A DNA stretch of 64,000 bases from Blastocatellia bacterium (GTDB taxonomy: Bacteria; Acidobacteriota; Blastocatellia; UBA7656): the NCBI GenBank assembly GCA_963728545.1, contig CAVSKO010000002.1:358874-422873 (forward strand). Reading direction: 5' to 3'. Positions within the stretch are counted from its first letter, which is position 1. Each line of letters begins with the position of its first letter. Shown here piece after piece: positions 1 through 64,000 of this stretch. The notes beneath the pieces are model-generated. The model saw only the letters and a program-made list of their open reading frames with translations. It was not told the DNA's origin and did not search any database. The translations under genes were made by a program, and so were the position numbers.

Positions 1-47
1 CGACAGCCTCGCTTTAGAAAACTTCTTGATAAAGAAATAGGAGAGAG

Positions 48-992
48 ATGGAAAAGCGACTTTACCTGGTGACGGGTGGAGCAGGTTTTATAGGCAGTCA
101 CATCTGCGAACGACTTCTTAACGACGGCCACAGCGTCCGCGTGCTGGATAATTTCTTTTCGGGAAAAGAGGAGAATCTTAAATCAATTGGCGGCGAAGTC
201 GAGCTTGTTCGCGGCGACATACGCGACCGGCAAGTGCTGGCCGAGGCAATGAAAGGCGTGTGGGTAGTCTTTCACGAAGCCGCGCTCGGCTCCGTGCCGC
301 GCTCGGTTGCAGACCCTCTGACCACGCACGACGTGAATCTGACGGGGACGCTGAACGTATTGCTCGCGGCGCGAGACGCGGGCGTGCGCCGGGTCGTCTA
401 CGCGTCAAGCTCGTCGGTTTACGGCGAAACGCCGGAACTGCCTAAGCGAGAGAGCATGCAGACTCAACCGCTATCGCCTTACGCGCTGTCAAAGCTCGCG
501 GGCGAGCATTACATAAGAATCTTCAATCGGGTTTACGGTTTTGAAGCCGTCTCGCTTCGCTACTTCAACATATTCGGGCCGCGCCAGGACCCCGAGTCTC
601 AATACGCCGCCGTGATACCGAGGTTCGCCACCGCGCTGCTCGGCGGCAATCAACCTGTCATCTACGGCGACGGGATGCAGTCGCGCGATTTTACTTATGT
701 CGAGAATGTAGTCGAGGCAAACCTGCTCGCGGCGGAAGCCGAAGGCGTCGCGGGCCGTGCTTTCAACATCGCGTGCGGCGGGCGGTTCACATTGCTCGAC
801 CTGCTTGAGAGGATGAAAAAAATTATCGGGAGCGACATAGCACCAATTCACGAAGACGCTCGCGCGGGCGACGTTCGAGATTCACAGGCCGGGATCGAAG
901 CCGCCGAGGAAGCTTTCGGCTATCGCGTTAAGGTCGGTTTCGATGAAGGGCTGCGACGAACGGTCGAGTGGTTTCAAAAAGCAGAGCGGTGA
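48..992 (+). CDS. NAD-dependent epimerase/dehydratase, UDP-sugar 4-epimerase-like (WbpP/TviC/Cap family)
   Basis: N-terminal Rossmann GGAGFIGS motif; short-chain dehydrogenase/reductase YxxxK signature (SPYALSK); 314 aa, typical length. Confidence 0.8.
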   Translation: MEKRLYLVTGGAGFIGSHICERLLNDGHSVRVLDNFFSGKEENLKSIGGEVELVRGDIRDRQVLAEAMKGVWVVFHEAALGSVPRSVADPLTTHDVNLTGTLNVLLAARDAGVRRVVYASSSSVYGETPELPKRESMQTQPLSPYALSKLAGEHYIRIFNRVYGFEAVSLRYFNIFGPRQDPESQYAAVIPRFATALLGGNQPVIYGDGMQSRDFTYVENVVEANLLAAEAEGVAGRAFNIACGGRFTLLDLLERMKKIIGSDIAPIHEDARAGDVRDSQAGIEAAEEAFGYRVKVGFDEGLRRTVEWFQKAER

Positions 993-1005
993 GAATTATT
1001 TGAGA

Positions 1006-1974
1006 TCACTCTGACAGCGCATTGACGTGAGTCCTGACCGTCTCGCCCAGCGTATTGAGGTTGTAGCCGCCTTCGAGAATCGAGACGACGCGCCCCTCAG
1101 AGTGCCGGTCAGCCATCTCCATAACCTCTTTCGTCATTTCTCGAAAATCGCTGTCTTCAAGCATCAGCCCGCCGAGCGGGTCGCCGCGTCGAGAATCGAA
1201 CCCCGCAGAAATTATGATCAGATCCGGCGGAGCAACTTTCTCGATCTCTTTCAGCGCATCGGTAAAGGCTTCGCGATGAGAGCGGGCCGGTGTGCCCAGG
1301 CTCAGAGGGATGTTCAAAGTCGTTCCTTCGCCTTTGCCCTGTCCCCTCTCGTTGCTCGCGCCGGTTCCCGGGTAATAAGGATACTGGTGAGTCGAGAAAT
1401 AAAATACCGTAGGGTCGTCCCAGAAAATGTCTTGAGTGCCGTTCCCGTGGTGCACGTCCCAATCAATTATCAAAACGCGCTCGGCCCCGTACTTTGCTTG
1501 AGCGTACCTCGCGCCGATGGCCGCGTTGTTGAACAGGCAGAATCCCATCGCGCGATTTGGAGTCGCGTGGTGGCCGGGCGGGCGAACGAGCGCGAATGAG
1601 TTATCGGCTTCGCCCGTGAAGACAGAATCGACCGCGGTAATTGCCGCTCCTGATGCGAGGCGCGCAACCTCGAAAGACTCTTTGCTTATCACGGTGTCAA
1701 GATCGACAAACGGAACGCCGCGCTCGCAGAGGTTTCGTAATTGATCGATAAGGCGGCGGCCATGACACCGCTCGATGTCAGTTTCGGAAGCCGGCAGCGG
1801 AGATACTTTCTGCACGCGAGACCACAGCCGCTCATCGCCCTCAAGCGCGCTAACTATGACCCGCAAGCGGTCGGCGTTCTCCGGGTGACGCCCGGTCTGG
1901 TGATCGAGGTAAGCGGGGTCGTAAATCAGAGTCGTTGTCATAGGATTATTATAGGGGATTTGTCGCGAGGTCAA
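1006..1974 (-). CDS. histone deacetylase-family protein (AcuC / acetylpolyamine amidohydrolase-like)
   Basis: Arginase/deacetylase-fold motifs incl. DWDVHHGNGTQ and zinc-ligand Asp/His pattern; 322 aa. Confidence 0.8.
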   Translation of the reverse strand: MTSRQIPYNNPMTTTLIYDPAYLDHQTGRHPENADRLRVIVSALEGDERLWSRVQKVSPLPASETDIERCHGRRLIDQLRNLCERGVPFVDLDTVISKESFEVARLASGAAITAVDSVFTGEADNSFALVRPPGHHATPNRAMGFCLFNNAAIGARYAQAKYGAERVLIIDWDVHHGNGTQDIFWDDPTVFYFSTHQYPYYPGTGASNERGQGKGEGTTLNIPLSLGTPARSHREAFTDALKEIEKVAPPDLIIISAGFDSRRGDPLGGLMLEDSDFREMTKEVMEMADRHSEGRVVSILEGGYNLNTLGETVRTHVNALSE

Positions 1975-2005
1975 AAAGCACGCAGGCAGTAGAACAAAAA
2001 AACAG

Positions 2006-2033
2006 AAGGTGCGCCTGGTTAAGGGCGCACCTT
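2006..2033 (-). terminator. stem-loop (aggtgcgcc / ggcgcacct) with adjacent A-run on plus strand = U-run on minus-strand RNA; terminator for prolyl-oligopeptidase gene
   Basis: 9-10 bp perfect stem read directly; position between convergent/tandem minus-strand genes. Confidence 0.45.
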
Positions 2034-2219
2034 AGAGCTTAAAGAGGAGGGTTTTCACCTTGCTCACAAGAGGAAGAGGTATGAATCATCGCTCGCCGGC
2101 GCGGCGCTGCAAATAAAAATTATACCGCGCCAACCGCAAGCAAGATCACATGCTAGCTTCCCGTTTTAGAAAACGATTCCTTCTCGCAAAAGTTCCTCCT
2201 CATTGCTTTAGGAAGTAAT

Positions 2220-4392
2220 TTATTTGTTCATCGCGCCCAGCTGTTTAAATAAAAAAGCGTAAGTGTCGGCTTCCCGCTCGTTGCGCTGTTTTTGCGTCTC
2301 GCCACTACCGTGTCCTGCGTCGTAATCGATCCGTAGCAAAACGGGTTTGCTACTCGCCGAAGCCGCTTGCAATCGCGCCGCCATTTTCGCCGACATCCAG
2401 GGGGCAACGCGCGGGTCGTTGATGCCGTGCGTCAAAAGGACTGCCGGATATTTTACGCCGTCTTTGATCTTCAAATAACCATCCATCGCCAGCAGTGCTC
2501 TGAAACCTTCTTCGGTTTCGACCGAGCCGAATTCGGGGATATTTATAGCGCCGCTTGCGGTTGTTTCGCCGCGCAAAACATTGATGTAACCGACATTGAT
2601 AATCGCCGCGCCGAACAATTCGGGCCGTTCAGCAATCGCGTTGCTGATTAAAATACCACCTGCGCTTACACCTTGAATCCCCAGGTGTTCGGGCGAGGTG
2701 TATTTTTCCGCAATCAAATACTCGGCGCAGGCTATAAAGTCTTTCCAGGTGTTCGGCTTTGTCTTCCCTTTTCCCGCCAGATACCATTCTTTACCGTATT
2801 CGCCGCCGCCGCGAACGCCCGTTAAAACATACACGCCGCCGCGCTCTAGCCAGGGCAAAGCATTAGCAAAGAAGTCCGGCGAAGTGTTTTCATAGCCATA
2901 TGCGCCATACCCGTCCATCAAAACAGGATTTGAGCCGTCGCGCTTCAAGCCTCTTTTGTAGATGATAACGAGCGGGACCATAATGCCATCGTAGGATTTT
3001 GCTTTGGCGTTGACGGTCTCGATATGCGACATATCAATCGGAATCGGCGGAACGAGTTTGGTATCCGTTGAATTTCCGGTTTTCGGGTCGTATTTGAAAT
3101 GAGCAGTTGATTTTGTGAACGATAGGGTGCGGAAATAGATGCCGTCTGTATTTGTTTCGGTTGGCGTAATTCGAGCCGAGCCGCCGTAAGGCAGCCTGAT
3201 CAACTCCGCTTTCATCGTTTTGTAATCAACGCGCCAAATTCTTCTCATGCCGCCGTCGAGCGTCTGCACATACATTGCATCGCGTTGCGCTCTGCCTGCT
3301 TCGACTATGGCTTCGCCGCCGGAAAAGAAGGTTTCATCCTTGGTTAAATACTGTTGTTTGAGATTCGCGCGAACGATCTTATAACGCGGCGTATTTTTAT
3401 AAGTCGTCAAATACAGATCGTCGCCGCGCATATTCAACCCCGTAACTTCATCCTCAAAACCGACGATTTTGCGCCAGGGCACGGGCTTCTGGTTTAAAGC
3501 TTGGAGCTGAGTAGCATAAATTTCGATGTTCGGCGGCACACCCGAGTTGACATAAGTAAAAACGTATTTCCAATTCGGATCGGTATCAGGGAACGTCAGC
3601 AGTTTTTGGTCTAAACTGATATTCGGATTTACGTCATAACCGAAAACGGGTTTATCCGTATCGGGGTTCGTTCCCAAAACATGGAGATAAACACGGAGTT
3701 TTTGATATTTTTCAGTTTCCGGCGCGCCTTCGGGAAGTTTTTGCAGGCGATTGTAGAGAAAAGATTTTCCGTCAGGCAGCCATTCGCCTTCGCTGAAATT
3801 CGCCCGGTTCGATCCGCTCGCCCATATCTTTTCCGGTAGCGGTTTCAACGACGCGAATCTCGCCGACTTCCGAACCACCCGCGTAAATGAGATAAGAAAC
3901 GTATTTGCCGTCCCAGGAAATATTCCAACCGCCGAGCGAGTAACGCTTGCCGCCGTCGATTACTTTCGTCGGGTCAATTAAAAGGCGCTCCGCGCTCGTC
4001 AGACCTTCGCGGACATAAAGTTTATTGTCCGGCTCGCCCGGATTGCGCTTCAAATAAAAATAAAGATTGCCAAGCGGACGAACGCCGCTGATATTTACGC
4101 TCGCGCCGCTCAATCCGTTGAGTCGCTCTAAGATTTCGCCGCGCATCGGCATTTTATCAAGATAAGCGCGACTGTAATCGGCTTGCGATTTTATCCATCT
4201 CTGCGTTTCGCCCGCCTTCAAATCTTCCAGCCAACGATACGGGTCTGTGATTTTCTGGCCGAAATACTCGTCGCTTACATTACGCACTTCGGCTTTCGCC
4301 GGCGCGTTTTGCGCGAGAGTAGATGCAATAGATATTGAGACTAGCAAACAAGCGGCAAGATTTGTGGCGAAGAGGTATCGAAACGGTTGCAT
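2220..4392 (-). pseudogene. prolyl oligopeptidase family serine peptidase (S9A), split by an apparent frameshift (ORF fragments 3772..4392 and 2220..3878 overlap in different frames)
   Basis: N-terminal fragment has signal peptide + beta-propeller start (DPYRWLED); C-terminal fragment has S9 catalytic GVSAGG serine motif and DxxGHG; combined ~720 aa = normal POP length. Confidence 0.6.
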
Positions 4393-4409
4393 AAATCGTT
4401 ATCTTCTAT

Positions 4410-6843
4410 TCACTCATACCTCAACGCCACCATTGGATCCACTCTTGTAGCTCGGCGCGCGGGAAAGATGGTTGCGACCATCGCCGCCGCTGCCAGGACA
4501 AGCGACACCAGCGCGAAGGTCGTAAGATCGGTCGTCCCCACGTCAAAAAGAAGGCCCGACATTATGCTTGATAACACCACGGACAAGGCCACTGCTCCTG
4601 CGAATCCTATGACCAGGCCGATTCCGGTCAGCAGCATGCTTTGGCCTACAACCATCTTCAGTATGTCCAATGATTGCGCGCCGAGCGCCATCCTTATGCC
4701 TATCTCGTGCGTTCGCTGCGTGACTGAATAGGCGATAACGCCGTAGATGCCGACGACGGCTAAGACGAGCGCGACGGAAGCGAAGATGACAAGCAGCAGC
4801 ATGTTGAAACGCTGCCGCGATATTGATTCGGAAAGCACATCCTCCATCGTGCTGATCTCGGCGATGGGCTGTTCAGGGTCTATAGCGCGCACTTCGGCTT
4901 GCGCTGCCGACGCCAACGATCCCGGATCGGTGTGTGTGTGCAGCACAAAATTCATGAAAGCGTAAGGCTCACGCGCATGCGGCCAATAAATGGTCGGTTT
5001 TACTTCAAGGTTCAATCCCATATCGCGAATGTCGCCGACTACGCCCACGATCTCATCCGGCTCGTCGCTGTCCCAGCTTATTACAACGCGCTTGCCGAGC
5101 GGGTCTTCATTAGGCCAGTAGAGCCGCGCCATCGTTTCGTTTATCAAAAGCACTCTCTGGCTCTTCGCCGTATCTCGCTCGTCGAGCATTCGGCCCTTAA
5201 TCAAAGGTATCGCCATCGCGTCAAAATAGCTCGGCGTCACCACTCTCACGTCTGTAACGGGCTGTTCGCCGGGCGGGGGCTCGGGGCGATCTGTGATAGT
5301 GAAACCGGTGGCGGATCGCTGGCCCGCCAGTTGCAAAAAGTTTATCGCGCCTACGGACTCGACCCCTGGCAAGACGCGGAGCCTGTCTTCCAACTGCTTG
5401 AAGAAGGCTATGCGTTGCGCTTCCTGACTATATTTTGATCCCGGGAGCTGGAGTTTCAGAGTCAAAATATTTTCAGTCCTGAAACCGGGCTGTACATTTT
5501 GAAGCCGCATGAAGCTTTTGATCATCAATCCCGCGCCGATCAAAAGCACGAGCGACAAGGCCACTTCGGCTATGACGAAAAGATTCCGAACCATGCGGCT
5601 GCTGCCCGCAACCCTGGTCCCGCGCCCGCCTTCCTTGAGCGTCGCGTTGAGATCGGGCTTCGATGCTTGAAGCGCCGGCACCAGGCCAAAGATTATCCCT
5701 GTTAAAAACGATATGATGAGCGTAAACACAAGCACGCTCCAATCGATTGCGATTTCGTTAAGCCGAGGTATGTTATCAGGGCTGACGGCTACGAGAAGTT
5801 TCAACCCCCAGTAAGCGAGCAACAGCCCGAGCGCGCCGCCGAAAGTTGAAAGAAGCACGCTTTCAACCATCAACTGGTAGATGATTCTTGACCGCGCTGC
5901 GCCGAGGGCTGTCCTGAGCGCCAACTCTTTTTGCCTTGTCGCAGCGCGAGCAAGCAAAAGGTTGGCGACGTTCGCGCAGGCTATCAACAAAACGAAACCT
6001 ACCGCACCGAGCAATAACAGTATGATCGGCCTTATGTCTCCCACGATCTGTTCGTGGAGCGGAACCAGGTTCACATTCCATCCGGCATTAAATTTCAGAT
6101 TGGTCTGCTCTAATTGAGCCGCTATGCCTTCCATCTCTGCCTGGGCCTGGTCGCGGGTCACACCCGGCTTTAGCCTGGCGACGCTCAGCAGGAATCGGCC
6201 CGATGTCGCTCGATAATCAACGGCGGGGTCTAAGGCCAACGGGAGCCATATTTCCGTCTCCCGGTTCATGAAAATAAAAATCGGCGGGCATGACGCCGAC
6301 GACCGTATAACTCCTGCCGTTCAGCGTCACCGATTGGCTGAGTATTTCGTCGCGGCCTCCGAACAACTGTTGCCAGAGGCGATGGCTCAGAATCACGACC
6401 AGTTCATTTCCGGGCCGTCCTTCTTCTTCAGTAAAGGTGCGCCCGCGCAAGGCCTGAACTCCAAGCACGTTGAAAAAGCTGACAGTCACAATCTGAGCGT
6501 CGAGCACTCTAGGCTCACCCTGGCCCGTCAGGTTTCGCTGGCTGTTGGTGGTGAGCGCAGCCATCGGATCGAGCGTCTGGGTTTGTCGCGTCCAGTCTAA
6601 ATAATTAGCGGGAGAGACGACATTGGTAGCGCGATTTCGCGGAATGTTTCTCTCCCAAACCATAACCAGCCTGTCAGGGTCCGTGTAGGGGAGAGGGCGA
6701 AGAAGGACGCCGTTGACGACACTGAAGATGGCTGTGGTTGCTCCGATGCCTAGCGCAAGCGCGATTATCGCAACCGCCGTAAATCCTGGTTGCTTCCTAA
6801 GCACGCGCAAACCGTAACGAATATCTTGCAGAACTTTATCCAT
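4410..6843 (-). pseudogene. MacB-like / FtsX-family ABC transporter permease (Acidobacterial duplicated orphan permease type), split by apparent frameshift near 6220-6300
   Basis: Fragment 6217..6843 is ~65% identical to N-terminus of intact paralog 10716..13142 (MDxxLQDxRY...GFTxxAxLALALGIxAxxAIFSVVN); fragment 4410..6269 matches the remainder incl. two FtsX 4-TM modules; 53-nt out-of-frame overlap. Confidence 0.6.
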
Positions 6844-6870
6844 AGCCTGGCCCTCTCTATTGTCGTCTGC

Positions 6871-8082
6871 TTAATTTTTAGACCGCTGCCGTCTCCGAGG
6901 CGCGTCATCCTGTGTGTTCGGATCGGCTTCGATCTTTATATTCATATCCGCCGCTCGGCGGTCGCGCATCAAAATCATTCCCAGCGCCCAGGTTGCCTGT
7001 TTTCGCACGTGATTATTCTCATCCTTAGTCGCCGCGCTCAAAGCTTCGACGGCGCGGTAATCGCCTTTAAGACCTAACGCCCATGCCGCCTGCGAGCGCA
7101 CATGGCCGTCGGAATCTTTCAAAGCCGCCGTCAAAGTTTCTACGGCCCGGCTATCGCCCTTGAGTCCGAGCGCCCACGCTGCTTGCGACCGCACGTGCGC
7201 GTCTTGATCTTTAAGAGCCTCCATCAAAGGCTCGACCGCCTCACGGTCCCCCTTAAGCCCCAGCGCCCATGCCGCTTGCGAGCGCACATGGCCGTCGGAG
7301 TCTTTCAAAGCAAAGGTCAGTGGTTCCACAGCACGGCTATCGCCTTTTAGCCCTAACGCCCATGCTGCTTGCGAACGAACGTGATTGTCAGAATCTTTCA
7401 AAGCTACTATCAGTGGCTCTACGGAATCTCTGTTGCCTACAAGCCCCGAGGCCCACGCCGCTTGTGAGCGCACTTGCGGTTCCGAATCTTTGAGCGCTGT
7501 AATGAGAGGCTCAACCGCTCGCGAGTCGTGCTTCAAGCCCAGGCCCCATGCGGCTTGCGCGCGAACTTGCCAGGCAGAATCGCTTATCGCAGCAATCAAC
7601 GGCTCAACCGAGCGGTCATCTTTTACCAGCCCCAGCCCGAATGCAGCGTTCTTTCGCGCATACATCTCCTGGGTCTTTAATGCCTGGATGAGCGGGTCAA
7701 CCGCAAGAGGCCCAATCCTTGAAAGGGCGATAGCAGCTTCCTTGCCCACCGTGTCATCATCGTCAAAATGCGTGCTGTTACCTCTCCCACCGCAATCAAG
7801 CACTCTTACCTTCGTCTCATCGCCAAGCAGCCGAACCAGATGCGATATTGCGGGCGCGGCCCGCTCTCGCATCTGTCCAAGCGAGCAGGCGGCAGTAGCA
7901 CGCTCGACGGCGTTGCTGGATTTCAACGCTTCGATCAGCCTGTTCAGGTCAGAAGATGAAATATTCGACTCCTGCTGAGAAAACGTCGTCGTAGTTGCGC
8001 CTGACCCTGCTACGCGAGTCTGCGCGGTTGCGCCAAAAAGGCAGCAAAAGAGCATTGCTATCATTGCCAATCTTTTCATCAT
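6871..8082 (-). CDS. secreted HEAT-repeat (PBS-lyase HEAT-like) protein
   Basis: Signal peptide MMKRLAMIAMLFCCLFGATAQ; ~8 tandem 31-aa repeats VRSQAAWALGLKGDSRAVEPLxxALKD; acidic then Arg-rich C-terminal tail. Confidence 0.75.
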   Translation of the reverse strand: MMKRLAMIAMLFCCLFGATAQTRVAGSGATTTTFSQQESNISSSDLNRLIEALKSSNAVERATAACSLGQMRERAAPAISHLVRLLGDETKVRVLDCGGRGNSTHFDDDDTVGKEAAIALSRIGPLAVDPLIQALKTQEMYARKNAAFGLGLVKDDRSVEPLIAAISDSAWQVRAQAAWGLGLKHDSRAVEPLITALKDSEPQVRSQAAWASGLVGNRDSVEPLIVALKDSDNHVRSQAAWALGLKGDSRAVEPLTFALKDSDGHVRSQAAWALGLKGDREAVEPLMEALKDQDAHVRSQAAWALGLKGDSRAVETLTAALKDSDGHVRSQAAWALGLKGDYRAVEALSAATKDENNHVRKQATWALGMILMRDRRAADMNIKIEADPNTQDDAPRRRQRSKN

Positions 8083-8123
8083 AATCTCCTTTGACTCAGT
8101 TATGATCAGAGAGACTCATCGCT

Positions 8124-10172
8124 CTACAAGTCGCGGCTTGCGCGAGCGCGTCTGCGCGGCCTGGCGGGCCTTGGGTTCGGATTCTTGTCTTCATCCGGGT
8201 TGACCTCGACATCGATGTTGTCGGGTTCTATTTCTATATCTTGAGGCTCCTCATTCCCGTCGGTCTTCGTTTTGGTATCGAGATTTACGTTGATCCTCAT
8301 GGGCCGAGAGTTTACCAAGAGCATTCCGAGCGCCCACGCTGCGTTCTGTCGTACGTGAGGATGTTCGTCTTTCATCGCAGCGTTCAAAGGTTCTACAGCC
8401 CTCTGGCTGCCTCTCATTCCGAGCGACCATGCGGCCTGCGCCCTCACGTTCGCGTTCTCGTCTTTGAGGGCAGCTATCAAAGCGTCAACGGCGCGGCTAT
8501 CGCCTTTCATTCCGAGCGCCCACGCGGCCTGTGATCGAACTCTATGGTGTTCATCCTTCAGAGCGGCCATCAGCGGTTCTACGGCGCGGTGATCTCCCTG
8601 CATGCCGAGCGCCCATGCGGCCTCGGCCCTCACGCCTGCATCCTTATCATTGAGCGCGGCCGCTAACAAATCTGTAACGCTCTGGCCGCCTTTCATTCCG
8701 AGCGCCCATGCCGCCTGTTTTCGCACCTGCTCGTCGCCGTCTTTCAGCGCATCGATCAAAGCCTGGACAGCTCCGCTCGTTGTCTGCTCAGAAGATTTTT
8801 CCTCTTGTTGCTGCGGCTCTGCCGGTTCTACTGGATCTGCTTGATCTTCCTTTGAAGTCTCTTCGTCTTGCGGTTCGGGTTCAGATTGCTGTAGCTGTTC
8901 TTCCGTTTCCGATTCGGCTGTGTGAAACGATGGCGTCATCGTTTGAGTTTCAAATCGAGGATCGTTCTGCTTGAGCTGTGTCCCGATCAATTCAAGACTC
9001 TTTGATTCAGGCGGCGGCGAAGCCTTTGTCTGCGCCGTCGGGCGGAGGCTTGCGAGCGGAAGAATGATCAAGGCAAGGGAAAGAACCACGAGTGACGAAC
9101 CGATTCGGTTCAATCCTCTTCGGTTCAAGCTAGGGTCGAGGATAGCCAGCAGTCGCCCTTCGAGTTGCGACCGGCGCGCCATTGCTACCGCCGTTAAAGA
9201 TGAGCAGCTCCCCGATCTGAGCGAGCGCGCGGTTTCAAGCAGCAGGTCTGCGTAATCCGACGCCCTGGTGCCCGTTCCTAAGACTTGATCGTCGCAGGCC
9301 AACTCGCGCTCCATTCGCAAGCGGCGCGCGGCCATCCACACAAGCGGGTTGAACCAGTAAAGCGCGCAAGCCGTTTGAGCCATTGTCTGCGTCAAACAAT
9401 CTTTGCGTTTGACGTGAGCCAGCTCGTGCATCAATACGACGAAACGGCGTTCGCGCGGCCAGTTGTCAGCATCCGCGGGCAAAAGGATCGCGGGCCGTAG
9501 CGTGCCCCAGGTCTGCGGCATCGCTATCCTTGGGCTTTTAAGCAATGAAACTCGCCTGAGCAAACCTAGCTGGCGGCTTATGTCGAATGAGAGATCGGTC
9601 CAGGCCGGGTCAGTAATTTCATGCGCTTTGCGAGAGAGTAACCATACGGCTGCGATGCCGAATAAAAACCGCCCGAGCGAAATAAAGACCCCCGCGAGCC
9701 AGATTATTAAAATCCATTGACCCCAATTAACGGCTTCGTTTGATGCCACAGCAGATGATTCGTAATCTTTGGAAGCTTGCCCGTGTGAAGCAGGGACAGC
9801 CTGTGCTTCAAAAGCAAGTTTCGCATCCATTGCCGGGCGGGCGGGCTGCGCCTCACGCTTGGCCTTGTCCGTTCGAACAATCGCGGCGCTCCTTGTCGAC
9901 TCATCTGATTTAAGCATTGAAAATGATTCGGGCAAAATAGAGACGCGCCACGACGGGAGCCCATAAGTTAAAACCGGCAGCGCGAGCAGTCCCAAAAGCG
10001 ACAGGCTCCACAAAAGATGACGAGTCGCAGCCGACGCGCGCCGCAATATAGTGTTTAACGCGAGGGTGGCTAGAAGTATCGCCGTAGCTTTCAGCGCGAT
10101 GTCTAAAATAAAGAGCGTCGTCTGGTCTTCAATGGGCGAAAGCTGCAAGATTTCAAATGCCGTGTAGATCAT
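8124..10172 (-). CDS. BlaR1/MecR1-like M56 metalloprotease signal transducer fused to C-terminal HEAT-repeat domain
   Basis: N-terminal TM helices; M56 zinc motif HELAHVKRKD and downstream FNPLVWM; TM helix then acidic/Gln-rich linker, ~6 HEAT repeats (same repeat type as 6871..8082) and Pro/Arg-rich tail; start overlaps stop of BlaI-family gene. Confidence 0.75.
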   Translation of the reverse strand: MIYTAFEILQLSPIEDQTTLFILDIALKATAILLATLALNTILRRASAATRHLLWSLSLLGLLALPVLTYGLPSWRVSILPESFSMLKSDESTRSAAIVRTDKAKREAQPARPAMDAKLAFEAQAVPASHGQASKDYESSAVASNEAVNWGQWILIIWLAGVFISLGRFLFGIAAVWLLSRKAHEITDPAWTDLSFDISRQLGLLRRVSLLKSPRIAMPQTWGTLRPAILLPADADNWPRERRFVVLMHELAHVKRKDCLTQTMAQTACALYWFNPLVWMAARRLRMERELACDDQVLGTGTRASDYADLLLETARSLRSGSCSSLTAVAMARRSQLEGRLLAILDPSLNRRGLNRIGSSLVVLSLALIILPLASLRPTAQTKASPPPESKSLELIGTQLKQNDPRFETQTMTPSFHTAESETEEQLQQSEPEPQDEETSKEDQADPVEPAEPQQQEEKSSEQTTSGAVQALIDALKDGDEQVRKQAAWALGMKGGQSVTDLLAAALNDKDAGVRAEAAWALGMQGDHRAVEPLMAALKDEHHRVRSQAAWALGMKGDSRAVDALIAALKDENANVRAQAAWSLGMRGSQRAVEPLNAAMKDEHPHVRQNAAWALGMLLVNSRPMRINVNLDTKTKTDGNEEPQDIEIEPDNIDVEVNPDEDKNPNPRPARPRRRARASRDL

Positions 10173-10561
10173 TAGCGCCCCTCCTTTCTCGCCTCTTCTA
10201 TCAGCTTGGAAAGCCTGTCCAGGTCCGAAGCCGATAACTTGGACCGCGACATGTCAAGGAGCGTCGCCACCGCGTCTTCTGTCGAGTCGTCAAAAAACGT
10301 CTGTAGCATCTGCTTTAGCGCAGACTGCCTGGCTTTCTCGCGCGACACCGTAGGCAAGTAGACATATCGCAACCCGTCCATCTGGTGCTTCAACAATCCC
10401 TTTTCTTCAAGCAACCGCAGCATCGCCCGCACAGCCGAATAACTGGGCGGGTTTGGCAGGTCCTCCATCACATCGACCGCCGTAGCCTGCGCGCGCTTGT
10501 AAACGATGTCCATAATCTGACGCTCACGGCGGCTCAAATTCGTGTGCATCTGCTTTGTCAT
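10172..10561 (-). CDS. BlaI/MecI/CopY-family transcriptional repressor
   Basis: 129 aa; winged-helix Penicillinase_R pattern (LSRRERQIMDIVYKRAQATAVDV...SYSAVRAMLRLLEEKGLL); translationally coupled to downstream M56 transducer. Confidence 0.8.
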   Translation of the reverse strand: MTKQMHTNLSRRERQIMDIVYKRAQATAVDVMEDLPNPPSYSAVRAMLRLLEEKGLLKHQMDGLRYVYLPTVSREKARQSALKQMLQTFFDDSTEDAVATLLDMSRSKLSASDLDRLSKLIEEARKEGR

Positions 10562-10604
10562 CTGCGGCTCTCCTCTGAGAATCGAAATCGGCTTGAACTC
10601 GACG

Positions 10605-10620
10605 TGCTAATTTTTTAGCA
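10605..10620 (-). promoter_or_regulatory. candidate BlaI operator 1 (perfect palindrome tgctaa-TTTT-ttagca) overlapping putative -10 of blaI-operon promoter
   Basis: Read directly; on minus strand a TTGACT -35 and TAAAAA -10 (17-nt spacer) lie between the two palindromes. Confidence 0.4.
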
Positions 10621-10647
10621 TGTTGGATTTTTTAAGTCAACAAGAAA

Positions 10648-10665
10648 ATGCTAATTTTTTAGCAT
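10648..10665 (-). promoter_or_regulatory. candidate BlaI operator 2 (18-bp perfect palindrome atgctaattttttagcat) upstream of putative -35
   Basis: Second copy of same dyad 44 bp from first; two-dyad arrangement as in classical bla/mec operators. Confidence 0.4.
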
Positions 10666-10673
10666 CAGCTTGC

Positions 10674-10708
10674 AAAAAAATCGCTCTCGAATTCGAGAGC
10701 GATTTTTT
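10674..10708 (-). terminator. Rho-independent terminator (A-run, 11-bp perfect stem tcgctctcgaa/ttcgagagcga, T-run); bidirectional
   Basis: Perfect palindrome around GAATTC flanked by A7 and T6; immediately 3' of MacB-like permease (minus strand). Confidence 0.7.
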
Positions 10709-10715
10709 AGACCTG

Positions 10716-13142
10716 TTATTCGTACCGCAGCGCAATCATCGGGTCGACGCGGGTAGCTTTGCGCGCGGGGATATAGCTGGCGATCAAGGCCACAATCGCG
10801 AGGATCACGGCGACTCCTACAAAAGTGGCCGGGTCTATGGCCTTCACGCCATAAAGCAGGCTGGACATGAACTGCGTTACAATGAGCGCTCCGGCAAGCC
10901 CGATTGCCACGCCTATGCCGACCAGCACAAAGCCCTGCTGTATCACCATAGAAAGTATATGGCTTTGCTGTGCGCCTAACGCCATGCGTATGCCGATCTC
11001 GTGCGTCTGTTGAGCGACCGAATAGTTCATCACTCCGTAAACGCCTACAGCGGCAAGTATCAAAGCGACCGCCGCAAAAATGCCGAGCATAAGCATATTG
11101 AAGCGCGGCTGCGCGACCGAGCCGTAAACTATCTGCTCCATGTTGCGTATGTCGGCTACGGGTTGATCCGGATCGATTGAGGCGATCTCGTTCCTGACAG
11201 CGCCGACGAGGTTCGACGGGTCGCCTTCGGTTCTGACGGCCAGGAACATCTGCCTGGCAGGCGTTTGCTGATAAGGGAAGTATATAAACTCTCGACCTTG
11301 CGCGCTCAGGCCATAGTGTTTGACGTGCGCCACTACGCCGACGACTACCAGCCACGGGGCCGTCGATTGATTGCCGCCAATCTTGACTCTCTTACCGATA
11401 GGGTCTTCATTGGGCCAAAATCTTCTGGCAAAGGTTTCGTCGATTATGCAGACCATCTGAGCGCCTTGCGCGTCGTGGTCGTTGAAGACTCTGCCGGCCT
11501 TCACCTCTATGCCCATCGCCTCGAAATAGTCCGGGCTGGTAACTCGACGGTCGCATTCGAAGCTTGCGTTATCAACGCTTGCAGAAGGCTGCTCGACGGT
11601 CACGGTGCCCGATTGATAAGCGCCGCTCAGGGGAAGGTGTGACACGGTTCCTGCGGTCTTCACGCCCGGCAGCGCCCGCACGCGCTGTATGAGATTCTGA
11701 TAAAAAGGGGTGAGCTGCGCGGCGTCGGAGTACTTCGTCTGCGGGAGCCGCAGTCTGAGCGTGAGCAGATGGTCAGGTTTAAACCCCGGCTCTACTTCTT
11801 GCAGGCGAATAAAACTGCGTATCATCAGCCCCGCGCCCGTCAGCAGCATGAGAGCAAAAGCCACCTCTGCTACGACGAGCACGCTGCGAACCATACGCCC
11901 CCGCGCGCCGCCCGTAGACCCCCGGCCGCCTTCCTTGAGCGTCTCGTTCAGATCGGGTTTTGATGATTGAAAGGCGGGGACCAGTCCGAAAACGATCCCT
12001 GTCAGCATCGCTATTCCGATCGTGAATATGAGCACGCTGGCATCGATCGATACCTCGTTCAGGCGAGGGACATTATCCGGCGCAACCGCGATTAATGCTT
12101 TCAGCCCGAGATAAGCGAGCAACAACCCTATCGCACCGCTGAAGACCGCAAGCACGATGCTTTCCGTCAAGAGCTGGCGGATCAGACGCCCTCGACCTGC
12201 GCCGAGAGCGGTGCGTATGGCTATCTCTTTTTCTCTGGCGACAGCCCGCGCCAACAACAGGTTCGCGACGTTGGTGCAAGCGATCAGCAATACGAACCCC
12301 ACCGCGCCTAACAACATCCACAGCATTGGCCGCACGGTTTTTACCACGTGAGCGTGCAAGGGGACGATGTTTATGCCGAACCCGAATTTATAAAACTCAT
12401 TATCGAGATCGGCGGAAATCTGCTTCATCTCTTCTTGAGCCTGCGCGAGACTGTATTCGGGCTTTATGCGAGCGATTACGCGCATGCCGTGGTTGCCGCG
12501 ATTTTGCTGGCGAAAATCCGCCGCCATCGGCACCCATAGCTCAATGTTCCTCGGAGATTGAGCGTCGGGCGGCAGTATCCCGAAGCCGTCGGGCATCACG
12601 CCTATGACCGTGGCGTTCTGGCCTTCGAGCGAGATAGTTTGATTTATGATGCCGGGGTCGGAAGCGAAGCGACGTTTCCAAAACCCGTGACTCAGTATCA
12701 CGACCCTCTCTCCGCCGGGCCGGTCTTCGGCTTCGGTGAAGGACCGGCCTTGAGACGGTTGGACTCCGAGAGTAGGGAAGAGATTTGCGGTTACGGCTGC
12801 GCCCTGTAGCTGTTCAGGCTCTCCGACGCCCGTCAGGCTGACGCTCGGAAAACTCATCGCCGCAAAATCTTCTATCATCGTGCTGCGCTCTCTCATATCG
12901 GCAAGCTCCGGGCCTGAGACCCAGTTCTGCGGCAGGTCGGGCCCGAAATAAGTCCAGACCAGCACCAGCTTGTCGGGGCTCGCGTAAGGCAGAGGGCGCA
13001 GCAAGACGGTATTGACGACGCTAAAGATCGCGCTGTTTGCTGCAATCCCCAGCGCCAGCGCCAGCACCGCGATGATGGTGAAGCCCGGACGTCTAGCCAA
13101 CATGCGGAAAGAGTAGCGCAGGTCTTGTAGTAACGTATCCAT
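10716..13142 (-). CDS. MacB-like / FtsX-family ABC transporter permease with N-terminal MacB periplasmic domain (ADOP type), intact
   Basis: 808 aa; characteristic N-terminus [22 protein letters not shown]; two FtsX permease modules; overlaps ATPase gene stop (ATGA). Confidence 0.85.
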
Positions 13143-13843
13143 CAGGCGACCTCTACACTTTCTTCAACCACGCGCCCGTCGAACAGGTGTATCTGCCGGT
13201 CGGCGTGGCGGGCGTAGCGCGGGTCGTGCGTCACCATGCAGATGGTCGCCCCCGCGCCGTGAAGCTCTTGAAGCAGATCGATGACGGCCTCGCCGTTTGT
13301 CGAATCGAGATTGCCCGTAGGCTCGTCGGCCAGCAGTATGAGCGGGTCTCCGGCTACGGCGCGGGCTACGGCCACACGCTGCTGCTGGCCGCCCGACAAC
13401 TGGCTCGGCAGGTGTTTTGACCTGTGCGACATCCCGACCCGCTCAAGCGCATCCATCACTCGCTGCTTTCGCTCCGACGATTTCATTCCGCGATAGGTGA
13501 GCGGAAGTTCTACGTTTTCAAAGACCGTCAGGTCGCCTATTAGATTAAAGCTTTGAAATATGAATCCGACCTCGCGGTTGCGCACGCGCGCGCGCGCTGC
13601 CAGGGGGAGATCGGAAACCGGCTTGCCGTCCAGATACTGGTTGCCTTCCGTGGGAGAGTCGAGCAGCCCGAGAATCGAGAGCAGCGTAGATTTGCCGCAG
13701 CCCGACGGCCCGGCGATAGAGACGTACTCTCCTCTCTTTATTTCGAGATGAATGCCCGACAGCGCATGCGTTTCTACTTCATCGGTGAGAAAAACCTTAG
13801 TCACCCCTTCCAGGCGAATAAGCGGATGGTCAGCAGAGTTCAT
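13142..13843 (-). CDS. ABC transporter ATP-binding protein (MacB/LolD-type)
   Basis: Walker [13 protein letters not shown] signature [14 protein letters not shown], Walker [13 protein letters not shown]. Confidence 0.9.
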
Positions 13844-14165
13844 ACTTTCTTGTCCTCCGAAGATTTTTTTTCATACTTATCCCGCTTCTTTCGGTGCGCG
13901 TATGCAGTCTTAGACGTTACTACGCAGGATTCTGTTATCAAGGTGCATAATAATGAAGCACCCGATTCCTTATCTCTTAAGTAAAACTGCGCCAGTTGAA
14001 GTCCGAAGCCAAAAGGACTGCAAAAAGCGAATTTCAAATGACCGACTCCCCAACAAGCAGGCCTCAGGCTTTGGGCACTTTCTGTGAGTGGCGCGAGATA
14101 AAAAAAAGTTTCGAATTTTTTTTGCGTTAAAACGAGGGTGATCTTTAGCATGAAGATTGAAACGA

Positions 14166-14200
14166 GATGGACGCGGCTGTCGTACGGTTATCGAACTTTC
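14166..14200 (+). promoter_or_regulatory. possible ECF-type promoter (TGAAAC-N17-CGTA) upstream of ECF sigma gene
   Basis: Motif resembles sigW/ECF autoregulated promoters (AAC in -35, CGT in -10); sequence-only. Confidence 0.3.
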
Positions 14201-14355
14201 GTAGCCGTACGAAAGTCCCTTTTTTTCGAGAGACGGCACAAAAGCTGCAACCTTTTCATTGCGTCCGCCACTTACTGGTCGAAACGAGGATGAAGTGGCA
14301 AATGCTGGAAGCAATTAGCCTGGTGGGCCAGCCGAGCGGACGCGCCGGGGCTCTG

Positions 14356-14922
14356 ATGAACAGTTCAGAAGAACTCATTTCGCGCGCCCGCCGTGGCGAT
14401 GATGAAGCCTTCCGCCTGATCTTCGAGCGGTACGGCAGACCCATCATCAGCTTCATCTACGACATGGTGGGTCAGCGAGACCTGGCCGAAGAGTTGACGC
14501 AGGAGACTTTTGTGCGCGCTTACAAAAACATCGGCGGTCTGAGAGATGAGACGAAGCTGTTAACCTGGCTGTTCGGCATAGCCAAGAACGTGGCGCGCGA
14601 GTTGATACGCGCCCGCTATAAAGATGACGGCAAAGTCGGCATAGATGATGACCGCGTGATGGAATTGAGCGATAATAATCTTCTGCCCGAAGACGTGCTT
14701 TTGAACAAAGAGCTGAACGGAGTGATTCAAACCGCGCTCGGGGCGCTCGATGAAGATAAGCGATTGGTCTTTTCGCTCAAAGTGTTTCAGCAGCGGAGCT
14801 ACGAAGAGATTGCGGAGATAACCGGCTTTTCTATTCCAAAGCTCAAGACCGATCTGCATCGCGCGAGGACGGAGATGCGCCGCCGCATCCGTCCATATTT
14901 GGGAGCTAGCAATGAAGTGTGA
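14356..14922 (+). CDS. RNA polymerase sigma-70 factor, ECF subfamily (ORF track start 14167 probably over-extended)
   Basis: Region 2 (FRLIFERYGRPIISFIYDMVGQRDLAEELTQETFVRAYKNI) and region 4 HTH (SYEEIAEITGFSIPKLKTDLHRAR); 3' end overlaps anti-sigma start. Confidence 0.8.
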   Translation: MNSSEELISRARRGDDEAFRLIFERYGRPIISFIYDMVGQRDLAEELTQETFVRAYKNIGGLRDETKLLTWLFGIAKNVARELIRARYKDDGKVGIDDDRVMELSDNNLLPEDVLLNKELNGVIQTALGALDEDKRLVFSLKVFQQRSYEEIAEITGFSIPKLKTDLHRARTEMRRRIRPYLGASNEV

Positions 14923-15772
14923 AGATTATCTTCCTATGATCGAAAGTTATGTTGACGGCGAGCTTGACGGCACAACCGCTCAACGCATCCGGACGCACCT
15001 TACCACGTGCGACTCTTGCCAGGATTTCGTGGCGGAGTTGAGGCAGGAGCAAGAGGTGTACGCGCTTTACAACCGCGAGGTAGACATAACGCCCGCGATG
15101 TGGGCCGCTGTCCAGGCGAGGATTGAAAAAGCGAAGCCCGCCCGCTCCTCAAGCGTTTTTGAGGGCGTGAGCAATTGGCTTCGAGGGTTGGTCGGAACGC
15201 CGCGCTTAAGCCCTGCTCTCGCGGCCGCGCTAATCATAATGACCGTCGGCACAACCGTAGTCGTAATGAAGTACCTGAATTCACCCGATAAACCCGAAGT
15301 TCAGCAGATGGCCGACGCGCGCGAGCCGAAAACAAGCGAAGAGAAGAAAGTTGTACAACCGCAAACCGGAGAGTCGCAGCCGCCAATCGTGGCAGAGACG
15401 AATCCGGTGGTGAAGCCTCCCACAGGCGGTAAGCCTGATGAAGAGATCAAAGTGCCCGGGCGTCAAAGAAACGCCGTAAAGCAACCCGCTGTCAAGCCTC
15501 AGCCTACGCCGGAGCAGCTTGTGCGCGAAGCCGAACAGAAATACTTGAGCGCGATTGCGATTCTTGAAAAAGACTTTGATCGCAACAAGTCTAAGCTTGA
15601 CCCTGCGATTGTCGTGCGATTCGAAAAGGCAATGGTAGACATCGACAACACGATTGCCGAAACTCGGCGGGCCGTGCGCGAGAATCCTGATGACCCGATA
15701 GCATTGCAATACATGCTCTCGGCTTATGCAAAGAAAGTTGACGTGCTCAGAGAGATGGCAAGAAGTAATTAA
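14912..15772 (+). CDS. anti-sigma factor, zinc-finger (zf-HC2) type with one TM helix
   Basis: N-terminal HxxxCxxC-like motif (RTHLTTCDSCQDF), central hydrophobic helix, overlap with sigma gene. Confidence 0.7.
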   Translation: MKCEDYLPMIESYVDGELDGTTAQRIRTHLTTCDSCQDFVAELRQEQEVYALYNREVDITPAMWAAVQARIEKAKPARSSSVFEGVSNWLRGLVGTPRLSPALAAALIIMTVGTTVVVMKYLNSPDKPEVQQMADAREPKTSEEKKVVQPQTGESQPPIVAETNPVVKPPTGGKPDEEIKVPGRQRNAVKQPAVKPQPTPEQLVREAEQKYLSAIAILEKDFDRNKSKLDPAIVVRFEKAMVDIDNTIAETRRAVRENPDDPIALQYMLSAYAKKVDVLREMARSN

Positions 15773-15847
15773 CGAGTCACTCCCTGTTCAGACAGAGATA
15801 ATTCTAAGGATGTGCGTCAGGCATAAATTGAGCCTGAGTTCATAGTA

Positions 15848-17026
15848 ATGTTTATGAAAAGAAGAACGCTAATAATTTTAATACTCCTCGTCTTCGCATC
15901 GAGCGTGGCAGGCATTGGCGAGAGGGCCGATGCCTCGATCATGCCCGGCGGAGGGCAGAAAGAAAAAGAGAAGCCTACGACAAAGGTTACTCCGAAAGTG
16001 GCGCCGAAGGTGACCATTAAGCCGGACGTGAATGTTGACCCGCAGGTTGCCTCGACCGCACCAGATCAACCGAGTCAGGTGTCGGTCAAGTTAGATCGCG
16101 GGGGCAAGGTCGTCGTCGTAAACCGAAGCGGCGAAACCCGCATTACCGGATGGGACAGCGATATGATCGAAGCCCGCGCCGTAGGCGAGGAAGGGCCGGA
16201 GGCTGTGCAGGTCCGAGTGTCCGGCGAAGGCGCTCGCTCTCGCGTTGTTTTATCTGTGCCAGCTTACAATTCGCGGCGTCATAGCAGCGAGATCAGCCTA
16301 GAGATCAAGCTGCCGCGTTACGCGGACCTCGAATCGATCGAGAGCCAGCGCGGCGATATTGACATCACGGGTCTTGACGGCACCGTTGCGGTCTCGACCG
16401 CGCACGGTTCGCTTACGATCAAGAATGTCGGCTCGCTCAAGGCCGCGACTCGCAACGGCGAGGTCACGGTCGCAGGCGTCAAAGGTGATGCATCTATCAG
16501 GAGCTTGAACGGCGATCTGACTATAGACAACGTCTCCGGCTCGGTCGATCTGGCGGCGACAAATGGGAACGTCATAGCTCGCGGCACAGGAGGCAACATC
16601 CAGGTCAACTCGGCTTCGGGCGACATCGATCTGCATTGCGTAAAAGGTAATGCGACGGTGAATACTGCAAGCGGGGCGATCATGCTGGTCGGCGTCGGCG
16701 GAAATATAGAAGCCAACACCGCGAGCGGCGATGTGATCTTCAAAGGCGCTATGCGCGCAAGCGGCAGTTACAGATTAAAGTCGATTTCAGGGGCTGTAGA
16801 GATGGCCGTTCAGCCCGACCCTCCGGGTTTCACCGCGACGCTGATTACCTATAGCGGCGAGATCGAAACAGATTTTCCGCTGACCGTCAACGCGCCGCTC
16901 ACGGGACCTATCAACCGGCGCATAGTCGGCGTGTACAAAGACGGCCAGACACAGATAACGCTCGATTCCTTTAGCGGGACCGTTAGCATAGTTAAAGCGA
17001 CAGGTCCCCCGACGGGGTGCAAATAG
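15848..17026 (+). CDS. DUF4097 (putative adhesin / LiaG-like beta-helix repeat) protein, secreted
   Basis: Signal peptide; repeated motifs GxVxVxxVxGDAxIxSLNGDLTIDNVSGSVDLAATNGNV. Confidence 0.7.
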   Translation: MFMKRRTLIILILLVFASSVAGIGERADASIMPGGGQKEKEKPTTKVTPKVAPKVTIKPDVNVDPQVASTAPDQPSQVSVKLDRGGKVVVVNRSGETRITGWDSDMIEARAVGEEGPEAVQVRVSGEGARSRVVLSVPAYNSRRHSSEISLEIKLPRYADLESIESQRGDIDITGLDGTVAVSTAHGSLTIKNVGSLKAATRNGEVTVAGVKGDASIRSLNGDLTIDNVSGSVDLAATNGNVIARGTGGNIQVNSASGDIDLHCVKGNATVNTASGAIMLVGVGGNIEANTASGDVIFKGAMRASGSYRLKSISGAVEMAVQPDPPGFTATLITYSGEIETDFPLTVNAPLTGPINRRIVGVYKDGQTQITLDSFSGTVSIVKATGPPTGCK

Positions 17027-17093
17027 TTTTTCAACTTAGAATGTTCAACGGCTCGAAGCGGCACATTCCGCAACAAATTTGGAGAGGTGAAAA

Positions 17094-17915
17094 ATGAGAA
17101 CAAAAATCAACAAGCTGATCGGTATCATGCTAACAGCAATCTTCGTGTTGGCAGTTGCTTATCAACCTTCTGTGGCATCTGCTCAAAGAGACGACGATGA
17201 TTCGCGAAGCGATTTGCCGGAGCGCGAAGAGATCCGCCAGAGCTATGAGCTTTCGTCCGGCGCAACCGTGATAGTCGAAGGCATCAACGGCACCGTAGAT
17301 ATTGAGACGACAAACGGACAGACCGCTGAGGTTCACATAGTTCGTTCTGCGGCGACGAAGGATGATTTGAATTATCACAAAATATTGATCGAGCACTCGG
17401 GCAGCCGTCTCGTGGTTCGGGGCGAAAACGACCGCGAGCGCGACCGCGCCTCGCGAGGCCGCAAAGTCCGTCACCGCGTAACGATGAAGATTCCGCGCAG
17501 AGTCGATCTGACGACGAGCGGCGTCAACGGTCGTGTCAATATCGGCGAAGTTGACGGCCCCGTCAAAGTCAGCGGCATCAATGGCCGCGTCAACGTCGGG
17601 CAGGCCATAGGCTACATGGAGATTTCAGGGATAAACGGCGCGGTGACGGTAACCATTGCGCAGCTCAGCCAGCGCGGCATTGAGGTGAGCGGCATCAACG
17701 GTCGCGTGGAGCTGCGCTTCACCGAAGACATCAACGCCGACCTGGAGGTGACGGGCATTAACGGAAGCGTCCAGGCCGATATGCCCAACGTGACCATCTT
17801 TGGCAAGATAAGTCGCGATAATTTCCGCGCGCGAATAGGGTCGGGCGGGACGCCGATACAGATGTCAGGCATTAACGGCGGCGTGCGCATAGCTCGCGCT
17901 TCGAGCGCAGGCTAA
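17094..17915 (+). CDS. DUF4097 repeat protein, secreted
   Basis: Signal peptide; repeats SGINGRVNVG / SGINGAVTVT. Confidence 0.7.
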   Translation: MRTKINKLIGIMLTAIFVLAVAYQPSVASAQRDDDDSRSDLPEREEIRQSYELSSGATVIVEGINGTVDIETTNGQTAEVHIVRSAATKDDLNYHKILIEHSGSRLVVRGENDRERDRASRGRKVRHRVTMKIPRRVDLTTSGVNGRVNIGEVDGPVKVSGINGRVNVGQAIGYMEISGINGAVTVTIAQLSQRGIEVSGINGRVELRFTEDINADLEVTGINGSVQADMPNVTIFGKISRDNFRARIGSGGTPIQMSGINGGVRIARASSAG

Positions 17916-17931
17916 ACGCATTCACTTTCAG

Positions 17932-19899
17932 GTGGCTGTAATGTTGAGACTCAAAACATCTCACCGCAGAGACACAGAGAGCACAGAGGGGGCGCAGAGA
18001 AAACCAACCTCTGCTCTGCGCCCCCTCTGTGCTCTCTGTGTCTCTGCGGTGAGTCTTCTTGTAATAACCTTTTCTACGATTATCGCTGGTGCGCAGACCG
18101 CCGAAGAGTTCCGGGCGGAATTTCATCAGACGTATCCTCTCGCCGCGACAGGGCGGATCAACGTGAAGAATGTTTCGGGCGCTGTCCGCATCATCGCGTG
18201 GGACCGCAACGAGGTAAAGCTGGATGCAGTAAAGACTGCGCAGTCGAAAGAGAGTCTCGACGAAGCGGAGATCAAAGTAGAAGCCACCGCAAACGCCATT
18301 CAAATCCGTACCAGCTATCCTAATGATTGTTGCTTTTACTCGGAGGAGTGCTGCGAGAAGCGGTTTTATAGAAGCCGCGAATCCCGGCTCGCCTCGGTCG
18401 AATATAGCCTGATGGTCCCGCGAAATGCTCGCTTGGAATCCGTCGAAGTCATAAAGGGCAACGTGAAGATTGACGGCCTTTCAGGCTCTATCAATGCTTC
18501 CACGGTCATCGGCGAGGTTGACGCAAAACTTAATCGGCTCGCAGATTCTAATTCGATCACTTTAAGCTCGCTTACGGGCGGCATTCTTTTAACCATTCCT
18601 TCTGACTCGCACGCCATTGTGATCGCGCGGTCGCTTTCCAGCGAAATAACTAATGATTTCGGGCTGACGATAAATCGCGGGGAGTTCATCGGTCGCAACA
18701 TCGCGGGCCGACTCGGACGAGGCGGCGCGCGAGTGACGCTCGATAATATCACGGGCACTATCGCCGTCCGCCGCCTTTCGGACGGGCGCACGCCGAGCGC
18801 CGCGACGAACGTCAATCCTCAAACGGTGAGAGGCGAGACAGAGGCTAACCAGACTCTCGCTCGCCGCATAGTCGCGAGGGCGCGGCAACAGGCTCAACAG
18901 GCCGTCAACAATTCGGTCGATATTTCTCAAGCAATGCGCGATGTGCGGCGCGAGGTCGCTCGCGCGATGCGCGAAAGCTTGCCGATAGCCATCAGCATAG
19001 CAGTGCCGCAGATAGTCATAACTCCTGCGCCGGAAGCTAGAGTGCAGCCGCCTCGCGCTACTCGTGCGCCTCGCCCACCTCGCCCACCACGCTCGACACC
19101 ACCGGAAGCTCCGTCAACGCCGTCCCCGACGCCGACTCCAACAGCGCCTCGTGCCGAGCCGATCTATTTTAGAGTTAACGAGACGGAATCGAAATCTTTT
19201 ACCTTGAGCGGTGTCAGTCGTATCAACCTCGACACCTTCGACGGCCCGATAACGGTTCGCGCCTGGGACAAACAAGAGGTGTTGATAACGGCTACGAAAA
19301 AAGCCCGCGATGAAGAGGCGATGCGCAGTGCGCGAGTTCGGTTCGAGCAGCGCGCGGGAGAGGTCGTGGCAATTGCCCGATTCGATGATCCGGCAGGCGA
19401 GCGCGATAGCGCGGATGCCCAGGTCCATCTCGACGCATTCGTTCCGCGAAAAGCAAATCTCCGCCTCGCGACGAGCGACGGCAGGCTCTTTGTCGAAGGC
19501 GTGTCGGGCGAAATGGAACTGCGCACCGATGATGGAGAGATACGAGTAGCAAACGGGGCGGGCCGTCTGCGCGCCAACACAAGCGACGGCCAGGTTCAGG
19601 TCACGAAATTCAACGGCGACGTCGACGCTCGGACAAATGACGGGCAGATACTGTTGGAGGGACGTTTCAATTCTCTGAGCGCGCGAACGGGCGACGGAAC
19701 CATAACACTATCTCTTCCGGCAAGCTCTAACGCGACGATAGAGACTGCCGCCGAATCGATCATCATAGACGGTCTCAGAGTGACTGAAGAGGGCGATTCT
19801 GCGAGCCGGTTGAGACGTTGGAAAGTAGGCGCGGGCGGGACGGTCTTTTCGCTTCGCACAGGAGACGGGCGAATCGTGTTGCGCCGGTCGGGCGCATGA
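17932..19899 (+). CDS. two-module DUF4097 repeat protein with Pro/Thr-rich linker (start uncertain; 5' end overlaps palindromic repeat copy A)
   Basis: Two DUF4097-like repeat regions separated by PPRATRAPRPPRPPRSTPPEAPSTPSPTPTPTAPR. Confidence 0.65.
   Translation: MAVMLRLKTSHRRDTESTEGAQRKPTSALRPLCALCVSAVSLLVITFSTIIAGAQTAEEFRAEFHQTYPLAATGRINVKNVSGAVRIIAWDRNEVKLDAVKTAQSKESLDEAEIKVEATANAIQIRTSYPNDCCFYSEECCEKRFYRSRESRLASVEYSLMVPRNARLESVEVIKGNVKIDGLSGSINASTVIGEVDAKLNRLADSNSITLSSLTGGILLTIPSDSHAIVIARSLSSEITNDFGLTINRGEFIGRNIAGRLGRGGARVTLDNITGTIAVRRLSDGRTPSAATNVNPQTVRGETEANQTLARRIVARARQQAQQAVNNSVDISQAMRDVRREVARAMRESLPIAISIAVPQIVITPAPEARVQPPRATRAPRPPRPPRSTPPEAPSTPSPTPTPTAPRAEPIYFRVNETESKSFTLSGVSRINLDTFDGPITVRAWDKQEVLITATKKARDEEAMRSARVRFEQRAGEVVAIARFDDPAGERDSADAQVHLDAFVPRKANLRLATSDGRLFVEGVSGEMELRTDDGEIRVANGAGRLRANTSDGQVQVTKFNGDVDARTNDGQILLEGRFNSLSARTGDGTITLSLPASSNATIETAAESIIIDGLRVTEEGDSASRLRRWKVGAGGTVFSLRTGDGRIVLRRSGA
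17951..18060. repeat. palindromic intergenic repeat, copy A (~40-bp arms ctcaccgcagagacacagagagcacagagggggcgcagag / reverse complement, loop aaaaccaacc)
   Basis: Near-perfect inverted repeat read directly; homologous copies at ~41899..41992 and ~53182..53286. Confidence 0.8.
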
Positions 19900-20224
19900 C
19901 AGAAAGATCGCTTTTCTTGTTAACGGATCGTCACGGGGTCGCGTCTTAAAAAGTGGAGTTGGGCGCAAAAACGAATAGTCGCAGGGTCGGGTAATCTGAA
20001 ACTGACATCAAGTTTTTATGACTCGCGGGCGCTTTTACTTTTAAAGGCCGCGCCCGAAAAGATGGGGCTTGCGCGTGAGCCTGAAAGAGATTCAAAAAAA
20101 TAATGTTTATTCAAACAAATGGAACATTTATCCGCGCTCGCTCGTCTAAAAAAAAGGCACTTTTGATGCTCTCATTCAATAATTAATTTGAGAAGGCGCG
20201 GATCGGATAAGCAGTTGGGGTTCA

Positions 20225-22708
20225 GTGGAGTTGGTTATGATTAAATGTATAGTGGTGACTTTTGCATTGGTGCTTTGCCTGCTGGCGGTTAACACACAGG
20301 CTGCACAGCAGGATGCAGCAGCTTCGAATGGTTCATCTAATGCAGCAAAACCCGCCGACCCAAAACACGTAACAGTTCCCCCCGAAAAAGCGAACCCCGT
20401 AACGATACCTAAATTTGATAAACCGCCCGTAATCAACGGCAAGCTCGATGATGAGGTGTGGAAGACGGCGGTTGTGCTAAAGAATTTTTATCAAGTACAG
20501 CCGGGCGATAACATAGCCCCATCGAAACCCGCCGAAGTCCTTCTCGGATACGACAGCAAGACCTGGTATATAGCTTTCCGCTGCCCGGACGAGCCGGGCA
20601 AGGTTCGCGCTACGGTTCCGAAGCGCGATAACATCTGGGAAGACGACAACGTCGGGATGTTTATTGACACCTTTAACGATAAGCGCAAAGCGTACGCTCT
20701 TTTTTTTAATCCCATTGGTATTCAAGCCGACGGCACGCTGACAGAGACAAACGAAGATTACAGCCTCGATATAGTTATGGAGTCGAAAGGCGTAGTGAAC
20801 GAAGACGGGTACACCGTCGAGATTGCTATTCCTTTCAAATCGCTCAGGTATGAAGCGGGCAAAGGCAAGCTCTGGGGCGCTCACTTTTTCCGCCGCATCA
20901 AGCGTTTCAACAACGAGCTGAATTCATGGATGCCGCTCGACCGCAGCAAGTCGAGCTGGATAGCGCAAGAGGGGCACCTCGCCGGGTTGGAAGGCATTAC
21001 AACCGAGCGGCAGCTTGAGCTCATACCGACGCTGACCGTTTCGCAATCGAGCCGTAGAGTGAGCACGCTTTCGGTGGGTGCGATCAATGCCAATCCGTTT
21101 ATCGTAGACCCCGGTCGCATGGTCAACAGCCCGTCGAACCTCGACCCAGGTCTTTCGGTTAAGCTCGGCATAACGCCGAACGTGACGCTAGATTTTGCGG
21201 CCAACCCCGACTTCGCTCAGGTCGAAGCCGATCAACCCGTCATAACGGCCAATCAACGCTTCCCGATATTCTTCGCCGAAAAGCGGCCCTTCTTTCTTGA
21301 AGGCATAGACATTTTTCAGACGACGATTGCTGCCGTTCACACGCGGGCGATAGTCGACCCGGACTATGCGGCAAAGCTGACGGGGAAAATCGGGAAAAAC
21401 ACTTTCGGGTTTCTGGCGGCTTCCGACAACGCGCCGGGCAATTTTAGCGAGGATGAGATAAATGACCCTGAAATCTTTCCTGACATAGAGAGATTCATCG
21501 ACAAGAACGCTTATATCGGCGTGTTGAGGCTGAAGCGAGACGTAGGAAAAGAATCGAGCGTGGGTTTTCTGGCGACGAGCTATAACTTTATTGAACGCCA
21601 TAACCAGCTTGCGGGCTTCGACGGGCGGTTCAAGCTCGACAAGCAGACCGTTTTCTCTTTCCAGGTGCTTGGCACTACGACCCGCAGCTACTTCTACGAG
21701 CCGGAGATTGACCAGAGCATTTATAGGACGGGGAACGGCCTGGTCTACTACGCGGGCCTCGATAAAACGGGTCGCAACTTCGGCTATTACGCTGAAGTGC
21801 TGGGGCGGACGCGAGACTATCGCGCAGACGTAGGCTTTACGCGGCGCACAAACACAAACAGCGGTTTTCTCTTCATGCGCTATAACAATGACGCGAAGCC
21901 GAAGGCGAAACTCATCTCGTGGCGCGTGTCGAATGCAGCCGGCGTGAATTACGATTTCCAGGGCCGTATGCAAAACTGGAACAATGAATCTCAATTGCAG
22001 ATCAGGGTTCCCGGCAATACTTATCTCGGATTCGGCGTTGAAGAAGGCTACGAGAAATTGATTGAAGAAGAGTTCGGCCCCCTGCGCACGGCGACACAAC
22101 TCGGGGCTTTCTTTGGGCCGGATTCGGAGCGTTCGGCGCACCGCAAATCGCTCTACTGGTATGTCGAGACAGCGCCGAGCAAGAAGTATTCGATATTTGT
22201 CTTCACGTCGAGAAACTGGGGGGCGCTTGACCTGGACTTCGGCGGCGGGCCTCGGTTCCCGCGCGTCAGCCCCGCTGCTTTAGTCGATCCCGATGCGCGG
22301 CTCGATCCCGGAGCAGGCAATACATGGTTTGTTGACGGGATCGTCACTTACAAGCCTATCAACGCTTTGAGCACATCGCTCGGCTTTACAAAGAGCAGGC
22401 TTGTGAGAAGTGACACTGCGCTGCTGGCGTTTGACGACAACATCTTTTCGTGGCGCACGACCTACCAGTTTACGCGGTTCACCTTCTTGAGGGCGCGGCT
22501 CGATTATGACACGCTCGCATCAAGCGTTCGCGGGCAGTATCTGTTCGGATGGACGCCGAATCCGGGAACGTCGTTTTACGTGGGCTATAACGATGACCTG
22601 AGCTATAACGGGTTTGACCAGTTCACGGGGAATTCTTTGCCGGGCTTCCGGCGAAACAACAGGACGTTTTTTATAAAGACCTCCTACCTGTTCCGCCGCA
22701 GCCTTTAA
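20225..22708 (+). CDS. CBM9-like / DUF5916 domain protein (predicted outer-membrane or secreted), paralog 1
   Basis: Signal peptide; N-terminal carbohydrate-binding family 9-like block (KFDKPPVINGKLDDEVWK...FYQVQPGDN); long beta-rich C-terminal region ending ...FFIKTSYLFRRSL. Confidence 0.65.
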   Translation: MELVMIKCIVVTFALVLCLLAVNTQAAQQDAAASNGSSNAAKPADPKHVTVPPEKANPVTIPKFDKPPVINGKLDDEVWKTAVVLKNFYQVQPGDNIAPSKPAEVLLGYDSKTWYIAFRCPDEPGKVRATVPKRDNIWEDDNVGMFIDTFNDKRKAYALFFNPIGIQADGTLTETNEDYSLDIVMESKGVVNEDGYTVEIAIPFKSLRYEAGKGKLWGAHFFRRIKRFNNELNSWMPLDRSKSSWIAQEGHLAGLEGITTERQLELIPTLTVSQSSRRVSTLSVGAINANPFIVDPGRMVNSPSNLDPGLSVKLGITPNVTLDFAANPDFAQVEADQPVITANQRFPIFFAEKRPFFLEGIDIFQTTIAAVHTRAIVDPDYAAKLTGKIGKNTFGFLAASDNAPGNFSEDEINDPEIFPDIERFIDKNAYIGVLRLKRDVGKESSVGFLATSYNFIERHNQLAGFDGRFKLDKQTVFSFQVLGTTTRSYFYEPEIDQSIYRTGNGLVYYAGLDKTGRNFGYYAEVLGRTRDYRADVGFTRRTNTNSGFLFMRYNNDAKPKAKLISWRVSNAAGVNYDFQGRMQNWNNESQLQIRVPGNTYLGFGVEEGYEKLIEEEFGPLRTATQLGAFFGPDSERSAHRKSLYWYVETAPSKKYSIFVFTSRNWGALDLDFGGGPRFPRVSPAALVDPDARLDPGAGNTWFVDGIVTYKPINALSTSLGFTKSRLVRSDTALLAFDDNIFSWRTTYQFTRFTFLRARLDYDTLASSVRGQYLFGWTPNPGTSFYVGYNDDLSYNGFDQFTGNSLPGFRRNNRTFFIKTSYLFRRSL

Positions 22709-22717
22709 TTAGTGGTC

Positions 22718-22770
22718 GGGGCTTAGAGGCTAGAGATCAAAGATCAGGGACTCGCCTCTAAGCTCTGACC
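22718..22770 (+). terminator. imperfect 17-bp stem-loop after DUF5916 paralog 1
   Basis: ggtcggggcttagaggc ... gcctctaagctctgacc read directly; no clear T-run. Confidence 0.35.
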
Positions 22771-22939
22771 CATATAACGCGCCGTAGTTCATTGTAGTTT
22801 ATCGGATGGCCAACGGCAGCAAACGGACCTTAAAGATTGTGATTGAATTATAAATCTGTGGCAGGGTTGATTAATCGCAATCGAGACAGGCTTAATAATT
22901 ATTTAGACGGACCGACGCCCCTTTAATTCGAGAGTAAGA

Positions 22940-25411
22940 ATGTTCGTTATGAAATTTATATCCGCTCTATTTGTGCTCGCCGTATGCGCGATTTCGCTTT
23001 GTGCGCAGACTCAACCGATAGAATCTTCTGTTGCGACCGGCACGACCTCTGCCGCGAAGCCCGCCGGGCCGAAATCCGTCACGGTGCCGCCCGAAAAGGC
23101 GCAACCCGTCAGCGTCGTCCGCTTTGAAAAACCGCCCGTGATTGACGGCAAGCTCGATGAAGAAGTCTGGAAGCAGGCGGCCATGCTAAAAGACTTCTAC
23201 CAGACACAGCCCGGCGACAACATCGCGCCGTCGCAACGCACAGAGGTTCTACTCGGCTATGACAGCAAATTTCTTTACGTCGCGTTTAAAGCCTACGATG
23301 AAGCGGGCAAGGTGCGCGCGACCGTGGCAAAGCGCGACGCCGTCTTTGACGACGACAACGTGCGAATCGTGCTCGACACGTTCGACGACAAGCGCAAGGC
23401 TTACGTATTTGTCTTCAACCCCTTTGGCGTCCAGGCCGACGGCATACTGACCGAAGGGCGCGGCGAAGATTACAGCGTCAATGTCGTGATGGAGTCGAAG
23501 GGCATAGTGACCGAAGACGGCTATTTCGTAGAGATCGCGATCCCTTTCAAATCCCTCCGCTACACTGCCGGTAAAGACAAACACTGGGGCGTCCACCTGT
23601 TCCGCCGAATCAAGCGGTTCGACAACGAGCTTGATTCGTGGATGCCGATCTCGCGCGATATATCGGGCCTGCTGAACCAGGAAGGCCGAATCACGGGCCT
23701 TGAAAACATCGCCTCGGAGCGCACGCTTGAAATTATTCCGACCTTCACCATTTCAGAGACCGGAAAGAGAATCGCTGCCCAGGCTTCGGTTAACGATCCG
23801 ATGCTTGCCGACCGGGGCCGCTTTTTAAACAGGCCCGCCGAATTTGACCCCGGTGTGAACGTCAAGCTGGGGATCACTCAAAGCGTGATACTGGATTTTG
23901 CCGCCAACCCCGACTTCGCTCAGGTCGAAGCCGATCAACCCGTCATAACGGCCAATCAACGCTTCCCGATATTCTTCGCCGAAAAGCGGCCCTTCTTCCT
24001 TGAAGGCATAGACATTTTTCAAACGCCGCTGACCGCAGTCCACACGCGGGCGATAGTCGACCCGGACTATGCGGCAAAGCTGACGGGCAAAGTTGGCCGC
24101 AACACGTTCGGCATGATTCTCGCGTCGGACAACGCGCCAGGCAACTACAGCGAAGAGGAGCGGACGAACCCGGATATCTTTCCGCGCATCGAAAGATTCC
24201 TCGACAAGAATGCTTATATCGGCGTGCTCCGCGTGAAGCACGATGTCGGGAAAGAGTCGAGCATAGGGCTGATAGGCACGAGTTATAACTTCATTGAAAA
24301 GCACAGCCACCTCGCAGGCATCAACGGTCGTTTCAAGGTAGATAAGCAGACGACTTTCAACTTCCAGGTGCTTGGCACGAATTCGCGCGCCTTCTTTTAT
24401 GAGCCTGCCGAGGATAAGAGTATTTACAGGACAGGAAACGGGTTTGCTTACAACGCGGCCTATTTTTACGGAGGCCGGAACTTCAGTTGGGAGCTGTACG
24501 GCGAGGGGCAGACGCAAGATTATCGCGCCGAAGTGGGGTTTAATTCGAGAACGAATACAAACTTCAACAGCGTTTTTCTGGGCTACAACTCGACGCCCAA
24601 GCCGAAAGCTACGCTGATCTCGTATCACGTGCACAACTTCACGCACATCGATTACGACTTTCAAGGCCGCATGCAAATCTGGGAAAGCGAGTTCGCCGCC
24701 GAGCTTGGCTTGAGCCGGCAGACCTATGTAGGGGGTGGATACGAGCGGGCTTATGAACGAGTTTTTGAGGAAGAGTTCGGAGCAATTCGAACGGCGACCA
24801 GGACGGGCGCATTCATAGGCGATGATTCGGAGCGTTCATCGAACAAGCATCACTTTTTCCTCTGGGGCGGGACAAAGCCAAGCAAAAAATTCGGCTCCGA
24901 TTTCAGGGTCGTTTACCGCGTGGGCCATTTCGATTATGACTTCGGCGCGGGTCGCCGGTTCCCGCGAGTAAGCCCGGCCGCGCTCGTTGACCCTGATGCG
25001 GCATTTGACCCGGGTCGCGGCGGCCTTTTCGAGTTCAGAGCGAACGTGTTCTATCAACCTTCTGACGCTTTGAACACGACATTCAGTTACACGAAAAACC
25101 GTTTGACTCGTTACGACACAGACCGCGTGGCTTTCGACGACAATATCTTTTCTTCGCGCACGACTTACCAGTTCACCAGATTTTTGTTCGCGCGCGCGCG
25201 GTTGGATTACCTGACGCTCAGCTCAAGGGTGCGCGGGCAATACCTGATCGGGTGGACGCCGAATCCGGGAACGTCGTTTTACGTAGGCTATAACGACGAT
25301 ATGAATTACAACGGCTTCAGCCCGTTCACAGGGACTAGAGAGGACGGAATGCGACTCAACAGTCGCACGTTCTTTATAAAGACCTCTTACCTGTTCCGCC
25401 GTAGCTTGTAG
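22940..25411 (+). CDS. CBM9-like / DUF5916 domain protein, paralog 2
   Basis: ~65-70% aa identity to 20225..22708 over full length; identical C-terminus YLFRRSL. Confidence 0.65.
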   Translation: MFVMKFISALFVLAVCAISLCAQTQPIESSVATGTTSAAKPAGPKSVTVPPEKAQPVSVVRFEKPPVIDGKLDEEVWKQAAMLKDFYQTQPGDNIAPSQRTEVLLGYDSKFLYVAFKAYDEAGKVRATVAKRDAVFDDDNVRIVLDTFDDKRKAYVFVFNPFGVQADGILTEGRGEDYSVNVVMESKGIVTEDGYFVEIAIPFKSLRYTAGKDKHWGVHLFRRIKRFDNELDSWMPISRDISGLLNQEGRITGLENIASERTLEIIPTFTISETGKRIAAQASVNDPMLADRGRFLNRPAEFDPGVNVKLGITQSVILDFAANPDFAQVEADQPVITANQRFPIFFAEKRPFFLEGIDIFQTPLTAVHTRAIVDPDYAAKLTGKVGRNTFGMILASDNAPGNYSEEERTNPDIFPRIERFLDKNAYIGVLRVKHDVGKESSIGLIGTSYNFIEKHSHLAGINGRFKVDKQTTFNFQVLGTNSRAFFYEPAEDKSIYRTGNGFAYNAAYFYGGRNFSWELYGEGQTQDYRAEVGFNSRTNTNFNSVFLGYNSTPKPKATLISYHVHNFTHIDYDFQGRMQIWESEFAAELGLSRQTYVGGGYERAYERVFEEEFGAIRTATRTGAFIGDDSERSSNKHHFFLWGGTKPSKKFGSDFRVVYRVGHFDYDFGAGRRFPRVSPAALVDPDAAFDPGRGGLFEFRANVFYQPSDALNTTFSYTKNRLTRYDTDRVAFDDNIFSSRTTYQFTRFLFARARLDYLTLSSRVRGQYLIGWTPNPGTSFYVGYNDDMNYNGFSPFTGTREDGMRLNSRTFFIKTSYLFRRSL

Positions 25412-25610
25412 AGGCGCAGGGCCGTTTTATGTCAACTTTTTTGCATTTCGTGAAACTTTCCTTCGGCTTATGGCACTGACTGTGTGTCAGGCAAGATCGT
25501 CTTGCGCCTACCATCTCCCCGCTCGCGAGGCGCGAGGCGAATTATTTGGAACTTGAGCGCAGCAGTGGGCGAATAATTACCTGACGATCACTCAAAAAAC
25601 GAAGGAGGAC

Positions 25611-26610
25611 TTGAACGTCATGAAGCGAGTTTTATTACTCTCATTAGCCTTTTCGCTGTCTTGCGCCTCAGTTGGTTTGGCAGCTACAGACCGGTCGCAA
25701 GAAGCGACAACTACGGAAGCTCCTGTAGCAGTCGTCGCGGCGCAGGAACGGGGCAGCTATCTGGGCGTAGGTCTCGACGAGGTGATGCCGGAGACTGTCG
25801 CTCGGCTGAAGCTAAAGGCAGAGCGGGGGGCGGTTGTAATAGATGTCGTGGCCGACAGCCCCGCGGCAAAAGCAGGTCTTCAAAGAGATGACGTAATCGT
25901 CAGGTGGGACGGCGAGCAGATTGAGAGCGCCATACAGCTTTCGCGATTGAGGCGCGAAACTCCTGTTGGCCGAACCGTGCGGCTCGGCATCGTCCGCGAC
26001 GGGCGCGAGATGGAAGTGAGCGTGCAACTCGGAGAAAGACCTGAGCGGGTTCTCAAGAATCAGACCCAGAGTAGTCACGCCGCGCCCGGCTCGGACTCGT
26101 TTCATCAGGCCGGAAAGGGCGCCGAGAGCAAGGACGATCATTCGCGGTCCTATAGGGATGCAGATGCTCAGTCTCACGCCGCAGATGGCCGAATACTTCG
26201 GCCTTGGGCAGCGGTCGGGCGCGCTGGTTACCTGGGTGGATCAGGATTCTACGGCAGCGAAGGCGGGGCTTAAAGCGGGAGACGTGATTCTCTCGATCAG
26301 CGGCGAGACGGTCGACGGCCCCAGTAATGCCTGGCGCACGCTCCGTCAAAAGGCGGGCGAGACGGTCGAGATAAAAGTGATGCGCGACCGAAAAGAACAG
26401 AGCCTCACCGTGACGCTTGAAAAGAGCACGGCGACCTCGTGGATAATCGAGCCGGGCGACATCAATATATCTATTCCGGTCGCGCCGATTGCTGTTCCGA
26501 TGCCGCACATCGAATTGCCGGCTCTGCCCGCGATGCCTGTAATGCCAAAGATCCACATAGCTCCGATAGCGGTGCCGTTCGTGCGCATGACTTATAGGAT
26601 TTTGATCTAA
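25611..26610 (+). pseudogene. secreted tandem-PDZ protein, apparently frameshifted between ~26041 and 26157 (ORFs 25611..26273 and 26158..26610)
   Basis: Signal peptide + PDZ 1 (GVGLDEV...VVADSPAAKAGLQRDDVIV) in frame 3; PDZ 2 (LTPQMAEYFGL...DQDSTAAKAGLKAGDVILSISGETV) in frame 1; second ORF would start inside a PDZ fold. Confidence 0.5.
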
Positions 26611-26654
26611 GTTCGCCGGTTTCACTCTCATGGGCATTTCCTGATAACCGAGCG

Positions 26655-26760
26655 GACTTAAAAGGAGACGGGGAGAAAGACACGGAGAGAGGGGACGCGG
26701 CGACGCGGCTGAGGATTACCCAATCTCTGTGTCCCCGTCTCTCTGTGTTGCCGTACTGCT
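26655..26760. repeat. degenerate relative of the palindromic repeat family (copy B)
   Basis: Shares cacagagag / ctctgtg and gagacgggga / tccccgtctc motifs but arms only partly complementary. Confidence 0.3.
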
Positions 26761-27199
26761 CTCGCGGATGAGATTTTACCTGTTTCCCACTGCCTCTCTT
26801 CCTTGATCGCTCGACGGAAAGCAATTACTGAATCCTCAGGCACTTTATTGTTGACACGGTCCAAGGTAGATGTTACAAGGTACTCGGCTGAAAGGTTGAT
26901 TGAAGCTATGCCGTCTTGTACGGCTTCCGGCGCGGGATCCCTCATCGAGCATGCCTCGATTCCTGTTGTGCGCCTCAAAGTGCCCCCTGACCAGTAAAAT
27001 GTAGTATCTGTCGGTTTGTTGCTCCCCTCGTTTGCCTTCTCTCAGCATTAGCAAGCACGCACCTCATCGGTCAATATGCATGGACCGCATAGGCGACCGT
27101 TTGAACCTGGCAATGGCGCGCGCTATTGCCGGATTTAGGAGCATCGAGCGAGCGTTAGTGGACGCTCAGTATGAACAAGGCAGAGCTAACTGGTAAATT

Positions 27200-28942
27200 A
27201 TGTCGGCTAAACTGGGCGAGACCCTTCTAAAAGATAATCTAATCACACCTCAGCAGCTCAAAGAAGCGCTCGACTTTCAGAGAGTCAACGGTGGAAGGCT
27301 CGCCTCTACCCTCGTAAGACTCGGAATGCTTTCCGATGAAGAGGTCACGGCAGTCTTGAGCCGCCAGTACGGCGTCCCTTCCGTAAACCTCGACCTTTTT
27401 GAAGTCGATCAGGCCGCAGTCGCCCTTGTGCCGCAAGAGACGGCCGAGCGTTACTCGGTGCTGCCGCTGTCTCGCGTAGGCGCGACGCTCACGCTAGCGA
27501 TGGTCGATCCCACAAACGTCTTTGCCATAGACGACATAAAATTTATGACGGGCCTTTCGGTCGAGCCTGTCGTAGTCTCTGAGACGACACTCAATGCCGC
27601 GATAAAGAAATACTACGGCACGACGCGCGAGATGGAGCTTGCGCGCGTGATGGAAGACCTGGTCGCGGAGACGACGAACAAAAACCCTTACGGCGAAGAC
27701 ATCGACCAGCTTGACATCGAAGAGCACGAAGAGGAGATCGACCTCGAAAACCTCGAAAGGATGGCCGAGGATGCGCCCGTAGTAAAACTCGTAAACGTCA
27801 TCCTCGTAGACGCGCTCCGCCGGGGGGCATCCGACATTCATATCGAGCCTTACGAAAAAGAGTTTCGCGTTCGCTTCCGCATGGACGGCGTGCTTTACAA
27901 CATAATGGCTCCGCCTCTGAAGATGCGTGACGCGCTCACGTCGCGAATGAAGATCATGGCCCGGCTCGACATAGCCGAAAAGCGGCTTCCACAAGATGGC
28001 CGCATAAAGATCAGAGTTCGGCTCGACGGGCGCTCGCGCGAGCTGGATTTCCGCGTATCAACATTGCCCACTATCTTTGGCGAAAAGATGGTGCTTCGCC
28101 TGCTTGATAAAGAGAATCTGCGGCTCGACATGACTCAGTTAGGCTTTGAGGCCGCGAGCCTGGATAAGTTCAAGCGGAACATCTCGAAGCCTTACGGGAT
28201 GGTGCTGGTCACGGGGCCGACGGGTTCCGGAAAAACGTCTACGCTTTACTCGGCGCTGCAAAGCCTGAACACGCCGGAAACGAACATAATGACTGCGGAA
28301 GACCCGGTCGAGTTCAACCTGCCCGGCATAAACCAGGTGCAGATGAAAGAATCGATAGGGCTGAATTTCGCGGCCGCGCTCCGCTCATTCTTGCGCCAGG
28401 ACCCGAACATCATTCTCGTCGGCGAAATCCGAGACTTCGAGACGGCAGAGATCGCGGTCAAAGCCGCTCTGACCGGCCACCTCGTGCTTTCCACCCTGCA
28501 CACAAACGACGCGCCTTCGACTATCAGCCGGTTGATGAACATGGGTATCGAGCCCTTTCTTGTCGCAACTTCTGTGAACTTGATCCAGGCGCAGCGACTT
28601 GTGCGAAGAATTTGTAAAGAGTGCAAAGCCGAGCACCACGCCCCGGCAGAGGCCATGATCGACGTGGGATTCCCGGCCGCCGAGGTCAAAGAGATAAAGA
28701 CGTTCAAAGGCATAGGATGTGGAAATTGTAATGGTACTGGCTACAAGGGCCGAGTCGGTCTTTATGAAGTTATGGAGATAACCGACGAGATACGCGAGTT
28801 GATTCTGGTCGGCGCGTCGGGCTTGGAGCTACGCCGCAAGGCCATTGACGAAGGTATGTTGACGCTCCGCCAGAGCGGGCTTGAGAAGATCAGGCAAGGA
28901 TTGACTACGGTAGAGGAAGTCGTGAGAGAAACAGTTAAGTGA
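27200..28942 (+). CDS. pilB: type IV pilus assembly ATPase PilB (GspE family)
   Basis: N-terminal GSPII_E_N domain, Walker A VTGPTGSGKTST, Asp/His boxes, C-terminal tetracysteine CKECK...CGNCNGTG. Confidence 0.9.
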   Translation: MSAKLGETLLKDNLITPQQLKEALDFQRVNGGRLASTLVRLGMLSDEEVTAVLSRQYGVPSVNLDLFEVDQAAVALVPQETAERYSVLPLSRVGATLTLAMVDPTNVFAIDDIKFMTGLSVEPVVVSETTLNAAIKKYYGTTREMELARVMEDLVAETTNKNPYGEDIDQLDIEEHEEEIDLENLERMAEDAPVVKLVNVILVDALRRGASDIHIEPYEKEFRVRFRMDGVLYNIMAPPLKMRDALTSRMKIMARLDIAEKRLPQDGRIKIRVRLDGRSRELDFRVSTLPTIFGEKMVLRLLDKENLRLDMTQLGFEAASLDKFKRNISKPYGMVLVTGPTGSGKTSTLYSALQSLNTPETNIMTAEDPVEFNLPGINQVQMKESIGLNFAAALRSFLRQDPNIILVGEIRDFETAEIAVKAALTGHLVLSTLHTNDAPSTISRLMNMGIEPFLVATSVNLIQAQRLVRRICKECKAEHHAPAEAMIDVGFPAAEVKEIKTFKGIGCGNCNGTGYKGRVGLYEVMEITDEIRELILVGASGLELRRKAIDEGMLTLRQSGLEKIRQGLTTVEEVVRETVK

Positions 28943-29036
28943 TTTTAGATTTTTGATTTTGGATTAAGGATTGCGCGCCGACCCATCAGAGCTTCGGTCC
29001 CACAATACAAAATCTAGAATCCAAAATCTAAAATCG
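28941..29036 (+). terminator. AT-rich imperfect hairpin between pilB and pilT (gattttagatttt... / ...aaaatctaaaatc), GC-rich loop
   Basis: 13-bp perfect + extended imperfect stem read directly. Confidence 0.4.
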
Positions 29037-29047
29037 CCGGAGGTTAT

Positions 29048-30217
29048 ATGCGAGAGATTGCACTGAGCGATTTGTTGAGGAAGATGATAGAGCTTGGCGG
29101 GTCCGACCTGCACATAACGACGAACTCCGCGCCTATGGTGCGCGTTCACGGTGTGCTGAGGCCGCTTGAGTATCAGGAGATGACGCCGGCAGAGACGAAA
29201 CAGCTTGCCTATTCAGTCTTGACCGACGCGCAGAAGCACAGGTTTGAAGAGACTCTGGAGCTGGATTTCTCATTCGGTATCAAGGGGCTGTCACGCTTCC
29301 GCGCGAACATCTACAACCAGCGCGGCGCGGTCGGCGCGGTCTTCCGTTCAATCCCTTACGAGATACGCTCTTTTGAGGAGCTTGGGCTGCCGGGCGTAAT
29401 CAATAAGCTTTGCGATAAGCCGCGCGGGCTTATACTCGTCACGGGGCCTACCGGGTCGGGCAAATCAACTACGCTTGCCGCGATGCTAGACAAAGTTAAT
29501 CGTGATCGCCACGAGCACATAATCACGGTCGAAGACCCGATAGAATATCTGCACGCGCACAAGGGCTGTATAGTCAACCAGCGAGAGGTCCACTCTGACA
29601 CGCACTCATTCGCCAACGCGCTCAGGGCCGCTCTTCGCCAGGACCCGGACGTGGTGCTCATAGGCGAAATGCGCGACCTTGAGACGACAGAGACCGCGCT
29701 CAGAATAGCCGAGACGGGCCACTTGACTTTTGCCACTCTGCACACGAATTCGGCGGCGTCATCGATCAACCGTATCATAGACATTTTCCCGGCTCACCAG
29801 CAGTCGCAGATTCGCACGCAGCTTTCGATGGTGCTGGAAGGAATCGTCACGCAGGCGCTGCTTCCGAAGGCTAACGGGCAGGGGCGCGCTATGGCTATGG
29901 AGATACTTGTGCCGAACGCGGCTATTCGCAACCTAGTCCGCGAAGACAAGATTCACCAGATTTACTCTATGATGCAGACGGGTCAGGAAAAATACGGGAT
30001 GCAGACCTTCAACCAATCGCTTGTGAGTCTCTACTTCAAGAAGCAGATCACGCTTGAGATGGCTATGGCTCGCTCATCAAACGCGGACGAGTTACAGGAT
30101 TTGATAAATCGCGGGACGGCGGCGATGCAGGGTGCAACTCCTCCTGGCGTCAGACAGCCGGGCTATCCCGCGCAACCCAACCGGCCCATGAATCCGTTAG
30201 GCCGCGTGGGACGGTAA
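29048..30217 (+). CDS. pilT: twitching motility ATPase PilT
   Basis: Walker A VTGPTGSGKSTT; PilT signature AxxHLTFATLHTNSAAxSINRIIDIFP; 389 aa with short C-terminal extension. Confidence 0.9.
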   Translation: MREIALSDLLRKMIELGGSDLHITTNSAPMVRVHGVLRPLEYQEMTPAETKQLAYSVLTDAQKHRFEETLELDFSFGIKGLSRFRANIYNQRGAVGAVFRSIPYEIRSFEELGLPGVINKLCDKPRGLILVTGPTGSGKSTTLAAMLDKVNRDRHEHIITVEDPIEYLHAHKGCIVNQREVHSDTHSFANALRAALRQDPDVVLIGEMRDLETTETALRIAETGHLTFATLHTNSAASSINRIIDIFPAHQQSQIRTQLSMVLEGIVTQALLPKANGQGRAMAMEILVPNAAIRNLVREDKIHQIYSMMQTGQEKYGMQTFNQSLVSLYFKKQITLEMAMARSSNADELQDLINRGTAAMQGATPPGVRQPGYPAQPNRPMNPLGRVGR

Positions 30218-30221
30218 AAGC

Positions 30222-30362
30222 AAAGGATGAAGTATGAGGGATGAAGGATGAAAAAGAAACAAGCCTCGGTTCTGAAATCTGAGATTTGCGATTTTAAATC
30301 CGCGCCGCGCGCAAGCGCATCATGCGCCATATTCATCCTTCATCCCTCATACTTCATCCTTT
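30222..30362. repeat. 31-bp perfect inverted repeat (aaaggatgaagtatgagggatgaaggatgaa) flanking a 79-nt spacer, directly 3' of pilT
   Basis: Arms 30222..30252 and 30332..30362 are exact reverse complements. Confidence 0.8.
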
Positions 30363-30416
30363 AAAGATTGCCCCTTTGGTAGTAAACAGATTTAGAGTAA
30401 AAGTGGGGAAGCCAAA

Positions 30417-31643
30417 ATGCCTACTTATGTTTTCAAAGGCCGCAACCGAATGAACGAGATGGTTGTAGGCGAGCGCGTGGCTGCCGACCGCGCGGCGCTC
30501 GAAGCCATGCTCCGGCGCGAGCAAGTCATCTTGACCAGCGCGCGCGAGAAGGGACGCGAGATCAGTCTGCCCAAGGTTGGGCGCGAGAAGGTCAAGAGCA
30601 AAGACCTGGCGCTGTTCACACGCCAGTTTTCGGTCATGCTCGACGCAGGACTGCCGCTCGTGCAATGTCTTGAGATACTGGGTCAGCAACAGGATAACAA
30701 GTTCTTTCAAAAGGTTATCTTTCAAACACGCGCAGACGTTGAAGCCGGTATGACGCTTGCGGATGCGATGGCTAAACACCCGCGCGTGTTCGAACCGCTC
30801 TACACCAACATGGTTGCGGCGGGCGAAACCGGCGGTATTTTAGACATCATCTTGCAGCGACTGTCAACCTATCTTGAGAAGATGGTCAAGCTCAAGAGCG
30901 ACGTGAAGAGCGCGCTGATCTACCCGATAGCGGTTATCGTGATTTCGATCATAGTCATCTCGATCATCATGATAGTCGTCATCCCCGCCTTCAAGAACAT
31001 CTTTGAAGGACTGCTGGGGCCGGGCGAGAAGCTGCCGTGGTTGACCGAGCTTGTAGTCTCGATATCGCAATTCCTGGCCGGGTTCTGGTGGCTGATAGCA
31101 ATCTTTGTCGGCGTTATGGTCTTTGCGGCGAAAGCCTGGTACAAGACCGACAGCGGGCATCACATGATCGACAGCCTTCAGTTGAAACTGCCGATCTTTG
31201 GGCCTATCCTAAAAAAGATAGCGATAGCGCGGTTCAGCCGAACACTCTCGACCTTGCTCAGCTCAGGCGTGCCCATTCTGGAATCGCTTGAGATAACTGC
31301 AAAGACGGCGGGCAATATCGTAGTCGGCGAAGCGATCCTTAAAGTCCGCACCGGTATCGAGCAGGGCCAGACGTTTGTCGAGCCGTTGAAAGCCAGCCAG
31401 ATCTTTCCAGTGATGGTAAGCCAGATGATAGGGGTCGGCGAGCAGACGGGCGCTTTAGACGCCATGCTTTCAAAGATTGCCGACTTCTACGAGCAGGAAG
31501 TTGATGCCGCGATTGCAAACTTGCTGAGCCTGATGGAACCAGCTATGATTCTGTTCCTCGGCGTCACAATCGGTACTATAGTTATCGCGATGTATCTGCC
31601 ACTGTTCACGCTCATCGGCAAACTGGCAGGCGGCGGAAAATAG
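30417..31643 (+). CDS. pilC: type IV pilus platform protein PilC (GspF family)
   Basis: Two GspF repeats, three TM segments, 408 aa. Confidence 0.9.
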   Translation: MPTYVFKGRNRMNEMVVGERVAADRAALEAMLRREQVILTSAREKGREISLPKVGREKVKSKDLALFTRQFSVMLDAGLPLVQCLEILGQQQDNKFFQKVIFQTRADVEAGMTLADAMAKHPRVFEPLYTNMVAAGETGGILDIILQRLSTYLEKMVKLKSDVKSALIYPIAVIVISIIVISIIMIVVIPAFKNIFEGLLGPGEKLPWLTELVVSISQFLAGFWWLIAIFVGVMVFAAKAWYKTDSGHHMIDSLQLKLPIFGPILKKIAIARFSRTLSTLLSSGVPILESLEITAKTAGNIVVGEAILKVRTGIEQGQTFVEPLKASQIFPVMVSQMIGVGEQTGALDAMLSKIADFYEQEVDAAIANLLSLMEPAMILFLGVTIGTIVIAMYLPLFTLIGKLAGGGK

Positions 31644-31650
31644 TTTGTTA

Positions 31651-31740
31651 GTCAGTTGTCCGTAGTCAGTTGTTTATCGGTTATTTTATAACTTTAGACG
31701 ACGGACAACGGTCTACGGACAACTGACTACGGACAACTGA
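31651..31740 (+). terminator. 23-bp perfect-stem hairpin (gtcagttgtccgtagtcagttgt / acaactgactacggacaactgac) between pilC and pilS, ending 1 nt before pilS ATG
   Basis: Read directly; arms contain tandem acggacaac motifs. Confidence 0.5.
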
Positions 31741-31741
31741 C

Positions 31742-33472
31742 ATGCGTAGAAAGCTTCAATGGTTGTTGGTCTCGCGCCTGGCCTTGGCGGTTGGACTGCT
31801 TGCGGCTGTGGCACTCTTTGAGCGAGATGACGCCAAGCGTTCGTTTATACCCGTCCTCTCGATGCTCGCGGGCGCGGTAGTGGTGTTGTCGGCTTTCTAT
31901 TTCATCGCGCAGCGCACTTCGTCCCGGCTCAAGTTACAGGGGTACATCCAGCTTTCAATCGACCTCGCGCTCGTCACCTGGCTCGTCTATTTGACGGGCG
32001 ATGTCGAGTCGGCCTTCCTTGCGCTATATCTGGTAATTATCTTTGCCGCAAGCACACTATTTGGTAGGCCAGGCGTCCCTCTGCTCGGAGCTTCTGCGGC
32101 TGTGATGTACGCAGTGACGGGCGTACTGGCGATGAGCGGGCTGGCCCCGCGCGCCGACGGGTGGGCGCCTTACGATCTAAAGAGCCTGCCCTGGGCAGAG
32201 TTCATGTTCTCGCTGAACCTTACAGCCATCTTTGCTATCGCGGCGCTGTCGAGCCATCTGGCAGAGCGGATTCACCGCAGCGAATCCGAACTGGCTACGG
32301 CCACATCAGAGCTTGCAACCGCTACGAAAGAGTTGGCCGATAATCGCCTTGTTAACGACCGTATCATAGAGAGCATGCGAAGCGGCCTTGTGACGACCGA
32401 CCTGCGCGGCAATATTCTAACGTTCAACCGCGCCGCCGAAGAGATAACAGGTTACAAAGCGCAGGACGTTAAGGGCGACAATATCTCTTCGATTTTCGGG
32501 GACATTGACAAACAGATTGAAGTCGGGTTGGAATCGATCCGCACGCGGTCACGCTTGCCGCGATTTGATATCGGGTGCAAGACAGCAGACGGGCGCGACC
32601 TGCACCTGGGCTTTTCTGTCGCGCCGCTGGTTGACGAAGCGCCGGAACTGCAAACAAATGCAAACGGCTTCCCGTTTCGCGGTTACGTCTTGACCTTTCA
32701 AGACCTGACCGAAGTGATGGAGTTGGAGCGCGAAGTTCGCCGCCAGGAGCGGCTCGCTGCGCTCGGCAAGATGGCTGCGGGGCTTGCGCACGAGATTCGA
32801 AACCCGCTCGCATCCATGCGCGGGTCTGTCCAGGTGCTCGCAAGCGAGCTGAGCCTTTCGCGCGACCAATCTCAGTTGATGGAGATAGTCCTGCGCGAAT
32901 CTGACAGGCTGAATCGAATCGTTTCGGACTTTCTCACTTATGCCAGGCCGCCTCGGATCGAGCGAACGGTCATCGAACTGTCCAGCATCTTGTCAGAGAC
33001 CGTGGCCTTGCTCCGCAACAGCCCCGAGCTGACACCCGATCATCAGGTGGCGGAGGATTTTCCCGCCGAGCCTGTTCACTATAACGGCGACCCGAACCAG
33101 ATTCGACAGATCTTCTGGAACCTCGCTCGCAACGCCATACAAGCGATGCCGAGCGGCGGAGAGCTGCGCGTGACGCTTGAAGCCGCCCGCGGGCGCGAAG
33201 TGACTATAACCTTTAGCGACACGGGTCAGGGCATGAGCCGGGAGCAGAAGGAGAGAATGTTCGAGCCGTTCAACTCTTCGAGCGGCGGGACGGGCCTTGG
33301 GATGGCGATAGTTTATCAACTTGTTCGGGACCACAACGGAAAGATAGACGTTGAAAGCGAAGCCGGAAACGGCACTCGTATCTCGATAAAGCTTCCGGGC
33401 AGCGGGCGGGTCAAACGCGAGTTTGACTCCCCGGTTCCAGAGACATCGGAAGCAATAGTAACCCGCGTTTGA
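31742..33472 (+). CDS. pilS: sensor histidine kinase PilS-like (multi-TM, PAS, HisKA, HATPase_c)
   Basis: N-terminal 6 TM; PAS; H-box AAGLAHEIRNPL; N/G1/G2 boxes; paired with NtrC-type regulator upstream of sigma-54-driven pilins. Confidence 0.75.
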   Translation: MRRKLQWLLVSRLALAVGLLAAVALFERDDAKRSFIPVLSMLAGAVVVLSAFYFIAQRTSSRLKLQGYIQLSIDLALVTWLVYLTGDVESAFLALYLVIIFAASTLFGRPGVPLLGASAAVMYAVTGVLAMSGLAPRADGWAPYDLKSLPWAEFMFSLNLTAIFAIAALSSHLAERIHRSESELATATSELATATKELADNRLVNDRIIESMRSGLVTTDLRGNILTFNRAAEEITGYKAQDVKGDNISSIFGDIDKQIEVGLESIRTRSRLPRFDIGCKTADGRDLHLGFSVAPLVDEAPELQTNANGFPFRGYVLTFQDLTEVMELEREVRRQERLAALGKMAAGLAHEIRNPLASMRGSVQVLASELSLSRDQSQLMEIVLRESDRLNRIVSDFLTYARPPRIERTVIELSSILSETVALLRNSPELTPDHQVAEDFPAEPVHYNGDPNQIRQIFWNLARNAIQAMPSGGELRVTLEAARGREVTITFSDTGQGMSREQKERMFEPFNSSSGGTGLGMAIVYQLVRDHNGKIDVESEAGNGTRISIKLPGSGRVKREFDSPVPETSEAIVTRV

Positions 33473-33487
33473 TTTAGAGAAGGGAAT

Positions 33488-34978
33488 GTGATGGAGAAGA
33501 TACTGGTTGTAGATGACGAGCGCAGCATGCGCGAATTGCTTGAACTCGTTTTAAAGCGCGAGGGTTACGCCGTTCACACGGCAGAGAATGGGACCCGCGC
33601 ACTTGAGTTCGTGCGCCAGAATGTTTATGACCTTCTCATTTCGGATGTAAAGATGCCCGACATCAACGGCATCGAGCTTCTTGAGCGCGTCCGCGAAATC
33701 TCGCCCGAAACAATGGTCATAATGATAACCGCATTCGCCACCGTGGACACGGCTCGCCGCGCGTTCAAGCTTGGCGCTGAAGATTTCGTAATTAAAGATT
33801 CGGGCTTCGATGTCGAAGAGTTGAAAGTGACGGTTGGCAAGGTGCTTGAGAAGAAACACCTGCGCCAGGAAAACGTGCTTTTGAAACGTGAGCTTCGCCA
33901 GCGCAACTCGCTCGACAACATCATAGGCCGATCACCACAGATGCAGGCCGTCTACCAGATGATCGAGACCGTCGCCGCTACGACTTCGACCGTGCTTATA
34001 ACCGGCGAGTCGGGGACCGGCAAAGAGCTTGTCGCGCGCGCTATTCACAGTATGTCAAACCGCGCGGGCGCTCCGTTTGTGTCTATCAACTGCGGCGCAT
34101 TCACGGAAACGCTTTTGGAGTCCGAGCTGTTCGGCTATATGAAGGGATCGTTTACGGGCGCGGTATCTAACCGCAAGGGGCTGTTTGAGGCAGCCGAAGG
34201 GGGAACGATCTTTCTCGACGAGATAGGTGAGACGACGCCTGCCATGCAGGTCAAGATGCTCCGCGTGCTTCAGGAGCGAAGCATTCGCCGCGTCGGCGGC
34301 ATTGAAGAGATTCCCGTAGACGTTCGGGTCATCGCCGCTACCAACCGTGATCTTGCGCAGATGGTTGAAGACGGCACATTCCGCAACGACCTGTTTTATC
34401 GTATCAGCGTGATTCCTATCGAAATGCCACCGTTGCGGTCTCGTCGCGCAGACATACCTGACCTTGTGCGCCACTTTCTTGAAAAGTACAGCGCGGCTGC
34501 CGGTCGGCCCACGCTTGAGATTTCCGAAGAGGCAATGCGTTATCTTGAGTCGTATGACTGGCCGGGCAATGTTCGAGAGCTTGAGAACACTATCGAACGG
34601 GCCGTCGCGCTTGAGCCTGGTCGCATCGCGGGAGTAGACCGCCAAAGAGTCGAATCAGGCCCGCTCGCAGGATTGCCGGACCGCCGTCTCAAGCCTGAGT
34701 GGTTGCCTGAGCGAATATTGAAATACAAGCCCAGGAACATTACAGACATCGATTTACCGGAAGACGGGTTGGATTTGGAAGCCTATCTGTCTCAGCTCGA
34801 AAAGGACTACATTATCCGCGCGCTGCAACGCACGGGCGGCAACCAGACTCGCGCCGCAGAGATACTGAATATGTCGGTCCGCAGTCTTCGTCATCTTCTG
34901 GACAAACATAAGATTCGCCAGACGGCGAGCCTTCTGCGCGAGTCTACGGCTGTCGGCGACAGCGCGGCGAATAAATGA
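33488..34978 (+). CDS. pilR: sigma-54-dependent response regulator PilR-like (NtrC family)
   Basis: Receiver domain (DDE...D...K), AAA+ sigma-54 interaction domain GESGTGKE / GAFTGA-like, C-terminal Fis-type HTH. Confidence 0.8.
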
Positions 34979-35228
34979 TCGCATAGACCGGCAATCTATT
35001 GTCGGCATAACGGCCAAGACTCTTTCAAGCAACGTTCTCTGGACGAGACTGCGCCTCTGCCTATAACACCGCCTTCTGTTTCACCCCCACTACAGGATGC
35101 ATTCGAAATATAATTTTGAATGCGATCCCTGAACAGGGGATCATTACATCCTTTTGCTCACACTATAAACCCGCAACATTCATACGGCGCTCGAAACGAG
35201 TTAGTAAAAGCTGACCGACCTGCTGAGA

Positions 35229-35244
35229 TGGCATAACCCTTGCT
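35229..35244 (+). promoter_or_regulatory. sigma-54 promoter (TGGCAT-N5-TTGCT; GG/GC at -24/-12 spacing) upstream of pilin 1
   Basis: Exact -24 GG / -12 GC geometry, 57 nt upstream of ATG. Confidence 0.6.
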
Positions 35245-35300
35245 GATCATTACAATGGTTTTCGAACAAGCAGGGCGATTTTATGTTCAAGGAGATGGTT

Positions 35301-35726
35301 ATGAAAAGTGAGCGTGGCTTTTCGTTGATAGAGCTTTTAGTAGTAGTCGGCATTCTTATGATAATTTCGGCGATAGCTATACCGGGGCTTCGCAAAGCAA
35401 GGAATAATGCTAACTCAGGATCGGCGATACAATCGCTCAGAACGCTTACGACAGCCGAACACTTATACGAGAGAAGGTTCCATCAATACGCCACGTTAGC
35501 CCAACTTGTGCCCGAAGGCACGATTGATACTCATCTCGGAACAGGATTGAAGAGCGGTTACAGTTTCACGCTGACTCTGAGCGCAGGAAACCAGAATTTT
35601 TCCTGCACAGCAACGCCACTTGATGATCCTCCTAACATGCCCCATTACTTTGTCGATCAGACCGGCGTCATCCGTTACAACGACGGTGCGCCTGCCAATG
35701 CATCAAGCTCTCCGATACCGAGGTAG
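35301..35726 (+). CDS. type IV pilin (prepilin, N-terminal GFSLIELLVV methylation motif)
   Basis: Leader MKSERG|FSLIELL, Glu+5; RBS aaggag 6 nt upstream; track start 35283 is 6 codons earlier. Confidence 0.8.
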   Translation: MKSERGFSLIELLVVVGILMIISAIAIPGLRKARNNANSGSAIQSLRTLTTAEHLYERRFHQYATLAQLVPEGTIDTHLGTGLKSGYSFTLTLSAGNQNFSCTATPLDDPPNMPHYFVDQTGVIRYNDGAPANASSSPIPR

Positions 35727-35871
35727 GACCATCCGTTTCTGACAAAAAGTGGTAATGATTTCTAACGCAATTTGTTAGGAAAAGTCTATGAAAAGAGCGC
35801 CTCGAATCCAGGATTCTAGAAAGCTTGTTTGCTCACAACAGTTTCCTGCGACCATTCCGATTTAGAACACA

Positions 35872-35887
35872 TGGCACAAGCGTTGCC
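35872..35887 (+). promoter_or_regulatory. sigma-54 promoter (TGGCAC-N5-TTGCC) upstream of pilin 2
   Basis: Consensus -24/-12 elements ~90 nt upstream of ATG 35978. Confidence 0.6.
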
Positions 35888-35977
35888 GTTATCAAGCTTG
35901 AGATTAAAGTTAGTTTGGCCGCTGAGGACAACATTGCCTACGGCGAGACAAAAGAAAAAAGGAGCAAAAGGAGCATT

Positions 35978-36463
35978 ATGAAGAAAGAGAACGGATTTTC
36001 ACTGATAGAGCTGCTGATAGTGGTAGCCATCATAGGCATCATCGCCGCTATCGCAATCCCGAATTTGCTTAAGTCCCGACAGGCGGCCAACGAGTCGTCA
36101 GCCATTGGATCGGTTCGCACGTTGGGTACGGCGCAAGCAACTTACCAATCTACTCGCGGTCGAGGTAAAGACTTCGCGGTCTCTCTGGCTGCAATGAACA
36201 CGGAAGGCTTGATCGACTCAGCGTTGTCGAGCGGTGCCAAGAGCGGCTTCGCGTTCACGTGCGTAGGCGTGGCAGCGACTGCAACAGCACCGTCGTACTT
36301 TGACAGCTCGGCTCAGCCGCAATCGTCCGGTACGTTCGGAACAGGCAACAGGTCATTCTATTCGAACGAGACGTTTGTGATATATGCATTGGATGGCGGT
36401 ACAGCGCCGACAGCGGCATTCCCGGTGAGGGTGCCTGCTGCACCTGCCTTACCGATTGAATAG
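35978..36463 (+). CDS. pilA: type IV pilin, tandem duplicate copy 1 (161 aa; track ORF 35825 over-extended)
   Basis: MKKENG|FSLIELLIVVAIIGIIAAIAIPNLL; RBS aaggag; differs from copy 2 at 5 of 161 residues. Confidence 0.8.
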   Translation: MKKENGFSLIELLIVVAIIGIIAAIAIPNLLKSRQAANESSAIGSVRTLGTAQATYQSTRGRGKDFAVSLAAMNTEGLIDSALSSGAKSGFAFTCVGVAATATAPSYFDSSAQPQSSGTFGTGNRSFYSNETFVIYALDGGTAPTAAFPVRVPAAPALPIE

Positions 36464-36490
36464 AACCTCTATCAATCTGGTTGAGTGTGA

Positions 36491-36531
36491 AACGGGCGAG
36501 CCGCCAAAAAGGCTTGCCCGTTCTTTTTTTT
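36491..36531 (+). terminator. Rho-independent terminator after pilin 2 (stem aacgggcgagcc/ggcttgcccgtt + T8)
   Basis: GC stem followed by ttcttttttttattt. Confidence 0.8.
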
Positions 36532-36685
36532 ATTTAAAGAAATTTATGTGTCTCAATTGAAATTGAACAAAAAATGGCATTCATCACTTAACGAAATTTG
36601 GGAATGATAACCTGCCGCCAACTGTTTTCAAAAAGCTTTTCTTTAAGAGACACCAGTTAAAACAAGAGCGACTTTCTATTTCGCG

Positions 36686-36701
36686 TGGCACAGCCTTTGC
36701 C
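36686..36701 (+). promoter_or_regulatory. sigma-54 promoter (TGGCAC-N5-TTGCC) upstream of pilin 3
   Basis: Consensus -24/-12 ~90 nt upstream of ATG 36792. Confidence 0.6.
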
Positions 36702-36791
36702 AATGCTAGTAACGCGATCTGTCGTAGTTCGGCCGCTAGGGACAAAACGACCTACGGCGAGACAAAAGAAAAAAGGAGCAAAAGGAGCATT

Positions 36792-37277
36792 ATGAAGAAA
36801 GAGAACGGATTTTCACTGATAGAGCTGCTGATAGTGGTAGCCATCATAGGCATCATCGCCGCTATCGCAATCCCGAATTTGCTTAAGTCCCGACAGGCGG
36901 CCAACGAGTCGTCAGCCATTGGATCGGTTCGCACGTTGGGTACGGCGCAAGCAACTTACCAATCTACTCGCGGTCGAGGTAAAGACTTCGCGGTCTCTCT
37001 GGCTGCAATGAACACGGAAGGCTTGATCAACTCAGCGTTGTCGAGCGGCAACAAGAGCGGTTTCACATTCACGTGCGTAGGCGTGGCGGCGACTGCAACA
37101 GCACCGTCATACTTTGATGCCTCAGCGCGTCCGCAATCGTCCGGAACATTTGGAACAGGCAACAGGTCATTCTATTCGAACGAGACGTTTGTGATATATG
37201 CATTGGATGGCGGTACAGCGCCGACAGCGGCATTCCCGGTGAGGGTGCCTGCTGCACCTGCCTTACCGATTGAATAA
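36792..37277 (+). CDS. pilA: type IV pilin, tandem duplicate copy 2 (161 aa)
   Basis: Identical to copy 1 except D/N, A/N, A/T, S/A, Q/R in the central region; identical 45 nt upstream incl. RBS. Confidence 0.8.
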   Translation: MKKENGFSLIELLIVVAIIGIIAAIAIPNLLKSRQAANESSAIGSVRTLGTAQATYQSTRGRGKDFAVSLAAMNTEGLINSALSSGNKSGFTFTCVGVAATATAPSYFDASARPQSSGTFGTGNRSFYSNETFVIYALDGGTAPTAAFPVRVPAAPALPIE

Positions 37278-37307
37278 GTCGGATTATCAATAGATCAACT
37301 GATCATA

Positions 37308-37350
37308 AAACGGGTGAGCCTTTCCGAGGCTCACCCGTTTGTGTTATAGT
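37308..37350 (+). terminator. stem-loop terminator after pilin 3 (aaacgggtgagcc / ggctcacccgttt)
   Basis: 13-bp perfect stem, followed by T-rich tract. Confidence 0.65.
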
Positions 37351-37469
37351 TTCTTCATCAGCTCATAAATTATGCGGAACCGTTCAGGGTCGCCCGCGTT
37401 CGACTTTGTAAGAGAGCACAAAGCTTTACCCTATTCGGGGAAGCTCAATCTGGAGCTGAGGAGAGTACT

Positions 37470-37952
37470 ATGAAGAAGAGACAAGAGCGAGGTTTTTCGC
37501 TTATCGAGTTGCTTATCGTGGTTGCCATTATCGGTATTATCGCCGCACTCGCAATTCCCAGCTTGTTGAAATCTCAACAGGCAGCTCGCGAGACGGCTGC
37601 AATCGGTGAAGTCTCGGCTATTGGCAAAGCGCAAGTGACTTACCAGATGACAAAGGGTCGCGGGAAATTCGGGACGCTTGCACAGCTTGGTGAAGACGGC
37701 GGGCTTAATGCCGCGTTAGCATCCGGCACAAAGAGCGGTTATCTTTACACTTCTGATCCTGTCGTTGTCGAGGGATTGCCCGGGATGTACGACACGACTG
37801 CGAAACCCAGTTCAACGGGGAAATTCGGAACGGGCAATATTTCCTATTACTCTAATGAGTCTAATACTATTTACGAAGCAGAAGGCGGGACGCCGCCTAC
37901 GTGCACTCCGCAAGACCGCATTCCAAAAGACGGTCAGATCATAACAAGGTAA
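37470..37952 (+). CDS. type IV pilin, divergent paralog (160 aa)
   Basis: MKKRQERG|FSLIELLIVVAIIGIIAALAIPSLL; RBS gaggag. Confidence 0.8.
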   Translation: MKKRQERGFSLIELLIVVAIIGIIAALAIPSLLKSQQAARETAAIGEVSAIGKAQVTYQMTKGRGKFGTLAQLGEDGGLNAALASGTKSGYLYTSDPVVVEGLPGMYDTTAKPSSTGKFGTGNISYYSNESNTIYEAEGGTPPTCTPQDRIPKDGQIITR

Positions 37953-37962
37953 GCAGAATTTA

Positions 37963-38001
37963 ATGGGCCGGGGAGCGCTCTCGGAGTTTGCCCCGGCCCA
38001 T
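37963..38001 (+). terminator. stem-loop after pilin 4 (tgggccgggg / ccccggccca)
   Basis: 10-bp GC stem; no clear T-run. Confidence 0.45.
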
Positions 38002-38116
38002 CAACTCTTGATCGAGTTGCTGAAGTATTGAAAGCGTGAGATCGAAAACTCGCGCTCAGTCCCTTGCCCCTGCGAGCAGTCCCGCCCCCGCCAGGAAAAG
38101 TTTCTTATAAATCATC

Positions 38117-40078
38117 TTGAAATCTACACGCACGAAAACCACAGGCAAACACGCGCGCGCGCGCGAAGCCTCAGCCAACGCGCACGATAAAGATTCATTC
38201 TCACTCGTAGAGCAACTGAGCGCGGGCCGCGTAATAATGCTCATTTGTCTCGTCGCGTTTCTGGCTTATGCGAACTCTCTCGGCGGGGATTTTGTCTTTG
38301 ACGACAACGAGCAGATAGTCGAAAACCAGAATCTGCGTTCCTGGGATAACATCACGCGCGGGTTTACCACTCACGTGTGGGCTTTTCGCGAGCAAGGCGA
38401 AACTACGAACGTCCCCGCGCCACTGCCGTACTACAGGCCGCTCTTTACTCTGATGCTGACGGTCGAGTATCAGCTATTCGGGTTGCAGCCGCAGTGGTGG
38501 CATCTTGTGAGCCTGATTCTTCATATCATCTGTGCGGTCGAAATCTTTTATATCATTCTGGTATTATCGCGCCGAAAACTGGTTGCCTTAATCGCCTCGT
38601 TACTGTTTGCTGTCCACCCTGTCCACGCAGAATCTGTAAGCTGGATCAGCGGGATGACCGATCCGTTGTTTGGCGTATTCTTCCTCGCGTCGTTTTACTT
38701 TTATCTCAAGCATCGTGACGGTCATCCACCCGCAGCCCCATCGGGGAAAGAGAAGGCGTCCGCGTCGTCGGAGAAAAGAAGGTATCTTGTGTGGTCGCTT
38801 CTGTTTTTCATCGTCGCGGCTTTCGCTAAAGAAACAGCCCTCAGCCTCGTTATTTTGATATTCGGCTACGAAGCGGTCATCTCAAATGGCAAGATGAGCG
38901 CTCGCTTGATAGAAGCTGCAAAGCGCGCGTTGCCTTTTGTCGCGGCGGCTTTGGTTTACCTGATCCCGCGATATCTGGTTCTCGGTGAAATGATGTGGAG
39001 CAATCCTCAAGCTCCGGATCGGCCTTTCTCTCACACGCTTTTTACGCTGCCTTTTGTGATTTGCAGTTACTTGCTGCACCTCGTATGGCCCGTCGGCCTG
39101 AGCGTCACTTATGACACGAGGTTTATAACTTCAGCGGCGTCTCCAACATTCTTCTTGCTCGCCATTATTCTCGCCGTCATCACAGGCTTACTGATCTATT
39201 TTCGCGCTCGTATCAGCAAACAAGTATGGCTGGCGTTGTTGATGATTATTGTCCCGCTATTACCTGTGCTTAAACTCGGACAGGTTTCGCAAGAGCAGTA
39301 CCTGGTCTTTGATCATTACCTGTATATCTCTGTTGCAGGGTTGGGTTATCTGGCGGGGCTTGGGTTGTTTAGGCTTTCGCAGTCGAGGACCGAAAAATTG
39401 AGCCTTGCGGCGGCGGCATTGTTAGTGGTCGCGCTTGCAGCCGGGACGCATTTTGAGAATAAGGCGTGGGCCAATTCTTATGCGGTCTGGTCGAATGCCG
39501 CGCGCGTGAGCCCGAATTATTGGGCGCCTCAATACAACACCGCGCTAGAGTTGATTAAGCTCAAGCAATACGACAGCGCGCGCGCGATGCTTGAGCGAGC
39601 GAGTGCGCTCAAGCCTGACGAGCCGACAATCTATGACGCGCTAGGCCGCGCTCATCTTGGCATGAGTGATCTCGAAGCTGCCGAAGCGAGTATCAAGCGC
39701 GCGCTTGAGATCAACCCTCAGATGGTAGAATCGCTCAATAATCTCGGCACTGTTTATTTTGAGGCGAAAGATTATGAGAAGGCCGAAAAGTATTTTACCG
39801 AAGCGTTGCGTGTAAACCCGAAAGCGACGGCAGTGCAGTACAATCTGGCTCGCTGCTACTCTCGCTTGGGCCGGGACAATGACGCCGTGAGGGAATTTGA
39901 ACAGTTCTTAAAATCGTCGCCCAATGATGCCGAAGCCCTTTATGAGCTTGGAGAGGTCTATAAAAAAAGAGGGCGGCGCGATGACGCTATTCGCTCTTTC
40001 GAGCGCGCGCTTGATTTGACAAAATCACAAGAACTGAAGGAAAAGATTTCAAACAGTTTAAGCGGCTTAAAACGATAG
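38117..40078 (+). CDS. TMTC/PMT-like GT-C-fold glycosyltransferase (DUF1736-type multi-TM domain) with C-terminal TPR repeats
   Basis: First-loop acidic motif VFDDNEQIV; YRPLFTLMLTVEY and WWHLVSLILHI motifs typical of TMTC/PMT_2 family; >=10 TM; 5-6 TPR repeats at C-terminus. Confidence 0.6.
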   Translation: MKSTRTKTTGKHARAREASANAHDKDSFSLVEQLSAGRVIMLICLVAFLAYANSLGGDFVFDDNEQIVENQNLRSWDNITRGFTTHVWAFREQGETTNVPAPLPYYRPLFTLMLTVEYQLFGLQPQWWHLVSLILHIICAVEIFYIILVLSRRKLVALIASLLFAVHPVHAESVSWISGMTDPLFGVFFLASFYFYLKHRDGHPPAAPSGKEKASASSEKRRYLVWSLLFFIVAAFAKETALSLVILIFGYEAVISNGKMSARLIEAAKRALPFVAAALVYLIPRYLVLGEMMWSNPQAPDRPFSHTLFTLPFVICSYLLHLVWPVGLSVTYDTRFITSAASPTFFLLAIILAVITGLLIYFRARISKQVWLALLMIIVPLLPVLKLGQVSQEQYLVFDHYLYISVAGLGYLAGLGLFRLSQSRTEKLSLAAAALLVVALAAGTHFENKAWANSYAVWSNAARVSPNYWAPQYNTALELIKLKQYDSARAMLERASALKPDEPTIYDALGRAHLGMSDLEAAEASIKRALEINPQMVESLNNLGTVYFEAKDYEKAEKYFTEALRVNPKATAVQYNLARCYSRLGRDNDAVREFEQFLKSSPNDAEALYELGEVYKKRGRRDDAIRSFERALDLTKSQELKEKISNSLSGLKR

Positions 40079-40963
40079 ATGCAACTGCTTGAAATTGATA
40101 GCATCTATATTGCGAGGACAATGGCTACCACTGAAATCACAAGGCAGCAGGTCGCCGGGCCGATGTTTAACTTGAGGCCGGGAATGCGCGCGAAGATCGC
40201 CGCAATAGCGATCAACACGTTCCGCGAATCGGTCCGCGACCGCGTGCTCTACAATTTGATACTGTTTGTTTTGATCCTGATTGGCGCGTCCGTCTTTGTC
40301 AGCGAGCTTTCAATTGACCAGGAGAGCAAGTTCATAATGGACCTGGGGTTGAGTTTGATGCTCGTATTCGGCGCGCTTATAGCAATCTTCATAGGCGTCG
40401 GCCTCGTCTTCAAAGAGATAGACAAGCGCACGATCTATAATCTGCTTTCAAAGCCTGTCCACCGGTATGAATTCATAATAGGAAAGTTCTTCGGGCTATG
40501 CATGACGCTGTTAGTCAATTGCGTCGTGATGGTCATCGGAATTGAGCTGGCCTTGATGTACGTAAACGGCGGGTTCGTCTCGTTGCAGTTGACGCTTTTG
40601 CCGGCGGCCTATTTGATCTTCCTTGAGCTTATGCTTGTGGTCGCGGTCGCGCTTATGTTTTCCAGCTTTTCAACGCCTATGCTTGCTGCGCTCTTTACAT
40701 TCGCGGTCTATGTCATAGGCCATTTCAGCCCCGATTTGCGACTTGCCGCCGAGTTGACCGATTCTGCGGTGACTCGCGTTGTGCTGATAGCGCTTTATTA
40801 TTTGCTGCCGAACCTGTCGAATTTTAGTTTTATCAGCGAAGCCTCGCGCGGCAAGATCGTTCCTCTCTCAATGGCTTTGTCGGCTACCGTCTATGCGATC
40901 ATATATGCGAGCATATTGCTATCCGCCGCCGCTTTGATTTTTCAGAAACGGAATTTTAAGTGA
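40079..40963 (+). CDS. ABC-2-type transporter permease-like integral membrane protein (no cognate ATPase adjacent)
   Basis: 6 predicted TM helices with ABC-2 family pattern; start may be 40121. Confidence 0.5.
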   Translation: MQLLEIDSIYIARTMATTEITRQQVAGPMFNLRPGMRAKIAAIAINTFRESVRDRVLYNLILFVLILIGASVFVSELSIDQESKFIMDLGLSLMLVFGALIAIFIGVGLVFKEIDKRTIYNLLSKPVHRYEFIIGKFFGLCMTLLVNCVVMVIGIELALMYVNGGFVSLQLTLLPAAYLIFLELMLVVAVALMFSSFSTPMLAALFTFAVYVIGHFSPDLRLAAELTDSAVTRVVLIALYYLLPNLSNFSFISEASRGKIVPLSMALSATVYAIIYASILLSAAALIFQKRNFK

Positions 40964-41889
40964 TTATGAAACGCGCGATACCAATAGTCATAATCATCGC
41001 GGGGTTTTGCCTGCTTTATCCATTGCAGCGCTGGATCGACTCATCCACTCCACGCGAATCGACAAACGAAGAGAACCTCTATTTCTCTTCCGGCGAATTG
41101 ATAAAGAAGATGAGCCTGGGCCTGGATGGGCTTGCCGCAGACATATACTGGATAAGAACAGTTCAATACTTTGGGCGCAAGCTGATCGATAGCCGCGCAC
41201 CCGGCGAGCCGCCGTCCTTTGGAAGCACCAAAGAGATTCGTATGGAATTGCTTGCCCCGCTGCTCGATATTATTGTCACGCTCGACCCTCAACATATTTC
41301 GGCTTACAGATTCGGAGCGATCTTTTTGCCGGAGCGCGATCTGGCGGCTGCCATAAAATTGCTTGAGCGCGGCATCGCCGCCAATCCGAACGAATGGAGG
41401 CTCTATCAAGACCTGGCCTACATTTACTGGCAGGCGGGAAACCAGGCGAAGGGGGAAGAGAAGGCGGGTTATTATGCGAAAGCCGCCGATTGGTACGAGC
41501 GTGGCAGCCGAGTCGAAGGCGCGCGCGATTGGATGGCCGACATGGCCGGAGTGATGAGGATACAAGGCGGCGAGCGCGCGACGGCTCGGAAAATCTATGA
41601 AGAGTATGCAAAGAGTGAAGAGACGAACATACGCAATCAGGCGGCGGCCAGATTAAAACAGCTCGACTCGCTAGATCAGATCGATAAGATCAACGAAGAG
41701 TTGCGCAAGAGAGTCGAGCAGACCGGACAATGCCCGGCGAGCTTGCGATTGCTTGCGAGAGAGCTTTATTCAAAAGAGCTGACGTTGAATATAGAAATGT
41801 CGCCCGTTAACCCGGAAGGCTTTCCGTATGCACTCAACGCGGCAACCTGTCGGGCAGAGCTTGATAAACAATTGACTATTCCGCGCTGA
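40960..41889 (+). CDS. hypothetical membrane-anchored protein with TPR-like helical repeats
   Basis: N-terminal TM anchor MIMKRAIPIVIIIAGFCLLY; alpha-helical repeat-rich; 4-nt overlap with upstream gene. Confidence 0.4.
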   Translation: MIMKRAIPIVIIIAGFCLLYPLQRWIDSSTPRESTNEENLYFSSGELIKKMSLGLDGLAADIYWIRTVQYFGRKLIDSRAPGEPPSFGSTKEIRMELLAPLLDIIVTLDPQHISAYRFGAIFLPERDLAAAIKLLERGIAANPNEWRLYQDLAYIYWQAGNQAKGEEKAGYYAKAADWYERGSRVEGARDWMADMAGVMRIQGGERATARKIYEEYAKSEETNIRNQAAARLKQLDSLDQIDKINEELRKRVEQTGQCPASLRLLARELYSKELTLNIEMSPVNPEGFPYALNAATCRAELDKQLTIPR

Positions 41890-41898
41890 ATTTTTTAT

Positions 41899-41992
41899 TC
41901 AAAACATCTCACCGCCGCAGAGGCGCAGAGCAGATGTTGGTTTTCTCTGCGCCCCCTCTGTGTTCTCTGTGTCTGCGGCGGTGAATCTTTTT
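41899..41992. repeat. palindromic intergenic repeat, copy C (deletion variant)
   Basis: catctcaccgccgcagaggcgcagag...ctctgcgccccctctgtgttctctgtgtctgcggcggtgaatctt; between convergent genes. Confidence 0.75.
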
Positions 41993-42004
41993 CCGAAAAT
42001 TGTT

Positions 42005-42832
42005 TTAAGAATGCTGCTGGCTCTTCAGGTCTATCGTTACGGTAGCGCCTGAAGTCTTTATCCTGGCTCGAACAGGCGTGCGCTTTTCGTCGTCGGTCAC
42101 CCAGATAAACATCTGGCCGCTGCGTTTCACATAACGCCCGTCAAAGACTTTTGCGTCCAGCAAAATCGTCTTGAACTTGATCGAGTTGACCTTAATCTCT
42201 TCGCGACGGCCTACGACGACTTCGATGTTATACACCTGGCCGCTGTCGCTTATGGGCACCTGGATCACATCGCCCTGGTTGAGCTTCTGAGTCCGAACGA
42301 AATATGTAGCCGATAAAATATCTTGAATCCACGAAGGCGAGCTTGCCTCTTTTACGTTTGCCGTTCCCGCGCTTTTCGACAGGTCTCTGTCTATGTAAGT
42401 CACGCGACCGGCCTCGCGGTCGATAACTGCTTTCTGCTCGCGCCGCGTCGCCCCTTCCTCGATCTGTTTGGTTGAGGTGTGAAGCCCTAGATCATTTGTG
42501 CTGACCATCGAATGAAATCGGTCCCTGACTTTGATGCCGAACAGCTTCGGGAAAAGACCTTTTGAGACGGCTTCTGCTTTAAGCTCTATCAAGTCAGATT
42601 GCTGCGGCTCGGTAGGCTTTGACACCCAGAGCTTCAGCTCGCCGATAGTGCCTGAGAAGATCAGTTTTGAGAAATTTATTTCATAAGTAAGCGTCTCGCC
42701 GACCTTGAATGGAAGCGGTTGAGTAATTTTCGGAGCGGTGACGGCAGCGACCTTGTCCGACGCGACCTGCCCGAAGCCCACGGATGCGCCCTGAATCAAA
42801 ACCATCAATACGATTAATAGCTTCTTAATCAT
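42005..42832 (-). CDS. secreted DUF3108-like protein
   Basis: Signal peptide; beta-rich 275-aa protein resembling DUF3108 family common in Acidobacteria/Bacteroidetes. Confidence 0.45.
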   Translation of the reverse strand: MIKKLLIVLMVLIQGASVGFGQVASDKVAAVTAPKITQPLPFKVGETLTYEINFSKLIFSGTIGELKLWVSKPTEPQQSDLIELKAEAVSKGLFPKLFGIKVRDRFHSMVSTNDLGLHTSTKQIEEGATRREQKAVIDREAGRVTYIDRDLSKSAGTANVKEASSPSWIQDILSATYFVRTQKLNQGDVIQVPISDSGQVYNIEVVVGRREEIKVNSIKFKTILLDAKVFDGRYVKRSGQMFIWVTDDEKRTPVRARIKTSGATVTIDLKSQQHS

Positions 42833-42877
42833 AATCTAATTATACCTGTCTCGAACCGACTTTGGAACAACGAGGTG

Positions 42878-43492
42878 TTAGATGCGAAAAAAGTACCTCG
42901 CGGCTAACAGGGCCATTACAAAAGCGATTCCGATTGCAGCCCGGTATTCGCGGTGGCGAAGGTATAAAGACGAATCAAAGCTTCTTATCGCATTGGGCGG
43001 GCTGACTTGAGAGTCTGGCTGGTTGTCGGCCTTGTTGGGTCTGTAAGGAGTCAAGCGCGGAAACATCAACGGCACCCGTCGGCTGTAGATTTCATACTCA
43101 TCCGGAAAAAGCTCTTGCATATACTCGGCTTCGGCAGCCATCACGGGCAAGTAGATCAAAAGATAGACTGCGATAAAAAGCGCCACAAACCAGAGCGAGT
43201 TGGTCGCGACTGCTATGCCTGTCGCCATAATAAATGTGCCGAAATAGAGCGGGTTGCGCGTGTAGGCATACGGCCCGGCTACGCAGAGTTCCTGGTTCTT
43301 TCTCAAATGCCCCGAAGCCCACGCCCTGATCGTCAGACCGATTAACGCGAGCGCCGCGCCCGCTATCAACGAGATGCCGGTGGGACGCGCAGCGATAACC
43401 AACAGCGGGGCAAGAATGAATCCCGCAGGTACTCTTATCCGTTGCGCTATCTTGCGAAATGTAAATCTTGTTTCTCTGCTAGCCTCAACCAT
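42878..43492 (-). CDS. isoprenylcysteine carboxyl methyltransferase (ICMT) / phospholipid methyltransferase family membrane protein
   Basis: 5 TM; conserved GPYAYTRNPLYFG and EE...L motif. Confidence 0.65.
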   Translation of the reverse strand: MVEASRETRFTFRKIAQRIRVPAGFILAPLLVIAARPTGISLIAGAALALIGLTIRAWASGHLRKNQELCVAGPYAYTRNPLYFGTFIMATGIAVATNSLWFVALFIAVYLLIYLPVMAAEAEYMQELFPDEYEIYSRRVPLMFPRLTPYRPNKADNQPDSQVSPPNAIRSFDSSLYLRHREYRAAIGIAFVMALLAARYFFRI

Positions 43493-43501
43493 ATTTATTC
43501 A

Positions 43502-43563
43502 GTGATGAGTAATGACTGATGAGTGAAAAACAGAGTGCCGATACTCATTACTCATTACTCATC
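43502..43563 (-). terminator. imperfect hairpin (agtgatgagtaatga... / ...tcattactcatcact) between minus-strand genes
   Basis: 15-bp perfect + imperfect extension, AT-rich, repeat-like arms. Confidence 0.35.
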
Positions 43564-44617
43564 ACTCCAATCTCCTTGATATTGCGTCTATCACTTCGCC
43601 TGCCGGGATGTCCATACACTCCCAGTGCCAGCAGCTACGACGATAACAATCTGTGCGGCACCACAAATCTCTGCCGACAGTGATATCTCTACTATCAAAC
43701 GGGCCGTTGCGCTCAGGCGAGGTCGGCCCGTAAAGCCCGACTATTGGCGTGCCTGCGGCTGCGGCGAGATGAAGCGGGCCGGTATCGCCTCCGACAAAGA
43801 GACGCGCTCGCCGCGCCAACGCAACAAACTGCTTCAGAGTTGACGGCGTAGGGTGAGCCGCATTTGATCGCGAGCTTGCGCGAACGGCCTCAGCCATCGC
43901 CTCTTCGCCCGGCCCGTAGGTGACTATGGAATTGATCGCGCGGTTAGTTGAAAGCCAATCTGCAACCTCGCCATATCGCTCGACAGGCCAGAGCTTTGTC
44001 GGCCAGCCTCCGCCGGGATTGATAATTGCGAACGGGCTTCCGACGCGAGTCATCACGCGGTCGGCATATTCGTCATCCTCCGGCGAAACATAAATCGGGA
44101 ATTCGTACCGAGACTTAAGCGGTTTTTCGTTATTGATGAGGCTTTCGGCGAGCGCGAGATTTTTTTCGATGACGTGTTTTACCTGTGCGGTCTCTACTTG
44201 CTCGGTGAGGAAAAACCGGCTCGCTTTTTCCCGCAGCTCGCGGGTTTCAAACCCGATACGGCGGACGGCCCCTGTCGCCAGCGCGACTACGCCGGATTTG
44301 ATCAGTCCTTGAAAATCTATAGCAACATCAACCGGGCTCACGCCCGCTCCGTTATTGCTCGCGCCCGTACGCGCCTGCTCGATCTTGCTGCGTATGTCTT
44401 GGAGAGTTGCTTTACTAATCACATTCTTTCGCCACTCGCGAGTATCTATCTCGATCAGCTTGTTTATGACGGGCGAGCCTTTGAGAATCTCGCCGGCACG
44501 CCGCTCGACTATCCACGAGATGTGAGCTTCGGGCAACGCTCGCCTGACGAGGGCCGCTGCCGGGAGCGTGTGGACCACGTCGCCTATAGAGCTGAGCTTG
44601 ACGATTAAAATTCGCAT
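43562..44617 (-). CDS. ADP-heptose:LPS heptosyltransferase (glycosyltransferase family 9)
   Basis: N-terminal MRILIVKLSSIGDVVHTLPA; GT9 C-terminal GxDTGxxHLAAA motif. Confidence 0.8.
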   Translation of the reverse strand: MRILIVKLSSIGDVVHTLPAAALVRRALPEAHISWIVERRAGEILKGSPVINKLIEIDTREWRKNVISKATLQDIRSKIEQARTGASNNGAGVSPVDVAIDFQGLIKSGVVALATGAVRRIGFETRELREKASRFFLTEQVETAQVKHVIEKNLALAESLINNEKPLKSRYEFPIYVSPEDDEYADRVMTRVGSPFAIINPGGGWPTKLWPVERYGEVADWLSTNRAINSIVTYGPGEEAMAEAVRASSRSNAAHPTPSTLKQFVALARRARLFVGGDTGPLHLAAAAGTPIVGLYGPTSPERNGPFDSRDITVGRDLWCRTDCYRRSCWHWECMDIPAGEVIDAISRRLE

Positions 44618-44749
44618 CCTAGCCGGTTTAGATAATTATCGAATAAATCGCGAAGCGGAATTATAGCATTAGCCCGCGTCGGGCCGTTAGCCGCCATTCT
44701 TTGAAATGGCGCGTGTAGCGTGTTAAAATCGCTTTCGCTCATTCGAGTT

Positions 44750-45919
44750 ATGAAAAACATTAGCATACTTGGATCGACCGGCTCGATCGGTAAAAACACC
44801 TTATCCGTAATCGACTCCCTCCGCGAAAGATTTTCAGTCAGCGCCCTGGCCGCAGGTCGTGACCTGGATGGGCTGGCTCGCCAGATTGCGCGATTCCAAC
44901 CTCGACTCGTATCGGTGGCAGCCGAGAGCGACATCCCTGAGCTGACAAAGAGGCTGCGTGACGCGGGCGTAAGCCGCATGCCGGAGATTGTCTTCGGCGA
45001 CAGAGGGCTGGTCGAAGTGGCCTGCGTCTCGGATGCCGAGATAGTCGTCTCCGCTACGGTCGGCGCTGTCGGGTTTCTGCCCACTTACAAAGCGCTGCAA
45101 CTTGGCCGCCGCGTCTGTCTCGCGAATAAAGAGACTCTCGTTATGGCCGGGGAGTTGATGACGCGAGCAGCACGTGAAGCGGGAGCCGAGTTGCTCCCAG
45201 TAGATAGCGAGCATAATGCCCTTCATCAATGCCTGCGCGGAGAACGTACCAGCGAAGTAAAGCGATTGATATTGACCGCGTCGGGCGGGCCTTTTCGCGA
45301 AACTTCACTGGCCGATATGAAGCGGGCGAGTGTCGAGCAGGCGCTCGCGCACCCGACCTGGCAGATGGGGGCAAAGATCACTATCAATTCTGCCACGCTC
45401 ATGAACAAAGGGCTTGAAGTTATGGAAGCGGGCTGGCTTTTCGGGTTTTCAGCCTCCGAGATAGCCGTGATGGTTCACCCGCAATCGATAGTTCATTCCA
45501 TGATCGAGATGATCGATGGCTCGATCATCGCTCAACTGGGCGTGACCGACATGCGATTGATGATTCAATACGCGCTCACCTATCCGGAGCGCCTGGTGAC
45601 CGAGTTGCCGCAACTCGGAATCGAGCGACTTTCACGTCTGGAGTTTTTTGAGCCTGATTTTGAAAGATTTCCATGCCTCAGACTCGCTTATGACGCTATG
45701 CGCGAAGGCGGCACGATGCCTGCCGCATTGAGCGCGGCAAACGAAGTGGCGGTGGCCCGGTTTCTTGATAAGAAGATCGCTTTTATGGATATTCCTCGCG
45801 TGATAGCCGATACGATGGACGCACACGACACACGTCCCTGCTCTAGCATCGAGGCTATTCTTGAAGCCGACGGCTGGGCGCGGGCACGAGCATCGAAAGT
45901 CCTGAGTGCCGAGTCCTGA
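44750..45919 (+). CDS. dxr: 1-deoxy-D-xylulose 5-phosphate reductoisomerase
   Basis: MKNISILGSTGSIG NADPH motif; conserved DSEH/ NKG segments; dxr-rseP synteny. Confidence 0.9.
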   Translation: MKNISILGSTGSIGKNTLSVIDSLRERFSVSALAAGRDLDGLARQIARFQPRLVSVAAESDIPELTKRLRDAGVSRMPEIVFGDRGLVEVACVSDAEIVVSATVGAVGFLPTYKALQLGRRVCLANKETLVMAGELMTRAAREAGAELLPVDSEHNALHQCLRGERTSEVKRLILTASGGPFRETSLADMKRASVEQALAHPTWQMGAKITINSATLMNKGLEVMEAGWLFGFSASEIAVMVHPQSIVHSMIEMIDGSIIAQLGVTDMRLMIQYALTYPERLVTELPQLGIERLSRLEFFEPDFERFPCLRLAYDAMREGGTMPAALSAANEVAVARFLDKKIAFMDIPRVIADTMDAHDTRPCSSIEAILEADGWARARASKVLSAES

Positions 45920-45962
45920 GTAAAAACATGAGCACAGTGTTTTGGTTTCCCACTCAGGACTT
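45911..45962 (+). terminator. 10-bp perfect stem-loop (gagtcctgagt / actcaggact) overlapping dxr stop, before rseP
   Basis: Read directly. Confidence 0.4.
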
Positions 45963-46088
45963 AGAAAGCTCATAGACACCCTCATCGCACTAAGATAAAC
46001 TTAAAGTTGTATATCGGTCTGACGAATTTGCGTGCATGCTAACAGGCCGTTGAGTTGTGGCTCTATTTGATCTGAAGGAGAATTTGCC

Positions 46089-47504
46089 GTGATAGGCGTA
46101 CTCGTTTTTATTCTTGTTCTAGGCGGGATGATCGTAATTCATGAATTTGGCCATTTCATAGTAGCTAAATTATTCGGAATCCGTGTTGAGGTCTTCAGCA
46201 TAGGCTTCGGCAAGCGGCTCTTCGGGGTTAAGAAAGGTGACACGGACTATCGCCTCAGCTTGATACCGCTGGGCGGATACGTGAAGATGGCGGGCGAGAA
46301 CCTGGACGAGCAGAGGACAGGCGCGCCCTACGAGTTTATGTCAAAGCCGAGGTGGCAGCGATTTCTTGTCGCCGTTGCCGGGCCGGCTATGAATATACTG
46401 ACGGCCATTGCCATTATTGCTATCCTCGCGATGATCCATTTCGAGACCGAGGCTTACAGGACGTGGCCCGCGCAGGTCAATGCAGTCGAGCCGGGCTCTC
46501 CCGCGGATAAGGCGGGCATACGGCGAGGCGACTTGATCCTTAAGATAGATGGTGAAGAGAACCCGCTCTGGCGCGATGTCGAAGACTCCATTCTCGTCAA
46601 TCCCGGTCAGACCATCCCTGTCACGGTTAAACGAGGCGATCAGATTATAGACCTCACTTTACCTGTAGCATCGCGCCCCTTCGAGCAAGAAGAGATAGGT
46701 TATGCCGGGTTCAAGCCCGATATCGGCTCCGACGCCAAGCTCATAGTAAAAAACATCGGCAAGGATAAACCGGGCGCGCAGGCGGGACTACTGCCGGCCG
46801 ATCAAATAGTCGCAGTCAACGGCAAGCCTGTCGAGCAAAGCCCTTATGGCAACCTTGATGTGATCACCGCCATACGCGCGAGCAACGGGCAGCCCGTGAC
46901 GTTGACCGTCAAGCGCGGCGACCAGACGCTCGATATAACGGCAGCGCCTCAGATGGATGACGGCGAGTATCGAATCGGGTTCGAGCCTGACCTGATCAAC
47001 GTTCAGAAAATAGTCACGAAATTGGGGCCAATCGAAGCGATTAAGTTTTCACTTCAAGAGAACAAGCGAATACTGAAGCTGACCTGGAAGGCCATCTCTC
47101 AGATGTTCGCCGGACAGCGCTCGCCTGGAAAAACTCTTACAGGCCCGATTGGCATACTCGGCATAACTCAGGAAGCGACCGAGCGCGGCGCGTGGTCCGT
47201 CCTTAATCTGATGGCTCTGTTGTCGCTCAATCTGGGCATATTCAACCTCCTGCCGATTCCGGTGCTCGACGGCGGGTTGATCTTCATGCTCATACTGGAA
47301 TCAGTCCTCGGCCTGTTCGGCATACCGCTTTCCTTGCGCGTCAAAGAGCGCATGATGCAGGTCGGGTTCGTAGTCTTGATACTGCTGATGGGATTTGTGA
47401 TATTCAACGACATAGCCAAAAAAATTCCGGGCAGCAACGTGGTCCAGCAACAGCAACAACAGCAGCAACAGAACGCGCCCCAAAAAGAGGGCGAGCAGCC
47501 TTAG
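46089..47504 (+). CDS. rseP: RIP metalloprotease RseP (site-2 protease, M50) with PDZ domains and poly-Gln C-terminal tail
   Basis: HEFGHFIVAKLFG zinc motif, two PDZ domains, LDGG motif; ends VQQQQQQQQQNAPQKEGEQP. Confidence 0.9.
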   Translation: MIGVLVFILVLGGMIVIHEFGHFIVAKLFGIRVEVFSIGFGKRLFGVKKGDTDYRLSLIPLGGYVKMAGENLDEQRTGAPYEFMSKPRWQRFLVAVAGPAMNILTAIAIIAILAMIHFETEAYRTWPAQVNAVEPGSPADKAGIRRGDLILKIDGEENPLWRDVEDSILVNPGQTIPVTVKRGDQIIDLTLPVASRPFEQEEIGYAGFKPDIGSDAKLIVKNIGKDKPGAQAGLLPADQIVAVNGKPVEQSPYGNLDVITAIRASNGQPVTLTVKRGDQTLDITAAPQMDDGEYRIGFEPDLINVQKIVTKLGPIEAIKFSLQENKRILKLTWKAISQMFAGQRSPGKTLTGPIGILGITQEATERGAWSVLNLMALLSLNLGIFNLLPIPVLDGGLIFMLILESVLGLFGIPLSLRVKERMMQVGFVVLILLMGFVIFNDIAKKIPGSNVVQQQQQQQQQNAPQKEGEQP

Positions 47505-47526
47505 CCTGCTCGATCTAGAGACTGGC

Positions 47527-47561
47527 CGTTAAGAGGCGGGCGTCGCGCCTGCCTCTTAACT
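47527..47561 (+). terminator. stem-loop after rseP (gttaagaggc / gcctcttaac)
   Basis: 10-bp stem read directly. Confidence 0.45.
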
Positions 47562-47589
47562 TAAATTGATCAAAAAACCTTAGCCCCAC

Positions 47590-49294
47590 GTGCGGTGTGA
47601 AGATATGAAAAGATTCGCGATAGCCTTGATCGCTCTGGTTTGTTTCTGTCTGGCTCTCTCGCCGCGTTCACCTGTCTACTCTCAAAAAACTGTCGGCGCA
47701 AAACCGCGCTTTGTTGAGGGCGAGATATTGGTCAAGCTGAAATCAGATTCGCTGGCAGGCGGCGGCCTGGACCGTGTTGCTGAACTTATATTGCCCGGAC
47801 GGGCGGCACAGGTTGAAGCGCTTCAACCTGCCGAAGGCGGCGGACTCTTTCTTTTACAATTTGATCGCAGCCTCAGCGTTGAGGATGCAGTTCGCACCGC
47901 ACTGGAGGACCCTCGCGTCGAATATGCTGAGCCAAATTATCTGATCCGCCCCGCAGAGACTGTGCCTAACGACGAATTCTTTAATCTGATATGGGGGCTG
48001 TCGAATAAAGGCGATAACTCGGGTACTGCGGGCGCAGACATAGGGGCGGCGAGGGCGTGGGACATAACGCAAGGTAGCCAGGACGTAGTCGTGGCCGTTA
48101 CAGACACGGGGGCAGATTTGTCTCACCCTGATCTGGCGCCCAACGCGTGGGTGAACGCAGGCGAGGTGGCAGGCAACGGGGTGGATGATGACAGGAACGG
48201 CTTTGTTGATGACATCAACGGCTGGAACTTCTTTTCCAACAACAACCGTTTCTTTGAAAACGCTTCTGACGATTTTCACGGAACTCACGTGTCGGGAACT
48301 ATCGGGGCCGCCGGTAACAACGGGATAGGAGTGGCGGGCGTAGCGTGGCGCGTGAAATTGGTGTCATTAAAATTTATCGGCAGAAGGAATGGCGACCTTG
48401 AAGGCACAGAAGACGGCGCGGTCAGAGCGATCAATTACGCGACGGCTTTGAGAAAGCAAGGCGTTAATCTCAGGGCCATCAACGCAAGCTGGGGCGGCGC
48501 CGAAAAAGCACAGGCCCTGCGAGATGCAATAGCGACGGCGGGACAGGAAGGCATTCTCTTTGTCAACTCGGCTGGGAACGGCGGCGATGATGGCTCTGGC
48601 GACGACATTGATCAAAAACCGGATTACCCTGCCGCCTGGAGCAAGGAGATTTCCTCTATGATCTCGGTGGCGGCGCTCGACCGCTCGGATTCAGTGCCGC
48701 TTTATTCCAATTACGGCCACTTGAGCGTGGACGTAGCAGCGCCCGGAGGCGTGTGCTCTTGCCCTGCTGGGGGCATCTTTAGCACCGTGCCGGGCGGCAG
48801 GTATGCTTATTTGAGCGGTACTTCAATGGCAGCCCCTCACGTGACTGGAATCGCCGCGTTGCTCTGGTCTGTAGACTCGACGCTCACGCCCGCCCAGGTT
48901 AAACAGAGAATCATACGCACGGCCCAGCCGGTCAGGGGCTCTTGCTTCAAGGATAGTCAGCTCAGGCCGTGCAAGCGCCATCAACGCTTTAACCGACACC
49001 GTCCCGCAAAATGTCCCTATTTCAATCGGATTTGTGCAGACCAATAAGAAGACCCTGACCATAGACGGTCTAAGCTTCTTGAAAGGCTCAACTGTAATCG
49101 AGGTCAATGGCGTTGCGCTTACAGGAACCAAATTCGATGAATCATACAAGCTGGCTAACGGGGCTTACACGCGCATAAAGGTGAAACTCGGAAAGCCCGG
49201 CATGAAGTCTACATTTCCGGCTGGCGTCGCCGTGACAGTCGCTGTCTTGAATACCGCGACAGGCGAGAGGTCTCTCAGCCATCTCTTATATTAG
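47590..49294 (+). pseudogene. subtilisin-like serine protease (S8), apparent frameshift near 48930-48940 (C-terminal domain continues in ORF 49034..49294)
   Basis: Asp/His/Ser triad motifs (VTDTGAD, HGTHVSGT, GTSMAAPHV); frame-2 translation from 48929 (RSGALASRIVSSGRASAINAL...NKKTLTIDGLSF) aligns to C-terminus of paralog 49668..51317. Confidence 0.6.
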
Positions 49295-49667
49295 AAACTG
49301 ATTCACAGGCAAGCTCACGACACTCCTGCCGGTCGCCTGTACAAAATCTCGCCGTTCTGATTTGTTATTCCCCGAATAGAGAAGCCCGCCAGAAGATAAC
49401 CGTAGCTGCTCTTTGGCACGGTTAGAAGGCCCTAAAAAGAGTATTGAACGAGCTTTAATAAGTTGTATTATTATTGTGGATATTGTGGTAAAGGACAACC
49501 GGATTTTATAATTGCTCGGTTGGCAGAAAGGCCCAAAGAGGTCTGACCGCAATAGGTTCCTTAGGTGTTGCCCCCACTCACAGATGGATTTTATAGTTCA
49601 GGGCAATAGCGCGCCTGCTCATGCCAACAGTGTGTATTAGCGCGAGCGCCCGGCAAAGGTTTTAAGC

Positions 49668-51317
49668 ATGAGAAGAAATACTGGAATTCTTTTATCCCTT
49701 GCTATGTTACTGTCATTTTTAATACCTGATGTGTGCGTTCGCTCCCAGGCAGATTCAAAGGTCAGGCTCCTCTACGTAGACAATCAAGTGATCGTGAAAT
49801 TCAAGGCGGACGGCAACAGTAGAATCGATACCGAGCGAGTAGCAGAAACGCTATTGCCATCGCGCGCGCAGAGGGCCGAGCCGATAATGTCGGCAGAGAC
49901 AGGAGGCGCTTTCCTGCTACAGCTTGATGGCCGAATCTCTGTTGAAGAGGCTATCGCGGAAATATCTTCCAACCCTTCGGTCGAGTACGCGGAGCCGAAT
50001 TACCTGATCTATCCTCAAGCAACGACGCCCAATGACACGTACTTTTATGAGCAATGGGGGCTGTTTAACAACGGGCGTCCCGGCGCAGACATAGGGGCGA
50101 CGCGGGTGTGGGACATAACGCAGGGGAGCCAGGATGTGGTAGTAGTTGTATTAGACACAGGGGCGGATTTGTCGCACCCTGATCTGGCGCCCAACGCGTG
50201 GGTGAATGCGGGCGAGGTGGCAGGCAACGGAGTGGATGATGATAGAAACGGCTTCGTTGATGACATCAACGGCTGGAATTTCAGGGCCAACAGCAACCGG
50301 CTCGTCGTTAACGCCGACGAAGATTTTCATGGGACTCACGTATCGGGAATCATAGGCGCGTCAGGCAACAACGGAACGGGTGTCTCCGGAGTTGCGTGGC
50401 ATGTAAAGCTGATGTCGCTCAAGTTCATAGGCGACGAAAACGGCAGCACTGCCGATGCGGTCAAAGCAATAAACTACGCGATGGACCAGAAGCGTAAAGG
50501 CGTCAACGTAAGAGTGATCAATGCCAGTTGGGGAGGTTCGGGCGGAAGCACGTCACTGCAAAGCGCCATCTCTGCGGCAGGCCAGGCGGGAATCCTATTT
50601 GTTAATGCAGCAGGGAACGGCGGCGACGATTCGGTGGGCGATAACATAGACGAGCAGGCTGATTACCCGGCATCCTGGAGTTCGAGCATGAATTCGCTGA
50701 TCGCTGTCGCCGCGCTCGATAGCGAAGACAGGCTGGCGTCATTTTCAAATTACGGTCTTAGGAATGTGCAAGTCGGCGCACCGGGCGTGAGGGTCTTGAG
50801 CACGTTGGTCGGCGGTGGTTATGGCTTCGCATCTGGCACATCAATGGCTGCGCCACACGTATCCGGCATAGCGGCGCTGATCTGGTCGCGCGAGCCTTCG
50901 CTGACTCCTGCTCAGGTCAAGCAGCGGATAATCTCGACCGGCGACCCTGTCTACTCGCTAGCATCGAAGGCTACGAATCCGGCGCGCGCGAATGCCTACA
51001 ATGCCATTTCAAACTTTACTCCGCCGGCACCAGGTCTGGGCGTCGGGGGAGTGAAAGCTAATAAAAAGCTCCTGACGGTTGACGGGCTTGGATTTGTGCG
51101 CAACTCGACGGTAGTCGAGGTCAACGGCGTTGCTCTTTCGGGGACGAAATACGACAGCGCATATGAGCTTTCAAACGGCACGCTCACACGGATGAATCTA
51201 AAGCTGGGCAAGGCAAAGATCAACGAGGTAGTGCCTCGCGGTGTTCCTGTTACGATAACCGTTATGGACCGTAATACCGGCGCGAGATCGCCCGGCTACT
51301 TGTACGTAAGAAATTAA
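49668..51317 (+). CDS. subtilisin-like serine protease (S8) with N-terminal propeptide and C-terminal beta domain, intact paralog
   Basis: VLDTGAD / HGTHVSGI / GTSMAAPHVSGIAAL; 549 aa; signal peptide. Confidence 0.85.
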   Translation: MRRNTGILLSLAMLLSFLIPDVCVRSQADSKVRLLYVDNQVIVKFKADGNSRIDTERVAETLLPSRAQRAEPIMSAETGGAFLLQLDGRISVEEAIAEISSNPSVEYAEPNYLIYPQATTPNDTYFYEQWGLFNNGRPGADIGATRVWDITQGSQDVVVVVLDTGADLSHPDLAPNAWVNAGEVAGNGVDDDRNGFVDDINGWNFRANSNRLVVNADEDFHGTHVSGIIGASGNNGTGVSGVAWHVKLMSLKFIGDENGSTADAVKAINYAMDQKRKGVNVRVINASWGGSGGSTSLQSAISAAGQAGILFVNAAGNGGDDSVGDNIDEQADYPASWSSSMNSLIAVAALDSEDRLASFSNYGLRNVQVGAPGVRVLSTLVGGGYGFASGTSMAAPHVSGIAALIWSREPSLTPAQVKQRIISTGDPVYSLASKATNPARANAYNAISNFTPPAPGLGVGGVKANKKLLTVDGLGFVRNSTVVEVNGVALSGTKYDSAYELSNGTLTRMNLKLGKAKINEVVPRGVPVTITVMDRNTGARSPGYLYVRN

Positions 51318-51335
51318 GTTTCTTATGCAAGCTCT

Positions 51336-51381
51336 TAAGCGGCGCAATTCAATAGCTCAGGCTATGGGATTGCGCCGCTTC
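51336..51381 (+). terminator. stem-loop after subtilase 2 (aagcggcgcaat / attgcgccgctt)
   Basis: 12-bp perfect stem. Confidence 0.5.
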
Positions 51382-51454
51382 GAGCTTTCTTCTAAATAAC
51401 ATAGACAGGGGTTTCGCCTTATTGTAAGATTGCCGTCATCCTGATCGCCCTTTT

Positions 51455-51796
51455 ATGGCTGAGGAATCATTAATGAATCAAGGCAGGACCGCAGGACAAG
51501 CAGACGCGCTGATCGACCTCTTAAAATCCTCGCTCACGGCTGAAGGCGCGCAGGCTTTCGGCCACCTCGTTCTTTACACCTCGTTCGGAGTTGTGCGCGG
51601 GCGCATCGGGCTTACTTTCGCTCAGTTATTAATCGGAGCCGAAAACGGTGTAAATACGGACTCCTCCATGCTGGAAGTCATTGAGCTAAACGACGCAACG
51701 GTCGAACACTACTCAAATCACCTTCCTACGGCCAGCTTCAACAGGATGTACGTGCGGCTCGCCAACGTGCACGGCTTCGCAATGGTAGATTCGTAA
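51455..51796 (+). CDS. hypothetical protein
   Basis: 113-aa ORF, no recognised motif. Confidence 0.3.
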   Translation: MAEESLMNQGRTAGQADALIDLLKSSLTAEGAQAFGHLVLYTSFGVVRGRIGLTFAQLLIGAENGVNTDSSMLEVIELNDATVEHYSNHLPTASFNRMYVRLANVHGFAMVDS

Positions 51797-51895
51797 ACCC
51801 TCCGCAACGTGCGCTCCTCTCTGAGGCAAATCTCTTAAGTTGTGCTACACTGGGCTGACGCTTGTATATCCGCTCGCCACCAGAAGGAGATGCCT

Positions 51896-52303
51896 ATGCT
51901 AAAGAAAATCACCACATTGACGGTAGCCCTTTTGCTAGCTTTTACGTTGATCGGTCAAAGACAGGTTGTCGCAAGCTCAAAGGCCGAGAGGGATGTTAAG
52001 TACATCGAAAAGGTAAAGGCGGGAATACTCAAGCTAGGCGTAGGACAGCAATCGCGCGTCACCATAAAGATGCGGGATAAGACAAAGCTGGTCGGTTATA
52101 TCAGCGAAATTCAAAACGAACATTTCGTCGTGTCCGATATAAACTCTTCTTCGACGATGACTATTGCTTACACAGACGTTTCCCAGGTGAAGGGCAATAA
52201 TCTCTCGACCGGCGCAAAAGTCGCGATAGGCGTGGGGATCGCCGTTGCGGTCATCATTATTCTCTATTCGGTTCGCGGGGCTTTTTGCGACGGCCAGTGC
52301 TGA
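51896..52303 (+). CDS. small secreted/membrane-anchored hypothetical protein (signal peptide + C-terminal TM)
   Basis: RBS aaggag 6 nt upstream of ATG; MLKKITTLTVALLLAFTLIG signal; C-terminal VAIGVGIAVAVIIILY. Confidence 0.4.
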   Translation: MLKKITTLTVALLLAFTLIGQRQVVASSKAERDVKYIEKVKAGILKLGVGQQSRVTIKMRDKTKLVGYISEIQNEHFVVSDINSSSTMTIAYTDVSQVKGNNLSTGAKVAIGVGIAVAVIIILYSVRGAFCDGQC

Positions 52304-52322
52304 AGTTCCGCGCTGAAAAAGC

Positions 52323-53162
52323 ATGACCGATTATCTCAGCTATCGAAACGACCTCGACGACCCGGCGCTCGCCTCAGTCTTTGATGAGCTGTCTTTCTGG
52401 TCATCCAGGTTCGGCGCGTTGCTGCTCAATAACATGGAGCTTCGCCGCAACCTGAAGATTTTGGACCTCGGCTGCGGCAATGGGTTTCCCTCTTTCGAGA
52501 TGGCAAATCTTTTAGGCGCTTCCTGTCACATAACCGGCATGGATATATGGCGCGAAGGTCTAAACAGAGCCAGGTACAAACAGCGATTCTATCAACTCCC
52601 CAACCTGACTATCCTTGAAGCGGACGGCGCAAGAATGCCGTTTCGGAATTCCACGTTTGATGTGATCGTCTCTAACCTCGGTGTGAATAACTTTGCCGAC
52701 CCCGCGCCTGTTCTGGCCGAGTGCCTTCGGGTCGCGCGCGCGGTCGGAACGCTCTACCTGACGACCAATGTCAAAGGCCATTTCGCGCAGTTTTATACAG
52801 TATTTCGCGATGTTCTGGGCGAACTGAATAAGACCATTTACCTTGATCGCCTGGATGCTAACGAGATGCACAGAGGCACGAAAGAGTCTTTAACCGGACT
52901 TCTACACGACGCGGGTTTCAATGTGAACAGGGTGATTGAAGATAGCTTTGACATGCGCTTCCTGGATGGCAGCGCATTGTTGAATCACTCTTTGACAAAG
53001 ATAGGGTTCCTTGACGGTTGGCGTGCCGTCGTCAGCCCGGATGATGAGAGAGTCGTTTTCCAGAGAATTGAAGAACGGCTGAACGAAGCGGCAGAGCGAA
53101 GTGGAGAGTTGCGGATGACTGTCCCGATGCTTTTTATCGAAGCGAAAAAGCCGGATTTATAA
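52323..53162 (+). CDS. class I SAM-dependent methyltransferase
   Basis: Motif I ILDLGCGNGFPS; motif II/III DVIVSNLGVNNF. Confidence 0.75.
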   Translation: MTDYLSYRNDLDDPALASVFDELSFWSSRFGALLLNNMELRRNLKILDLGCGNGFPSFEMANLLGASCHITGMDIWREGLNRARYKQRFYQLPNLTILEADGARMPFRNSTFDVIVSNLGVNNFADPAPVLAECLRVARAVGTLYLTTNVKGHFAQFYTVFRDVLGELNKTIYLDRLDANEMHRGTKESLTGLLHDAGFNVNRVIEDSFDMRFLDGSALLNHSLTKIGFLDGWRAVVSPDDERVVFQRIEERLNEAAERSGELRMTVPMLFIEAKKPDL

Positions 53163-53181
53163 AGTAAGCGCGGGGTATTCC

Positions 53182-53286
53182 GATACATCTCACCGCCGCA
53201 GAGACACAGAGGGGGCGCAGAGAAAACCATATTCTGCTCTGCGCCCGCTCTGTGTTCTCTGTGTCTCTGCGGTGAATCTTCTTGTT
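53182..53286. repeat. palindromic intergenic repeat, copy D
   Basis: catctcaccgccgcagagacacagagggggcgcagag aaaaccatat tctgctctgcgcccgctctgtgttctctgtgtctctgcggtgaatctt; between convergent genes. Confidence 0.8.
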
Positions 53287-53295
53287 TTAATATCG

Positions 53296-56034
53296 TTATT
53301 TCACTTTCATAACGACCAGCGTCAAATCATCGTGCTGCGGCATGTCACGGCAGAACTCGCGCACGGTTTCAACTATCTTCATCGTCAATTCGTTGGCCGA
53401 CAATTGCGCCCCCCCGGCGATGATGCGGCGCAAACGCGATTCTCCGAACTCTTCGCCCTCCGGGTTGAGCGCTTCCGTCACGCCGTCCGTGTAGGCGACC
53501 AGCAGGTCATTCTCGAACATCTCTATGGTCTCCTGCTCGTAGTCCGACGTGTCGAACGCCCCGATGATAGTCCCGCCGGTACTCAACAGAGAGATGCTCG
53601 GTTGTTCCGTCTCCATTTTGAACTCTGTCTTTAAGGCAGCTCGATCACCCGCAGCTACGGCTTGAGTGGCTTCCCGCGCTTGCGTGGCGGCCGCTGCTCT
53701 CATAAGTATCGGCGGGTTGTGCCCGGCATTGACGTAAGTCAGACGGCCCGCCTCTTCATCATATTGAGCGTAGAAGAAGGTCGCATACGCGCTCGCATCC
53801 GTAGAAACGTGAAGCAGCCGGTTCATAGAGCCGACAAGCCCCGTAAGGTTTCCGTTGACGGAAGGGGCCTGGCTGCGAAGCGAGGCCTGCACGGTCGACA
53901 TCAAGAGGGCAGCCGAAATGCCTTTGCCTGCAACGTCGGCGACTGCAATGCCTACCCTGCCGGGGCCGAGCAGTATGAAATCGTAGTAATCGCCTCCGAC
54001 GCCGCGCGCCGGGTGACAGACGCCCGCTAATTCTACGCGGCCAACATCAGGAGGACTTTGAGGAAAGAGCCGCTGCTGGACTGAAGTGGCTATCTCAAGC
54101 TCGTGGCGAAGCCGCTCCTCTTCGCTGATCATCTGTACAAGCTGCGCGTTCTGAATCGCGTAAGCCATCTGCCACGCCAGCGCCATAAGCAAGTTCTTGT
54201 CTTCGCGCGAGTAGGGAAGATCGCCCAGCCTGGGGCCGAGCGAGATGATTCCCAGCAATTGGTCCTTCGTAGCGACAGGCAATAGCAGGGCCGAACGAAC
54301 TCGGCGTAGGGTCTTTAGCTCCCTTGCCCGCGCGTCGCTCGCAACCGTGCTCGCAACCGCTTTGCCTGGGCCGGAAGAGTGACTCATCATCTGCTTACCG
54401 TAATCGAAATCAACGACCAGCGGTTGAGACGAGTAGCTCATTCGGTCTACCACAAAACCCGCGTCCGGCAGCGTTAGGCTTCGATCCAGGTCCGACGTAA
54501 ATGAATTATCACTCATAGCGCGCGATGTGATGGCGCAGTTGTAATCACCGGTCTGGTCGTCTTGCAGGAAGATCGCTACTGTTTCGATGTGAAGCGCGGC
54601 TTGAATCTTTGCTACGGCGCGCTCCAACAGTTTCTCAACCGTGGGGACGGCGCGAATCTCCTGACCCAGCTCTGACAGGATTAGCTGCGCATCATAAGCC
54701 TCGCGGAAAAATTTGCGATCGATGATCGGCAAAACGCGGTGGTTGACGATTGTGAGCAGCCCTATGGCGACCGCCGTAGCAAGCATAGTGACCGCGATGT
54801 CTGCGCGCGTGCCGAGGCTGTCGATGAAAGCCATGCGAGCGCCGGTAAGCAGGAAGCTCAAGAGCGCGAATACGACTATGGCCTGTATGATGATGAATCC
54901 CCGCGATACGAGCAGGTAGCGAACGCCTCGCCGCAAGATCCACCTTATAGGGATGACCTGGTGGCGAACGATGGCGTAAGCGAACGAGAGCGGAAAAAGC
55001 GGGAATGCGAGAAAGGCTATTACCGCCAGCCATTGCTCAAGCATCGGATTTGTATCTTTTAGATTGAATACAAAGGCCAGTCCGAGCGAGCTGAACATCG
55101 GCAAAAAACCGGCTATGCTGCCGGCCACGACGACGCGCATCTTGCGGCGCGAAGCGCGGCTCGCCTGCCGGTAGTTAATCATCAGCGAAAATAGCCCGCC
55201 GGCCACATAAAGAACCGAAAGGGCTATACCCACGGTTCCCAAGGCCGCTAATGAGAATTTAAAATAATTATAACTCTCTGCACGCCCAAAGGCCGCAAGC
55301 AGGTTCAGTATCGCAAAGTAAGGAAAAATGAAGATAAGGTGCGGAACATAAAGATAGTATGAGAGCCGTGGAAAACGTCTGAGCAGCGGCGACGGCTCAG
55401 GAAAAATCTGGAAGAAATGAAAGAAGACCGGCCAGAGGAATAACGAGACGATCTGCACGATCAGCATCACAACCATCAACCAGGGCGGCACACCCGCGAA
55501 TGACGGGGTCGTTGCCATCAGCGCGCCGATAAACATTCCGAACATCAGCGCGAGCAGAAGCGCCTGTTTGTCGTAGGGCTTGAGCAGGAAGACCACAAAA
55601 CCTGTGATTATGAATATCGCGGGAATTATCAAATATCCCGCGACCATCAAAGTCCAATCCGAAGTCAGCACCGGCCCGGTCTTGAGGGAGAACGACCTGG
55701 TCTGCCCGTCGCGGCGTATCTCGATTTGATAAAGCTCGCCGGGCAGCGTGTTTTGAAAGACGCTGAGAACGTCATAAGGATTTTTGATCGCCTGGCGATT
55801 TAACGAAATTATCTCATCTTCGACTTGAATCGGCAGGCCCGAAGCGACCTGCGCGATATACAGACGGGCGCCTTGTTGTTGTGCCACCCAGCCCGGATCG
55901 CTCCGAACGCTCAGTATCGCGAGGCTGCGATACATATTCACCCCGATGCAGATGAAAAGCAGGGCGAAAAAAAGACCGCCCAGGATCAGCCTCAATCGCT
56001 TATTTGTCTGCTCGCGCGGCACGTCGTATATCAT
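53296..56034 (-). CDS. sensor protein phosphatase: N-terminal TM + periplasmic PDZ-like domain, 7-TM receptor region, GAF domain, C-terminal PP2C/SpoIIE-type serine phosphatase
   Basis: PP2C motifs GGDYYDF, VADVAGKG, TDGVTEA; GAF between TM block and phosphatase; 912 aa. Confidence 0.75.
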   Translation of the reverse strand: MIYDVPREQTNKRLRLILGGLFFALLFICIGVNMYRSLAILSVRSDPGWVAQQQGARLYIAQVASGLPIQVEDEIISLNRQAIKNPYDVLSVFQNTLPGELYQIEIRRDGQTRSFSLKTGPVLTSDWTLMVAGYLIIPAIFIITGFVVFLLKPYDKQALLLALMFGMFIGALMATTPSFAGVPPWLMVVMLIVQIVSLFLWPVFFHFFQIFPEPSPLLRRFPRLSYYLYVPHLIFIFPYFAILNLLAAFGRAESYNYFKFSLAALGTVGIALSVLYVAGGLFSLMINYRQASRASRRKMRVVVAGSIAGFLPMFSSLGLAFVFNLKDTNPMLEQWLAVIAFLAFPLFPLSFAYAIVRHQVIPIRWILRRGVRYLLVSRGFIIIQAIVVFALLSFLLTGARMAFIDSLGTRADIAVTMLATAVAIGLLTIVNHRVLPIIDRKFFREAYDAQLILSELGQEIRAVPTVEKLLERAVAKIQAALHIETVAIFLQDDQTGDYNCAITSRAMSDNSFTSDLDRSLTLPDAGFVVDRMSYSSQPLVVDFDYGKQMMSHSSGPGKAVASTVASDARARELKTLRRVRSALLLPVATKDQLLGIISLGPRLGDLPYSREDKNLLMALAWQMAYAIQNAQLVQMISEEERLRHELEIATSVQQRLFPQSPPDVGRVELAGVCHPARGVGGDYYDFILLGPGRVGIAVADVAGKGISAALLMSTVQASLRSQAPSVNGNLTGLVGSMNRLLHVSTDASAYATFFYAQYDEEAGRLTYVNAGHNPPILMRAAAATQAREATQAVAAGDRAALKTEFKMETEQPSISLLSTGGTIIGAFDTSDYEQETIEMFENDLLVAYTDGVTEALNPEGEEFGESRLRRIIAGGAQLSANELTMKIVETVREFCRDMPQHDDLTLVVMKVK

Positions 56035-56182
56035 AGTAAAAAAACGACTCGATAACCTAGCCCTATTTTTAACCGAACCATTGCTTAATAGTCTATTACG
56101 CAGATTGGAAAAGTGTAGTTGCGAATCGGGCTTCTAATAATGTAAAAAACTGAAGTTCGATATTTATCAAGCGGAGGCGAGT

Positions 56183-57382
56183 GTGATCGATAAAATTCAA
56201 CAGGCTTTAAACGACGCAGACCTTGACGGGTGGCTATTTTATAACTTTCGCGGCAGCGACCCTATCGCGGAAAACATTCTGGGACTGGCGAGCGAGGGCC
56301 ACATGGCGACGCGACGATGGTTCTACCTCATCCCGCGCAGAGGCGAGCCCACAAAGATTGTCCACTCCATCGAGCGCGATGTTATTGACGCCCTGCCCGG
56401 CGAAAAGCTCATTTATCTGCCCTGGCAACAGCTCCACGAACACCTCAGAAGCTCGCTTGCGGCTTTGACCGACGCGCGCGCGCCTCGCGTCGCGATGCAG
56501 TATTCGCCCGATGCTGCCATCCCGTATCTTTCAAGGGTTGATGGCGGAACTATCGAGCTGCTTCGCTCATTCGGGATAGAGATCATATCTTCCGCCGATC
56601 TGGTGCAGAAGTTTGAATCGGCCTGGGGCGACGAACAGCTTGCTATGCACGACGAAGCGGCGCGCGGGCTTTACAAGATCGTTCACGAAGCTTTCGCTGA
56701 GATTGGCCGCCGTATCGGAGAGGGAATTCCGACGACCGAGTACGACATGCAGCAGTTCATAGTGGGTCGCTTCGCGGACCACGGGATGATTACACGCGAC
56801 CCTCCGATTTGCGCCGTCAATGCCAATAGCGCGATGCCTCACTACGAACCTACGCGCGACAAGCACTCGCCGATAAACAAAGATGATTTCGTGCTGATAG
56901 ATCTGTGGGCAAAGCTGGACCGCCCGAATTCGGTCTATGCCGATATTACCTGGACATCTTTTGTGGGCGAGAGCATTCCCGAAGAGGTCAATAAAGTGTT
57001 TACCGTCGTGCGAGACGCTCGCGACGCCGCAACCGACTTTGTAAAAGACGCATTCGCAGAGGGCCGGACTATTTACGGCTGGGAGGTTGACGACGTGTGT
57101 CGCGCAGTGATCGAGTCAGCCGGATACGGCAAGTACTTCATACACAGAACCGGCCATAACATTCACACCGAAGTTCACGGCAACGGAGCGAATATCAACA
57201 ACCTCGAAACAAAAGATCAAAGGGTATTGATCCCCCGGACCTGTTTTTCTATCGAGCCGGGAATCTACCTGGAAGGGCGCTTCGGCGTGCGCAGCGAGAT
57301 CGACGTGTACGTGGACGAAGGCGAAGCAAGAGTAACCGGCGGCGAGCCTCAACGCGAAGTTGTAGCGATAATGGCTCGGTAG
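56183..57382 (+). CDS. M24-family metallopeptidase (Xaa-Pro aminopeptidase/prolidase-like)
   Basis: Creatinase N-domain; pita-bread metal ligands (DxxxD...HxxGH...E...E: HRTGHNIHTEVH, FSIEPGIY); GTG start. Confidence 0.75.
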   Translation: MIDKIQQALNDADLDGWLFYNFRGSDPIAENILGLASEGHMATRRWFYLIPRRGEPTKIVHSIERDVIDALPGEKLIYLPWQQLHEHLRSSLAALTDARAPRVAMQYSPDAAIPYLSRVDGGTIELLRSFGIEIISSADLVQKFESAWGDEQLAMHDEAARGLYKIVHEAFAEIGRRIGEGIPTTEYDMQQFIVGRFADHGMITRDPPICAVNANSAMPHYEPTRDKHSPINKDDFVLIDLWAKLDRPNSVYADITWTSFVGESIPEEVNKVFTVVRDARDAATDFVKDAFAEGRTIYGWEVDDVCRAVIESAGYGKYFIHRTGHNIHTEVHGNGANINNLETKDQRVLIPRTCFSIEPGIYLEGRFGVRSEIDVYVDEGEARVTGGEPQREVVAIMAR

Positions 57383-57413
57383 GCGAAAGCGCAATCCAAT
57401 CCATGAATTCGTT

Positions 57414-57438
57414 GAGAGGCGGGATTAGCCCGCCTCTT
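57414..57438. terminator. bidirectional stem-loop (agaggcggg / cccgcctct) between convergent genes, overlapping YbjQ-family stop
   Basis: 9-bp perfect GC stem, 5-nt loop. Confidence 0.5.
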
Positions 57439-57859
57439 GGCTTTCTTCAACCGGCTCGACTATGACGGCGGTCCCGTAGGCCAGCACTTCGGTTATTCCG
57501 CTCAACAACTCCGTAGCGTCATATCGCATGCCTATGATGGCATTTGCGCCTATCTCGCTTGCGTGCTGGATCATGATCTCGAACGCTTCGGCGCGCGCCA
57601 TCTCGCACAGCCTTGTAAACGCGGTTATGTTGCCGCCTTTCAGCGAATGAATGACGCCGCCCATGTATCCGAAAAAAGAGCGCGAGCGCACGGTGATGCC
57701 GCGAACGACACCGAGCGTGCGAACGATTCGGTAATGGTCGAGCGTGAAGGCCGTCGTCACCATATGATGTGGCAGAGTGTATCGGTTTGAAACCTCATAA
57801 GGAGCGGTTGCCGTGATCCGTTGCTTGACCTGCTCCAGGTCGTCGAGTTTGTCCCTCAT
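57425..57859 (-). CDS. YbjQ/UPF0145 (DUF74) family protein
   Basis: Conserved GANAIIGMRYD and EVLAYGTAV segments. Confidence 0.7.
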   Translation of the reverse strand: MRDKLDDLEQVKQRITATAPYEVSNRYTLPHHMVTTAFTLDHYRIVRTLGVVRGITVRSRSFFGYMGGVIHSLKGGNITAFTRLCEMARAEAFEIMIQHASEIGANAIIGMRYDATELLSGITEVLAYGTAVIVEPVEESQEAG

Positions 57860-58000
57860 CTTTTTTAACCTTTCGTTGGCGGTGGGGAGTAAAAGATAAA
57901 TCCAACTCGCTTATTCCGCAATGAAAATTGAAAAGTTGCTACTGATTGAGCCAGCAGTTACAATCCTCATTTAAGATTCGCAGCTTAAAGGGGCATCTCA

Positions 58001-59248
58001 GTGGTGAAAATCGAGAGAAAGAAAACTGTGGCCGTAAACGTGGGCGGCGTCCTGGCCGGCGGCAACAACCCTATCGTCGTCCAATCGATGACGAACACCG
58101 ACACGGTAGACGTTGAGGCAACCGCGCTACAGGTCGAGCAACTCGCTCGCGCAGGTTCAGAGCTTGTCCGCATCACGGTCAACACTCGCCAGGCCGCAGC
58201 CGCTGTCCCGCACATCGTTGAAAAACTCGGCGAGCGCGGGATTGCAGTACCCATCGTCGGAGACTTTCACTATAACGGCCATATATTGTTAAAACAGTAC
58301 CCGGAAACGGCGCGCGCGCTGGCAAAGTACCGCATCAATCCGGGCAACGTCGGGCCGGGTCAGCACCACGACAAGAATTTTCAATCGATGATCAATGTCG
58401 CGATTGAAAACGATAAGCCCGTTCGCATAGGCGTCAACTGGGGGTCGCTCGACCAGGGGTTGTTGACGCGACTGATGGATGAGAACGCCGCGCGGCCCGA
58501 CCCGAAGGACGCGAAGGAAGTGATGCACGAAGCTATCGTGTTAAGCGCGATTGAATCGGCGGAATTGGCCGAAAGTTGCGGGCTCGATCACGACAAGATT
58601 ATACTGAGCGCGAAAGTTTCAGGCGTGCAGGATTTGATCTCGATCTATCGCGTTCTTTCAGCCCGTTCGGATTACCCGCTTCACCTCGGCCTGACCGAGG
58701 CCGGGATGGGGAGCAAAGGCATAGTCGCGTCTACGGCTGCGCTGGGCGTGCTCTTACAGGAAGGCATAGGCGACACGATTCGCGTCTCACTGACTCCTCG
58801 GCCCGGCGGAGACCGCACCGAAGAGGTCATAGTCGCGCAGCAAATTCTCCAGACCATGGGATTGCGCAGCTTCTCGCCGATGGTTACTGCCTGTCCCGGC
58901 TGCGGGCGGACGACCAGCACGCTGTTTCAAGAGATGGCCGAAGATATTCAAAACTACATACGCGAGCAAATGCCCGAATGGCGCGAGCGGTACAATGGGG
59001 TTGAGGAGTTGAAAGTCGCCGTGATGGGTTGCGTGGTCAACGGGCCGGGGGAATCGAAGCACCAGAACATCGGCATATCGCTTCCGGGAACGGGTGAAGA
59101 GCCGCGCGCTCCCGTTTTCGTGGACGGGAGAATGTTCAAAACGCTTCAAGGGGAATCAATCGTCGCCGATTTTATTCATATCCTCGACGAATATATTGAG
59201 TCGCATTACAAAAGAAAAGATGAACCTGTTGCCGAGCTACAGGTCTGA
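58001..59248 (+). CDS. ispG: 4-hydroxy-3-methylbut-2-enyl diphosphate synthase
   Basis: GcpE family: VQSMTNTDT, [4Fe-4S] cysteines CPGCGRTTS ... GCVVNGPGE; GTG start. Confidence 0.9.
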
Positions 59249-59258
59249 CCGATGGCAC

Positions 59259-61784
59259 TCACCTCTCAGTCTTTTTCTCTTCCGGGTTATGCGCCTTTCT
59301 GATCCGGGTGATCGTGAACATGATGACATTATTGGCGAAGCTAGGCAGGTCGCCCGTCTTGGCCAGCGCCTCAAGTGCAGGAATCGCGCGCTCATCTCCG
59401 AGCAGTCCCAGCGCCTGAATTGCCGCGAACCGGATTTGTAAGGTCGGGTTTTTCAAAGCAGCGACGATCAGCTCGTAAGCTTTTTCATTCCCTTTGCCGA
59501 CCTGTGACAACAACTCTATCAATGTGACGCGCACGGCGGGGGGATTCCCAGGCACGGCGTACTTCAGACCGATCTCTATTGCGCGCGGGTCTTTCAGCGC
59601 GGTAAGCCCCGCTATCGCGCCCGCGCGGACTGTGCCTTGCCACGACTCCTGTTTGACCGTGTCGGCAAGAACATCGAATGCGCTAGACGAGCCGGTCTGG
59701 CCAAGCGCTTTTGCCGATTCGGCGATTGTCAAATAGCTCGGATCGTTTTTTATTGTGCTTATAAAAAGGTCCGCGAGTTTCTCATCCCTGAAAGCGGCAA
59801 GCCCTTTGACCGCTTCCCGGCGAACTCGGGCGTCTTTGTCTTTGACCGCTTCGAGCAACCCCGCGCGAGACGGCCCGGTTCCGAAAGCCGATAACGCTTT
59901 CGTGGCTTCGACCCGCACCCCCCAGAAACCTTCGCGCTTCACGGATTCTGAGAGCGCGAGAGCGGCAGCTTCCGTGCGCTGCGCCTTCAGATCGATGGCC
60001 GCGCGCAGCCGCCCCATCACGTCGCTGTCGTGAAGCAACTGGTAGGCGATCTCTTCGTCGTTCCGCTCGAACCTCACGCGCTTTATGATCTGATTCCCGC
60101 GATCAAAATTGATTATCAGCGGTTTCGAATCAACCGCGAAAGAGAACTCTTTTTCCGCTTTGTCGATCCAGACACGATTTATCTTTTCGCCCGCAGCAGT
60201 CGTTATGGCAATATCTACGGGCATCGTGAAAAACTCGGGTGACTCGTACCAGGTGCGCCTATCATCCTTAGCTTGAGTCTGTTTGACGGTAAGCCTCAGC
60301 GTATGCGCCCCCTCGTCATAACTCGACGCGATCTCGAATTCAGGATGCCCCATCTTGTAAACCCACTCGTCGAAAAACCATTGCAGGTTCTGGCCGGTCG
60401 CTTCCTCAATCGCGATAACGAGGTCTTGAGTCTCAACCGTCCGGTACTGGTTTTTCTTCAAATAATGGTTTAGCGCTTTCCAAAACATCTCGTCGCCAAG
60501 AACGAAGCGCAGCATGTTCAATACCGCTCCCCCGCGCTGGTACGAATAAGCGTCAAAGACCGAATCCGGGTTGGGGTAACGCCTGGTCGAAATCGGGCGA
60601 CGTATCCCGTTCGTCCAGGCCTGGAAGTACGTCTCCTGGTCTGCGTAGATGTCGTAAAGATAATCGTCGCGCCCCCTATCGTGCTCGGTCCATACAGCTT
60701 CCATCACCGTCGCAAAAGATTCGTTCAGCCACAATTCGCCCCAGTCTCGGCAGGTGAGCGTGTTGCCGAACCAGGAATGAGCAAGCTCGTGCGCAACGAT
60801 ATCGTCGGAAGATACGTCGAGCAGCGCGCGCCTATCGTTGACGGCTGTATCGGTCATCGTCGTGGCCGTGATGTTTTCCATCGCGCCGCCGAAGTCGCGC
60901 ACCATCGTCTGGGCGTATTTCGGGTAAGGGTATTCGAACCCGGTCTTTTCGGAAAACAACGCGACCATCTTCGGCAGCTTGTTGAAAGAGACTCGCCCTT
61001 CTTCCACCTGATCGCGGTAGACGTAGGAGATGACGGGCACGTTTTTATACTGGTCTTTCAACTCGACGTATTCGCCTACGATGATCGAGACCAGATAGCT
61101 TGAGAAGGGCCGATCCATCTTCCAGTGCCAGGTCTTTGTCTTTTTCGCAGCGTCCGGTGTGACGTTCACGAGCGAGCCGTTTGAGATGACATTAAATTTG
61201 TCTTCGACCCTGGCAATCAATTCGCTGGTCGCCTTGTCGTTTGGATAGTCATAACACGGGAACCAGTAGTGATTATCTTGAGTCTCTCCCTGCGACCAAA
61301 TCTGGTAAGGCCGTGTCGGGTCGTTTTCGTTGGGCGTGATAAAGGTCAAGCCTTTCTTTGGCGTTGCCGAGTAGTTGATCTTAACGGCGATGTCGCTTCC
61401 CGCCGCGTAGGATTTATCAAGCGAGATAAAGAGTTTCTCATTCCCTTCGTAACGGAACTTCAGCGGCTGGCCCTCGCCGAGCTTAACCGTGTTTATTGTC
61501 ATCTCGCCCGCGTCAAGCTCGATCTCCTTAAAATCGCCTTTGAACGGGCGGAGATTGACCGTAGTTTCGCCGGCGACAGATCTCTTTGCCCAATCGAAAC
61601 TGACTTCGATGCGGTAGTGCCGAACGTCATAATCGTGGCTGCGCGGCCACTGATACGGCGGCGCAACGGGAGCAGGCGCAGGGGCAGGCGCTTGCGATGT
61701 GGCCGGCAGGGCCGAAATCGTAAGAACAAAAGCCAGCACGGCGGCTCGCACAGATTTATACCAATACGAGGAATAGAAACTCAT
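59259..61784 (-). CDS. M1-family zinc aminopeptidase (aminopeptidase N-like) with C-terminal HEAT-repeat region
   Basis: GAMEN-like exopeptidase motif GGAMEN, HELAHSWFGN...E zinc motif; signal peptide; C-terminal ARVRREAVKGLA-type HEAT repeats. Confidence 0.85.
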   Translation of the reverse strand: MSFYSSYWYKSVRAAVLAFVLTISALPATSQAPAPAPAPVAPPYQWPRSHDYDVRHYRIEVSFDWAKRSVAGETTVNLRPFKGDFKEIELDAGEMTINTVKLGEGQPLKFRYEGNEKLFISLDKSYAAGSDIAVKINYSATPKKGLTFITPNENDPTRPYQIWSQGETQDNHYWFPCYDYPNDKATSELIARVEDKFNVISNGSLVNVTPDAAKKTKTWHWKMDRPFSSYLVSIIVGEYVELKDQYKNVPVISYVYRDQVEEGRVSFNKLPKMVALFSEKTGFEYPYPKYAQTMVRDFGGAMENITATTMTDTAVNDRRALLDVSSDDIVAHELAHSWFGNTLTCRDWGELWLNESFATVMEAVWTEHDRGRDDYLYDIYADQETYFQAWTNGIRRPISTRRYPNPDSVFDAYSYQRGGAVLNMLRFVLGDEMFWKALNHYLKKNQYRTVETQDLVIAIEEATGQNLQWFFDEWVYKMGHPEFEIASSYDEGAHTLRLTVKQTQAKDDRRTWYESPEFFTMPVDIAITTAAGEKINRVWIDKAEKEFSFAVDSKPLIINFDRGNQIIKRVRFERNDEEIAYQLLHDSDVMGRLRAAIDLKAQRTEAAALALSESVKREGFWGVRVEATKALSAFGTGPSRAGLLEAVKDKDARVRREAVKGLAAFRDEKLADLFISTIKNDPSYLTIAESAKALGQTGSSSAFDVLADTVKQESWQGTVRAGAIAGLTALKDPRAIEIGLKYAVPGNPPAVRVTLIELLSQVGKGNEKAYELIVAALKNPTLQIRFAAIQALGLLGDERAIPALEALAKTGDLPSFANNVIMFTITRIRKAHNPEEKKTER

Positions 61785-61805
61785 TAAACCTCCAGGACAG
61801 TGCGC

Positions 61806-61868
61806 AGCGGGCAGTTGTTCGTAATTTCAAATTTCAAATCTGAGATTTTCAATGCAACTGCCCGCTGC
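61806..61868 (-). terminator. 14-bp perfect stem-loop (gcagcgggcagttg / caactgcccgctgc) with AT-rich 38-nt loop
   Basis: Read directly; loop contains aaatctgagattt also present in the pilT-downstream element. Confidence 0.4.
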
Positions 61869-61875
61869 CCGTTGT

Positions 61876-62772
61876 CTACTGCTTCTTCATTTCATCGTAC
61901 ACCGTGCCTACGTTTGAGGCGAATCGCTGCGCGTAACCGTTATAGCCGGAGTACTGCTCAAGCTTGACATCTTTTACCGCCTGCTCGCGCGTCATTCCAG
62001 CGTCTACGGCTTTTTTGACGGCGGCTCGCAGGTCTAAAAAGTATTGCTTGAAACTCTTCAGATCCGCAACCGTTCCGACTTCGCCGTGTCCGGGAATTAT
62101 CTGAGATGCAGGGTCTACGCGGGCAATCACCGCGTCGAGGGTTTCGATCCACTCGGCTGTCAGTCCTCCGTGCGCGCCGTCGATGAATGGAATGTTTTTG
62201 TTAACGAACATATCACCCATGTGGACCACTTTGTCTTGCGGAAAGTAGATGATCGAGTCGCCGTCCGTGTGGCCGCGCTTGACGTGGAAGGCCTGAATCT
62301 CTTTGCCGCCGAGGTAGATTCTGATCTCTCGGTCGAACGTCAGGTTAGGCGCGTGGACTTCGGATGCCTGTACCGACTTGGCATCCATAAGCATGTTCTT
62401 GCGGACGTTATCATGAGCGACAATCGTCGTCATCTTTAGGAAGAAAGCGTTGCCGCCCGTGTGGTCGAAGTGGTGATGGGTGTTTATCAAAAAGCGTATC
62501 GGCTGTGTGGTCACGGACTTTATCTGCTCGGCTATGCCGGGAGCCAGGTCGGCAAATTGATCGTCTATGACGACAACCCCTTCGCTTGTGACTACGAAGC
62601 CGATGTTGCCGCCCCGGCCAAACAGGGCGTAGACCTCGCCGGTCAATTTTTGCAACTTGAATGGCCCCTTATCCTGCGGCTTGCTGCCGTCGTGCGCCTG
62701 AATCGGATTGGAGATCAAAAGCAGGCTGAGGACTGCTAGAATGGCGACCAGTCTTTTCATCTTCTCCTCCAC
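61876..62772 (-). CDS. secreted MBL-fold metallo-hydrolase (beta-lactamase superfamily)
   Basis: Signal peptide; HxHxDH motif THHHFDHTGGN; additional His/Asp ligands. Confidence 0.7.
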   Translation of the reverse strand: MEEKMKRLVAILAVLSLLLISNPIQAHDGSKPQDKGPFKLQKLTGEVYALFGRGGNIGFVVTSEGVVVIDDQFADLAPGIAEQIKSVTTQPIRFLINTHHHFDHTGGNAFFLKMTTIVAHDNVRKNMLMDAKSVQASEVHAPNLTFDREIRIYLGGKEIQAFHVKRGHTDGDSIIYFPQDKVVHMGDMFVNKNIPFIDGAHGGLTAEWIETLDAVIARVDPASQIIPGHGEVGTVADLKSFKQYFLDLRAAVKKAVDAGMTREQAVKDVKLEQYSGYNGYAQRFASNVGTVYDEMKKQ

Positions 62773-62852
62773 TTATCTGTTTATTCTGTATTTTGTTTGA
62801 GCTTGAGCGAGCCGGATCAAAAGCAAAGTAAAGAGAGGTTGCATCTGACGCT

Positions 62853-62896
62853 ACGACGAGGCGAAGCCGCGCCGCTCGGGCCGGTTTCGCCTCGTC
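62853..62896 (-). terminator. stem-loop after DUF2911-like gene (cgacgaggcgaa / ttcgcctcgtcg)
   Basis: 12-bp perfect stem. Confidence 0.45.
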
Positions 62897-62930
62897 GTCG
62901 TCATTGATGTTACGTACGCAGACCGTCCGA

Positions 62931-63485
62931 TCAGGGCTTCTTCTCGGCGGGCTTTTCAGCAGCGTGGTCATGCGGGGCAAGGTAGGGGACCTTGACCTCT
63001 GCCCAGGCGCGCAGCTTCCCGTATCGCGCTTCGTAGGTGAAAGAGTCCGCCCCGTTTTCGGGCCTGATGTCCAGGCTCAAAAAGTTGACGCTCGGCCCGT
63101 CCATCGAAACCTGGAGCGGGGCAATAATATCTTTCCCCCCGCTTCCGAGCACCATCTTGTAGTTGTCATTAGCGTCGAAGTTGAAGCCAAGCGAGTAGGA
63201 GCCTTTCGGAACCGGCACCCCGCCGATGACAACGTCAAAGTCTGTTTCGAACTTGCCGATGTTTTTCCAGACGCGGTTGAACGTCGTCATCGCGCGCTCG
63301 GTCTTGCGGGCATTAAAGGATGCCTCGTTGTAGTGGAGCGATTTAAAGCTCAGCGTGAGCTTGCCCGCCCCCTCTATCAACATCGTGTGGGAAAAATCCT
63401 TTGCTGTCGTTCGCGGGTCGTGAGCGAAAACAGTGAGAGCCGCTGCCAGCACAAATGTCAGCGACAGAAAGAGTCGTTTCTTCAT
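62931..63485 (-). CDS. secreted DUF2911-like protein
   Basis: Signal peptide MKKRLFLSLTFVLAAALTVFA; beta-rich 184-aa protein of a family common in Acidobacteria/Bacteroidetes. Confidence 0.45.
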   Translation of the reverse strand: MKKRLFLSLTFVLAAALTVFAHDPRTTAKDFSHTMLIEGAGKLTLSFKSLHYNEASFNARKTERAMTTFNRVWKNIGKFETDFDVVIGGVPVPKGSYSLGFNFDANDNYKMVLGSGGKDIIAPLQVSMDGPSVNFLSLDIRPENGADSFTYEARYGKLRAWAEVKVPYLAPHDHAAEKPAEKKP

Positions 63486-63682
63486 TGTAATTATCCTCCG
63501 GCTAAATCTGAATGAAAGTTTGCGGCGAAGCGACGATTATATATACTAGTCGCGGGCGTGACAACGCGCGGGAGATGGTGTTGACTTGAATCGTTTTCGT
63601 AACCTACTATTGAACCTGGCAACGAGCGGTCTGCGTCGCGCTCTCCCTTATAATTGATTGGCCTGAATGTGAGGATAATGTT

Positions 63683-64000
63683 ATGGGAAATCTGGGGTGG
63701 ACGGAAATCCTGGTCATACTCGTGATAGCTCTAATAGTGTTTGGCCCGCGAAAACTGCCCGAACTGGGCAAGAGCCTGGGCCAGAGCCTTGCTCAATTCC
63801 GCAAGGCCAGCGACGATTTCAAGCGAACCTGGGAGCAGGAAGTCGAGATCGAAAAACAACGCTTTGAAGCGCCTCCCCAGATTCCTGCACAGGTGACGGG
63901 CGACAACTACCCGACCGTGTCGCAATCGGATTCGTACTGGCCCGTCGACACCGTGGAAGAGACTTCGCCCGCCACGGATGAAACGGTCGCGACCGTTCAA
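63683..64000 (+). CDS. tatA: twin-arginine translocase subunit TatA/E (3' end beyond window)
   Basis: MGNLGWTEILVILVIALIVFGPRKLPELGKSLGQSLAQFRKA: TM helix + FGxxKLPxxG hinge + amphipathic helix; not in ORF track because no stop within window. Confidence 0.8.
   Translation, partial: MGNLGWTEILVILVIALIVFGPRKLPELGKSLGQSLAQFRKASDDFKRTWEQEVEIEKQRFEAPPQIPAQVTGDNYPTVSQSDSYWPVDTVEETSPATDETVATVQ

Follow-up and report, generated by a model that had tools for sequence, protein, structure and literature searches.

A predicted BlaI/M56 regulated-proteolysis switch with a HEAT-repeat sensor and a secreted HEAT paralogue in soil bacteria

BlaR-like proteins are in their majority equipped with C-terminal domains other than a penicillin-binding protein (PBP) domain, and for 96% of them a BlaI-like repressor is encoded no more than five genes away (PMC13492132). 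The M56 family comprises 254 domain architectures, with only about 6% carrying a PBP domain, and HEAT repeats are absent from the listed architectures with 100 or more InterPro entries (PMC13492132). Here we analyse a 64,000-nucleotide stretch of a Blastocatellia genome (hereafter, the window), in which the gene of an M56 protease fused to HEAT repeats adjoins that of a BlaI-family repressor. The M56+HEAT architecture recurs in more than 100 database clusters from Acidobacteriota and Gemmatimonadota; this variant of the BlaI/BlaR1 switch is real, common in soil bacteria and so far uncharacterised. Our literature searches found no paper on the M56-HEAT/BlaI subtype, in line with the opinion of the first-pass annotation that the arrangement had not been characterised, but the architecture is abundant and already annotated in sequence databases. 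The novelty is further limited in that the sensor diversity of BlaR-like proteins has already been published.

Four genes follow one another on the minus strand: blaI (10172-10561), M56-HEAT (8124-10172), a free HEAT gene (6871-8082) and a gene for an acidobacterial duplicated orphan permease (ADOP; 4410-6843). All the open reading frames reported in the first-pass annotation are present on the minus strand where it placed them, and the profile searches that it had proposed, for Peptidase_M56, Penicillinase_R and HEAT, returned strong matches for all three families. The blaI stop codon and the M56-HEAT start codon share one base (TAATG) downstream of an AAGGAGG motif, as expected from the gene coupling claimed earlier.

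The repressor (10172-10561, minus strand) is a 129-aa winged-helix protein of the BlaI/MecI/CopY family without cysteine. It matches Penicillinase_R (PF03965) at profile positions 1-115 of 115 (6e-29; 101 bits against a cutoff of 22.6) and the BlaI/MecI structures 1p6r, 1sd6 and 1okr in the PDB, matches that indicate an N-terminal winged helix and C-terminal dimerisation helices. An AALLD(L/M)S motif is conserved in the C-terminal helix and aligns with the cleavage site of MecI.

The sensor-protease gene (8124-10172, minus strand) encodes a protein that matches both Peptidase_M56 (1e-41, residues 21-344, 143 bits against a cutoff of 31) and HEAT_2 (6e-37, 126 bits). Its M56 core (aa 1-376; 9045-10172), delineated from the Peptidase_M56 match, alignment to BlaR1, hydropathy, AF2 and Foldseek, contains four transmembrane (TM) segments (TM1, 20-43; TM2, 53-71; TM3, 148-172; TM4, 357-375), identified by hydropathy and charge, with positive-inside loops, in agreement with the helices of the AF2 model. 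The gluzincin domain, predicted to be cytoplasmic, includes H249ELAH253 and E288/E290..D294/D295; sets of 24 and 106 homologues show little or no variation in the HELAH and ExE..DD motifs and in the segment that aligns with the BlaR1 autocleavage loop. The core aligns with residues 107-307 of Staphylococcus aureus BlaR1 (8exs), where HEYAH and E..EAD are the counterparts of HELAH and E..D, and its AF2 model (pLDDT above 90) matches 8exs, 8ext and 8exq in Foldseek searches (E ~1e-4). As judged from these alignments, the protease core retains every BlaR1 catalytic motif, and the BlaI/M56 pair recognised in the first-pass annotation is sound, with catalytic motifs that are intact and invariant in the 106 homologues.

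The core is followed by an acidic/Gln-rich disordered linker, predicted to be periplasmic (aa 377-457; 8802-9044, minus strand; pLDDT below 50 at residues 390-461), and by HEAT repeats of the PBS-lyase/alphaRep type (aa 458-621; 8310-8801, minus strand; HEAT_2, 6e-37), of which there are five canonical 31-aa copies rather than the about six counted previously, each carrying VRxxAAWALGM. The AF2 prediction for this domain, a check that had been suggested earlier, yields a solenoid of tandem two-helix repeats, with ten helices and pLDDT above 95; Foldseek aligns about 152 columns of it with alphaRep structures, at an rmsd of 0.6-0.9 A and 54-57% identity. The C-terminal tail (8127-8309, minus strand), acidic and then Arg/Pro-rich (..NPNPRPARPRRRARASRDL), appears disordered by sequence and pLDDT (below 50 at residues 634-640 and 648-682, about 50-51 on average at 631-650); the AF2 monomer shows no docking of the disordered tails against the HEAT surface. 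The protease is predicted to be cytoplasmic and the HEAT domain periplasmic, given the four TM segments with positive-inside loops, the BlaR1-like order of the parts, and the existence of a paralogue with a signal peptide and a conserved Cys pair. The topology prediction thus upholds the extracytoplasmic placement of the HEAT sensor that had been proposed.

This paralogue is the product of the free HEAT gene (6871-8082, minus strand), a 403-aa secreted protein with a signal peptide (HEAT_2, 4e-59, 198 bits). It consists of an N-terminal module with Cys66 and Cys97, which are invariant in alignments, eight regular 31-aa repeats and two to three degenerate ones, as counted by eye from the sequence, and a tail that is acidic and then Arg-rich. 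The tail types of the sensor and the free HEAT protein co-vary by clade: in Blastocatellia, both are acidic and then Arg-rich, and in Gemmatimonadaceae, both proteins end with GPWPWPxPRPRPFP. The family also includes many stand-alone paralogues in unrelated contexts, for example, proC-HEAT-purN-purM, so that the function of the free HEAT protein is not exclusive to the switch.

Two identical 16-bp palindromes, TGCTAAAAAATTAGCA, lie upstream of blaI and are the only such sites in the 64 kb. The distal predicted operator dyad (10649-10664) is located just upstream of a candidate -35 hexamer, TTGACT (10635-10640, minus strand), and the proximal one (10605-10620) overlaps a candidate extended -10, TGn-TAAAAA (10612-10620), 17 nt from the hexamer; the dyad centres are 44 bp apart, and both dyads are conserved in related loci. 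The promoter was read from the sequence, and a consensus promoter scan did not call it, the hexamers being weak matches; TTGACA or TTGACT occurs at the same position in most related loci. In 65 of 79 loci, the 175 bp preceding blaI contain a TGCT-N8-AGCA dyad with at most one mismatch, against a background of 0.10 per 175 bp. Perfect copies of the consensus, TGCTA-N6-TAGCA, number 81 in 1.87 Mb of related loci, with 76 at blaI starts or promoters and the remaining five 15-29 bp upstream of free HEAT genes, which have an operator of their own in Vicinamibacteria-type loci. By this comparison, the palindromes that the first-pass annotation had picked out at the blaI promoter are a conserved and highly specific predicted operator, and the repressor gene appears to carry two such dyads at its own promoter.

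The M56 protease gene adjoins a BlaI-family repressor gene in essentially all of the 80 related genome loci. Among the 31 M56-HEAT genome loci, about 23 have BlaI directly upstream and free HEAT directly downstream, the exceptions being mostly contig ends or longer fusions, and the same order was found in 12 metagenome loci. The M56 and free HEAT genes overlap by 1-4 nt in three loci (L009, L016, L037), and in three others (L096, L097, L100), the M56 core is fused to a free-HEAT-type module that shares 72% identity, and the Cys module, with the window protein. From this conservation of gene order, BlaI, M56-HEAT and free HEAT are a conserved three-gene module, which at many loci makes up the whole predicted operon; often, a convergently oriented neighbour marks the end of the operon behind free HEAT. 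The free HEAT protein is thus a genuine partner of the sensor, encoded in a conserved position downstream of it. Its earlier description as a free-standing duplicate is accurate insofar as it is a paralogue of the sensor module; it is not incidental, however, but an old paralogue and a predicted direct target of BlaI.

The module is flanked by transporter genes on both sides. Upstream, as previously noted, an ABC transporter ATPase, of the MacB/LolD/DarD type (13142-13843, minus strand; ABC_tran, 2e-34; NF038007, 8e-74), and an intact permease, of 808 aa (10716-13142, minus strand), are encoded. The former is the first and the latter the second gene of their operon. The permease, with two MacB_PCD and two FtsX domains, is of the MacB/FtsX type, but 'MacB-like' is more precisely stated as the ADOP family, that is, duplicated MacB_PCD and FtsX domains in about 800 aa (TIGR03434, 1043 bits against a cutoff of 622). 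Between this pair and the blaI promoter is an intrinsic-terminator-like perfect hairpin (10675-10708) with 17-nt, 100% complementary arms and A/T runs on both sides; in the L002 orthologue, the hairpin is retained with both arms changed (GCTCTCGAA/TTCGAGAGC to GCCCTCGAA/TTCGAGGGC). No operator was found upstream of the ATPase gene in the 64-kb window. Ending in a terminator and preceded by no operator, the ATPase-ADOP pair is a predicted unit separate from the blaI operon, which speaks against the earlier suggestion that the switch might control these genes.

The downstream ADOP permease (4410-6843, minus strand) is split into two open reading frames (6217-6843 and 4410-6269; TIGR03434, 245 and 790 bits). 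The frameshift, noted previously, results from a single additional base that follows GATTTTTATTTT near 6270; outside it, tblastn aligns the gene at 92% identity with the intact 809-aa L002 orthologue. A neighbouring S9 peptidase gene is likewise split, so assembly indels are possible. The permease gene has its own ribosome-binding site and begins, on the same strand, 27 bp beyond the stop codon of free HEAT; this closeness, and the same placement in at least ten other loci (L001, L002, L004, L006, L007, L008, L013, L077, L086, L133), including Vicinamibacterales and one Gemmatimonadales genome, argue against a mere coincidence of gene density, with the switch controlling only itself and the HEAT protein and both flanking permeases unrelated to it. 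We nevertheless regard such a coincidence as a tentative alternative of some weight: the terminator insulates the upstream pair, where operators are lacking, only about half of the acidobacterial loci have ADOP behind the module, in many related loci the operon ends at the HEAT gene with no ADOP downstream, and ADOP genes are numerous, with several unlinked copies in L040, L052 and L056.

We propose, with a probability of about 0.65, that the locus encodes an autoregulated BlaI/BlaR1-type regulated-proteolysis switch with a HEAT-repeat periplasmic input and the secreted HEAT protein as an effector. BlaI cleavage, DNA binding and ligand binding by the members of these families are inferred by homology. 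BlaI dimers bound to the two dyads would block the promoter; a periplasmic cue would bind the HEAT surface, or displace something from it, and be relayed via TM4 to the cytoplasmic gluzincin domain, which would cut BlaI in the conserved C-terminal helix at AALLD|MS, aligned to MecI N101|F102. Derepression would yield more sensor, secreted HEAT protein and co-transcribed ADOP permease. The secreted HEAT protein would then bind, in the periplasm, the ligand or partner that the sensor also detects and capture or buffer it, with such capture also providing negative feedback, and the ADOP/MacB-type permease, where present, would act on the same ligand or on the envelope. As for the cue, a polymer or extended peptide that derives from or acts on the envelope is the most plausible class. 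We read the secreted HEAT protein as an effector because, alone among the products, it is under predicted control at essentially every locus, and because it is paralogous to the sensor domain. Of the two roles suggested earlier, co-sensor or decoy, that of an effector/decoy is preferred, and a pure co-sensor fits less well, because the protein is an old paralogue and a predicted BlaI target and is often the sole regulated gene besides the sensor and the repressor.

The secreted HEAT protein could instead belong obligatorily to the sensor as a co-receptor, which binds the ligand and docks on the tethered HEAT domain, as a periplasmic binding protein does with its partner, or restrains the sensor until titrated away, as RseB does with RseA. 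The tight coupling and conserved order of the two genes, the clade-specific tails common to both proteins, and the M56 fusions to a free-HEAT-type module would all fit, but the predicted BlaI operator in front of free HEAT in five loci makes it behave as a regulated output, and many free HEAT paralogues have no M56 partner nearby; we consider this reading doubtful, somewhat more so than the gene-density coincidence. Much less probable is that M56-HEAT is a housekeeping membrane-anchored protease or scaffold that HEAT only positions in the envelope, with BlaI regulated otherwise. HEAT repeats are generic protein-binding scaffolds, and a related periplasmic HEAT protein occurs in a housekeeping context in many genomes; against this stand the obligate, tight coupling of the repressor and protease genes across phyla, the 96% association of M56 proteins with BlaI-like repressors within five genes (PMC13492132), and the conservation of the BlaI C-terminal helix as well as of the segment that matches the BlaR1 autocleavage loop in alignments. 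A canonical beta-lactam or copper (CopY-type) resistance regulator that was simply misdescribed is highly improbable. The matches to blaR1_generic (4e-34) and CopY_TcrY (4e-15) are at the family level only, far below the curated cut-offs (118 against 400 bits and 56 against 122 bits, respectively), and blaR1_generic covers only residues 120-371. M56-HEAT has no match to PF00905 and thus no transpeptidase/PBP domain, whereas the BlaR1/MecR1 beta-lactam sensor-transducers (NCBIfam NF000326, NF033108 and NF033109) have a transpeptidase or class D-like sensor at the C-terminus; the C-terminal Cys-rich metal-binding motif of CopY/TcrY (TIGR02698) was not found in the repressor, which lacks it for want of any cysteine. 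Neither a beta-lactamase nor a PBP2a gene was found in the operon or its flanks by profile searches and inspection of translated open reading frames, and the operon encodes no PBP or copper ATPase.

By the pairing of M56 and BlaI genes, the switch proposed here belongs to the BlaIR-like systems in the broad sense. Like BlaR1-BlaI and MecR1-MecI of S. aureus and Bacillus licheniformis, it has a four-TM M56 gluzincin with HEXXH and a downstream E..D, a predicted cytoplasmic protease loop between TM3 and TM4, a predicted extracytoplasmic C-terminal sensor after TM4, and a paired winged-helix BlaI-family repressor with dyads at its own promoter. It differs in that, in place of a penicillin-binding domain, five HEAT repeats behind a long disordered linker form the sensor, the gene order is blaI and then M56, and its target is not a beta-lactamase or PBP gene but that of a paralogue of the sensor, which is secreted. 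Its operators have the half-sites TGCTA/TAGCA, in contrast to TACA/TGTA in BlaI/MecI/CopY operators. The HEAT repeats share the 31-aa pattern ..VEPLIxALKDxDxxVRxxAAxALG.. with the artificial alphaRep binders and the natural PBS-lyase HEAT-like repeats of MTH187, CpcE/F and YibA; unlike these, they are predicted to cross into the periplasm while remaining tethered to a signalling protease, and nearly all of them have Trp fixed at the AAxALG position that varies in alphaRep libraries.

The switch shares with BceAB-BceRS and MacB-type sensing a MacB/FtsX-type permease with large periplasmic domains encoded together with envelope signal transduction, but lacks a histidine kinase, and its permease is of the ADOP type, with no adjacent ATPase gene in the operon; transporter-dependent sensing as in BceAB-BceRS would be purely an analogy. 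The window also contains genes for an ECF sigma factor, a zf-HC2 anti-sigma factor and three DUF4097 proteins (14167-19899), in L083-L085 the same cluster has free HEAT orthologues immediately upstream, and L020 encodes an M56 protein with both Toastrack and HEAT domains. A functional connection of the switch to these Toastrack (DUF4097/LiaG-like) and ECF envelope-stress modules is only suggested by the neighbourhood; their transduction chemistry differs, sigma/anti-sigma as opposed to repressor proteolysis. The non-canonical BlaIR systems, CenIR of Clostridioides difficile (PMC13492132), BlaIR of Mycobacterium tuberculosis and M. abscessus, and PvmSR of Pseudomonas aeruginosa (10.64898/2026.08.03.742534), likewise combine BlaI with an M56 protease that has no beta-lactam-binding domain and respond to a non-antibiotic signal. 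Whereas their sensors are short, disordered or absent, the sensor described here is a large repeat domain, confidently folded in the AF2 model, and is accompanied by a dedicated secreted paralogue.

The locus lies on the minus strand, and ORF listing and profile searches bear out the first-pass annotation of a BlaI repressor, an M56 protease and HEAT-repeat proteins. In the direction of transcription, an ABC ATPase gene (13142-13843) is followed by the genes for an intact duplicated MacB/FtsX permease of the ADOP (acidobacterial duplicated orphan permease) family (10716-13142; TIGR03434, 1043 bits against a cutoff of 622), a BlaI/MecI/CopY-family repressor (10172-10561; Penicillinase_R, 6e-29), a 682-aa M56-HEAT protein (8124-10172; Peptidase_M56 over residues 21-344, 1e-41, then HEAT_2, 6e-37), a 403-aa HEAT protein (6871-8082; HEAT_2, 4e-59) and a second ADOP permease. 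Translational coupling of blaI to the M56 gene, as originally proposed, fits the stop and start codons, which share one base (TAATG), with AAGGAGG ahead.

BlaI, M56-HEAT and the free HEAT protein form a conserved three-gene module that represents a genuine, well-conserved subfamily. The search for M56-HEAT homologues returned 1875 matches, and nearly all of the best 120 of these combine PF05569 with HEAT Pfam domains; database entries for many of them already read 'M56 family metallopeptidase' or 'HEAT repeat protein/beta-lactamase regulating signal transducer' (Blastocatellia, Longimicrobiales). Two close relatives (77% and 57% identity) share the gene order of the window, including the divergent ECF sigma cluster. 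Among 80 genome loci that were fetched with the family alignment and had their ORFs labelled by phmmer, about 31 M56 genes include HEAT repeats; blaI directly upstream and a same-strand free HEAT gene directly downstream accompany about 23 of the 31, and most of the others are accounted for by contig ends or longer fusions. Across the same 80 loci, a free HEAT gene never follows M56 genes with other C-terminal domains. The M56-HEAT and free HEAT genes overlap by 1-4 nt in three of the fetched loci (L009, L016 and L037), and a metagenome scan with the free-HEAT alignment yielded 12 further BlaI/M56-HEAT/HEAT loci.

The M56 core aligns with Staphylococcus aureus BlaR1 (PDB 8exs) over residues 107-307, such that HELAH matches HEYAH, ERELACDD matches NEVEAD, and AVAMARRSQLEGRL matches the BlaR1 region containing the autocleavage loop; HELAH, ERELACDD and the loop-aligned residues show little or no variation among 24 aligned homologues and among 106. 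Hydropathy indicates four transmembrane segments (20-43, 53-71, 148-172 and 357-375), with a short basic loop (RRASAATRH) and the basic protease domain on one side of the membrane, and the acidic N-terminus, the 72-147 loop and the acidic C-terminal part on the opposite side. The predicted topology is that of BlaR1, with the protease inside and the sensor outside, in line with the initial expectation of an extracytoplasmic HEAT domain. In an AlphaFold2 model built from the alignment of 106 sequences, pLDDT exceeds 90 for the transmembrane and protease part and 95 for residues 458-621, which comprise ten helices, that is, five repeats; the repeat register in the sequence gives the same number, so that the estimate of about six has to be lowered. 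Each of these repeats carries ..VRxxAAWALGM... A Foldseek search matched the HEAT part to alphaRep proteins (rmsd 0.6-0.9 A, 54-57% identity, with matches at the sequence level as well) and the N-terminal part to cryo-EM structures of BlaR1 (E ~1e-4), from the 8exp-8ext set published by Alexander et al. in 2023. The linker (390-461) and the tail (634-640 and 648-682) are disordered in the model, and docking of the Arg-rich tail in cis on the Trp-lined HEAT surface was rejected because the tail is disordered in the monomer.

The protein encoded at 6871-8082 starts with a signal-peptide-like N-terminus and an N-terminal module with two cysteines (C66 and C97) that are invariant in 14 orthologues, as would fit an exported protein, followed by eight regular 31-aa repeats and an acidic-then-Arg-rich tail. 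The repeat units share 65% amino-acid identity and only 62% nucleotide identity, and the same codon is used at only 45% of the identical residues, which argues that selection, and not recent amplification, preserves the repeated surface (H-VRSQ-AAW-ALGLKG); by these measures, the repeats are old. Gene conversion still acting between the free gene and the HEAT part of the sensor was rejected on the same values and on the clustering of the C-terminal 130 residues, sensor with sensor and free with free across genomes, with two exceptions (L034 and L039). Judging from this grouping by type, the duplication that produced the pair is likewise old. The tails of the two proteins resemble each other within lineages: in Blastocatellia, both have the acidic-then-Arg-rich tail, and in Gemmatimonadaceae (L013, L015, L024, L025, L034, L036 and L066), both end in GPWPWPxPRPRPFP. 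Five Vicinamibacteria-type loci (L004, L006, L007, L008 and L021) contain two free HEAT genes between M56-HEAT and ADOP; the product of the first combines a membrane anchor at the N-terminus with a His/Pro/Asn-rich tail (HPHPNPNP...), and its gene is preceded by a perfect operator dyad of its own.

In three metagenomic loci (L096, L097 and L100), a module of the free-HEAT type, 72% identical to the window protein and with the Cys pair kept, is fused to the M56 core. Elsewhere, most genes of the free-HEAT family stand alone, in a conserved proC-HEAT-purN-purM context, and some lie directly upstream of an ECF sigma/zf-HC2 anti-sigma/DUF4097 cluster; these other contexts indicate that the operon copy belongs, as one paralogue, to a periplasmic HEAT family found throughout the lineage. 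The commonest paralogue with the Cys pair occupies a housekeeping gene order, namely thiolase, RDD protein, proC (P5C reductase), HEAT, purN and purM (L120, L098, L103, L137, L155, L158, L159 and others). Elsewhere in the window, an 841-aa M1 aminopeptidase N-like protein (59259-61784, minus strand) has C-terminal PBS-lyase-type HEAT repeats (NblB/CpcE-like matches, residues 640-811), and two adjacent plus-strand ORFs of ~825 aa (20225-22708 and 22940-25411) have no NCBIfam match at 1e-5.

Read on the minus strand, the ADOP stop codon is followed by a perfect hairpin with 17-nt arms and flanking A/T runs (10675-10708; retained in related locus L002 despite changes on both arms), the distal dyad TGCTAAAAAATTAGCA (10649-10664), TTGACT (10635-10640) with a 17-nt spacer to TGn-TAAAAA, which is supplied by the left arm of a second, identical dyad (10605-10620), and then the ribosome-binding site and start of blaI. 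These palindromes had been put forward as BlaI sites, and binding is now predicted from their conservation at blaI starts of related loci. With at most one mismatch allowed, the 175 bp ahead of blaI contain TGCT-N8-AGCA, usually in two copies, in 24 of 30 HEAT-type loci and in 41 of 49 loci with other types of M56 gene, against a background of 0.10 per 175 bp. The 1.87 Mb of fetched loci contain 81 perfect TGCTA-N6-TAGCA sites, 76 at blaI starts; the other five all belong to Vicinamibacteria-type loci, where they precede the first free-HEAT gene by 15-29 bp. This distribution implies that the motif is the generic operator of the clade of the window BlaI, with free HEAT genes as predicted direct targets. 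Usually in two copies beside TTGACA, it is common to BlaI/M56 pairs whatever the sensor domain (L003-L082 and the window) in Acidobacteriota, Gemmatimonadota, Verrucomicrobiota, Planctomycetota, Latescibacterota and other phyla, so that cross-talk among the many paralogous systems is possible.

No further dyad was detected in the window with 1-3 mismatches allowed, and none precedes the ATPase gene, which argues against a regulon reaching the upstream transporter or the ECF cluster. The upstream ATPase-ADOP operon is a separate unit, and the suggestion that this efflux-type transporter is derepressed together with the module is not upheld, given the lack of an operator ahead of the ATPase and the hairpin between the ADOP stop and blaI. 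On the downstream side, ADOP follows the HEAT gene in the window and at least 10 other loci; elsewhere the next gene encodes CBM9+DUF5916, a TMEM260-like protein, AhpC/DsbD or CNNM, or is convergent, so that the operon ends at the HEAT gene. There is no universal output gene downstream of the module: ADOP is found in many Acidobacteriota, CBM9+DUF5916 in several Gemmatimonadota, and others vary. Repressor and sensor aside, the secreted HEAT protein is the only product predicted to be regulated everywhere. A large CBM9+DUF5916 protein is encoded directly beside BlaI/M56 modules in many Gemmatimonadota loci (L005, L015, L019, L023, L026, L036, L048, L057, L058, L062 and L078), in one case with a single-mismatch site 63 bp upstream (L023); in L083, this gene type comes after a Toastrack cluster.

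The second ADOP has its own ribosome-binding site and starts 27 bp past the HEAT stop codon. As first noted, it is frameshifted: a single extra base after GATTTTTATTTT splits it into two ORFs (6217-6843 and 4410-6269). It is intact in one of the two close relatives and, frameshift aside, shares 92% identity with an unbroken orthologue of 809 aa. An S9 prolyl-oligopeptidase/oligopeptidase B-like gene (2220-4392, minus strand) likewise consists of two overlapping ORFs (3772-4392 and 2220-3878), making it a second interrupted gene less than 3 kb from the split ADOP. The proximity of the two hints at assembly indels, which are as likely as true pseudogenes. In L001, a 1-Mb long contig (contig_9286), both the free HEAT gene and the ADOP that follows it (10268-13872) are fragmented into multiple ORFs, probably by long-read indel errors, and frameshifts in assemblies from this lineage should be read with caution.

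The plus strand at 14167-19899, transcribed away from the ATPase-ADOP operon, encodes an ECF sigma factor, a zf-HC2 anti-sigma factor and three signal-peptide DUF4097/Toastrack (LiaG-like) proteins. In three Blastocatellia/Pyrinomonadaceae contigs (L083-L085), free HEAT orthologues with the same Cys pair lie directly upstream of such a cluster, and this recurrent association appears to link the HEAT module and its family to Toastrack/ECF envelope-stress genes. Other M56 sensors of the clade contain Toastrack plus HEAT_2 (L020:328-3165), Toastrack alone (L023:4017-6158) or a SecDF P1-head domain (L054:9947-14311 and L059:9950-13027), which shows modular exchange of periplasmic input domains.

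The data establish the components and their arrangement, the catalytic motifs, the predicted topology, operator conservation and synteny. By analogy with the BlaR1/BlaI paradigm, an event at the periplasmic HEAT domain would activate the cytoplasmic protease, which would cut BlaI in the conserved AALLD(L/M)S helix, at a position aligned to the MecI site, and thereby derepress the operon. Activated BlaR1 is said, by Alexander et al. 2023, to cleave BlaI directly. The secreted HEAT protein, as a regulated product paralogous to the sensor, most likely shares its binding partner and would act as both effector and feedback buffer; the main alternative is that it serves as a co-receptor of the sensor. 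The regular, selection-kept surface with a Trp in every repeat suggests, speculatively, a periodic polymer or an extended peptide as the ligand. Equally speculatively, the neighbours, namely ADOP/MacB-type permeases, Toastrack/DUF4097 proteins with ECF sigma and anti-sigma factors, the Toastrack-HEAT fusion in L020 and CBM9+DUF5916, point to the envelope. In a bolder scenario, which we consider rather unlikely as a whole, natural alphaRep-like HEAT solenoids would be exported, evolvable binders in soil Acidobacteriota and Gemmatimonadota: the M56-tethered copy would report whether a periodic envelope ligand or extended peptide is bound, a free paralogue with which the BlaI regulon floods the periplasm would sequester that ligand, making a sensor/decoy pair on one scaffold, and the same secreted family would also feed ECF-sigma/Toastrack modules.

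The alphaRep repeat scaffold is already exploited by protein engineers as a source of binders, and identification of the ligand would reveal a natural use for it, besides showing what abundant soil bacteria monitor in their envelope. M56-HEAT is an unusually tractable case, with a large sensor domain that is well folded in the model and a dedicated secreted paralogue as the regulated product, and the sharply defined TGCTA-N6-TAGCA would allow regulons to be read from genomes of hard-to-culture soil phyla.

Textbooks present BlaR1-type switches as antibiotic sensors, whereas recent work indicates that most members of the family sense something other than antibiotics. The module resembles BlaR1/BlaI in its working principle and its families, Peptidase_M56 and Penicillinase_R, but lacks two defining BlaR1 features, the penicillin-binding domain and a beta-lactamase/PBP target, which rejects canonical beta-lactam sensing; unlike CopY, the window repressor has no cysteine, which rejects CopY-type metal sensing. 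A study of Clostridioides difficile CenIR (2026, J Bacteriol; PMC13492132) described ~15,000 M56 proteins in 254 architectures, of which only ~6% have a PBP domain and 96% are encoded within five genes of a BlaI-like repressor; HEAT is absent among its listed architectures with at least 100 entries. Sensor-less BlaI/M56 systems have been described for mycobacteria and Pseudomonas aeruginosa. The first-pass annotation held the HEAT-sensor arrangement to be uncharacterised, and indeed our literature search found no specific paper on an M56+HEAT sensor, a periplasmic or secreted HEAT family, or DUF4097+HEAT; the architecture itself, however, is abundant and already annotated in databases and, with sensor diversity already published, is less surprising than was claimed. 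The system is also richer than that description: a three-gene module with a sensor/effector paralogue pair and its natural fusions, a specific operator shared across phyla, and links to Toastrack/ECF genes.

Follow-up and report, generated by a model that had tools for sequence, protein, structure and literature searches.

Paired dyads at the promoter of a blaI-like gene in a Blastocatellia bacterium: candidate operators of a BlaI-family repressor

Introduction

Pairs consisting of a BlaI-type repressor and an M56 membrane metalloprotease are very numerous in the Acidobacteriota, the Gemmatimonadota and related soil phyla, and their inputs and targets are almost wholly uncharacterized. One such pair is encoded in the window analyzed here, a 64-kb stretch of DNA from a Blastocatellia bacterium, and the same short dyad occurs twice in the intergenic region ahead of its repressor gene. 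This arrangement raises the question of whether the two dyads are operators and, if so, which protein reads them, which genes they would control, and how the resulting switch would relate to those already described for this family of repressors.

A BlaI/M56 pair with a HEAT-repeat partner

The blaI-like gene (10172..10561, minus strand) encodes a protein of 129 amino acids without a single cysteine, which matches Pfam PF03965 (Penicillinase_R; E 6.2e-29) at 101.1 bits against a cut-off of 22.6, with positions 1-115 of the 115-position profile covered. The AlphaFold model of the repressor contains helices H1, H2 and H3 (residues 41-53), a beta-hairpin wing, and three C-terminal helices, with a pLDDT of 85-91 in the DNA-binding domain and of 55-72 in the C-terminal part. 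The best 12 PDB matches of this model are all MecI or BlaI structures (TM 0.52-0.64); the repressor belongs to the BlaI/MecI family by both fold and sequence. No second copy of blaI was found in the 64-kb window.

The stop codon of blaI overlaps the start (ATGA) of an adjacent, co-oriented gene (8124..10172, minus strand) for an M56 (BlaR1-type) membrane metalloprotease of 682 amino acids (PF05569, E 1.1e-41; HEAT_2, E 6.2e-37). A hydropathy and HExxH scan located the motif HELAH at residue 249 and four hydrophobic segments. The only domains found in this protein are M56 and HEAT/Arm-type repeats; its C-terminal domain is composed of HEAT repeats, with no penicillin-binding sensor, and a generic BlaR1 model aligns to the protease part only, at 118 bits against a cut-off of 400. 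Beginning 41 bp past the M56 gene is a gene (6871..8082, minus strand) for a predicted secreted HEAT-repeat protein of 403 amino acids with an N-terminal, hydrophobic, signal-like segment (HEAT_2, E 3.6e-59), which is probably co-transcribed with the M56 gene.

On the other side of blaI, the stop codon of an ADOP-family permease gene (13142..10716, minus strand; TIGR03434, 1043 bits) bounds a 154-bp intergenic gap. The named neighbors in the region 4413-14922 are ADOP permeases, an ABC ATPase, a HEAT-repeat protein, and an ECF-type sigma factor, and none of the open reading frames of this region matches a beta-lactamase model.

Two copies of one dyad

An exact 17-nt direct repeat, TGCTAATTTTTTAGCAT, occurs on the plus strand at 10605-10621 and 10649-10665, with a start-to-start distance of 44 bp and both copies within the 154-bp intergenic region; its 16-bp core, TGCTAATTTTTTAGCA, is exact at 10605-10620 and 10649-10664 of the same strand. 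Each copy is a dyad of the form TGCTAA-N4-TTAGCA. Read on the minus strand, the distal dyad (10648..10665) is ATGCTAAAAAATTAGCAT, an exact match and a 7-4-7 inverted repeat with the arms ATGCTAA and TTAGCAT, and the proximal dyad (10604..10621, core 10605-10620) is ATGCTAAAAAATTAGCAC, likewise an exact match, with flanking bases (GTGCTAA...TTAGCAT) that limit its arms to 6 nt.

The original prediction of a palindrome-like element present twice, 44 bp apart, ahead of a blaI-like gene is confirmed by these two exact copies. Its wording as an 18-bp palindrome has to be amended, as the symmetry is imperfect, with arms of 6-7 nt about a non-symmetric 4-nt A/T spacer. The formula tgctaa-T6-ttagca is a miscount, in that two bases of the six-T run belong to the right arm.

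The pair stands alone in the window. A search of the 64 kb with the half-site pattern TGCTAANNNNTTAGCA, allowing up to two mismatches, returned these two copies only, and a search with the full 16-mer, allowing up to three, again returned only the two known copies, both of them exact. In a shuffle control of the latter search, the mean was 0.52 matches, and 7 of 100 shuffles reached two.

The predicted promoter

Between the dyads, on the minus strand, lies a -35 hexamer, TTGACT (10640..10635), the TTGAC of which is invariant in close orthologs. It is followed after a spacer of 17 nt by the hexamer TAAAAA (10617..10612), which is located inside the proximal dyad. The last three bases of the spacer are TGC (10620..10618), giving an extended -10 (TGC plus TAAAAA, of the form TGnTAnnnn; 10612..10620) that keeps its distance from TTGACN in orthologs; TGCTAA, the left half of the proximal dyad, thus doubles as the extended -10 (TGnTAA). 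We place the predicted transcription start at about 10605 (10603..10607, minus strand), 6-8 nt past the -10 hexamer, which ends at 10612. Relative to this predicted start, the proximal dyad would span about -16 to +1 and the distal dyad would be centered near -51.5, with its 16-bp core stopping 8 nt upstream of the -35. About 30 nt separate the remainder of the proximal dyad from a ribosome-binding site, GAGGAG (10570..10575, minus strand), 8 nt before the ATG at 10561, and GGAG or GGGAG is conserved at this place in the alignment of close relatives.

These coordinates agree with the prediction that one dyad overlaps the -10 and the other sits upstream of the -35, a geometry that is conserved in orthologs. 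Of the further statement that both hexamers lie between the dyads with a 17-nt spacer, the spacer and the placement of TTGACT stand, but TAAAAA is within the proximal dyad. What had been called a 150-bp leader is an intergenic region of 154 bp, the upstream part of which is the permease terminator and of which only about 44 nt would form the 5' UTR.

The terminator of the ADOP permease gene (10675..10708) is an intrinsic one, with perfect 17-nt arms, A and T runs at its flanks, and a folding energy of -21 kcal/mol; compensatory changes keep the hairpin in orthologs. The presence of this terminator implies that the blaI unit needs a promoter of its own. The same hairpin marks the upstream limit of the blaI promoter region.

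A scan for consensus promoters did not call the promoter proposed here. The scanner requires T at position 6 of the -10, and TAAAAA lacks the usual final T. The assignment of the promoter is a prediction that rests on conservation. The same scan also missed the permease terminator, probably because the stem absorbs the T-run.

Conservation in orthologous loci

A search for blaI orthologs in which each GTDB species was represented by one genome confirmed at least 556 matches, of which 80 loci were analyzed, with protein identities of 56-80%. The sampled loci come from the Blastocatellia, Pyrinomonadaceae, Terriglobia, Bryobacterales, Vicinamibacterales, and Aminicenantes, as well as from the Gemmatimonadota, Zixibacteria, Latescibacterota, Planctomycetota, and others. 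Occurrences of the dyad were counted in the stretches of up to 160 bp upstream of blaI (12.7 kb in total) and compared with those in the other 558 kb that these loci contain. TGCTAA-N4-TTAGCA is found without mismatch 40 times upstream of blaI and not once in the rest of the loci; the corresponding counts are 77 and 3 at up to one mismatch, and 115 and 10 at up to two. The enrichment upstream of orthologous blaI genes exceeds 1000-fold at up to one mismatch, and the core TGCT-N8-AGCA is enriched 250-fold. The original prediction would have been contradicted by frequent dyads at random positions; there are no further copies in the window and no exact ones in the 558 kb of ortholog flanks.

At least one site is present in 66 of the 80 loci. 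The remaining 14 orthologs have no site at up to two mismatches, some showing degenerate versions and some nothing, and some of them may lie inside operons. The family consensus is r-TGCTAA-wwww-TTAGCA-y. Although spacers of 2-8 nt were allowed, the spacer is 4 nt in all except a handful of the two-mismatch matches.

The position of the dyad is constrained as well. The distance from the end of TTGACN to the dyad (TGCT) is 12-15 nt in 51 cases, with a mode of 14 nt (32 cases), and in 19 of 81 loci the gap between the end of a distal dyad and TTGAC is 7-8 nt. Start-to-start distances between successive dyads fall into two classes, 16-21 bp (mode 19) and 42-45 bp (mode 43-44). The dyad that is universal in the family is the proximal one, over the -10; a distal dyad, or a third one immediately downstream, may or may not be present, and all three occur together in some loci.

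Across seven close relatives (80-94% identity), no change is seen in the half-sites, the 8-nt linker TTTTCTTG, or TTGAC, while the rest of the region diverges. Individual dyads of these relatives carry either AAAA or TTTT as their central A/T tract, a flip that would be tolerated by the symmetric site of a dimer but not by a fixed -10 hexamer. The upstream permease gene is kept in five of the seven; in two of these five, the record of the downstream M56 call carries no HEAT annotation.

The protein that probably reads the dyads

Dyad symmetry by itself implies only that some dimeric protein binds, and the sites could in principle belong to a different transcription factor that controls the operon in place of the BlaI-like protein. 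We consider this very unlikely, though it is the alternative that fares best. Across several phyla, blaI is the sole gene that always accompanies the dyad, whereas the upstream neighbors vary between loci and include an ADOP permease, a histidine kinase, and a DUF711 protein. In at least 75 of the 80 loci the gene after blaI encodes an M56 protein, the C-terminal domain of which varies. A second argument against another factor is that autoregulation is the rule in the BlaI/MecI family (PMC1935004).

A third argument comes from the predicted recognition helix (residues 41-53), which is nearly invariant among the orthologs. In the 65 loci with the helix YSAVRA[M/L]L, the inner bases of the half-site are AA in 122 of 202 half-sites. 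In seven loci, mostly named Bryobacterales or Solibacter, the helix reads YSAVRAKL, and the inner bases are RC in 11 of 14 half-sites and never AA. Three loci (two Longimicrobium and one Gemmatimonadales) have the helix YSAVRAA, accompanied by GA in all six half-sites. Half-site variants thus appear to follow variants of the BlaI recognition helix, as would be expected if this helix reads the dyad. We regard this co-variation as supportive rather than conclusive, since each variant helix group is a single clade, so that the pattern amounts to two evolutionary events and could also result from shared ancestry.

Three near-exact dyads are located outside blaI promoters in the sampled loci. Two of them are found 23 and 32 bp upstream of genes (in loci L025 and L075) for homologs of the secreted HEAT-repeat protein, genes that are not directly behind the M56 gene there and would be transcribed separately. 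Such dyads suggest that the site also controls another promoter within this functional module. In the light of the enrichment, the fixed position, the invariance of the half-sites, and the co-variation of helix and half-site, the original prediction that the dyads are operators of the BlaI-family repressor gains support, and the dyad is very probably the binding site of the BlaI-type repressor itself.

A model for the regulation of the unit

From these comparisons of sequence, we think it highly probable that the dyads are operators of the BlaI-family repressor encoded downstream of them, and that they mediate negative autoregulation by a switch of a known type. A repressor dimer on the proximal dyad would cover TGCTAA, which is also the extended -10 of a sigma-70-type promoter; with the same bases serving the repressor and the extended -10, repressor and RNA polymerase (through sigma) would compete for the DNA. 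A second dimer could bind the distal dyad, 44 bp or about four helical turns upstream and thus on roughly the same face, just ahead of the -35, where an UP element would lie. There it might reinforce repression, either as an obstacle to polymerase or through cooperation between the two dimers. The controlled unit would comprise blaI, the M56 protease gene, and the HEAT-repeat protein gene, all under autorepression.

By analogy with BlaR1/BlaI (PMC1935004), a signal from outside the cytoplasm may be sensed by the HEAT-repeat domain of the M56 protease. Activation of the protease could then lead, again as in BlaR1/BlaI, to cleavage of the repressor and to derepression of the unit, including the gene for the secreted HEAT-repeat protein. 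In a HMMER alignment, the MecI stretch vlnf, which we take to hold the Asn-Phe cleavage site, stands opposite tlld in the present repressor, and the cleavage site of S. aureus BlaI is not conserved in sequence; proteolytic inactivation is accordingly proposed here as an analogy only.

The distal site invites a different reading of the sign of regulation. A BlaI dimer centered near -51.5 would occupy the region that is contacted by the alpha subunit of polymerase, and might recruit RNA polymerase, making the protein a dual regulator; in addition, the distal site is optional in the family and may therefore add a separate function. We judge this reading to be quite improbable and rank it just behind that of another factor. 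The characterized members of the family are repressors, two-operator layouts are read as double repression, and the distal and proximal sites are identical, so that both would be occupied under the same conditions.

It is also conceivable that the repeat is nothing but a duplicated palindromic extended -10 that no repressor binds, the promoter part of which, taken without the right half-site, would be TGCTAAAAA. In most orthologs, the left half of the proximal dyad indeed reads TGnTAA and is correctly spaced from TTGACN. The right half, TTAGCA, is however conserved as well as the left, although a -10 needs no right half, and neither the distal nor the downstream copies are paired with a -35 at promoter distance. 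The flip of the central tract points the same way, as it alters the -10 hexamer and preserves the symmetry. We give this explanation little credence, less than either of the preceding two, and retain that of two operators bound by the BlaI-like repressor.

Occurrence of the dyad in metagenomes

A scan of metagenome contigs for the exact 16-mer gave at least 120 matches. Among the matches listed, 103 are on A/T-rich contigs and represent chance occurrences of an A/T-rich word, leaving as the informative set 17 listed contigs with a G+C content of at least 0.5. In ten of these 17, the dyad precedes a blaI homolog by 19-108 bp, and one has two dyads at the end of the contig. In another (L082), the dyad is found in the context TTGACA, 14 nt, TGCTAA before an unrelated gene, and four show no association with blaI. 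In the last (L116), the dyad overlaps a CIRCE element before an open reading frame that we take, by eye, to be hrcA-like. An exact scan of metagenomes for the 16-mer is thus a poor tool for defining the regulon.

The CIRCE element, the consensus of which we take to be TTAGCACTC-N9-GAGTGCTAA, with arms 9 nt long and 9 nt apart, ahead of chaperone genes, has in common with our dyad only the hexamers TTAGCA and TGCTAA. The remotest of the explanations, that the dyads are RNA hairpins (an attenuator or terminator) or CIRCE elements bound by HrcA, can draw on these shared words, on the L116 match, and on a plus-strand scan that called the proximal dyad and its T-run terminator-like, but it is countered by the opposite order of the arms and the different spacer (L116 itself shows the CIRCE arrangement), by the position of the proximal dyad at the -10, where it would mostly not be transcribed, by dyad arms that are conserved and show no compensatory change, and by hairpin energies of -5.8 and -6.9 kcal/mol against -21 for a real terminator. 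No plus-strand gene ends at the proximal dyad, and an Rfam scan at a permissive threshold returned only chance matches to miRNAs and introns, far below the gathering scores.

Significance of the proposed dyad operator

The proposed switch is of a known kind, with an operator consensus that was found nowhere in the literature searched. Within a search for the motif and for BlaI operators outside the Firmicutes, in which subscription papers were partially covered, TGCTAA-N4-TTAGCA was not found. The phrase 'repeats of TACATC' in a C. thermocellum DAP-seq paper could not be assigned to a regulator, and this source was not used.

More tentatively, and with slightly less than even confidence, we suggest that TGCTAA-N4-TTAGCA is the operator of a large uncharacterized branch of BlaI/M56 systems in the Acidobacteriota, the Gemmatimonadota, and other soil and sediment phyla. 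The half-site would serve as the extended -10, the output would include a secreted HEAT-repeat protein, and the input, at a periplasmic HEAT-repeat domain, would come from the envelope or the environment and have nothing to do with beta-lactams. If this is true, the correlation between position 47 in the helix and positions 5-6 of the half-site would constitute a simple recognition code for the branch.

An autorepressed pair of repressor and protease is a familiar design and unsurprising in principle. The value of the dyad operator lies rather in the entry point that it offers to a large uncharacterized signaling group in soil phyla. A consensus with fixed geometry would allow regulons to be predicted by genome scanning, and it provides defined DNA for binding and reporter work. 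The natural variants of helix and half-site form a test set for how this winged-helix family reads DNA. Finally, the textbook operator TACANNTGTA would not be valid for the BlaI family as a whole.

Comparison with known systems

The present system shares with BlaI/BlaR1 and MecI/MecR1, known from Staphylococcus aureus and Bacillus licheniformis, a PF03965 winged-helix repressor of the MecI/BlaI fold and a paired M56 membrane metalloprotease with HExxH. Under the model proposed here, it would also share dimer-type dyad operators, more than one per promoter, over core promoter elements, and autoregulation (PMC1935004). The operators themselves differ. That of bla/mec is defined by the core TACANNTGTA (PMC1935004, PMC7253601), with arms about 6 bp apart and the conserved bases in its center, whereas the arm centers of TGCTAA-N4-TTAGCA are about 11 bp apart and the conserved bases are at the edges of the 16-bp site. 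TACANNTGTA is absent from the 154-bp region, in line with the original remark that the dyad is unlike the TACA/TGTA operator. The repressor is only 14-17% identical to MecI and BlaI, and the gene order is blaI followed by the M56 gene, in contrast to blaR1 followed by blaI. The divergent or adjacent gene for a beta-lactamase or PBP2a that is typical of bla/mec is missing here, and HEAT repeats take the place of the penicillin-binding (transpeptidase-like) domain that is the bla/mec sensor. As for the likeness originally drawn to the two-operator layout of bla/mec operons, two dyads of one sequence do overlap or adjoin the -35 and -10 hexamers in the putative promoter of the repressor gene, as in a two-operator layout of autorepression. 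The comparison with bla/mec itself would be one of function and not of layout, and it does not extend to a divergent target, the gene order, a beta-lactamase, or a penicillin-binding sensor.

CopY/CopR repressors belong to the same Pfam family and likewise have a 16-bp dyad operator, often in two copies tens of bp apart (PMC7253601). For this cop box, the authors of that study proposed a division of roles, in which the distal one of the two copies would block the -35 and the proximal one polymerase (PMC7253601). The cop box, RNYKACANNTGTMRNY (KACANNTGTA), is conserved in its center, whereas the dyads here are conserved at their edges, and no cop box is found in the 154-bp region. The repressor, having no cysteine, lacks the C-terminal CXC metal motif of CopY, and it scores 56 bits against the CopY model TIGR02698, for which the cut-off is 122.

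Sensor-less or 'atypical' BlaI/BlaR pairs have been described in M. tuberculosis (Rv1846c/Rv1845c), M. abscessus, and Pseudomonas aeruginosa (PvmSR), and those of P. aeruginosa are reported to control functions beyond beta-lactam resistance (bioRxiv 10.64898/2026.08.03.742534). No binding motif is given for PvmSR in that preprint (bioRxiv 10.64898/2026.08.03.742534). Like the pair described here, they combine BlaI with an M56 protein that has no beta-lactam sensor domain. They differ from it in simply having no C-terminal sensor, whereas the present M56 protease carries a HEAT-repeat domain and is accompanied by a predicted secreted HEAT-repeat partner.

The Secreted HEAT-Repeat Protein

In two of the orthologous blaI loci compared with the window (L025 and L075), the gene for the secreted HEAT-repeat protein does not immediately follow the gene for the M56 protease, and in both it is preceded, at a distance of 23-32 bp, by its own TGCTAA-N4-TTAGCA-type dyad (L025, 6809-6824; L075, 1755-1770), the predicted operator of the BlaI-family repressor. 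L075 has two dyads in front of this gene, 19 nt apart. The presence of these dyads where the gene lies away from that of the protease suggests that the regulon regularly includes the secreted HEAT-repeat protein.

In the window, the HEAT-repeat protein (6871-8082) and the M56 protease's C-terminal domain (8283-8807), both encoded on the minus strand, have repeat units in common that are 50-64% identical, and they give many shifted self-alignments; judged from these alignments, the sensor domain of the protease and its secreted partner look like arrays of paralogous origin built from such repeats. Between the last hydrophobic segment of the protease and its HEAT repeats lies a stretch of 75 residues (381-455). 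A further, more distant HEAT-repeat coding region is found on the minus strand at 59200-59925; it is 29-34% identical to the operon's repeats, and within the window neither a dyad nor a blaI gene lies near it.

Genes and Signals Flanking the blaI Unit

An ABC ATPase/ADOP permease pair on the minus strand (13142-13843 and 10716-13142, respectively) lies ahead of the blaI unit, and divergent from this pair is a gene for an ECF-type sigma factor (14167-14922, plus strand) with Sigma70_r2 and r4_2 domains. At the 3' end of the upstream ADOP permease gene, a perfect 34-bp palindromic hairpin (10675-10708) stands between an A6 and a T7 run and has the look of an intrinsic terminator that works in both directions. 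Among orthologs the stem varies in sequence while compensatory changes preserve its pairing; a consensus terminator scan did not report it.

A second ADOP-family permease gene (4413-6843, minus strand) starts 27 bp past the HEAT-repeat gene, and its product is ~50% identical to the upstream ADOP permease. It is broken across two reading frames near 6262, with residues 1-192 in one and 198-808 in another, and is either a frameshifted pseudogene or the result of a sequencing error.

A Dyad at a Non-blaI Gene

The metagenome contig JAABUU010000205.1 (L082), a match to the exact 16-mer dyad, has the same promoter/operator context at 8329-8344 (TTGACA, 14 nt, TGCTAATTTTTTAGCA). Here the dyad is upstream of a non-blaI gene, the ORF of which starts ~180 bp downstream and encodes a product whose N-terminus is signal-like and which contains a CSECH motif; this gene may be an additional regulon member in another lineage.

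Follow-up and report, generated by a model that had tools for sequence, protein, structure and literature searches.

A conserved Blastocatellia operon encoding an ECF sigma factor, a zinc-binding anti-sigma factor and exported toastrack proteins

A 64,000-nucleotide stretch of contig CAVSKO010000002.1 from a Blastocatellia bacterium (hereafter the window) carries the gene of an alternative sigma factor, followed by genes for a membrane-bound inhibitor and for exported beta-helix ("toastrack") proteins, raising the question of whether these genes form one conserved circuit and from which promoter such a circuit would be read. The operon, encoding two to three toastrack proteins behind the sigma factor and its inhibitor, is real and is conserved across one class of soil Acidobacteria (Blastocatellia). 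It is a familiar envelope-stress switch in a new version, not a new kind of system.

Gene content and conservation of the operon

The gene order in the window is a divergent MacB-type ABC operon, the ECF sigma gene, an overlapping zinc-finger anti-sigma gene and the toastrack genes T1, T2 and T3, with short gaps of 75, 67 and 25 nt inside the operon (Table 1). Pfam and NCBIfam matches uphold the gene identities given in the first-pass annotation (ECF sigma factor, zinc-finger anti-sigma factor, divergent ABC efflux operon), and the overlap of sigma and anti-sigma genes described there measures 11 nt, the anti-sigma ATG lying at 14912 and the sigma stop codon at 14920-14922.

Table 1. Coordinates of genes and sequence elements in the window
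Feature	Position	Strand	Basis or detail
ADOP-family duplicated MacB-type ABC permease, 808 aa	10716..13142	-	TIGR03434, Pfam
ABC ATPase, 233 aa	13142..13843	-	Pfam ABC_tran 2.1e-34
Class-A motif facing ABC operon	14081..14115	-	21.8 bits; -35 CGAAAC 14113-14108, -10 CACTCAC 14090-14084
Distal ECF-type element TGAAAC-N17-CGTA	14158..14184	+	conserved in part of clade
Class-A ECF-type promoter motif (candidate) before sigma	14244..14278	+	39.3 bits; -35 TGCAAC 14246-14251, -10 CACTTAC 14269-14275
ECF sigma factor, 206 aa	14302..14922	+	Pfam and NCBIfam domain matches, conserved ATG
Class-I zinc-binding anti-sigma factor, 286 aa	14912..15772	+	zf-HC2 match, AF2 model
T1, exported toastrack/DUF4097 protein, 392 aa	15848..17026	+	Pfam E 2.5e-21
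T2, exported divergent toastrack protein, 273 aa	17094..17915	+	profile-profile comparison
T3, double toastrack protein, 652 aa	17941..19899	+	Pfam, two DUF4097 stretches
REP-like palindrome, 40-bp perfect stem	17962..18054	.	inside T3 signal-peptide coding region
Sigma-E-type element TGGAACA-N16-CGTCTAA	20120..20149	+	upstream of first DUF5916/CBM9 gene
Class-A motif upstream of tandem-PDZ gene	25449..25483	+	19.0 bits
GGAACTT-N15-CGAATA element	25548..25575	+	about 72 nt before PDZ ATG (25620)
Exported tandem-PDZ protein gene	25620..26610	+	split over two frames in window

The sigma factor matches Pfam Sigma70_r2 (51.9 bits, cutoff 24) and r4_2 (45.6 bits, cutoff 25.7), as well as NCBIfam sigma70-ECF (TIGR02937; 94.9 bits, cutoff 42.9), and contains regions sigma-2 and sigma-4 only, without region 1 or 3, which assigns it to the ECF (group 4) sigma-70 factors. 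Its start codon is at 14302 and not, as previously proposed, at 14167, the frame being open to a conserved ATG in all 77 orthologous upstream regions. The 18-aa N-terminal extension (MLEAISLVGQPSGRAGAL) is conserved, and across the 77 loci the N-terminal region exhibits synonymous-type substitutions, an open frame and a retained ATG. The nearest solved structures are SigW (5WUQ_A, E 8e-23), AlgU and sigma-E (1OR7, E 3.7e-20). RpoE is the top NCBIfam match, and no NCBIfam equivalog cutoff is reached, be it that of RpoE, SigW or any other model. Identity of the sigma factor across the class is 68-95%.

The anti-sigma factor comprises an anti-sigma domain (residues 1-78), a transmembrane helix (99-122), a disordered linker and a periplasmic three-helix bundle (200-285). 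It matches Pfam zf-HC2 at 39 bits (cutoff 22.2), and the putative zinc ligands C3, H29, C33 and C36 are invariant in 59 anti-sigma sequences. An N-terminal anti-sigma domain with an H-x3-C-x2-C motif and a fourth ligand marks it as a predicted ZAS protein. The AF2 model displays four N-terminal helices with pLDDT >90, and the anti-sigma domain matches RsiW (5WUQ_C, E 3e-4) and also RslA. Conservation within the protein peaks in the three-helix domain, which is modelled at pLDDT about 93; searches with this C-terminal domain yielded neither a Pfam match nor a significant fold match in the PDB. No site-1 or site-2 protease, including those of PrsW or RasP type, was identified within the window.

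T1 matches DUF4097 (PF13349) at 76.6 bits and T3 at 58 bits over two stretches (cutoff 22.9). Structure modelling covered T1 among the three toastracks, and the toastrack fold is found in its AF2 model (pTM 0.74), in which a beta-helix spans residues 78-383 and whose best Foldseek matches are 4QRK (E 3.3e-6, probability 1.0), 3PET, 3LYC, 3JX8 and 4OPW. For T2 of the window, Pfam gives nothing even at E<=10, short of the PF13349 gathering score. Of the three DUF4097 proteins originally named, T1 and T3 are thus upheld by Pfam, and T2 is homologous only through hhalign comparison with the T1 family (98.1%, E 1e-13), DUF4097 (PF13349) matches in 9 of 26 T2 orthologs and a match to the LiaX C-terminus at 1e-7; BLASTP of T2 against T3N gives 4e-12. 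Neither T1 nor T2 is an ortholog of LiaG or LiaX, since their scores fall far below the equivalog cutoffs (T1 against LiaG, 70.2 bits vs 285, E 1.6e-19; T2 against LiaX, 30.9 bits vs 350). The secretion attributed to these proteins on first pass is consistent with exactly one hydrophobic segment, N-terminal, in each of T1, T2 and T3, a predicted export signal; signal-type sequences open the T1 and T2 orthologs too.

T3 consists of module 1, a helical segment, a Pro/Thr/Arg-rich linker and module 2, with both modules homologous to T1 and T2, so the double module with a Pro-rich linker recognised earlier is confirmed (19 Pro in 57 linker residues). The T3 start codon, ATG at 17941, has a Shine-Dalgarno sequence, AGGTGG, 5 nt ahead of it. 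The REP-like palindrome within T3 has a folding energy of -91.7 kcal/mol (z = -16), and other copies, at about 41905-41985 and 53184-53275, both lie between convergent genes. Indels of the T3 palindrome in the two closest genomes (L001, L002) are all multiples of 3, which keeps the reading frame. T3 would be a recent lineage-specific addition with a signal peptide encoded by a REP-like palindrome, and a hairpin of -92 kcal/mol may block its expression.

The permease scores 1042.9 bits against NCBIfam TIGR03434 ADOP (cutoff 622.3) and contains Pfam MacB_PCD and FtsX twice each; a duplicated FtsX/MacB_PCD permease with a separate ATPase identifies a MacB-type (type VII) ABC exporter of the ADOP subfamily. 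The best NCBIfam matches of the ATPase are DarD, LolD and MacB-type ATPases, and its gene is divergent from sigma in 16 of the 61 loci with enough upstream DNA. Downstream, the tandem-PDZ gene has one PDZ_2 domain in each of its two window ORFs and no protease domain; the gene is unsplit, as one ORF, in L008 and other loci, and 11 loci show it in synteny with the sigma operon.

Synteny was assessed in 61 loci, from Blastocatellia and Pyrinomonadaceae, in which at least 4.5 kb of sequence follows sigma. T1 is present in 48 of them and T2 as well in 45, and the conserved core is sigma, anti-sigma, T1 and T2, in the same order across two families. The toastrack genes directly follow the anti-sigma gene, in a fixed position, in 48 loci. 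The description of a three-fold DUF4097 expansion as unusual was overstated: the core is two toastracks, third and fourth paralogs recur in relatives, the number varying from 2 to 4, and this T3 is lineage-specific, with orthologs only in L001 and L002. T1 occurs in 48 of the 48 loci whose anti-sigma factor has the C-terminal three-helix domain, and neither T1 nor T2 occurs in any of the 13 loci without it (at least L040 has HEAT-repeat genes instead), a count that is phylogenetically non-independent, as these 13 loci may represent only two or three clades.

Candidate promoter elements and the predicted regulon

The class-A motif, with the consensus TG(A/C)AACYTTT-N13-CACTWAC, precedes sigma in virtually every Blastocatellia and Pyrinomonadaceae locus, and in essentially all relatives it is positioned 20-30 nt upstream of the sigma ribosome-binding site. 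The window contains three class-A matches of at least 19 bits, all upstream of linked genes, against 0.005 expected per shuffled window, and 958 kb of loci contain 111 matches of at least 15 bits vs 0 in ten shuffles. Copies of the motif in the correct orientation precede the ABC operon, additional toastrack paralogs and the tandem-PDZ gene; the motif stands on the ATPase strand, facing the ABC operon, in 19 loci, before T2 or T2-like genes in about 9, and at the same distance from the PDZ gene in L008 (33.6 bits) and L009 (20.6 bits). Inside the operon of this window, a PWM scan found no class-A motif. The repeats before linked genes would outline a regulon. A bipartite -35/-10 build with a fixed spacer, a position directly upstream of sigma, conservation among orthologs and recurrence before putative regulon genes are the hallmarks of an autoregulated ECF promoter; the class-A element shows all of them and is, as judged from sequence, a stronger candidate for such a promoter than the distal element. 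Its -35 half fits the tGAAACnTTTt form of B. subtilis ECF promoters (PMC5758882), and its -10 half, CACTWAC, is unlike the CGTA/CGTC of the closest characterised relatives.

The TGAAAC-N17-CGTA sequence initially read as an ECF promoter is genuine as a bipartite element but conserved only within part of the clade, and lies at 14158-14184, not at 14166-14196; that reading was incomplete, having missed the far better conserved class-A element 88 nt downstream (14244-14278).

Further ECF-type elements precede the sigma (14158-14184), DUF5916 and PDZ genes and may be read by this or by another sigma factor. The sigma-E-type element is conserved upstream of the orthologous DUF5916/CBM9 gene (20237-22708 in the window, with a paralog at 22940-25411) in at least 12 loci, and this gene is syntenic with the sigma operon, on either side. 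The GGAACTT...CGAATA sequence, offered before as a low-confidence promoter candidate upstream of the PDZ gene, lies exactly at 25548-25575 with a spacer of 15 nt, not 16, and 9 of 12 orthologous loci keep it, equally far from the gene, in the form TGGAAC-N16-CGAgTAAT.

Proposed mechanism and alternative readings

The most likely reading, with a probability of roughly 0.45, is that the locus constitutes an autoregulated envelope-stress module of Blastocatellia in which the toastracks partner the anti-sigma factor, by a mechanism that we infer as follows. In the resting state, the cytoplasmic zinc domain of the anti-sigma factor would keep sigma at the membrane, while the exported toastracks would bind its periplasmic three-helix bundle and set its stability, much like RseB on RseA or the toastrack-type domains of LiaF/LiaX on LiaS. 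Envelope perturbation would strip this protection, and the unprotected anti-sigma factor would be degraded by regulated proteolysis, freeing sigma. With the class-A motif as its own promoter, sigma would amplify its own operon and turn on the ABC exporter, the PDZ protein and further toastracks; T2, being presumably sigma-dependent, would close a negative feedback loop. The narrower proposal that the exported toastracks are periplasmic co-anti-sigma sensors, docking on the three-helix domain and gating proteolysis of the zinc-binding anti-sigma factor, is a tentative one, less probable than not. The main reading has a parallel in envelope-stress sensors that toastrack-type domains, the LiaF/LiaX beta-domains, hold inhibited (PMC10269926).

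The toastracks might instead be outputs and not regulators, serving as periplasmic or surface structural or protective proteins that are produced once sigma is active and share an operon for co-expression with an anti-sigma factor that senses alone. In some relatives toastrack genes have their own class-A promoters, like regulon members, their paralog number varies freely, and the PDB relatives of T1 are annotated merely as putative adhesins; LiaG is not known to have a regulatory role. This reading is less likely than the main one in view of the perfect co-occurrence of toastrack genes with the anti-sigma periplasmic domain, the fixed position directly behind the anti-sigma gene in 48 loci and the regulatory action of LiaF, LiaX and VraT-type toastrack domains. 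A mainly cytoplasmic thiol/redox switch like RsrA, in which oxidation of Cys3/His29/Cys33/Cys36 frees sigma and the periplasmic parts are incidental, is very improbable: the four invariant ligand positions, a first ligand that is Cys as in RsrA and a weak RsrA-family match are outweighed by the membrane anchor and the strong conservation of the periplasmic domain, which point to extracytoplasmic input, and by a predicted regulon of ABC exporter, PDZ and toastrack genes from which thiol-repair genes are absent. Many zinc-binding anti-sigma factors, for example RsiW and RslA, are not known to act as redox sensors.

The choice of promoter admits another alternative, namely that the distal element is the autoregulatory promoter, as in SigW, and that the class-A motif is read or bound by another sigma factor or regulator. 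Sigma and anti-sigma are nearest to SigW and RsiW by sequence, the SigW promoter is TGAAAC-N16-CGTA (PMC5758882), and roughly 24 of 37 Blastocatellia loci retain, at about -195, a distal TGAAACG-N16-CGT[AT] whose spacer varies at every position. The element is nevertheless missing from every Pyrinomonadaceae locus and from about one in three Blastocatellia loci, which still encode a sigma factor 68-82% identical, and it is not seen upstream of linked genes. As a bare pattern it occurs 3 times in the window vs 1.25 expected, which is no enrichment; only conservation in relatives speaks for the element. Set against a class-A motif that is universal and at the classic distance from the start codon, this alternative is improbable.

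Relation to known systems and significance

Bacillus subtilis SigW-RsiW provides both the nearest solved sigma factor and the nearest anti-sigma domain (5WUQ_A, 5WUQ_C). RsiW is likewise a single-pass zinc-binding class-I anti-sigma factor, the sigma gene adjoins that of its anti-sigma factor and is autoregulated (predicted here), and a -35 TGAAAC followed by a T-tract occurs in both (PMC5758882). The present system differs in its -10, CACTWAC instead of the CGTA of SigW, in an extracytoplasmic anti-sigma part that is an unrelated three-helix bundle, in two or three additional exported toastrack genes, in its diderm acidobacterial host and in the lack of an identified PrsW- or RasP-type protease in the window. 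The E. coli sigma-E/RseA/RseB system (rpoE operon) shares related sigma factors, the order of sigma, membrane anti-sigma and periplasmic accessory protein(s), binding of accessory proteins to the periplasmic domain of the anti-sigma factor (proposed here), autoregulation (predicted here) and PDZ proteins in the circuit. RseA, however, does not bind zinc, RseB is not a toastrack, any equivalence being by analogy only, and the PDZ protein here has no protease domain.

The Lia/Vra toastrack regulators (LiaF, LiaG, LiaX, VraT, YvlB) belong to a common domain superfamily with the present proteins, and the beta-domains of LiaF and LiaX keep a membrane sensor inhibited as long as the envelope is undamaged; unlike the proposed partners of an ECF anti-sigma factor, they act on two-component kinases and are membrane-anchored or Gram-positive surface proteins. 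Ravi et al. 2024 describe toastrack genes adjoining sigma-type regulators, and an ABC ATPase plus permease (PMC11237479). The sigma/anti-sigma/DUF4097 triads called established in the first-pass annotation are traceable only to this general remark on toastrack-sigma neighbourhoods. The same authors predict intracellular, sub-membrane toastrack domains (PMC11237479), which counts against the export reading, whereas the toastracks here carry N-terminal export signals; their catalogue lacks this module, its promoter and its anti-sigma domain.

Blastocatellia abound in soil and are difficult to culture, their regulation being almost uncharted by experiment, and the locus offers a compact, testable circuit with a sharply defined candidate promoter and a small predicted regulon of ADOP/MacB exporter, PDZ protein and toastracks. 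For the ADOP permeases, a large family that lacks an assigned role, a link with an envelope-stress sigma factor would provide a first physiological context. If the proposed mechanism is true, it would for the first time place an ECF sigma factor, rather than a two-component kinase, under the control of a toastrack domain, the three-helix docking domain of the anti-sigma factor would be previously undescribed, and the toastracks would function extracytoplasmically in a diderm, with the MacB-type exporter as the main output. Should the toastracks partner the anti-sigma factor, the known role of this widespread domain would reach beyond the Lia/Vra systems of Gram-positive bacteria into the ECF signalling of diderms.

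Gene order and the sigma start

The source genome of the window belongs to the Blastocatellia (Acidobacteriota). Scanning one genome per species returned 80 related loci whose sigma factors are 68-95% identical, all of them from Blastocatellia or Pyrinomonadaceae, and the nearest is L001, from a Blastocatellia MAG, with a sigma 95% identical. Domain searches and gene coordinates bear out the first-pass annotation of an ABC efflux operon divergent from an ECF sigma gene, an overlapping anti-sigma gene and three DUF4097-type genes, with the second of these assigned by homology. The three exported DUF4097 (toastrack) proteins are designated T1, T2 and T3, and the two modules of the last T3N and T3C. 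Gaps between the operon genes measure 75, 67 and 25 nt. By sequence, the sigma factor lies nearest to SigW, AlgU and sigma-E, and the anti-sigma domain nearest to RsiW.

Genes and candidate promoter elements, with positions counted within the window
Feature	Position	Strand	Basis or remark
Duplicated MacB-type permease, acidobacterial ADOP family	10716-13142	-	Domain search
ABC ATPase	13142-13843	-	Domain search
Class-A match facing ABC operon	14081-14115	-	Weight matrix, at least 19 bits
Distal element TGAAAC-N17-CGTA	14158-14184	+	Pattern and conservation in relatives
Class-A element cTG(A/C)AAC(C/T)TTT-N13-CACT(A/T)AC	14244-14278	+	88 nt downstream of distal element
ECF sigma, 206 aa	14302 (start)	+	First gene of operon
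zf-HC2 anti-sigma	14912 (ATG)	+	Overlaps sigma stop by 11 nt
T1	15848-17026	+	DUF4097 match, 2.5e-21
T2	17094-17915	+	No Pfam match; toastrack by homology
T3	17941-19899	+	Two DUF4097 stretches
TGGAACA-N16-CGTCTAA, textbook sigma-E-type	20120-20149	+	Upstream of first DUF5916 gene; at least 12 loci
Class-A match upstream of PDZ gene	25449-25483	+	Weight matrix, at least 19 bits
GGAACTT-N15-CGAATA	25548-25575	+	Aligns with TGGAAC-N16-CGAgTAAT

The longest-ORF sigma start at 14167 was rejected, having no support from orthologs. Upstream of the 'MNSS' methionine (14356), the reading frame is open for at least 20 codons in 77 related loci, and an in-frame ATG equivalent to 14302 is kept among orthologs. 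The encoded N-terminal peptide MLEAISLVGQPSGRAGAL is conserved, with nucleotide differences that look mostly synonymous in an alignment inspected by eye. Of the two candidate ATGs, 14302 is preferred to 14290 because L013, L021 and L023 carry a 1-nt indel between them. The sigma factor is therefore a 206-aa protein with a short conserved N-terminal extension. Its 18 aa (14302-14355) read MLEAISLVGQPSGRAGAL in Blastocatellia, and the Pyrinomonadaceae version is MMKRLAIEA.... In a small number of ECF groups, N-terminal extensions of this kind regulate how stable or how active the sigma factor is (PMC7826278).

Several neighbouring genes were also recorded. Directly downstream of the ABC operon (8124-10561, minus strand) lie genes for two proteins: a 129-aa repressor of BlaI type (Penicillinase_R) and a 682-aa fusion of a BlaR1-type M56 peptidase with HEAT repeats. 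Tandem DUF5916/CBM9 paralogs occupy 20237-22708 and 22940-25411; in Blastocatellia a gene of this type sits on the downstream side of the sigma operon, and in many Pyrinomonadaceae directly upstream. In relatives such as L008, the gene for the exported tandem-PDZ protein is one ORF of ~340 aa. Here it is split over two frames (25611-26273 and 26158-26610), either through a frameshift or sequencing error or because the gene is a pseudogene. After it, at 27200-31643, inspection of translations identified type IV pilus / T2SS-type genes for a PilB/GspE-like ATPase (580 aa), a PilT-like ATPase (389 aa) and a PilC-like platform protein (408 aa).

Candidate promoter elements of the sigma operon and its proposed regulon

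The class-A element, a bipartite ECF-type motif with a variable spacer, occurs at essentially all loci in the two families. Judged by its position, it would place the transcription start ~20 nt before ATG 14302, just 5' of a Shine-Dalgarno sequence, GAGGA. Scanned over both strands of the window, a weight matrix derived from the sigma-upstream sites gives just three matches of at least 19 bits, against 0.005 expected: the sigma site itself, 14081-14115 (minus strand) and 25449-25483. Across the related loci it finds 111 sites of at least 15 bits, compared with 0 in ten shuffles. Among these, 31 correctly oriented sites precede genes other than sigma, namely the divergent ATPase in 19 loci, T2 or T2-like genes in ~9, the PDZ gene in L008 and L009, and a DUF5916 gene in L075. 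This pattern is as expected for an autoregulated ECF promoter with a small regulon, which suggests recognition by this sigma factor. The -35 half equals the tGAAACnTTTt form of B. subtilis ECF promoters (PMC5758882); the -10 half is distinct.

The distal element, proposed in the first-pass annotation as an autoregulated ECF promoter, holds up in part. In the form TGAAACG-N16-CGT[AT], with a fully variable spacer and ~195 nt 5' of the 'MNSS' ATG, it is conserved in ~24 of 37 Blastocatellia loci. It is absent from the Pyrinomonadaceae loci, its bare pattern is not enriched in the window, and the stronger class-A element lies nearby. The weaker candidate noted upstream of the PDZ gene, GGAACTT..., does exist, with a spacer of N15, and its counterpart is conserved in 9 of 12 PDZ loci.

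Between the two sigma-upstream elements lies a terminator-like hairpin (14195-14226, plus strand) with a 9-bp stem and a GCCG loop, followed by CCCTTTTTTT. An attenuator or small RNA at this hairpin (14195-14216, with its T7 run) was rejected as unconserved, since 22 relatives keep neither the hairpin nor a significant fold in the region (z mostly -2 to +2). Rfam returned no match over window positions 10000-27000, and scanning the region for sigma-70-type promoters gave no hits beyond the number expected by chance. A further conserved block, shared by ~19 loci, lies in the ABC operon's long leader (~13893-13956, read on the minus strand: TGCACCC...GGAACGTAATTA...TGTATA) and is perhaps another promoter or a site where a regulator binds.

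Structure and conservation of the anti-sigma and toastrack proteins

In an AF2 model based on 59 sequences, the anti-sigma protein combines a confidently modelled N-terminal anti-sigma domain, a single transmembrane segment (99-122 by sequence, helix 101-122 in the model), a disordered linker of variable composition (129-185) and a confident C-terminal three-helix bundle (200-285, pLDDT about 93). Residues C3, H29, C33 and C36 are invariant. Conservation along the protein is highest in the bundle, where Y211, A214, I215, D261, P262, Y272 and K275 are invariant too. The C-terminal domain matches no Pfam family, and its fold has no significant PDB neighbour, retrieving generic helical bundles alone (E >= 0.13). 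Word-indexed searching with this domain returned nothing beyond same-clade fragments, and exhaustive profile searching gave 2468 cluster representatives (441 at E <= 1e-10), with the best 150 of the 2468 all being orthologs.

The AF2 model of T1 (pTM 0.74) has a long beta-helix preceded by a signal helix and a disordered stretch, with 4QRK, 3PET, 3LYC, 3JX8 and 4OPW as best PDB matches; reference toastrack structures include 4QRK and 4OPW (PMC11237479). T2 has no Pfam match even at E <= 10. It is placed among the toastracks because its family aligns with the T1 family end to end (hhalign 98.1%, E 1e-13), 9 of 26 orthologs match PF13349, and T2 itself has a match to LiaX, in the beta-rich C-terminal part. 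T1, T2, T3N and T3C are mutually related at 19-30% identity, and each toastrack protein carries a single, N-terminal hydrophobic segment. T1 cysteines C264 and penultimate C391 are nearly invariant. The first module of T3 contains a Cys-rich insertion, NDCCFYSEECCEK (residues 127-142, window ~18320-18350), which, in an exported protein, could act as a metal site or a cluster of disulfides.

REP-like palindromic repeats occur three times in the window (17958-18058, 41905-41985 and 53184-53275). Two copies lie between convergent genes with A-rich/T-rich runs on their flanks, resembling bidirectional terminators, and the remaining copy, a palindrome at 17962-18054 with a perfect 40-bp stem (-91.7 kcal/mol), falls within the 5' part of the T3 coding sequence. 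The left arm of this copy codes for HRRDTESTEGAQRK and the right arm for the signal-peptide hydrophobic core LRPLCALCVSAV; the copy stays in frame in L001 and L002, with indels of 6, 3 and 6 nt and some compensatory arm-to-arm changes.

Operon content was counted in the 61 loci for which 4.5 kb or more of sequence past sigma was available. T1 directly follows the anti-sigma gene in 48 of these, joined by T2 in 45, and the 48 are exactly the loci whose anti-sigma has the three-helix C-terminal domain. Both T1 and T2 are absent from the 13 loci without this domain; in L040, the one examined, HEAT-repeat genes replace the toastrack genes. T3 is confined to L001 and L002 among related loci, and separate extra T2-like or T3C-like paralogs occur in L003, L006, L014, L016, L024, L038, L057, L059 and L071-73. 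The conserved core is therefore a tetrad of sigma, anti-sigma, T1 and T2 subject to recurrent expansion, and the earlier view of a three-fold DUF4097 expansion as unusual does not stand. The divergent ABC operon is found in 16 of the 61 loci, all from closer Blastocatellia. The DUF5916/CBM9 and tandem-PDZ genes are also repeatedly linked to the sigma operon.

A candidate envelope-stress switch

It is common for ECF sigma / anti-sigma pairs to be accompanied by conserved accessory genes. In the literature searched, neither this module nor its promoter nor the periplasmic domain of the anti-sigma is described. A survey (PMC11237479) reported toastrack genes adjoining sigma-type regulators and ABC transporters and predicted the proteins to be intracellular, whereas the toastracks described here carry export signals.

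Most probably the toastracks act in the periplasm as partners of the anti-sigma three-helix domain, given their fixed place after the anti-sigma gene, their perfect co-occurrence with that domain and the precedent of LiaF and LiaX, whose beta-domains keep a membrane sensor off until envelope damage (PMC10269926). The main rival explanation treats them as outputs only, a role that suits the class-A promoters that toastrack genes possess in some relatives; those same promoters also fit a negative-feedback role.

The model with the best support treats the locus as an envelope-stress switch resembling SigW and sigma-E. The sigma factor would be sequestered by the anti-sigma's zinc-binding cytoplasmic domain and freed when the anti-sigma is lost, whereupon the freed sigma would drive its own operon, the MacB-type exporter, the PDZ protein and further toastracks.

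Follow-up and report, generated by a model that had tools for sequence, protein, structure and literature searches.

What are the palindromes of about 100 nt that recur between genes in the 64-kb window of Blastocatellia DNA analyzed here, and what put them there? Copy A spans 17951..18060 (hairpin core 17961-18052), copy B spans 41899..41992 (core 41909-41984), and copy C spans 53182..53286 (core 53190-53275), none of them being assigned to a strand. In copy A, arms of 40 nt each (17960-17999 and 18014-18053) are 100% complementary and enclose a 14-nt loop at 18000-18013, AAAACCAACCTCTG, and the hairpin is bordered by the conserved outer flanks acatc and gtcttcttg. Copy C has the loop AAAACCATATTCTG and lacks one 8-nt unit of its 5′ arm, which bears out the internal deletion in one arm reported in a preliminary description of this DNA. 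The same description called the hairpins near perfect, which holds for copy A but not for copy B, the 5′ arm of which is short by about 17 nt and the loop of which, CAGATGTTGGTTTT, is the reverse complement of the A and C loop, even though its flanks are oriented as in A and C. An 18-mer, CTCTGCGCCCCCTCTGTG, occurred 5 times where 0.05 occurrences were expected, and a 19-mer, CTCTGTGTCTCTGCGGTGA, occurred 4 times against an expectation of 0.01. A covariance model built from relatives of the window copies and run over the window matched A (103 bits; E 1e-21), C (68.3 bits; E 1e-13), and B (38.7 bits; E 1e-6), with no other significant match, and the homology first claimed for the three palindromes was thereby upheld. 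A fourth stretch of the CACGGAG type, D, at 26677..26748 (GACACGGAGAGAGGGGACGCGG ... CTCTGTGTCCCCGTCTCTCTGTG; no strand assigned), had been described as a degenerate relative; nhmmer gave it an E value of 0.006, but the covariance model gave only 16.4 bits and an E value of 0.15. We conclude that copies A, B, and C are one family and that D is at best a weakly supported, decayed relative of it.

All three copies start 19 to 45 nt downstream of a stop codon, in agreement with the position just 3′ of stop codons that had been described. Copy A follows the stop of the gene at 17094-17915 by 45 nt, but the deposited annotation of P0241, the DUF4097 gene downstream (652 aa; ATG at 17941), also covers it and reads through the hairpin; a GTG at 18049, within the terminal GGTGA, is an alternative candidate start. 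Copy B is enclosed by convergent genes at 40960-41889 (+) and 42005-42832 (−), and copy C lies between a methyltransferase gene at 52323-53162 (+) and a convergent SpoIIE phosphatase gene at 53296-56034 (−). The window contains no rRNA, and A, B, and C sit between protein genes.

As RNA, copies A, B, and C fold with energies of −91.3, −44.8, and −59.8 kcal/mol, and z-scores of −17.0, −6.9, and −7.6 (−4.3 for D) support the structure originally proposed. The outer stem shows compensatory changes in the family alignment (GC14/AU4, GC10/AU8, and AU14/GC3), such that the arms co-vary. Arm mismatches had no G.U bias on the ORF sense strand (46 versus 46, with 114 transversions) and carried no strand-specific RNA signature; thus, nothing in the arm mismatches specifically favors selection on RNA pairing. 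A scan for intrinsic terminators, defined by a short GC-rich stem, a loop of 3 to 8 nt, and a T-run no more than 2 nt away from that stem, flagged none of the three copies, each of which has a 14-nt loop and no T-run within 2 nt of its stem. Rfam returned nothing at gathering thresholds and only eukaryotic miRNA-precursor hairpins below threshold, and an ORF-bearing relative (see below) likewise had no Rfam match. By the terminator scan, A, B, and C are not canonical terminators. Elsewhere in the window, the short GC-rich stems with T-rich tails at 37308-37340 and 51337-51380 were judged by eye to be canonical terminators. Other hairpins with a period of 7 also exist in the window, and the AGTCCTG hairpin at 45888-45971 is the only one outside the A-C family with significant relatives among the fetched loci. 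The stretch at 43501-43566 resembled the arms of a four-helix-bundle gene at locus L063 no better than shuffled controls did.

An exact-pattern scan of GTDB genomes matched at least 52 loci, and 33 of the matches listed were the A-C element in metagenome-assembled genomes of Blastocatellia and Pyrinomonadaceae. Each arm consists of three to four units ending in C(A/G)C(N)(G/A)AG with a core of C(A/G)GAG, the ends are TCACC...GGTGA, and copies A, B, and C conform. Units are spaced by 8, 9, or 11 nt (188, 222, and 101 cases, respectively), and the most frequent ones are CGCAGAG, CACAGAG, and CACGGAG. Unlinked loci and different genera share one arrangement of units and spacers, the same TCACC/GGTGA ends, a loop of 14 nt, and the outer flanks acatc ... 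atcttcttg. Loops lacking an ORF are mostly 14 nt long and follow the pattern A(A/G)A(A/C)CATAATTCTG, which occurs in both orientations. We conclude that the hairpin family is very widespread and is abundant in Acidobacteriota of the Blastocatellia/Pyrinomonadaceae.

Some relatives carry a gene in the loop. At loci L040 and L051, arms like those of A, B, and C surround an ORF of 131 to 134 aa that matches PF13366 (E 2.5e-42) and TIGR04256, the GxxExxY family, and the 14-nt ORF-less loop resembles the L040 leader AGAAGACCAT-ATG joined to the trailer TAG-TTCTCTG that flank this ORF. Inverted arms with a score of at least 30 flanked 55 of 75 metagenome GxxExxY genes and 0 of 61 other ORFs of the same loci. 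The association crosses phyla: a GxxExxY gene lies within the same arms in Bacteroides finegoldii, at the radA locus L145, and in Bernardetia, a CGCAGAG hairpin adjoins a GxxExxY gene in Gemmatirosa, and a Sphingomonas GxxExxY gene located between fabD and fabG shows arm-like repeats on its upstream side only. No other type of ORF was found between C(A/G)GAG arms. The GxxExxY family has 22,478 cluster representatives (50%-identity clusters) and is cataloged without a known function (PMC3424549). In the active site, E34, D74, E84, and K86 do not vary among GxxExxY proteins, and these residues together with the Pfam and NCBIfam profiles predict a PD-(D/E)XK nuclease; a PDB sequence search found no solved relative, and an AlphaFold model from a shallow alignment was poor (pLDDT 50). 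The window has no GxxExxY ORF and the loops of A, B, and C are only 14 nt, so the window copies are the ORF-less form, and the ORF is present in only about 2 of the 35 hairpins seen in Blastocatellia loci.

Gene-bearing elements have a median length of 464 nt and a median gap to either neighbor of 8.5 nt, and those between codirectional genes number 20 in sense and 1 in antisense, a tight sense placement. Many copies of the family sit within operons, a few bases before the next start codon. An apparent orientation bias of the elements themselves, drawn from covariance-model scores relative to neighboring genes, was dropped, as it came from an asymmetric search pattern. Orthologous sites differ in occupancy. 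The site of copy C is filled at loci L133 and L134, empty at L135 and L137, and occupied by a different palindrome at L136; the site of copy A is filled at L149 and L150 and empty at L148, and at L149 the loop is inverted relative to that of the window copy. These differences agree with the original account of a dispersed, structured, nonautonomous intergenic palindrome. That account had further called the element mobile or REP-like, and gain and loss at orthologous sites fit mobility, but the gene-bearing relatives carry GxxExxY and not a transposase or RAYT. Filled sites exceed empty ones by 30 to 45 bases in addition to the hairpin. Short direct repeats, ATC...ATC around B, C, and the element of L001 and GAT...GAT around those of L026 and L047, were considered as the target-site duplications that the preliminary description had proposed to look for. 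None was convincing: the 3-nt repeat is part of the conserved outer flank (acatc / atcttcttg), and comparison with empty sites shows an insertion larger than the hairpin.

The nearest analogue with experimental data is the intervening sequence (IVS) of 23S rRNA with an S23p/four-helix-bundle ORF, found in Coxiella, Leptospira, and Salmonella. In Coxiella, the IVS combines a 28-bp terminal stem and heptameric repeats with an AGAAGA ribosome-binding site and a loop ORF, and RNase III cleaves it (PMC4990558). Both elements are about 430 to 490 nt long, have terminal inverted repeats forming a stem of about 28 to 40 bp with short tandem repeats within it, place an AGAAGA-type ribosome-binding site where the 5′ arm meets the loop, fill the loop with a small ORF, and show patchy distribution and ORF decay. 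Moreover, genes of the IVS type (PF05635) outside rRNA also bear heptamer arms, as at L063 and in Geminocystis, Picosynechococcus, and Nostoc edaphicum, in which (TAGGGAG)n/(CTCCCTA)n arms surround the four-helix-bundle gene between nrdB and nrdA. The GxxExxY cassettes differ in lying between protein genes and not in 23S or 16S rRNA helices, in encoding a predicted PD-(D/E)XK nuclease and not an Avd-like bundle, in having units of 8 to 11 nt with a fixed C(A/G)GAG core, and in being mostly ORF-less and many per genome. Cutting by RNase III is experimentally known for the rRNA elements and is proposed by analogy for the C(A/G)GAG hairpins, in place of the terminator or stabilizer role first suggested for them. 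The comparison points to selfish cassettes that may be built like rRNA intervening sequences rather than like REP units or classical MITEs.

We consider it probable that A, B, and C are miniature, nonautonomous members of an IVS-like hairpin cassette family that may be copied by a nuclease and cut by RNase III. The full cassette is about 460 nt, two inverted arms of 30 to 45 nt enclosing the GxxExxY PD-(D/E)XK gene, with a purine-rich ribosome-binding site abutting the 5′ arm and the nuclease stop codon abutting the 3′ arm. It is wedged into the few bases that separate host genes, usually in sense within operons, so that the nuclease gene would be transcribed by the host. The nuclease would make a DNA break that enables the cassette to copy itself, and copies without an ORF would borrow it in trans, much as REPINs depend on RAYT and MITEs on a transposase. 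By analogy with the 23S rRNA elements, RNase III would cut the long stem in the transcript, releasing the insert and leaving half a stem at the ends of the host mRNAs. ORF-less copies such as A, B, and C would then be sites of RNA processing or insulation between genes.

Other readings account for parts of these data. The empty hairpin could be primary, and GxxExxY could encode a homing-type endonuclease whose gene invades that loop; the enzyme would cleave the conserved loop of 14 nt or the palindrome, and the gene would be copied from a filled hairpin through arm homology. Like a free-standing homing endonuclease gene, the small predicted nuclease gene splits a conserved sequence that also exists uninterrupted, and filled and empty sites are observed, though the parallel is observational only. 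The ORF occupies the precise point at which the conserved ORF-less loop is interrupted, it occurs in both orientations relative to the asymmetry of the arms (L040 versus L051), either of which would be possible given that one arm is an inverted copy of the other, and the small share of filled Blastocatellia hairpins, the unrelated loops of orthologous hairpins, and the uniform 14-nt loop, which fits an empty-hairpin origin equally well, are all compatible with gene invasion. The "site" would nevertheless be a multicopy palindrome with no intron or intein. Gene invasion leaves unexplained how empty hairpins spread to new sites; the arms accompany the gene across phyla, arms of 35 to 45 bp are short for recombinational repair, and the 20:1 sense bias would require additional selection. 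We regard gene invasion as possible but rather unlikely. Still less likely is that the hairpins are solely host-selected RNA elements, terminators or 3′-end stabilizers regulating the flanking genes, with the link to the nuclease incidental. Their position just past stop codons, twice between convergent genes, the very stable stems, the short T-rich tracts after some copies, and the proposal that cyanobacterial short tandemly repeated repetitive (STRR) hairpins in operons stabilize transcripts (PMC2670836) speak for such a role. The negative terminator scan, the existence of close orthologues without the element, the copies inside operons immediately before start codons, the 55/75 versus 0/61 gene association, and the absent G.U bias speak against it.

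REPs are short units that carry a conserved GTAG-type head. Mobilization of the hairpins as REP/REPIN sequences by a RAYT, or their derivation as classical MITEs from an insertion sequence, is very improbable, even though size, palindromic shape, intergenic location, and copy number agree and matching repeats also flank a gene, as REPs flank RAYT (PMC3116915), the gene product in both systems plausibly acting on its repeats in trans. The flanked gene here belongs to PF13366 and not to the Y1 (IS200-like) or any other known transposase family, it lies inside the loop of one hairpin, the arms are periodic, and the TCACC/GGTGA ends include no GTAG-type REP head. MITEs resemble the hairpins in being nearly all terminal inverted repeat, in sharing ends with a longer gene-carrying form, and in presence/absence polymorphism. 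They differ in that no consistent target duplication was seen here and the DNA at filled sites exceeds the hairpin; the parent-like form carries the PD-(D/E)XK gene only and is not a recognized insertion sequence with a transposase, and none with TCACC...CAGAG-type ends was found among 150 loci. Finally, hairpins could form locally when short tandem repeats slip and fold back, an origin assumed for STRR, and would then not be copies of one another. Several unrelated periodic-arm hairpins do occur in the window, with relatives elsewhere undetected, and heptamer repeats are overrepresented in bacterial intergenic DNA (PMC4692102). The STRR and operon hairpins of cyanobacteria, such as that of hupS-hupL (PMC2670836), are likewise short periodic repeats forming hairpins in operon spacers, but they are true heptamers of many sequences, unlike the CAGAG family with its spacing of 8, 9, and 11 nt, and no link between STRR and an ORF was found in the literature. 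As the CAGAG family keeps its unit and spacer order, fixed ends, 14-nt loop, and outer flanks across unlinked loci and genera, an in situ origin for it is already contradicted, and we give such an origin the least credence of all.

More broadly, and tentatively, GxxExxY proteins may be the mobilizing or homing nucleases of cassettes that hitchhike in operons across phyla. Together with cassettes of the Avd-like four-helix-bundle rRNA IVS type, such cassettes and their ORF-less remnants might be the source of much of the periodic-arm hairpin DNA between bacterial genes that has lacked an explanation, including cyanobacterial STRR hairpins and the many Acidobacteriota hairpins, and the long stem would keep insertion harmless because RNase III would trim the insert from the host transcript. 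No description of such cassettes was found in the literature on GxxExxY, PF13366, PF05635/TIGR02436, or STRR. The cassette reading would offer a genomic lifestyle for a very large family of unknown function, connect it with the intervening sequences of rRNA, long a puzzle, and provide an explanation, open to testing, of where abundant intergenic hairpin repeats come from. Annotation is affected as well, as gene callers read through the arms; examples are GxxExxY calls of 155 aa and the DUF4097 call of 652 aa that engulfs copy A. A small predicted nuclease tied to a defined palindromic DNA may be of use as a reagent, and for operon biology, stems of 30 to 40 bp between genes of the pilB, pilT, and pilC type should shape mRNA processing.

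The three palindromic hairpins of the preliminary description, copies A (17951..18060), B (41899..41992) and C (53182..53286), were found at the positions it had assigned to them. An inner-arm 18-mer occurred 5 times in the window against 0.05 expected, and an outer-arm 19-mer occurred 4 times against 0.01 expected. Moreover, a covariance model trained on relatives from other genomes matched exactly A, B and C in the window (E = 1e-21, 1e-6 and 1e-13, respectively), and RNA folding gave energies of -91.3, -44.8 and -59.8 kcal/mol, with z-scores of -17.0, -6.9 and -7.6. The claim that each clear copy is a near-perfect hairpin held for A, in which perfectly complementary 40-nt arms enclose a 14-nt loop, but not for B, which is short by about 17 nt; the deletion reported for C is the absence of one 8-nt unit from its 5′ arm. 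Outer flanks of acatc (left) and (a/g)tctt(c/t)tt (right) are common to all three copies. The loop of B is reverse-complementary to that of A and C, although its flanks point in the same direction as theirs. Copy D (26677..26748), described as a degenerate relative, scored E = 0.15 against the covariance model and E = 0.006 against a profile based on sequence alone and is plausibly a decayed relative but no more than that. A, B and C are not canonical terminators.

The arms are short periodic arrays of the form TCACC-GCAGAG-A-CACAGAG-AG-CACAGAG-GGGG-CGCAGAG. All fetched sequence together contained 260 arm-type arrays, in which the units, most frequently CGCAGAG, CACAGAG and CACGGAG, were spaced by 8 nt (188 cases), 9 nt (222) or 11 nt (101). 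When one genome per GTDB species was scanned for the exact pattern, at least 52 loci were returned, and the expected further copies in related genomes were present, with at least 33 loci of the hairpin element in Blastocatellia/Pyrinomonadaceae MAGs; the closest protein relatives of the window are likewise from Blastocatellia. Among the matches listed, these MAGs carried several copies each, the distance to the upstream stop codon was typically 0-50 nt, and neighboring genes were co-directional, convergent or divergent. Four listed matches were look-alikes from Caldilineaceae, Anaerolineales and one Methanosarcinales archaeon, and the remainder were attributed to chance. Outer-stem pairs co-varied in the alignment of relatives (GC14/AU4, GC10/AU8, AU14/GC3), and a wobble test of arm mismatches gave no support for RNA-level selection (46 vs 46).

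In two loci from other genomes, L040 and L051, arms identical in type to those of the window lie about 410 nt apart. Between them is an ORF (134 aa in one locus, 131 aa in the other), whose strand with respect to the arms differs between the two loci. The enclosed ORF matches PF13366 PDDEXK_3 (E 2.5e-42) and TIGR04256 "GxxExxY protein." A protein-guided metagenome scan yielded 80 loci at 55-77% identity with 75 scorable genes, and inverted repeats upstream and downstream reached a score of ≥30 for 55 of the 75, compared with 0 of 61 other ORFs of the same loci, the highest of which scored 25. The arms were invariably of the C(A/G)C(N)(G/A)AG type, and the two arms of an element agreed better with each other than with the arms of other elements. 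CACAGAG arms accompany the GxxExxY gene in Bernardetia, a CGCAGAG hairpin adjoins it in Gemmatirosa, and the gene of Bacteroides finegoldii, located between radA and the gene for an FAD protein, has arms TTCACCACAGAGGACGCAGAGGACACGGAG/...GGTGAA; in Sphingomonas, where it lies between fabD and fabG, arm-like repeats were seen upstream only. The family comprises 22,478 representatives (50% identity, E ≤ 1e-3); PMC3424549 lists it as being of unknown function and notes "multiple transfers." Residues E34, D74, E84 and K86 of the PD-(D/E)xK motif are invariant in the close subfamily, and a weak Cas4 match was detected (E = 0.004). Some database calls are 155 aa long because an arm is translated in frame, yielding HRRDAENAEVAQRK. 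The top-scoring representatives, P0361-P0371, span 266-295 aa, contain two matched stretches each and look like tandem cassettes with arms translated in frame.

Among full elements, the median length was 464 nt. A purine-rich leader of 5-25 nt separates the 5′ arm from the start codon (AGAGAAGACCAT-ATG) and 0-12 nt separate the stop codon from the 3′ arm (TAG-TTCTCTGCGC); some elements have no stop codon in frame before the TGA within the terminal GGTGA. For 26 elements with both neighbors callable, the median gap to either neighbor was 8.5 nt, and 21 lay between co-directional genes, with the ORF on the neighbors' strand in 20 and on the opposite strand in 1. We conclude that the gene rides host operon transcription. 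The terminal GGTGA, which is complementary to UCACC of the 16S rRNA 3′ tail and lies about 8 nt from the next gene, might act as a ribosome-binding site. In all copies, this GGTGA also includes a GTG start codon and, in another frame, a TGA stop codon.

Copies without an ORF, like A, B and C, have loops that form a family of their own, most being 14 nt long, A(A/G)A(A/C)CATAATTCTG, in both orientations. The loop reads as the leader plus trailer of a full element minus the ORF, as seen when AAAACCATATTCTG of copy C is compared with AAGACCAT-ATG...TAG-TTCTCTG of L040. The ORF-less copies could be a single deletion derivative that was subsequently amplified, or the ORF-less hairpin could be an "empty site" that was invaded by the gene, and the loop data fit both readings equally. 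Among the matches listed, the gene was present in about 2 of the 35 hairpins from Blastocatellia loci. Some CAGAG hairpins hold a second periodic-arm hairpin inside the loop (L044 7664-7802, L046 2361-2496, L014 5535-5669 and L030 1599-1758), and the inserts of L044 and L046 have identical GATTTGA/GATTTCA sequence in opposite orientations.

Orthologous sites were polymorphic. The site of copy C lies between convergent methyltransferase and SpoIIE genes; orthologues of 86% and 85% protein identity have the same hairpin and flanks with unrelated loops, and those of 90% and 75% lack any spacer, such that the two stop codons abut. Filled sites contain 30-45 additional bases, and so the hairpin alone does not account for the inserted unit. 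The 72% orthologue (L136 2366-2514) instead has an unrelated palindrome there, nested and about 150 nt long, ATATTAGCCGGTG...CACCGGCTAATAT enclosing GCGCCCTGGAGGGGCGCAGGA..., and therefore the stop-codon junction is a repeated landing place for hairpins. At the site of copy A, the hairpin is kept in the 88% and 73% orthologues, and the 86% orthologue has an ordinary signal peptide and no hairpin. The loop of the 88% orthologue is the reverse complement of the window loop with one mismatch, which demonstrates inversion between the arms. In the region 17941-18060, the deposited call for the DUF4097 protein (P0241, 652 aa) starts 5′ of hairpin A, and both arms are translated as part of it (HRRDTESTEGAQ...SALRPLCALCVSAV); the GTG at 18049, within the terminal GGTGA, is a possible alternative start.

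Other repeats were observed in the window. The pilB-pilT-pilC-pilS operon has three consecutive spacers, each nearly filled by its own distinct hairpin: 28941-29035, with arms of GATTTTA tandem heptamers; 30222-30362, with GGATGAA units, 31-nt perfect arms and a 79-nt loop containing a further heptamer array; and 31649-31741, with GTCAGTT/GTCCGTA tandem heptamers. None had a significant relative among 150 fetched loci. A hairpin of AGTCCTG/AGTGCTG heptamers at 45888-45971, between 44720-45919 and 46089-47504, had relatives in three Blastocatellia loci (L036, L027 and L017) at scores of 35-40, compared with ≤24 for shuffled queries, and is a second multicopy family. Another, at 43501-43566, has AGTGATG-type heptamers between two minus-strand genes; it resembles the GTGACGA arms that flank a four-helix-bundle gene in locus L063, but at a level not above chance. 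Four consecutive type IV pilin genes with the N_methyl motif occupy 35283-37952, two of which (35825-36463 and 36792-37277) have repeated segments in common, 814 nt apart. A 93-nt tandem repeat at 7031-7473 (about 4 copies, 71-77% matches), within minus-strand ORF 6871-8082, is probably a repeated protein module, and a perfect 17+17-nt palindrome without spacer at 10675-10708 (AAAAAATCGCTCTCGAA/TTCGAGAGCGATTTTTT), between 10172-10561 and 10716-13142, looks like a bidirectional terminator.

Heptamer arms also surround a different gene. In L063, 38-nt arms of GTGACGA heptamers flank a PF05635 "23S rRNA intervening sequence protein" gene (E 6e-37), the product of which also matches an Avd-like profile. 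PF05635-type genes lie within (TAGGGAG)n/(CTCCCTA)n arms between nrdB and nrdA in Nostoc edaphicum, within (AAGGGAA)n arms in Geminocystis, and between cmr2 and cmr3 in Picosynechococcus. The heptamer-armed PF05635 cassettes are a second family parallel to the GxxExxY cassettes. The 23S rRNA intervening sequence (IVS) of Coxiella combines heptameric repeats with a terminal stem of 28 bp; its loop contains an ORF, and an AGAAGA ribosome-binding site is present. [quoted passage not shown] Literature on GxxExxY, PF13366, PF05635 and STRR yielded no account of the cassettes, and Rfam contains no family corresponding to the hairpins or the ORF-bearing element. We propose that the GxxExxY nuclease would drive copying of the cassette, that ORF-less copies would borrow the nuclease in trans, and that the stem in transcripts may be cut by RNase III. 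We conclude that the GxxExxY cassettes resemble IVSs in their architecture and REPINs or MITEs in the structure of their populations.
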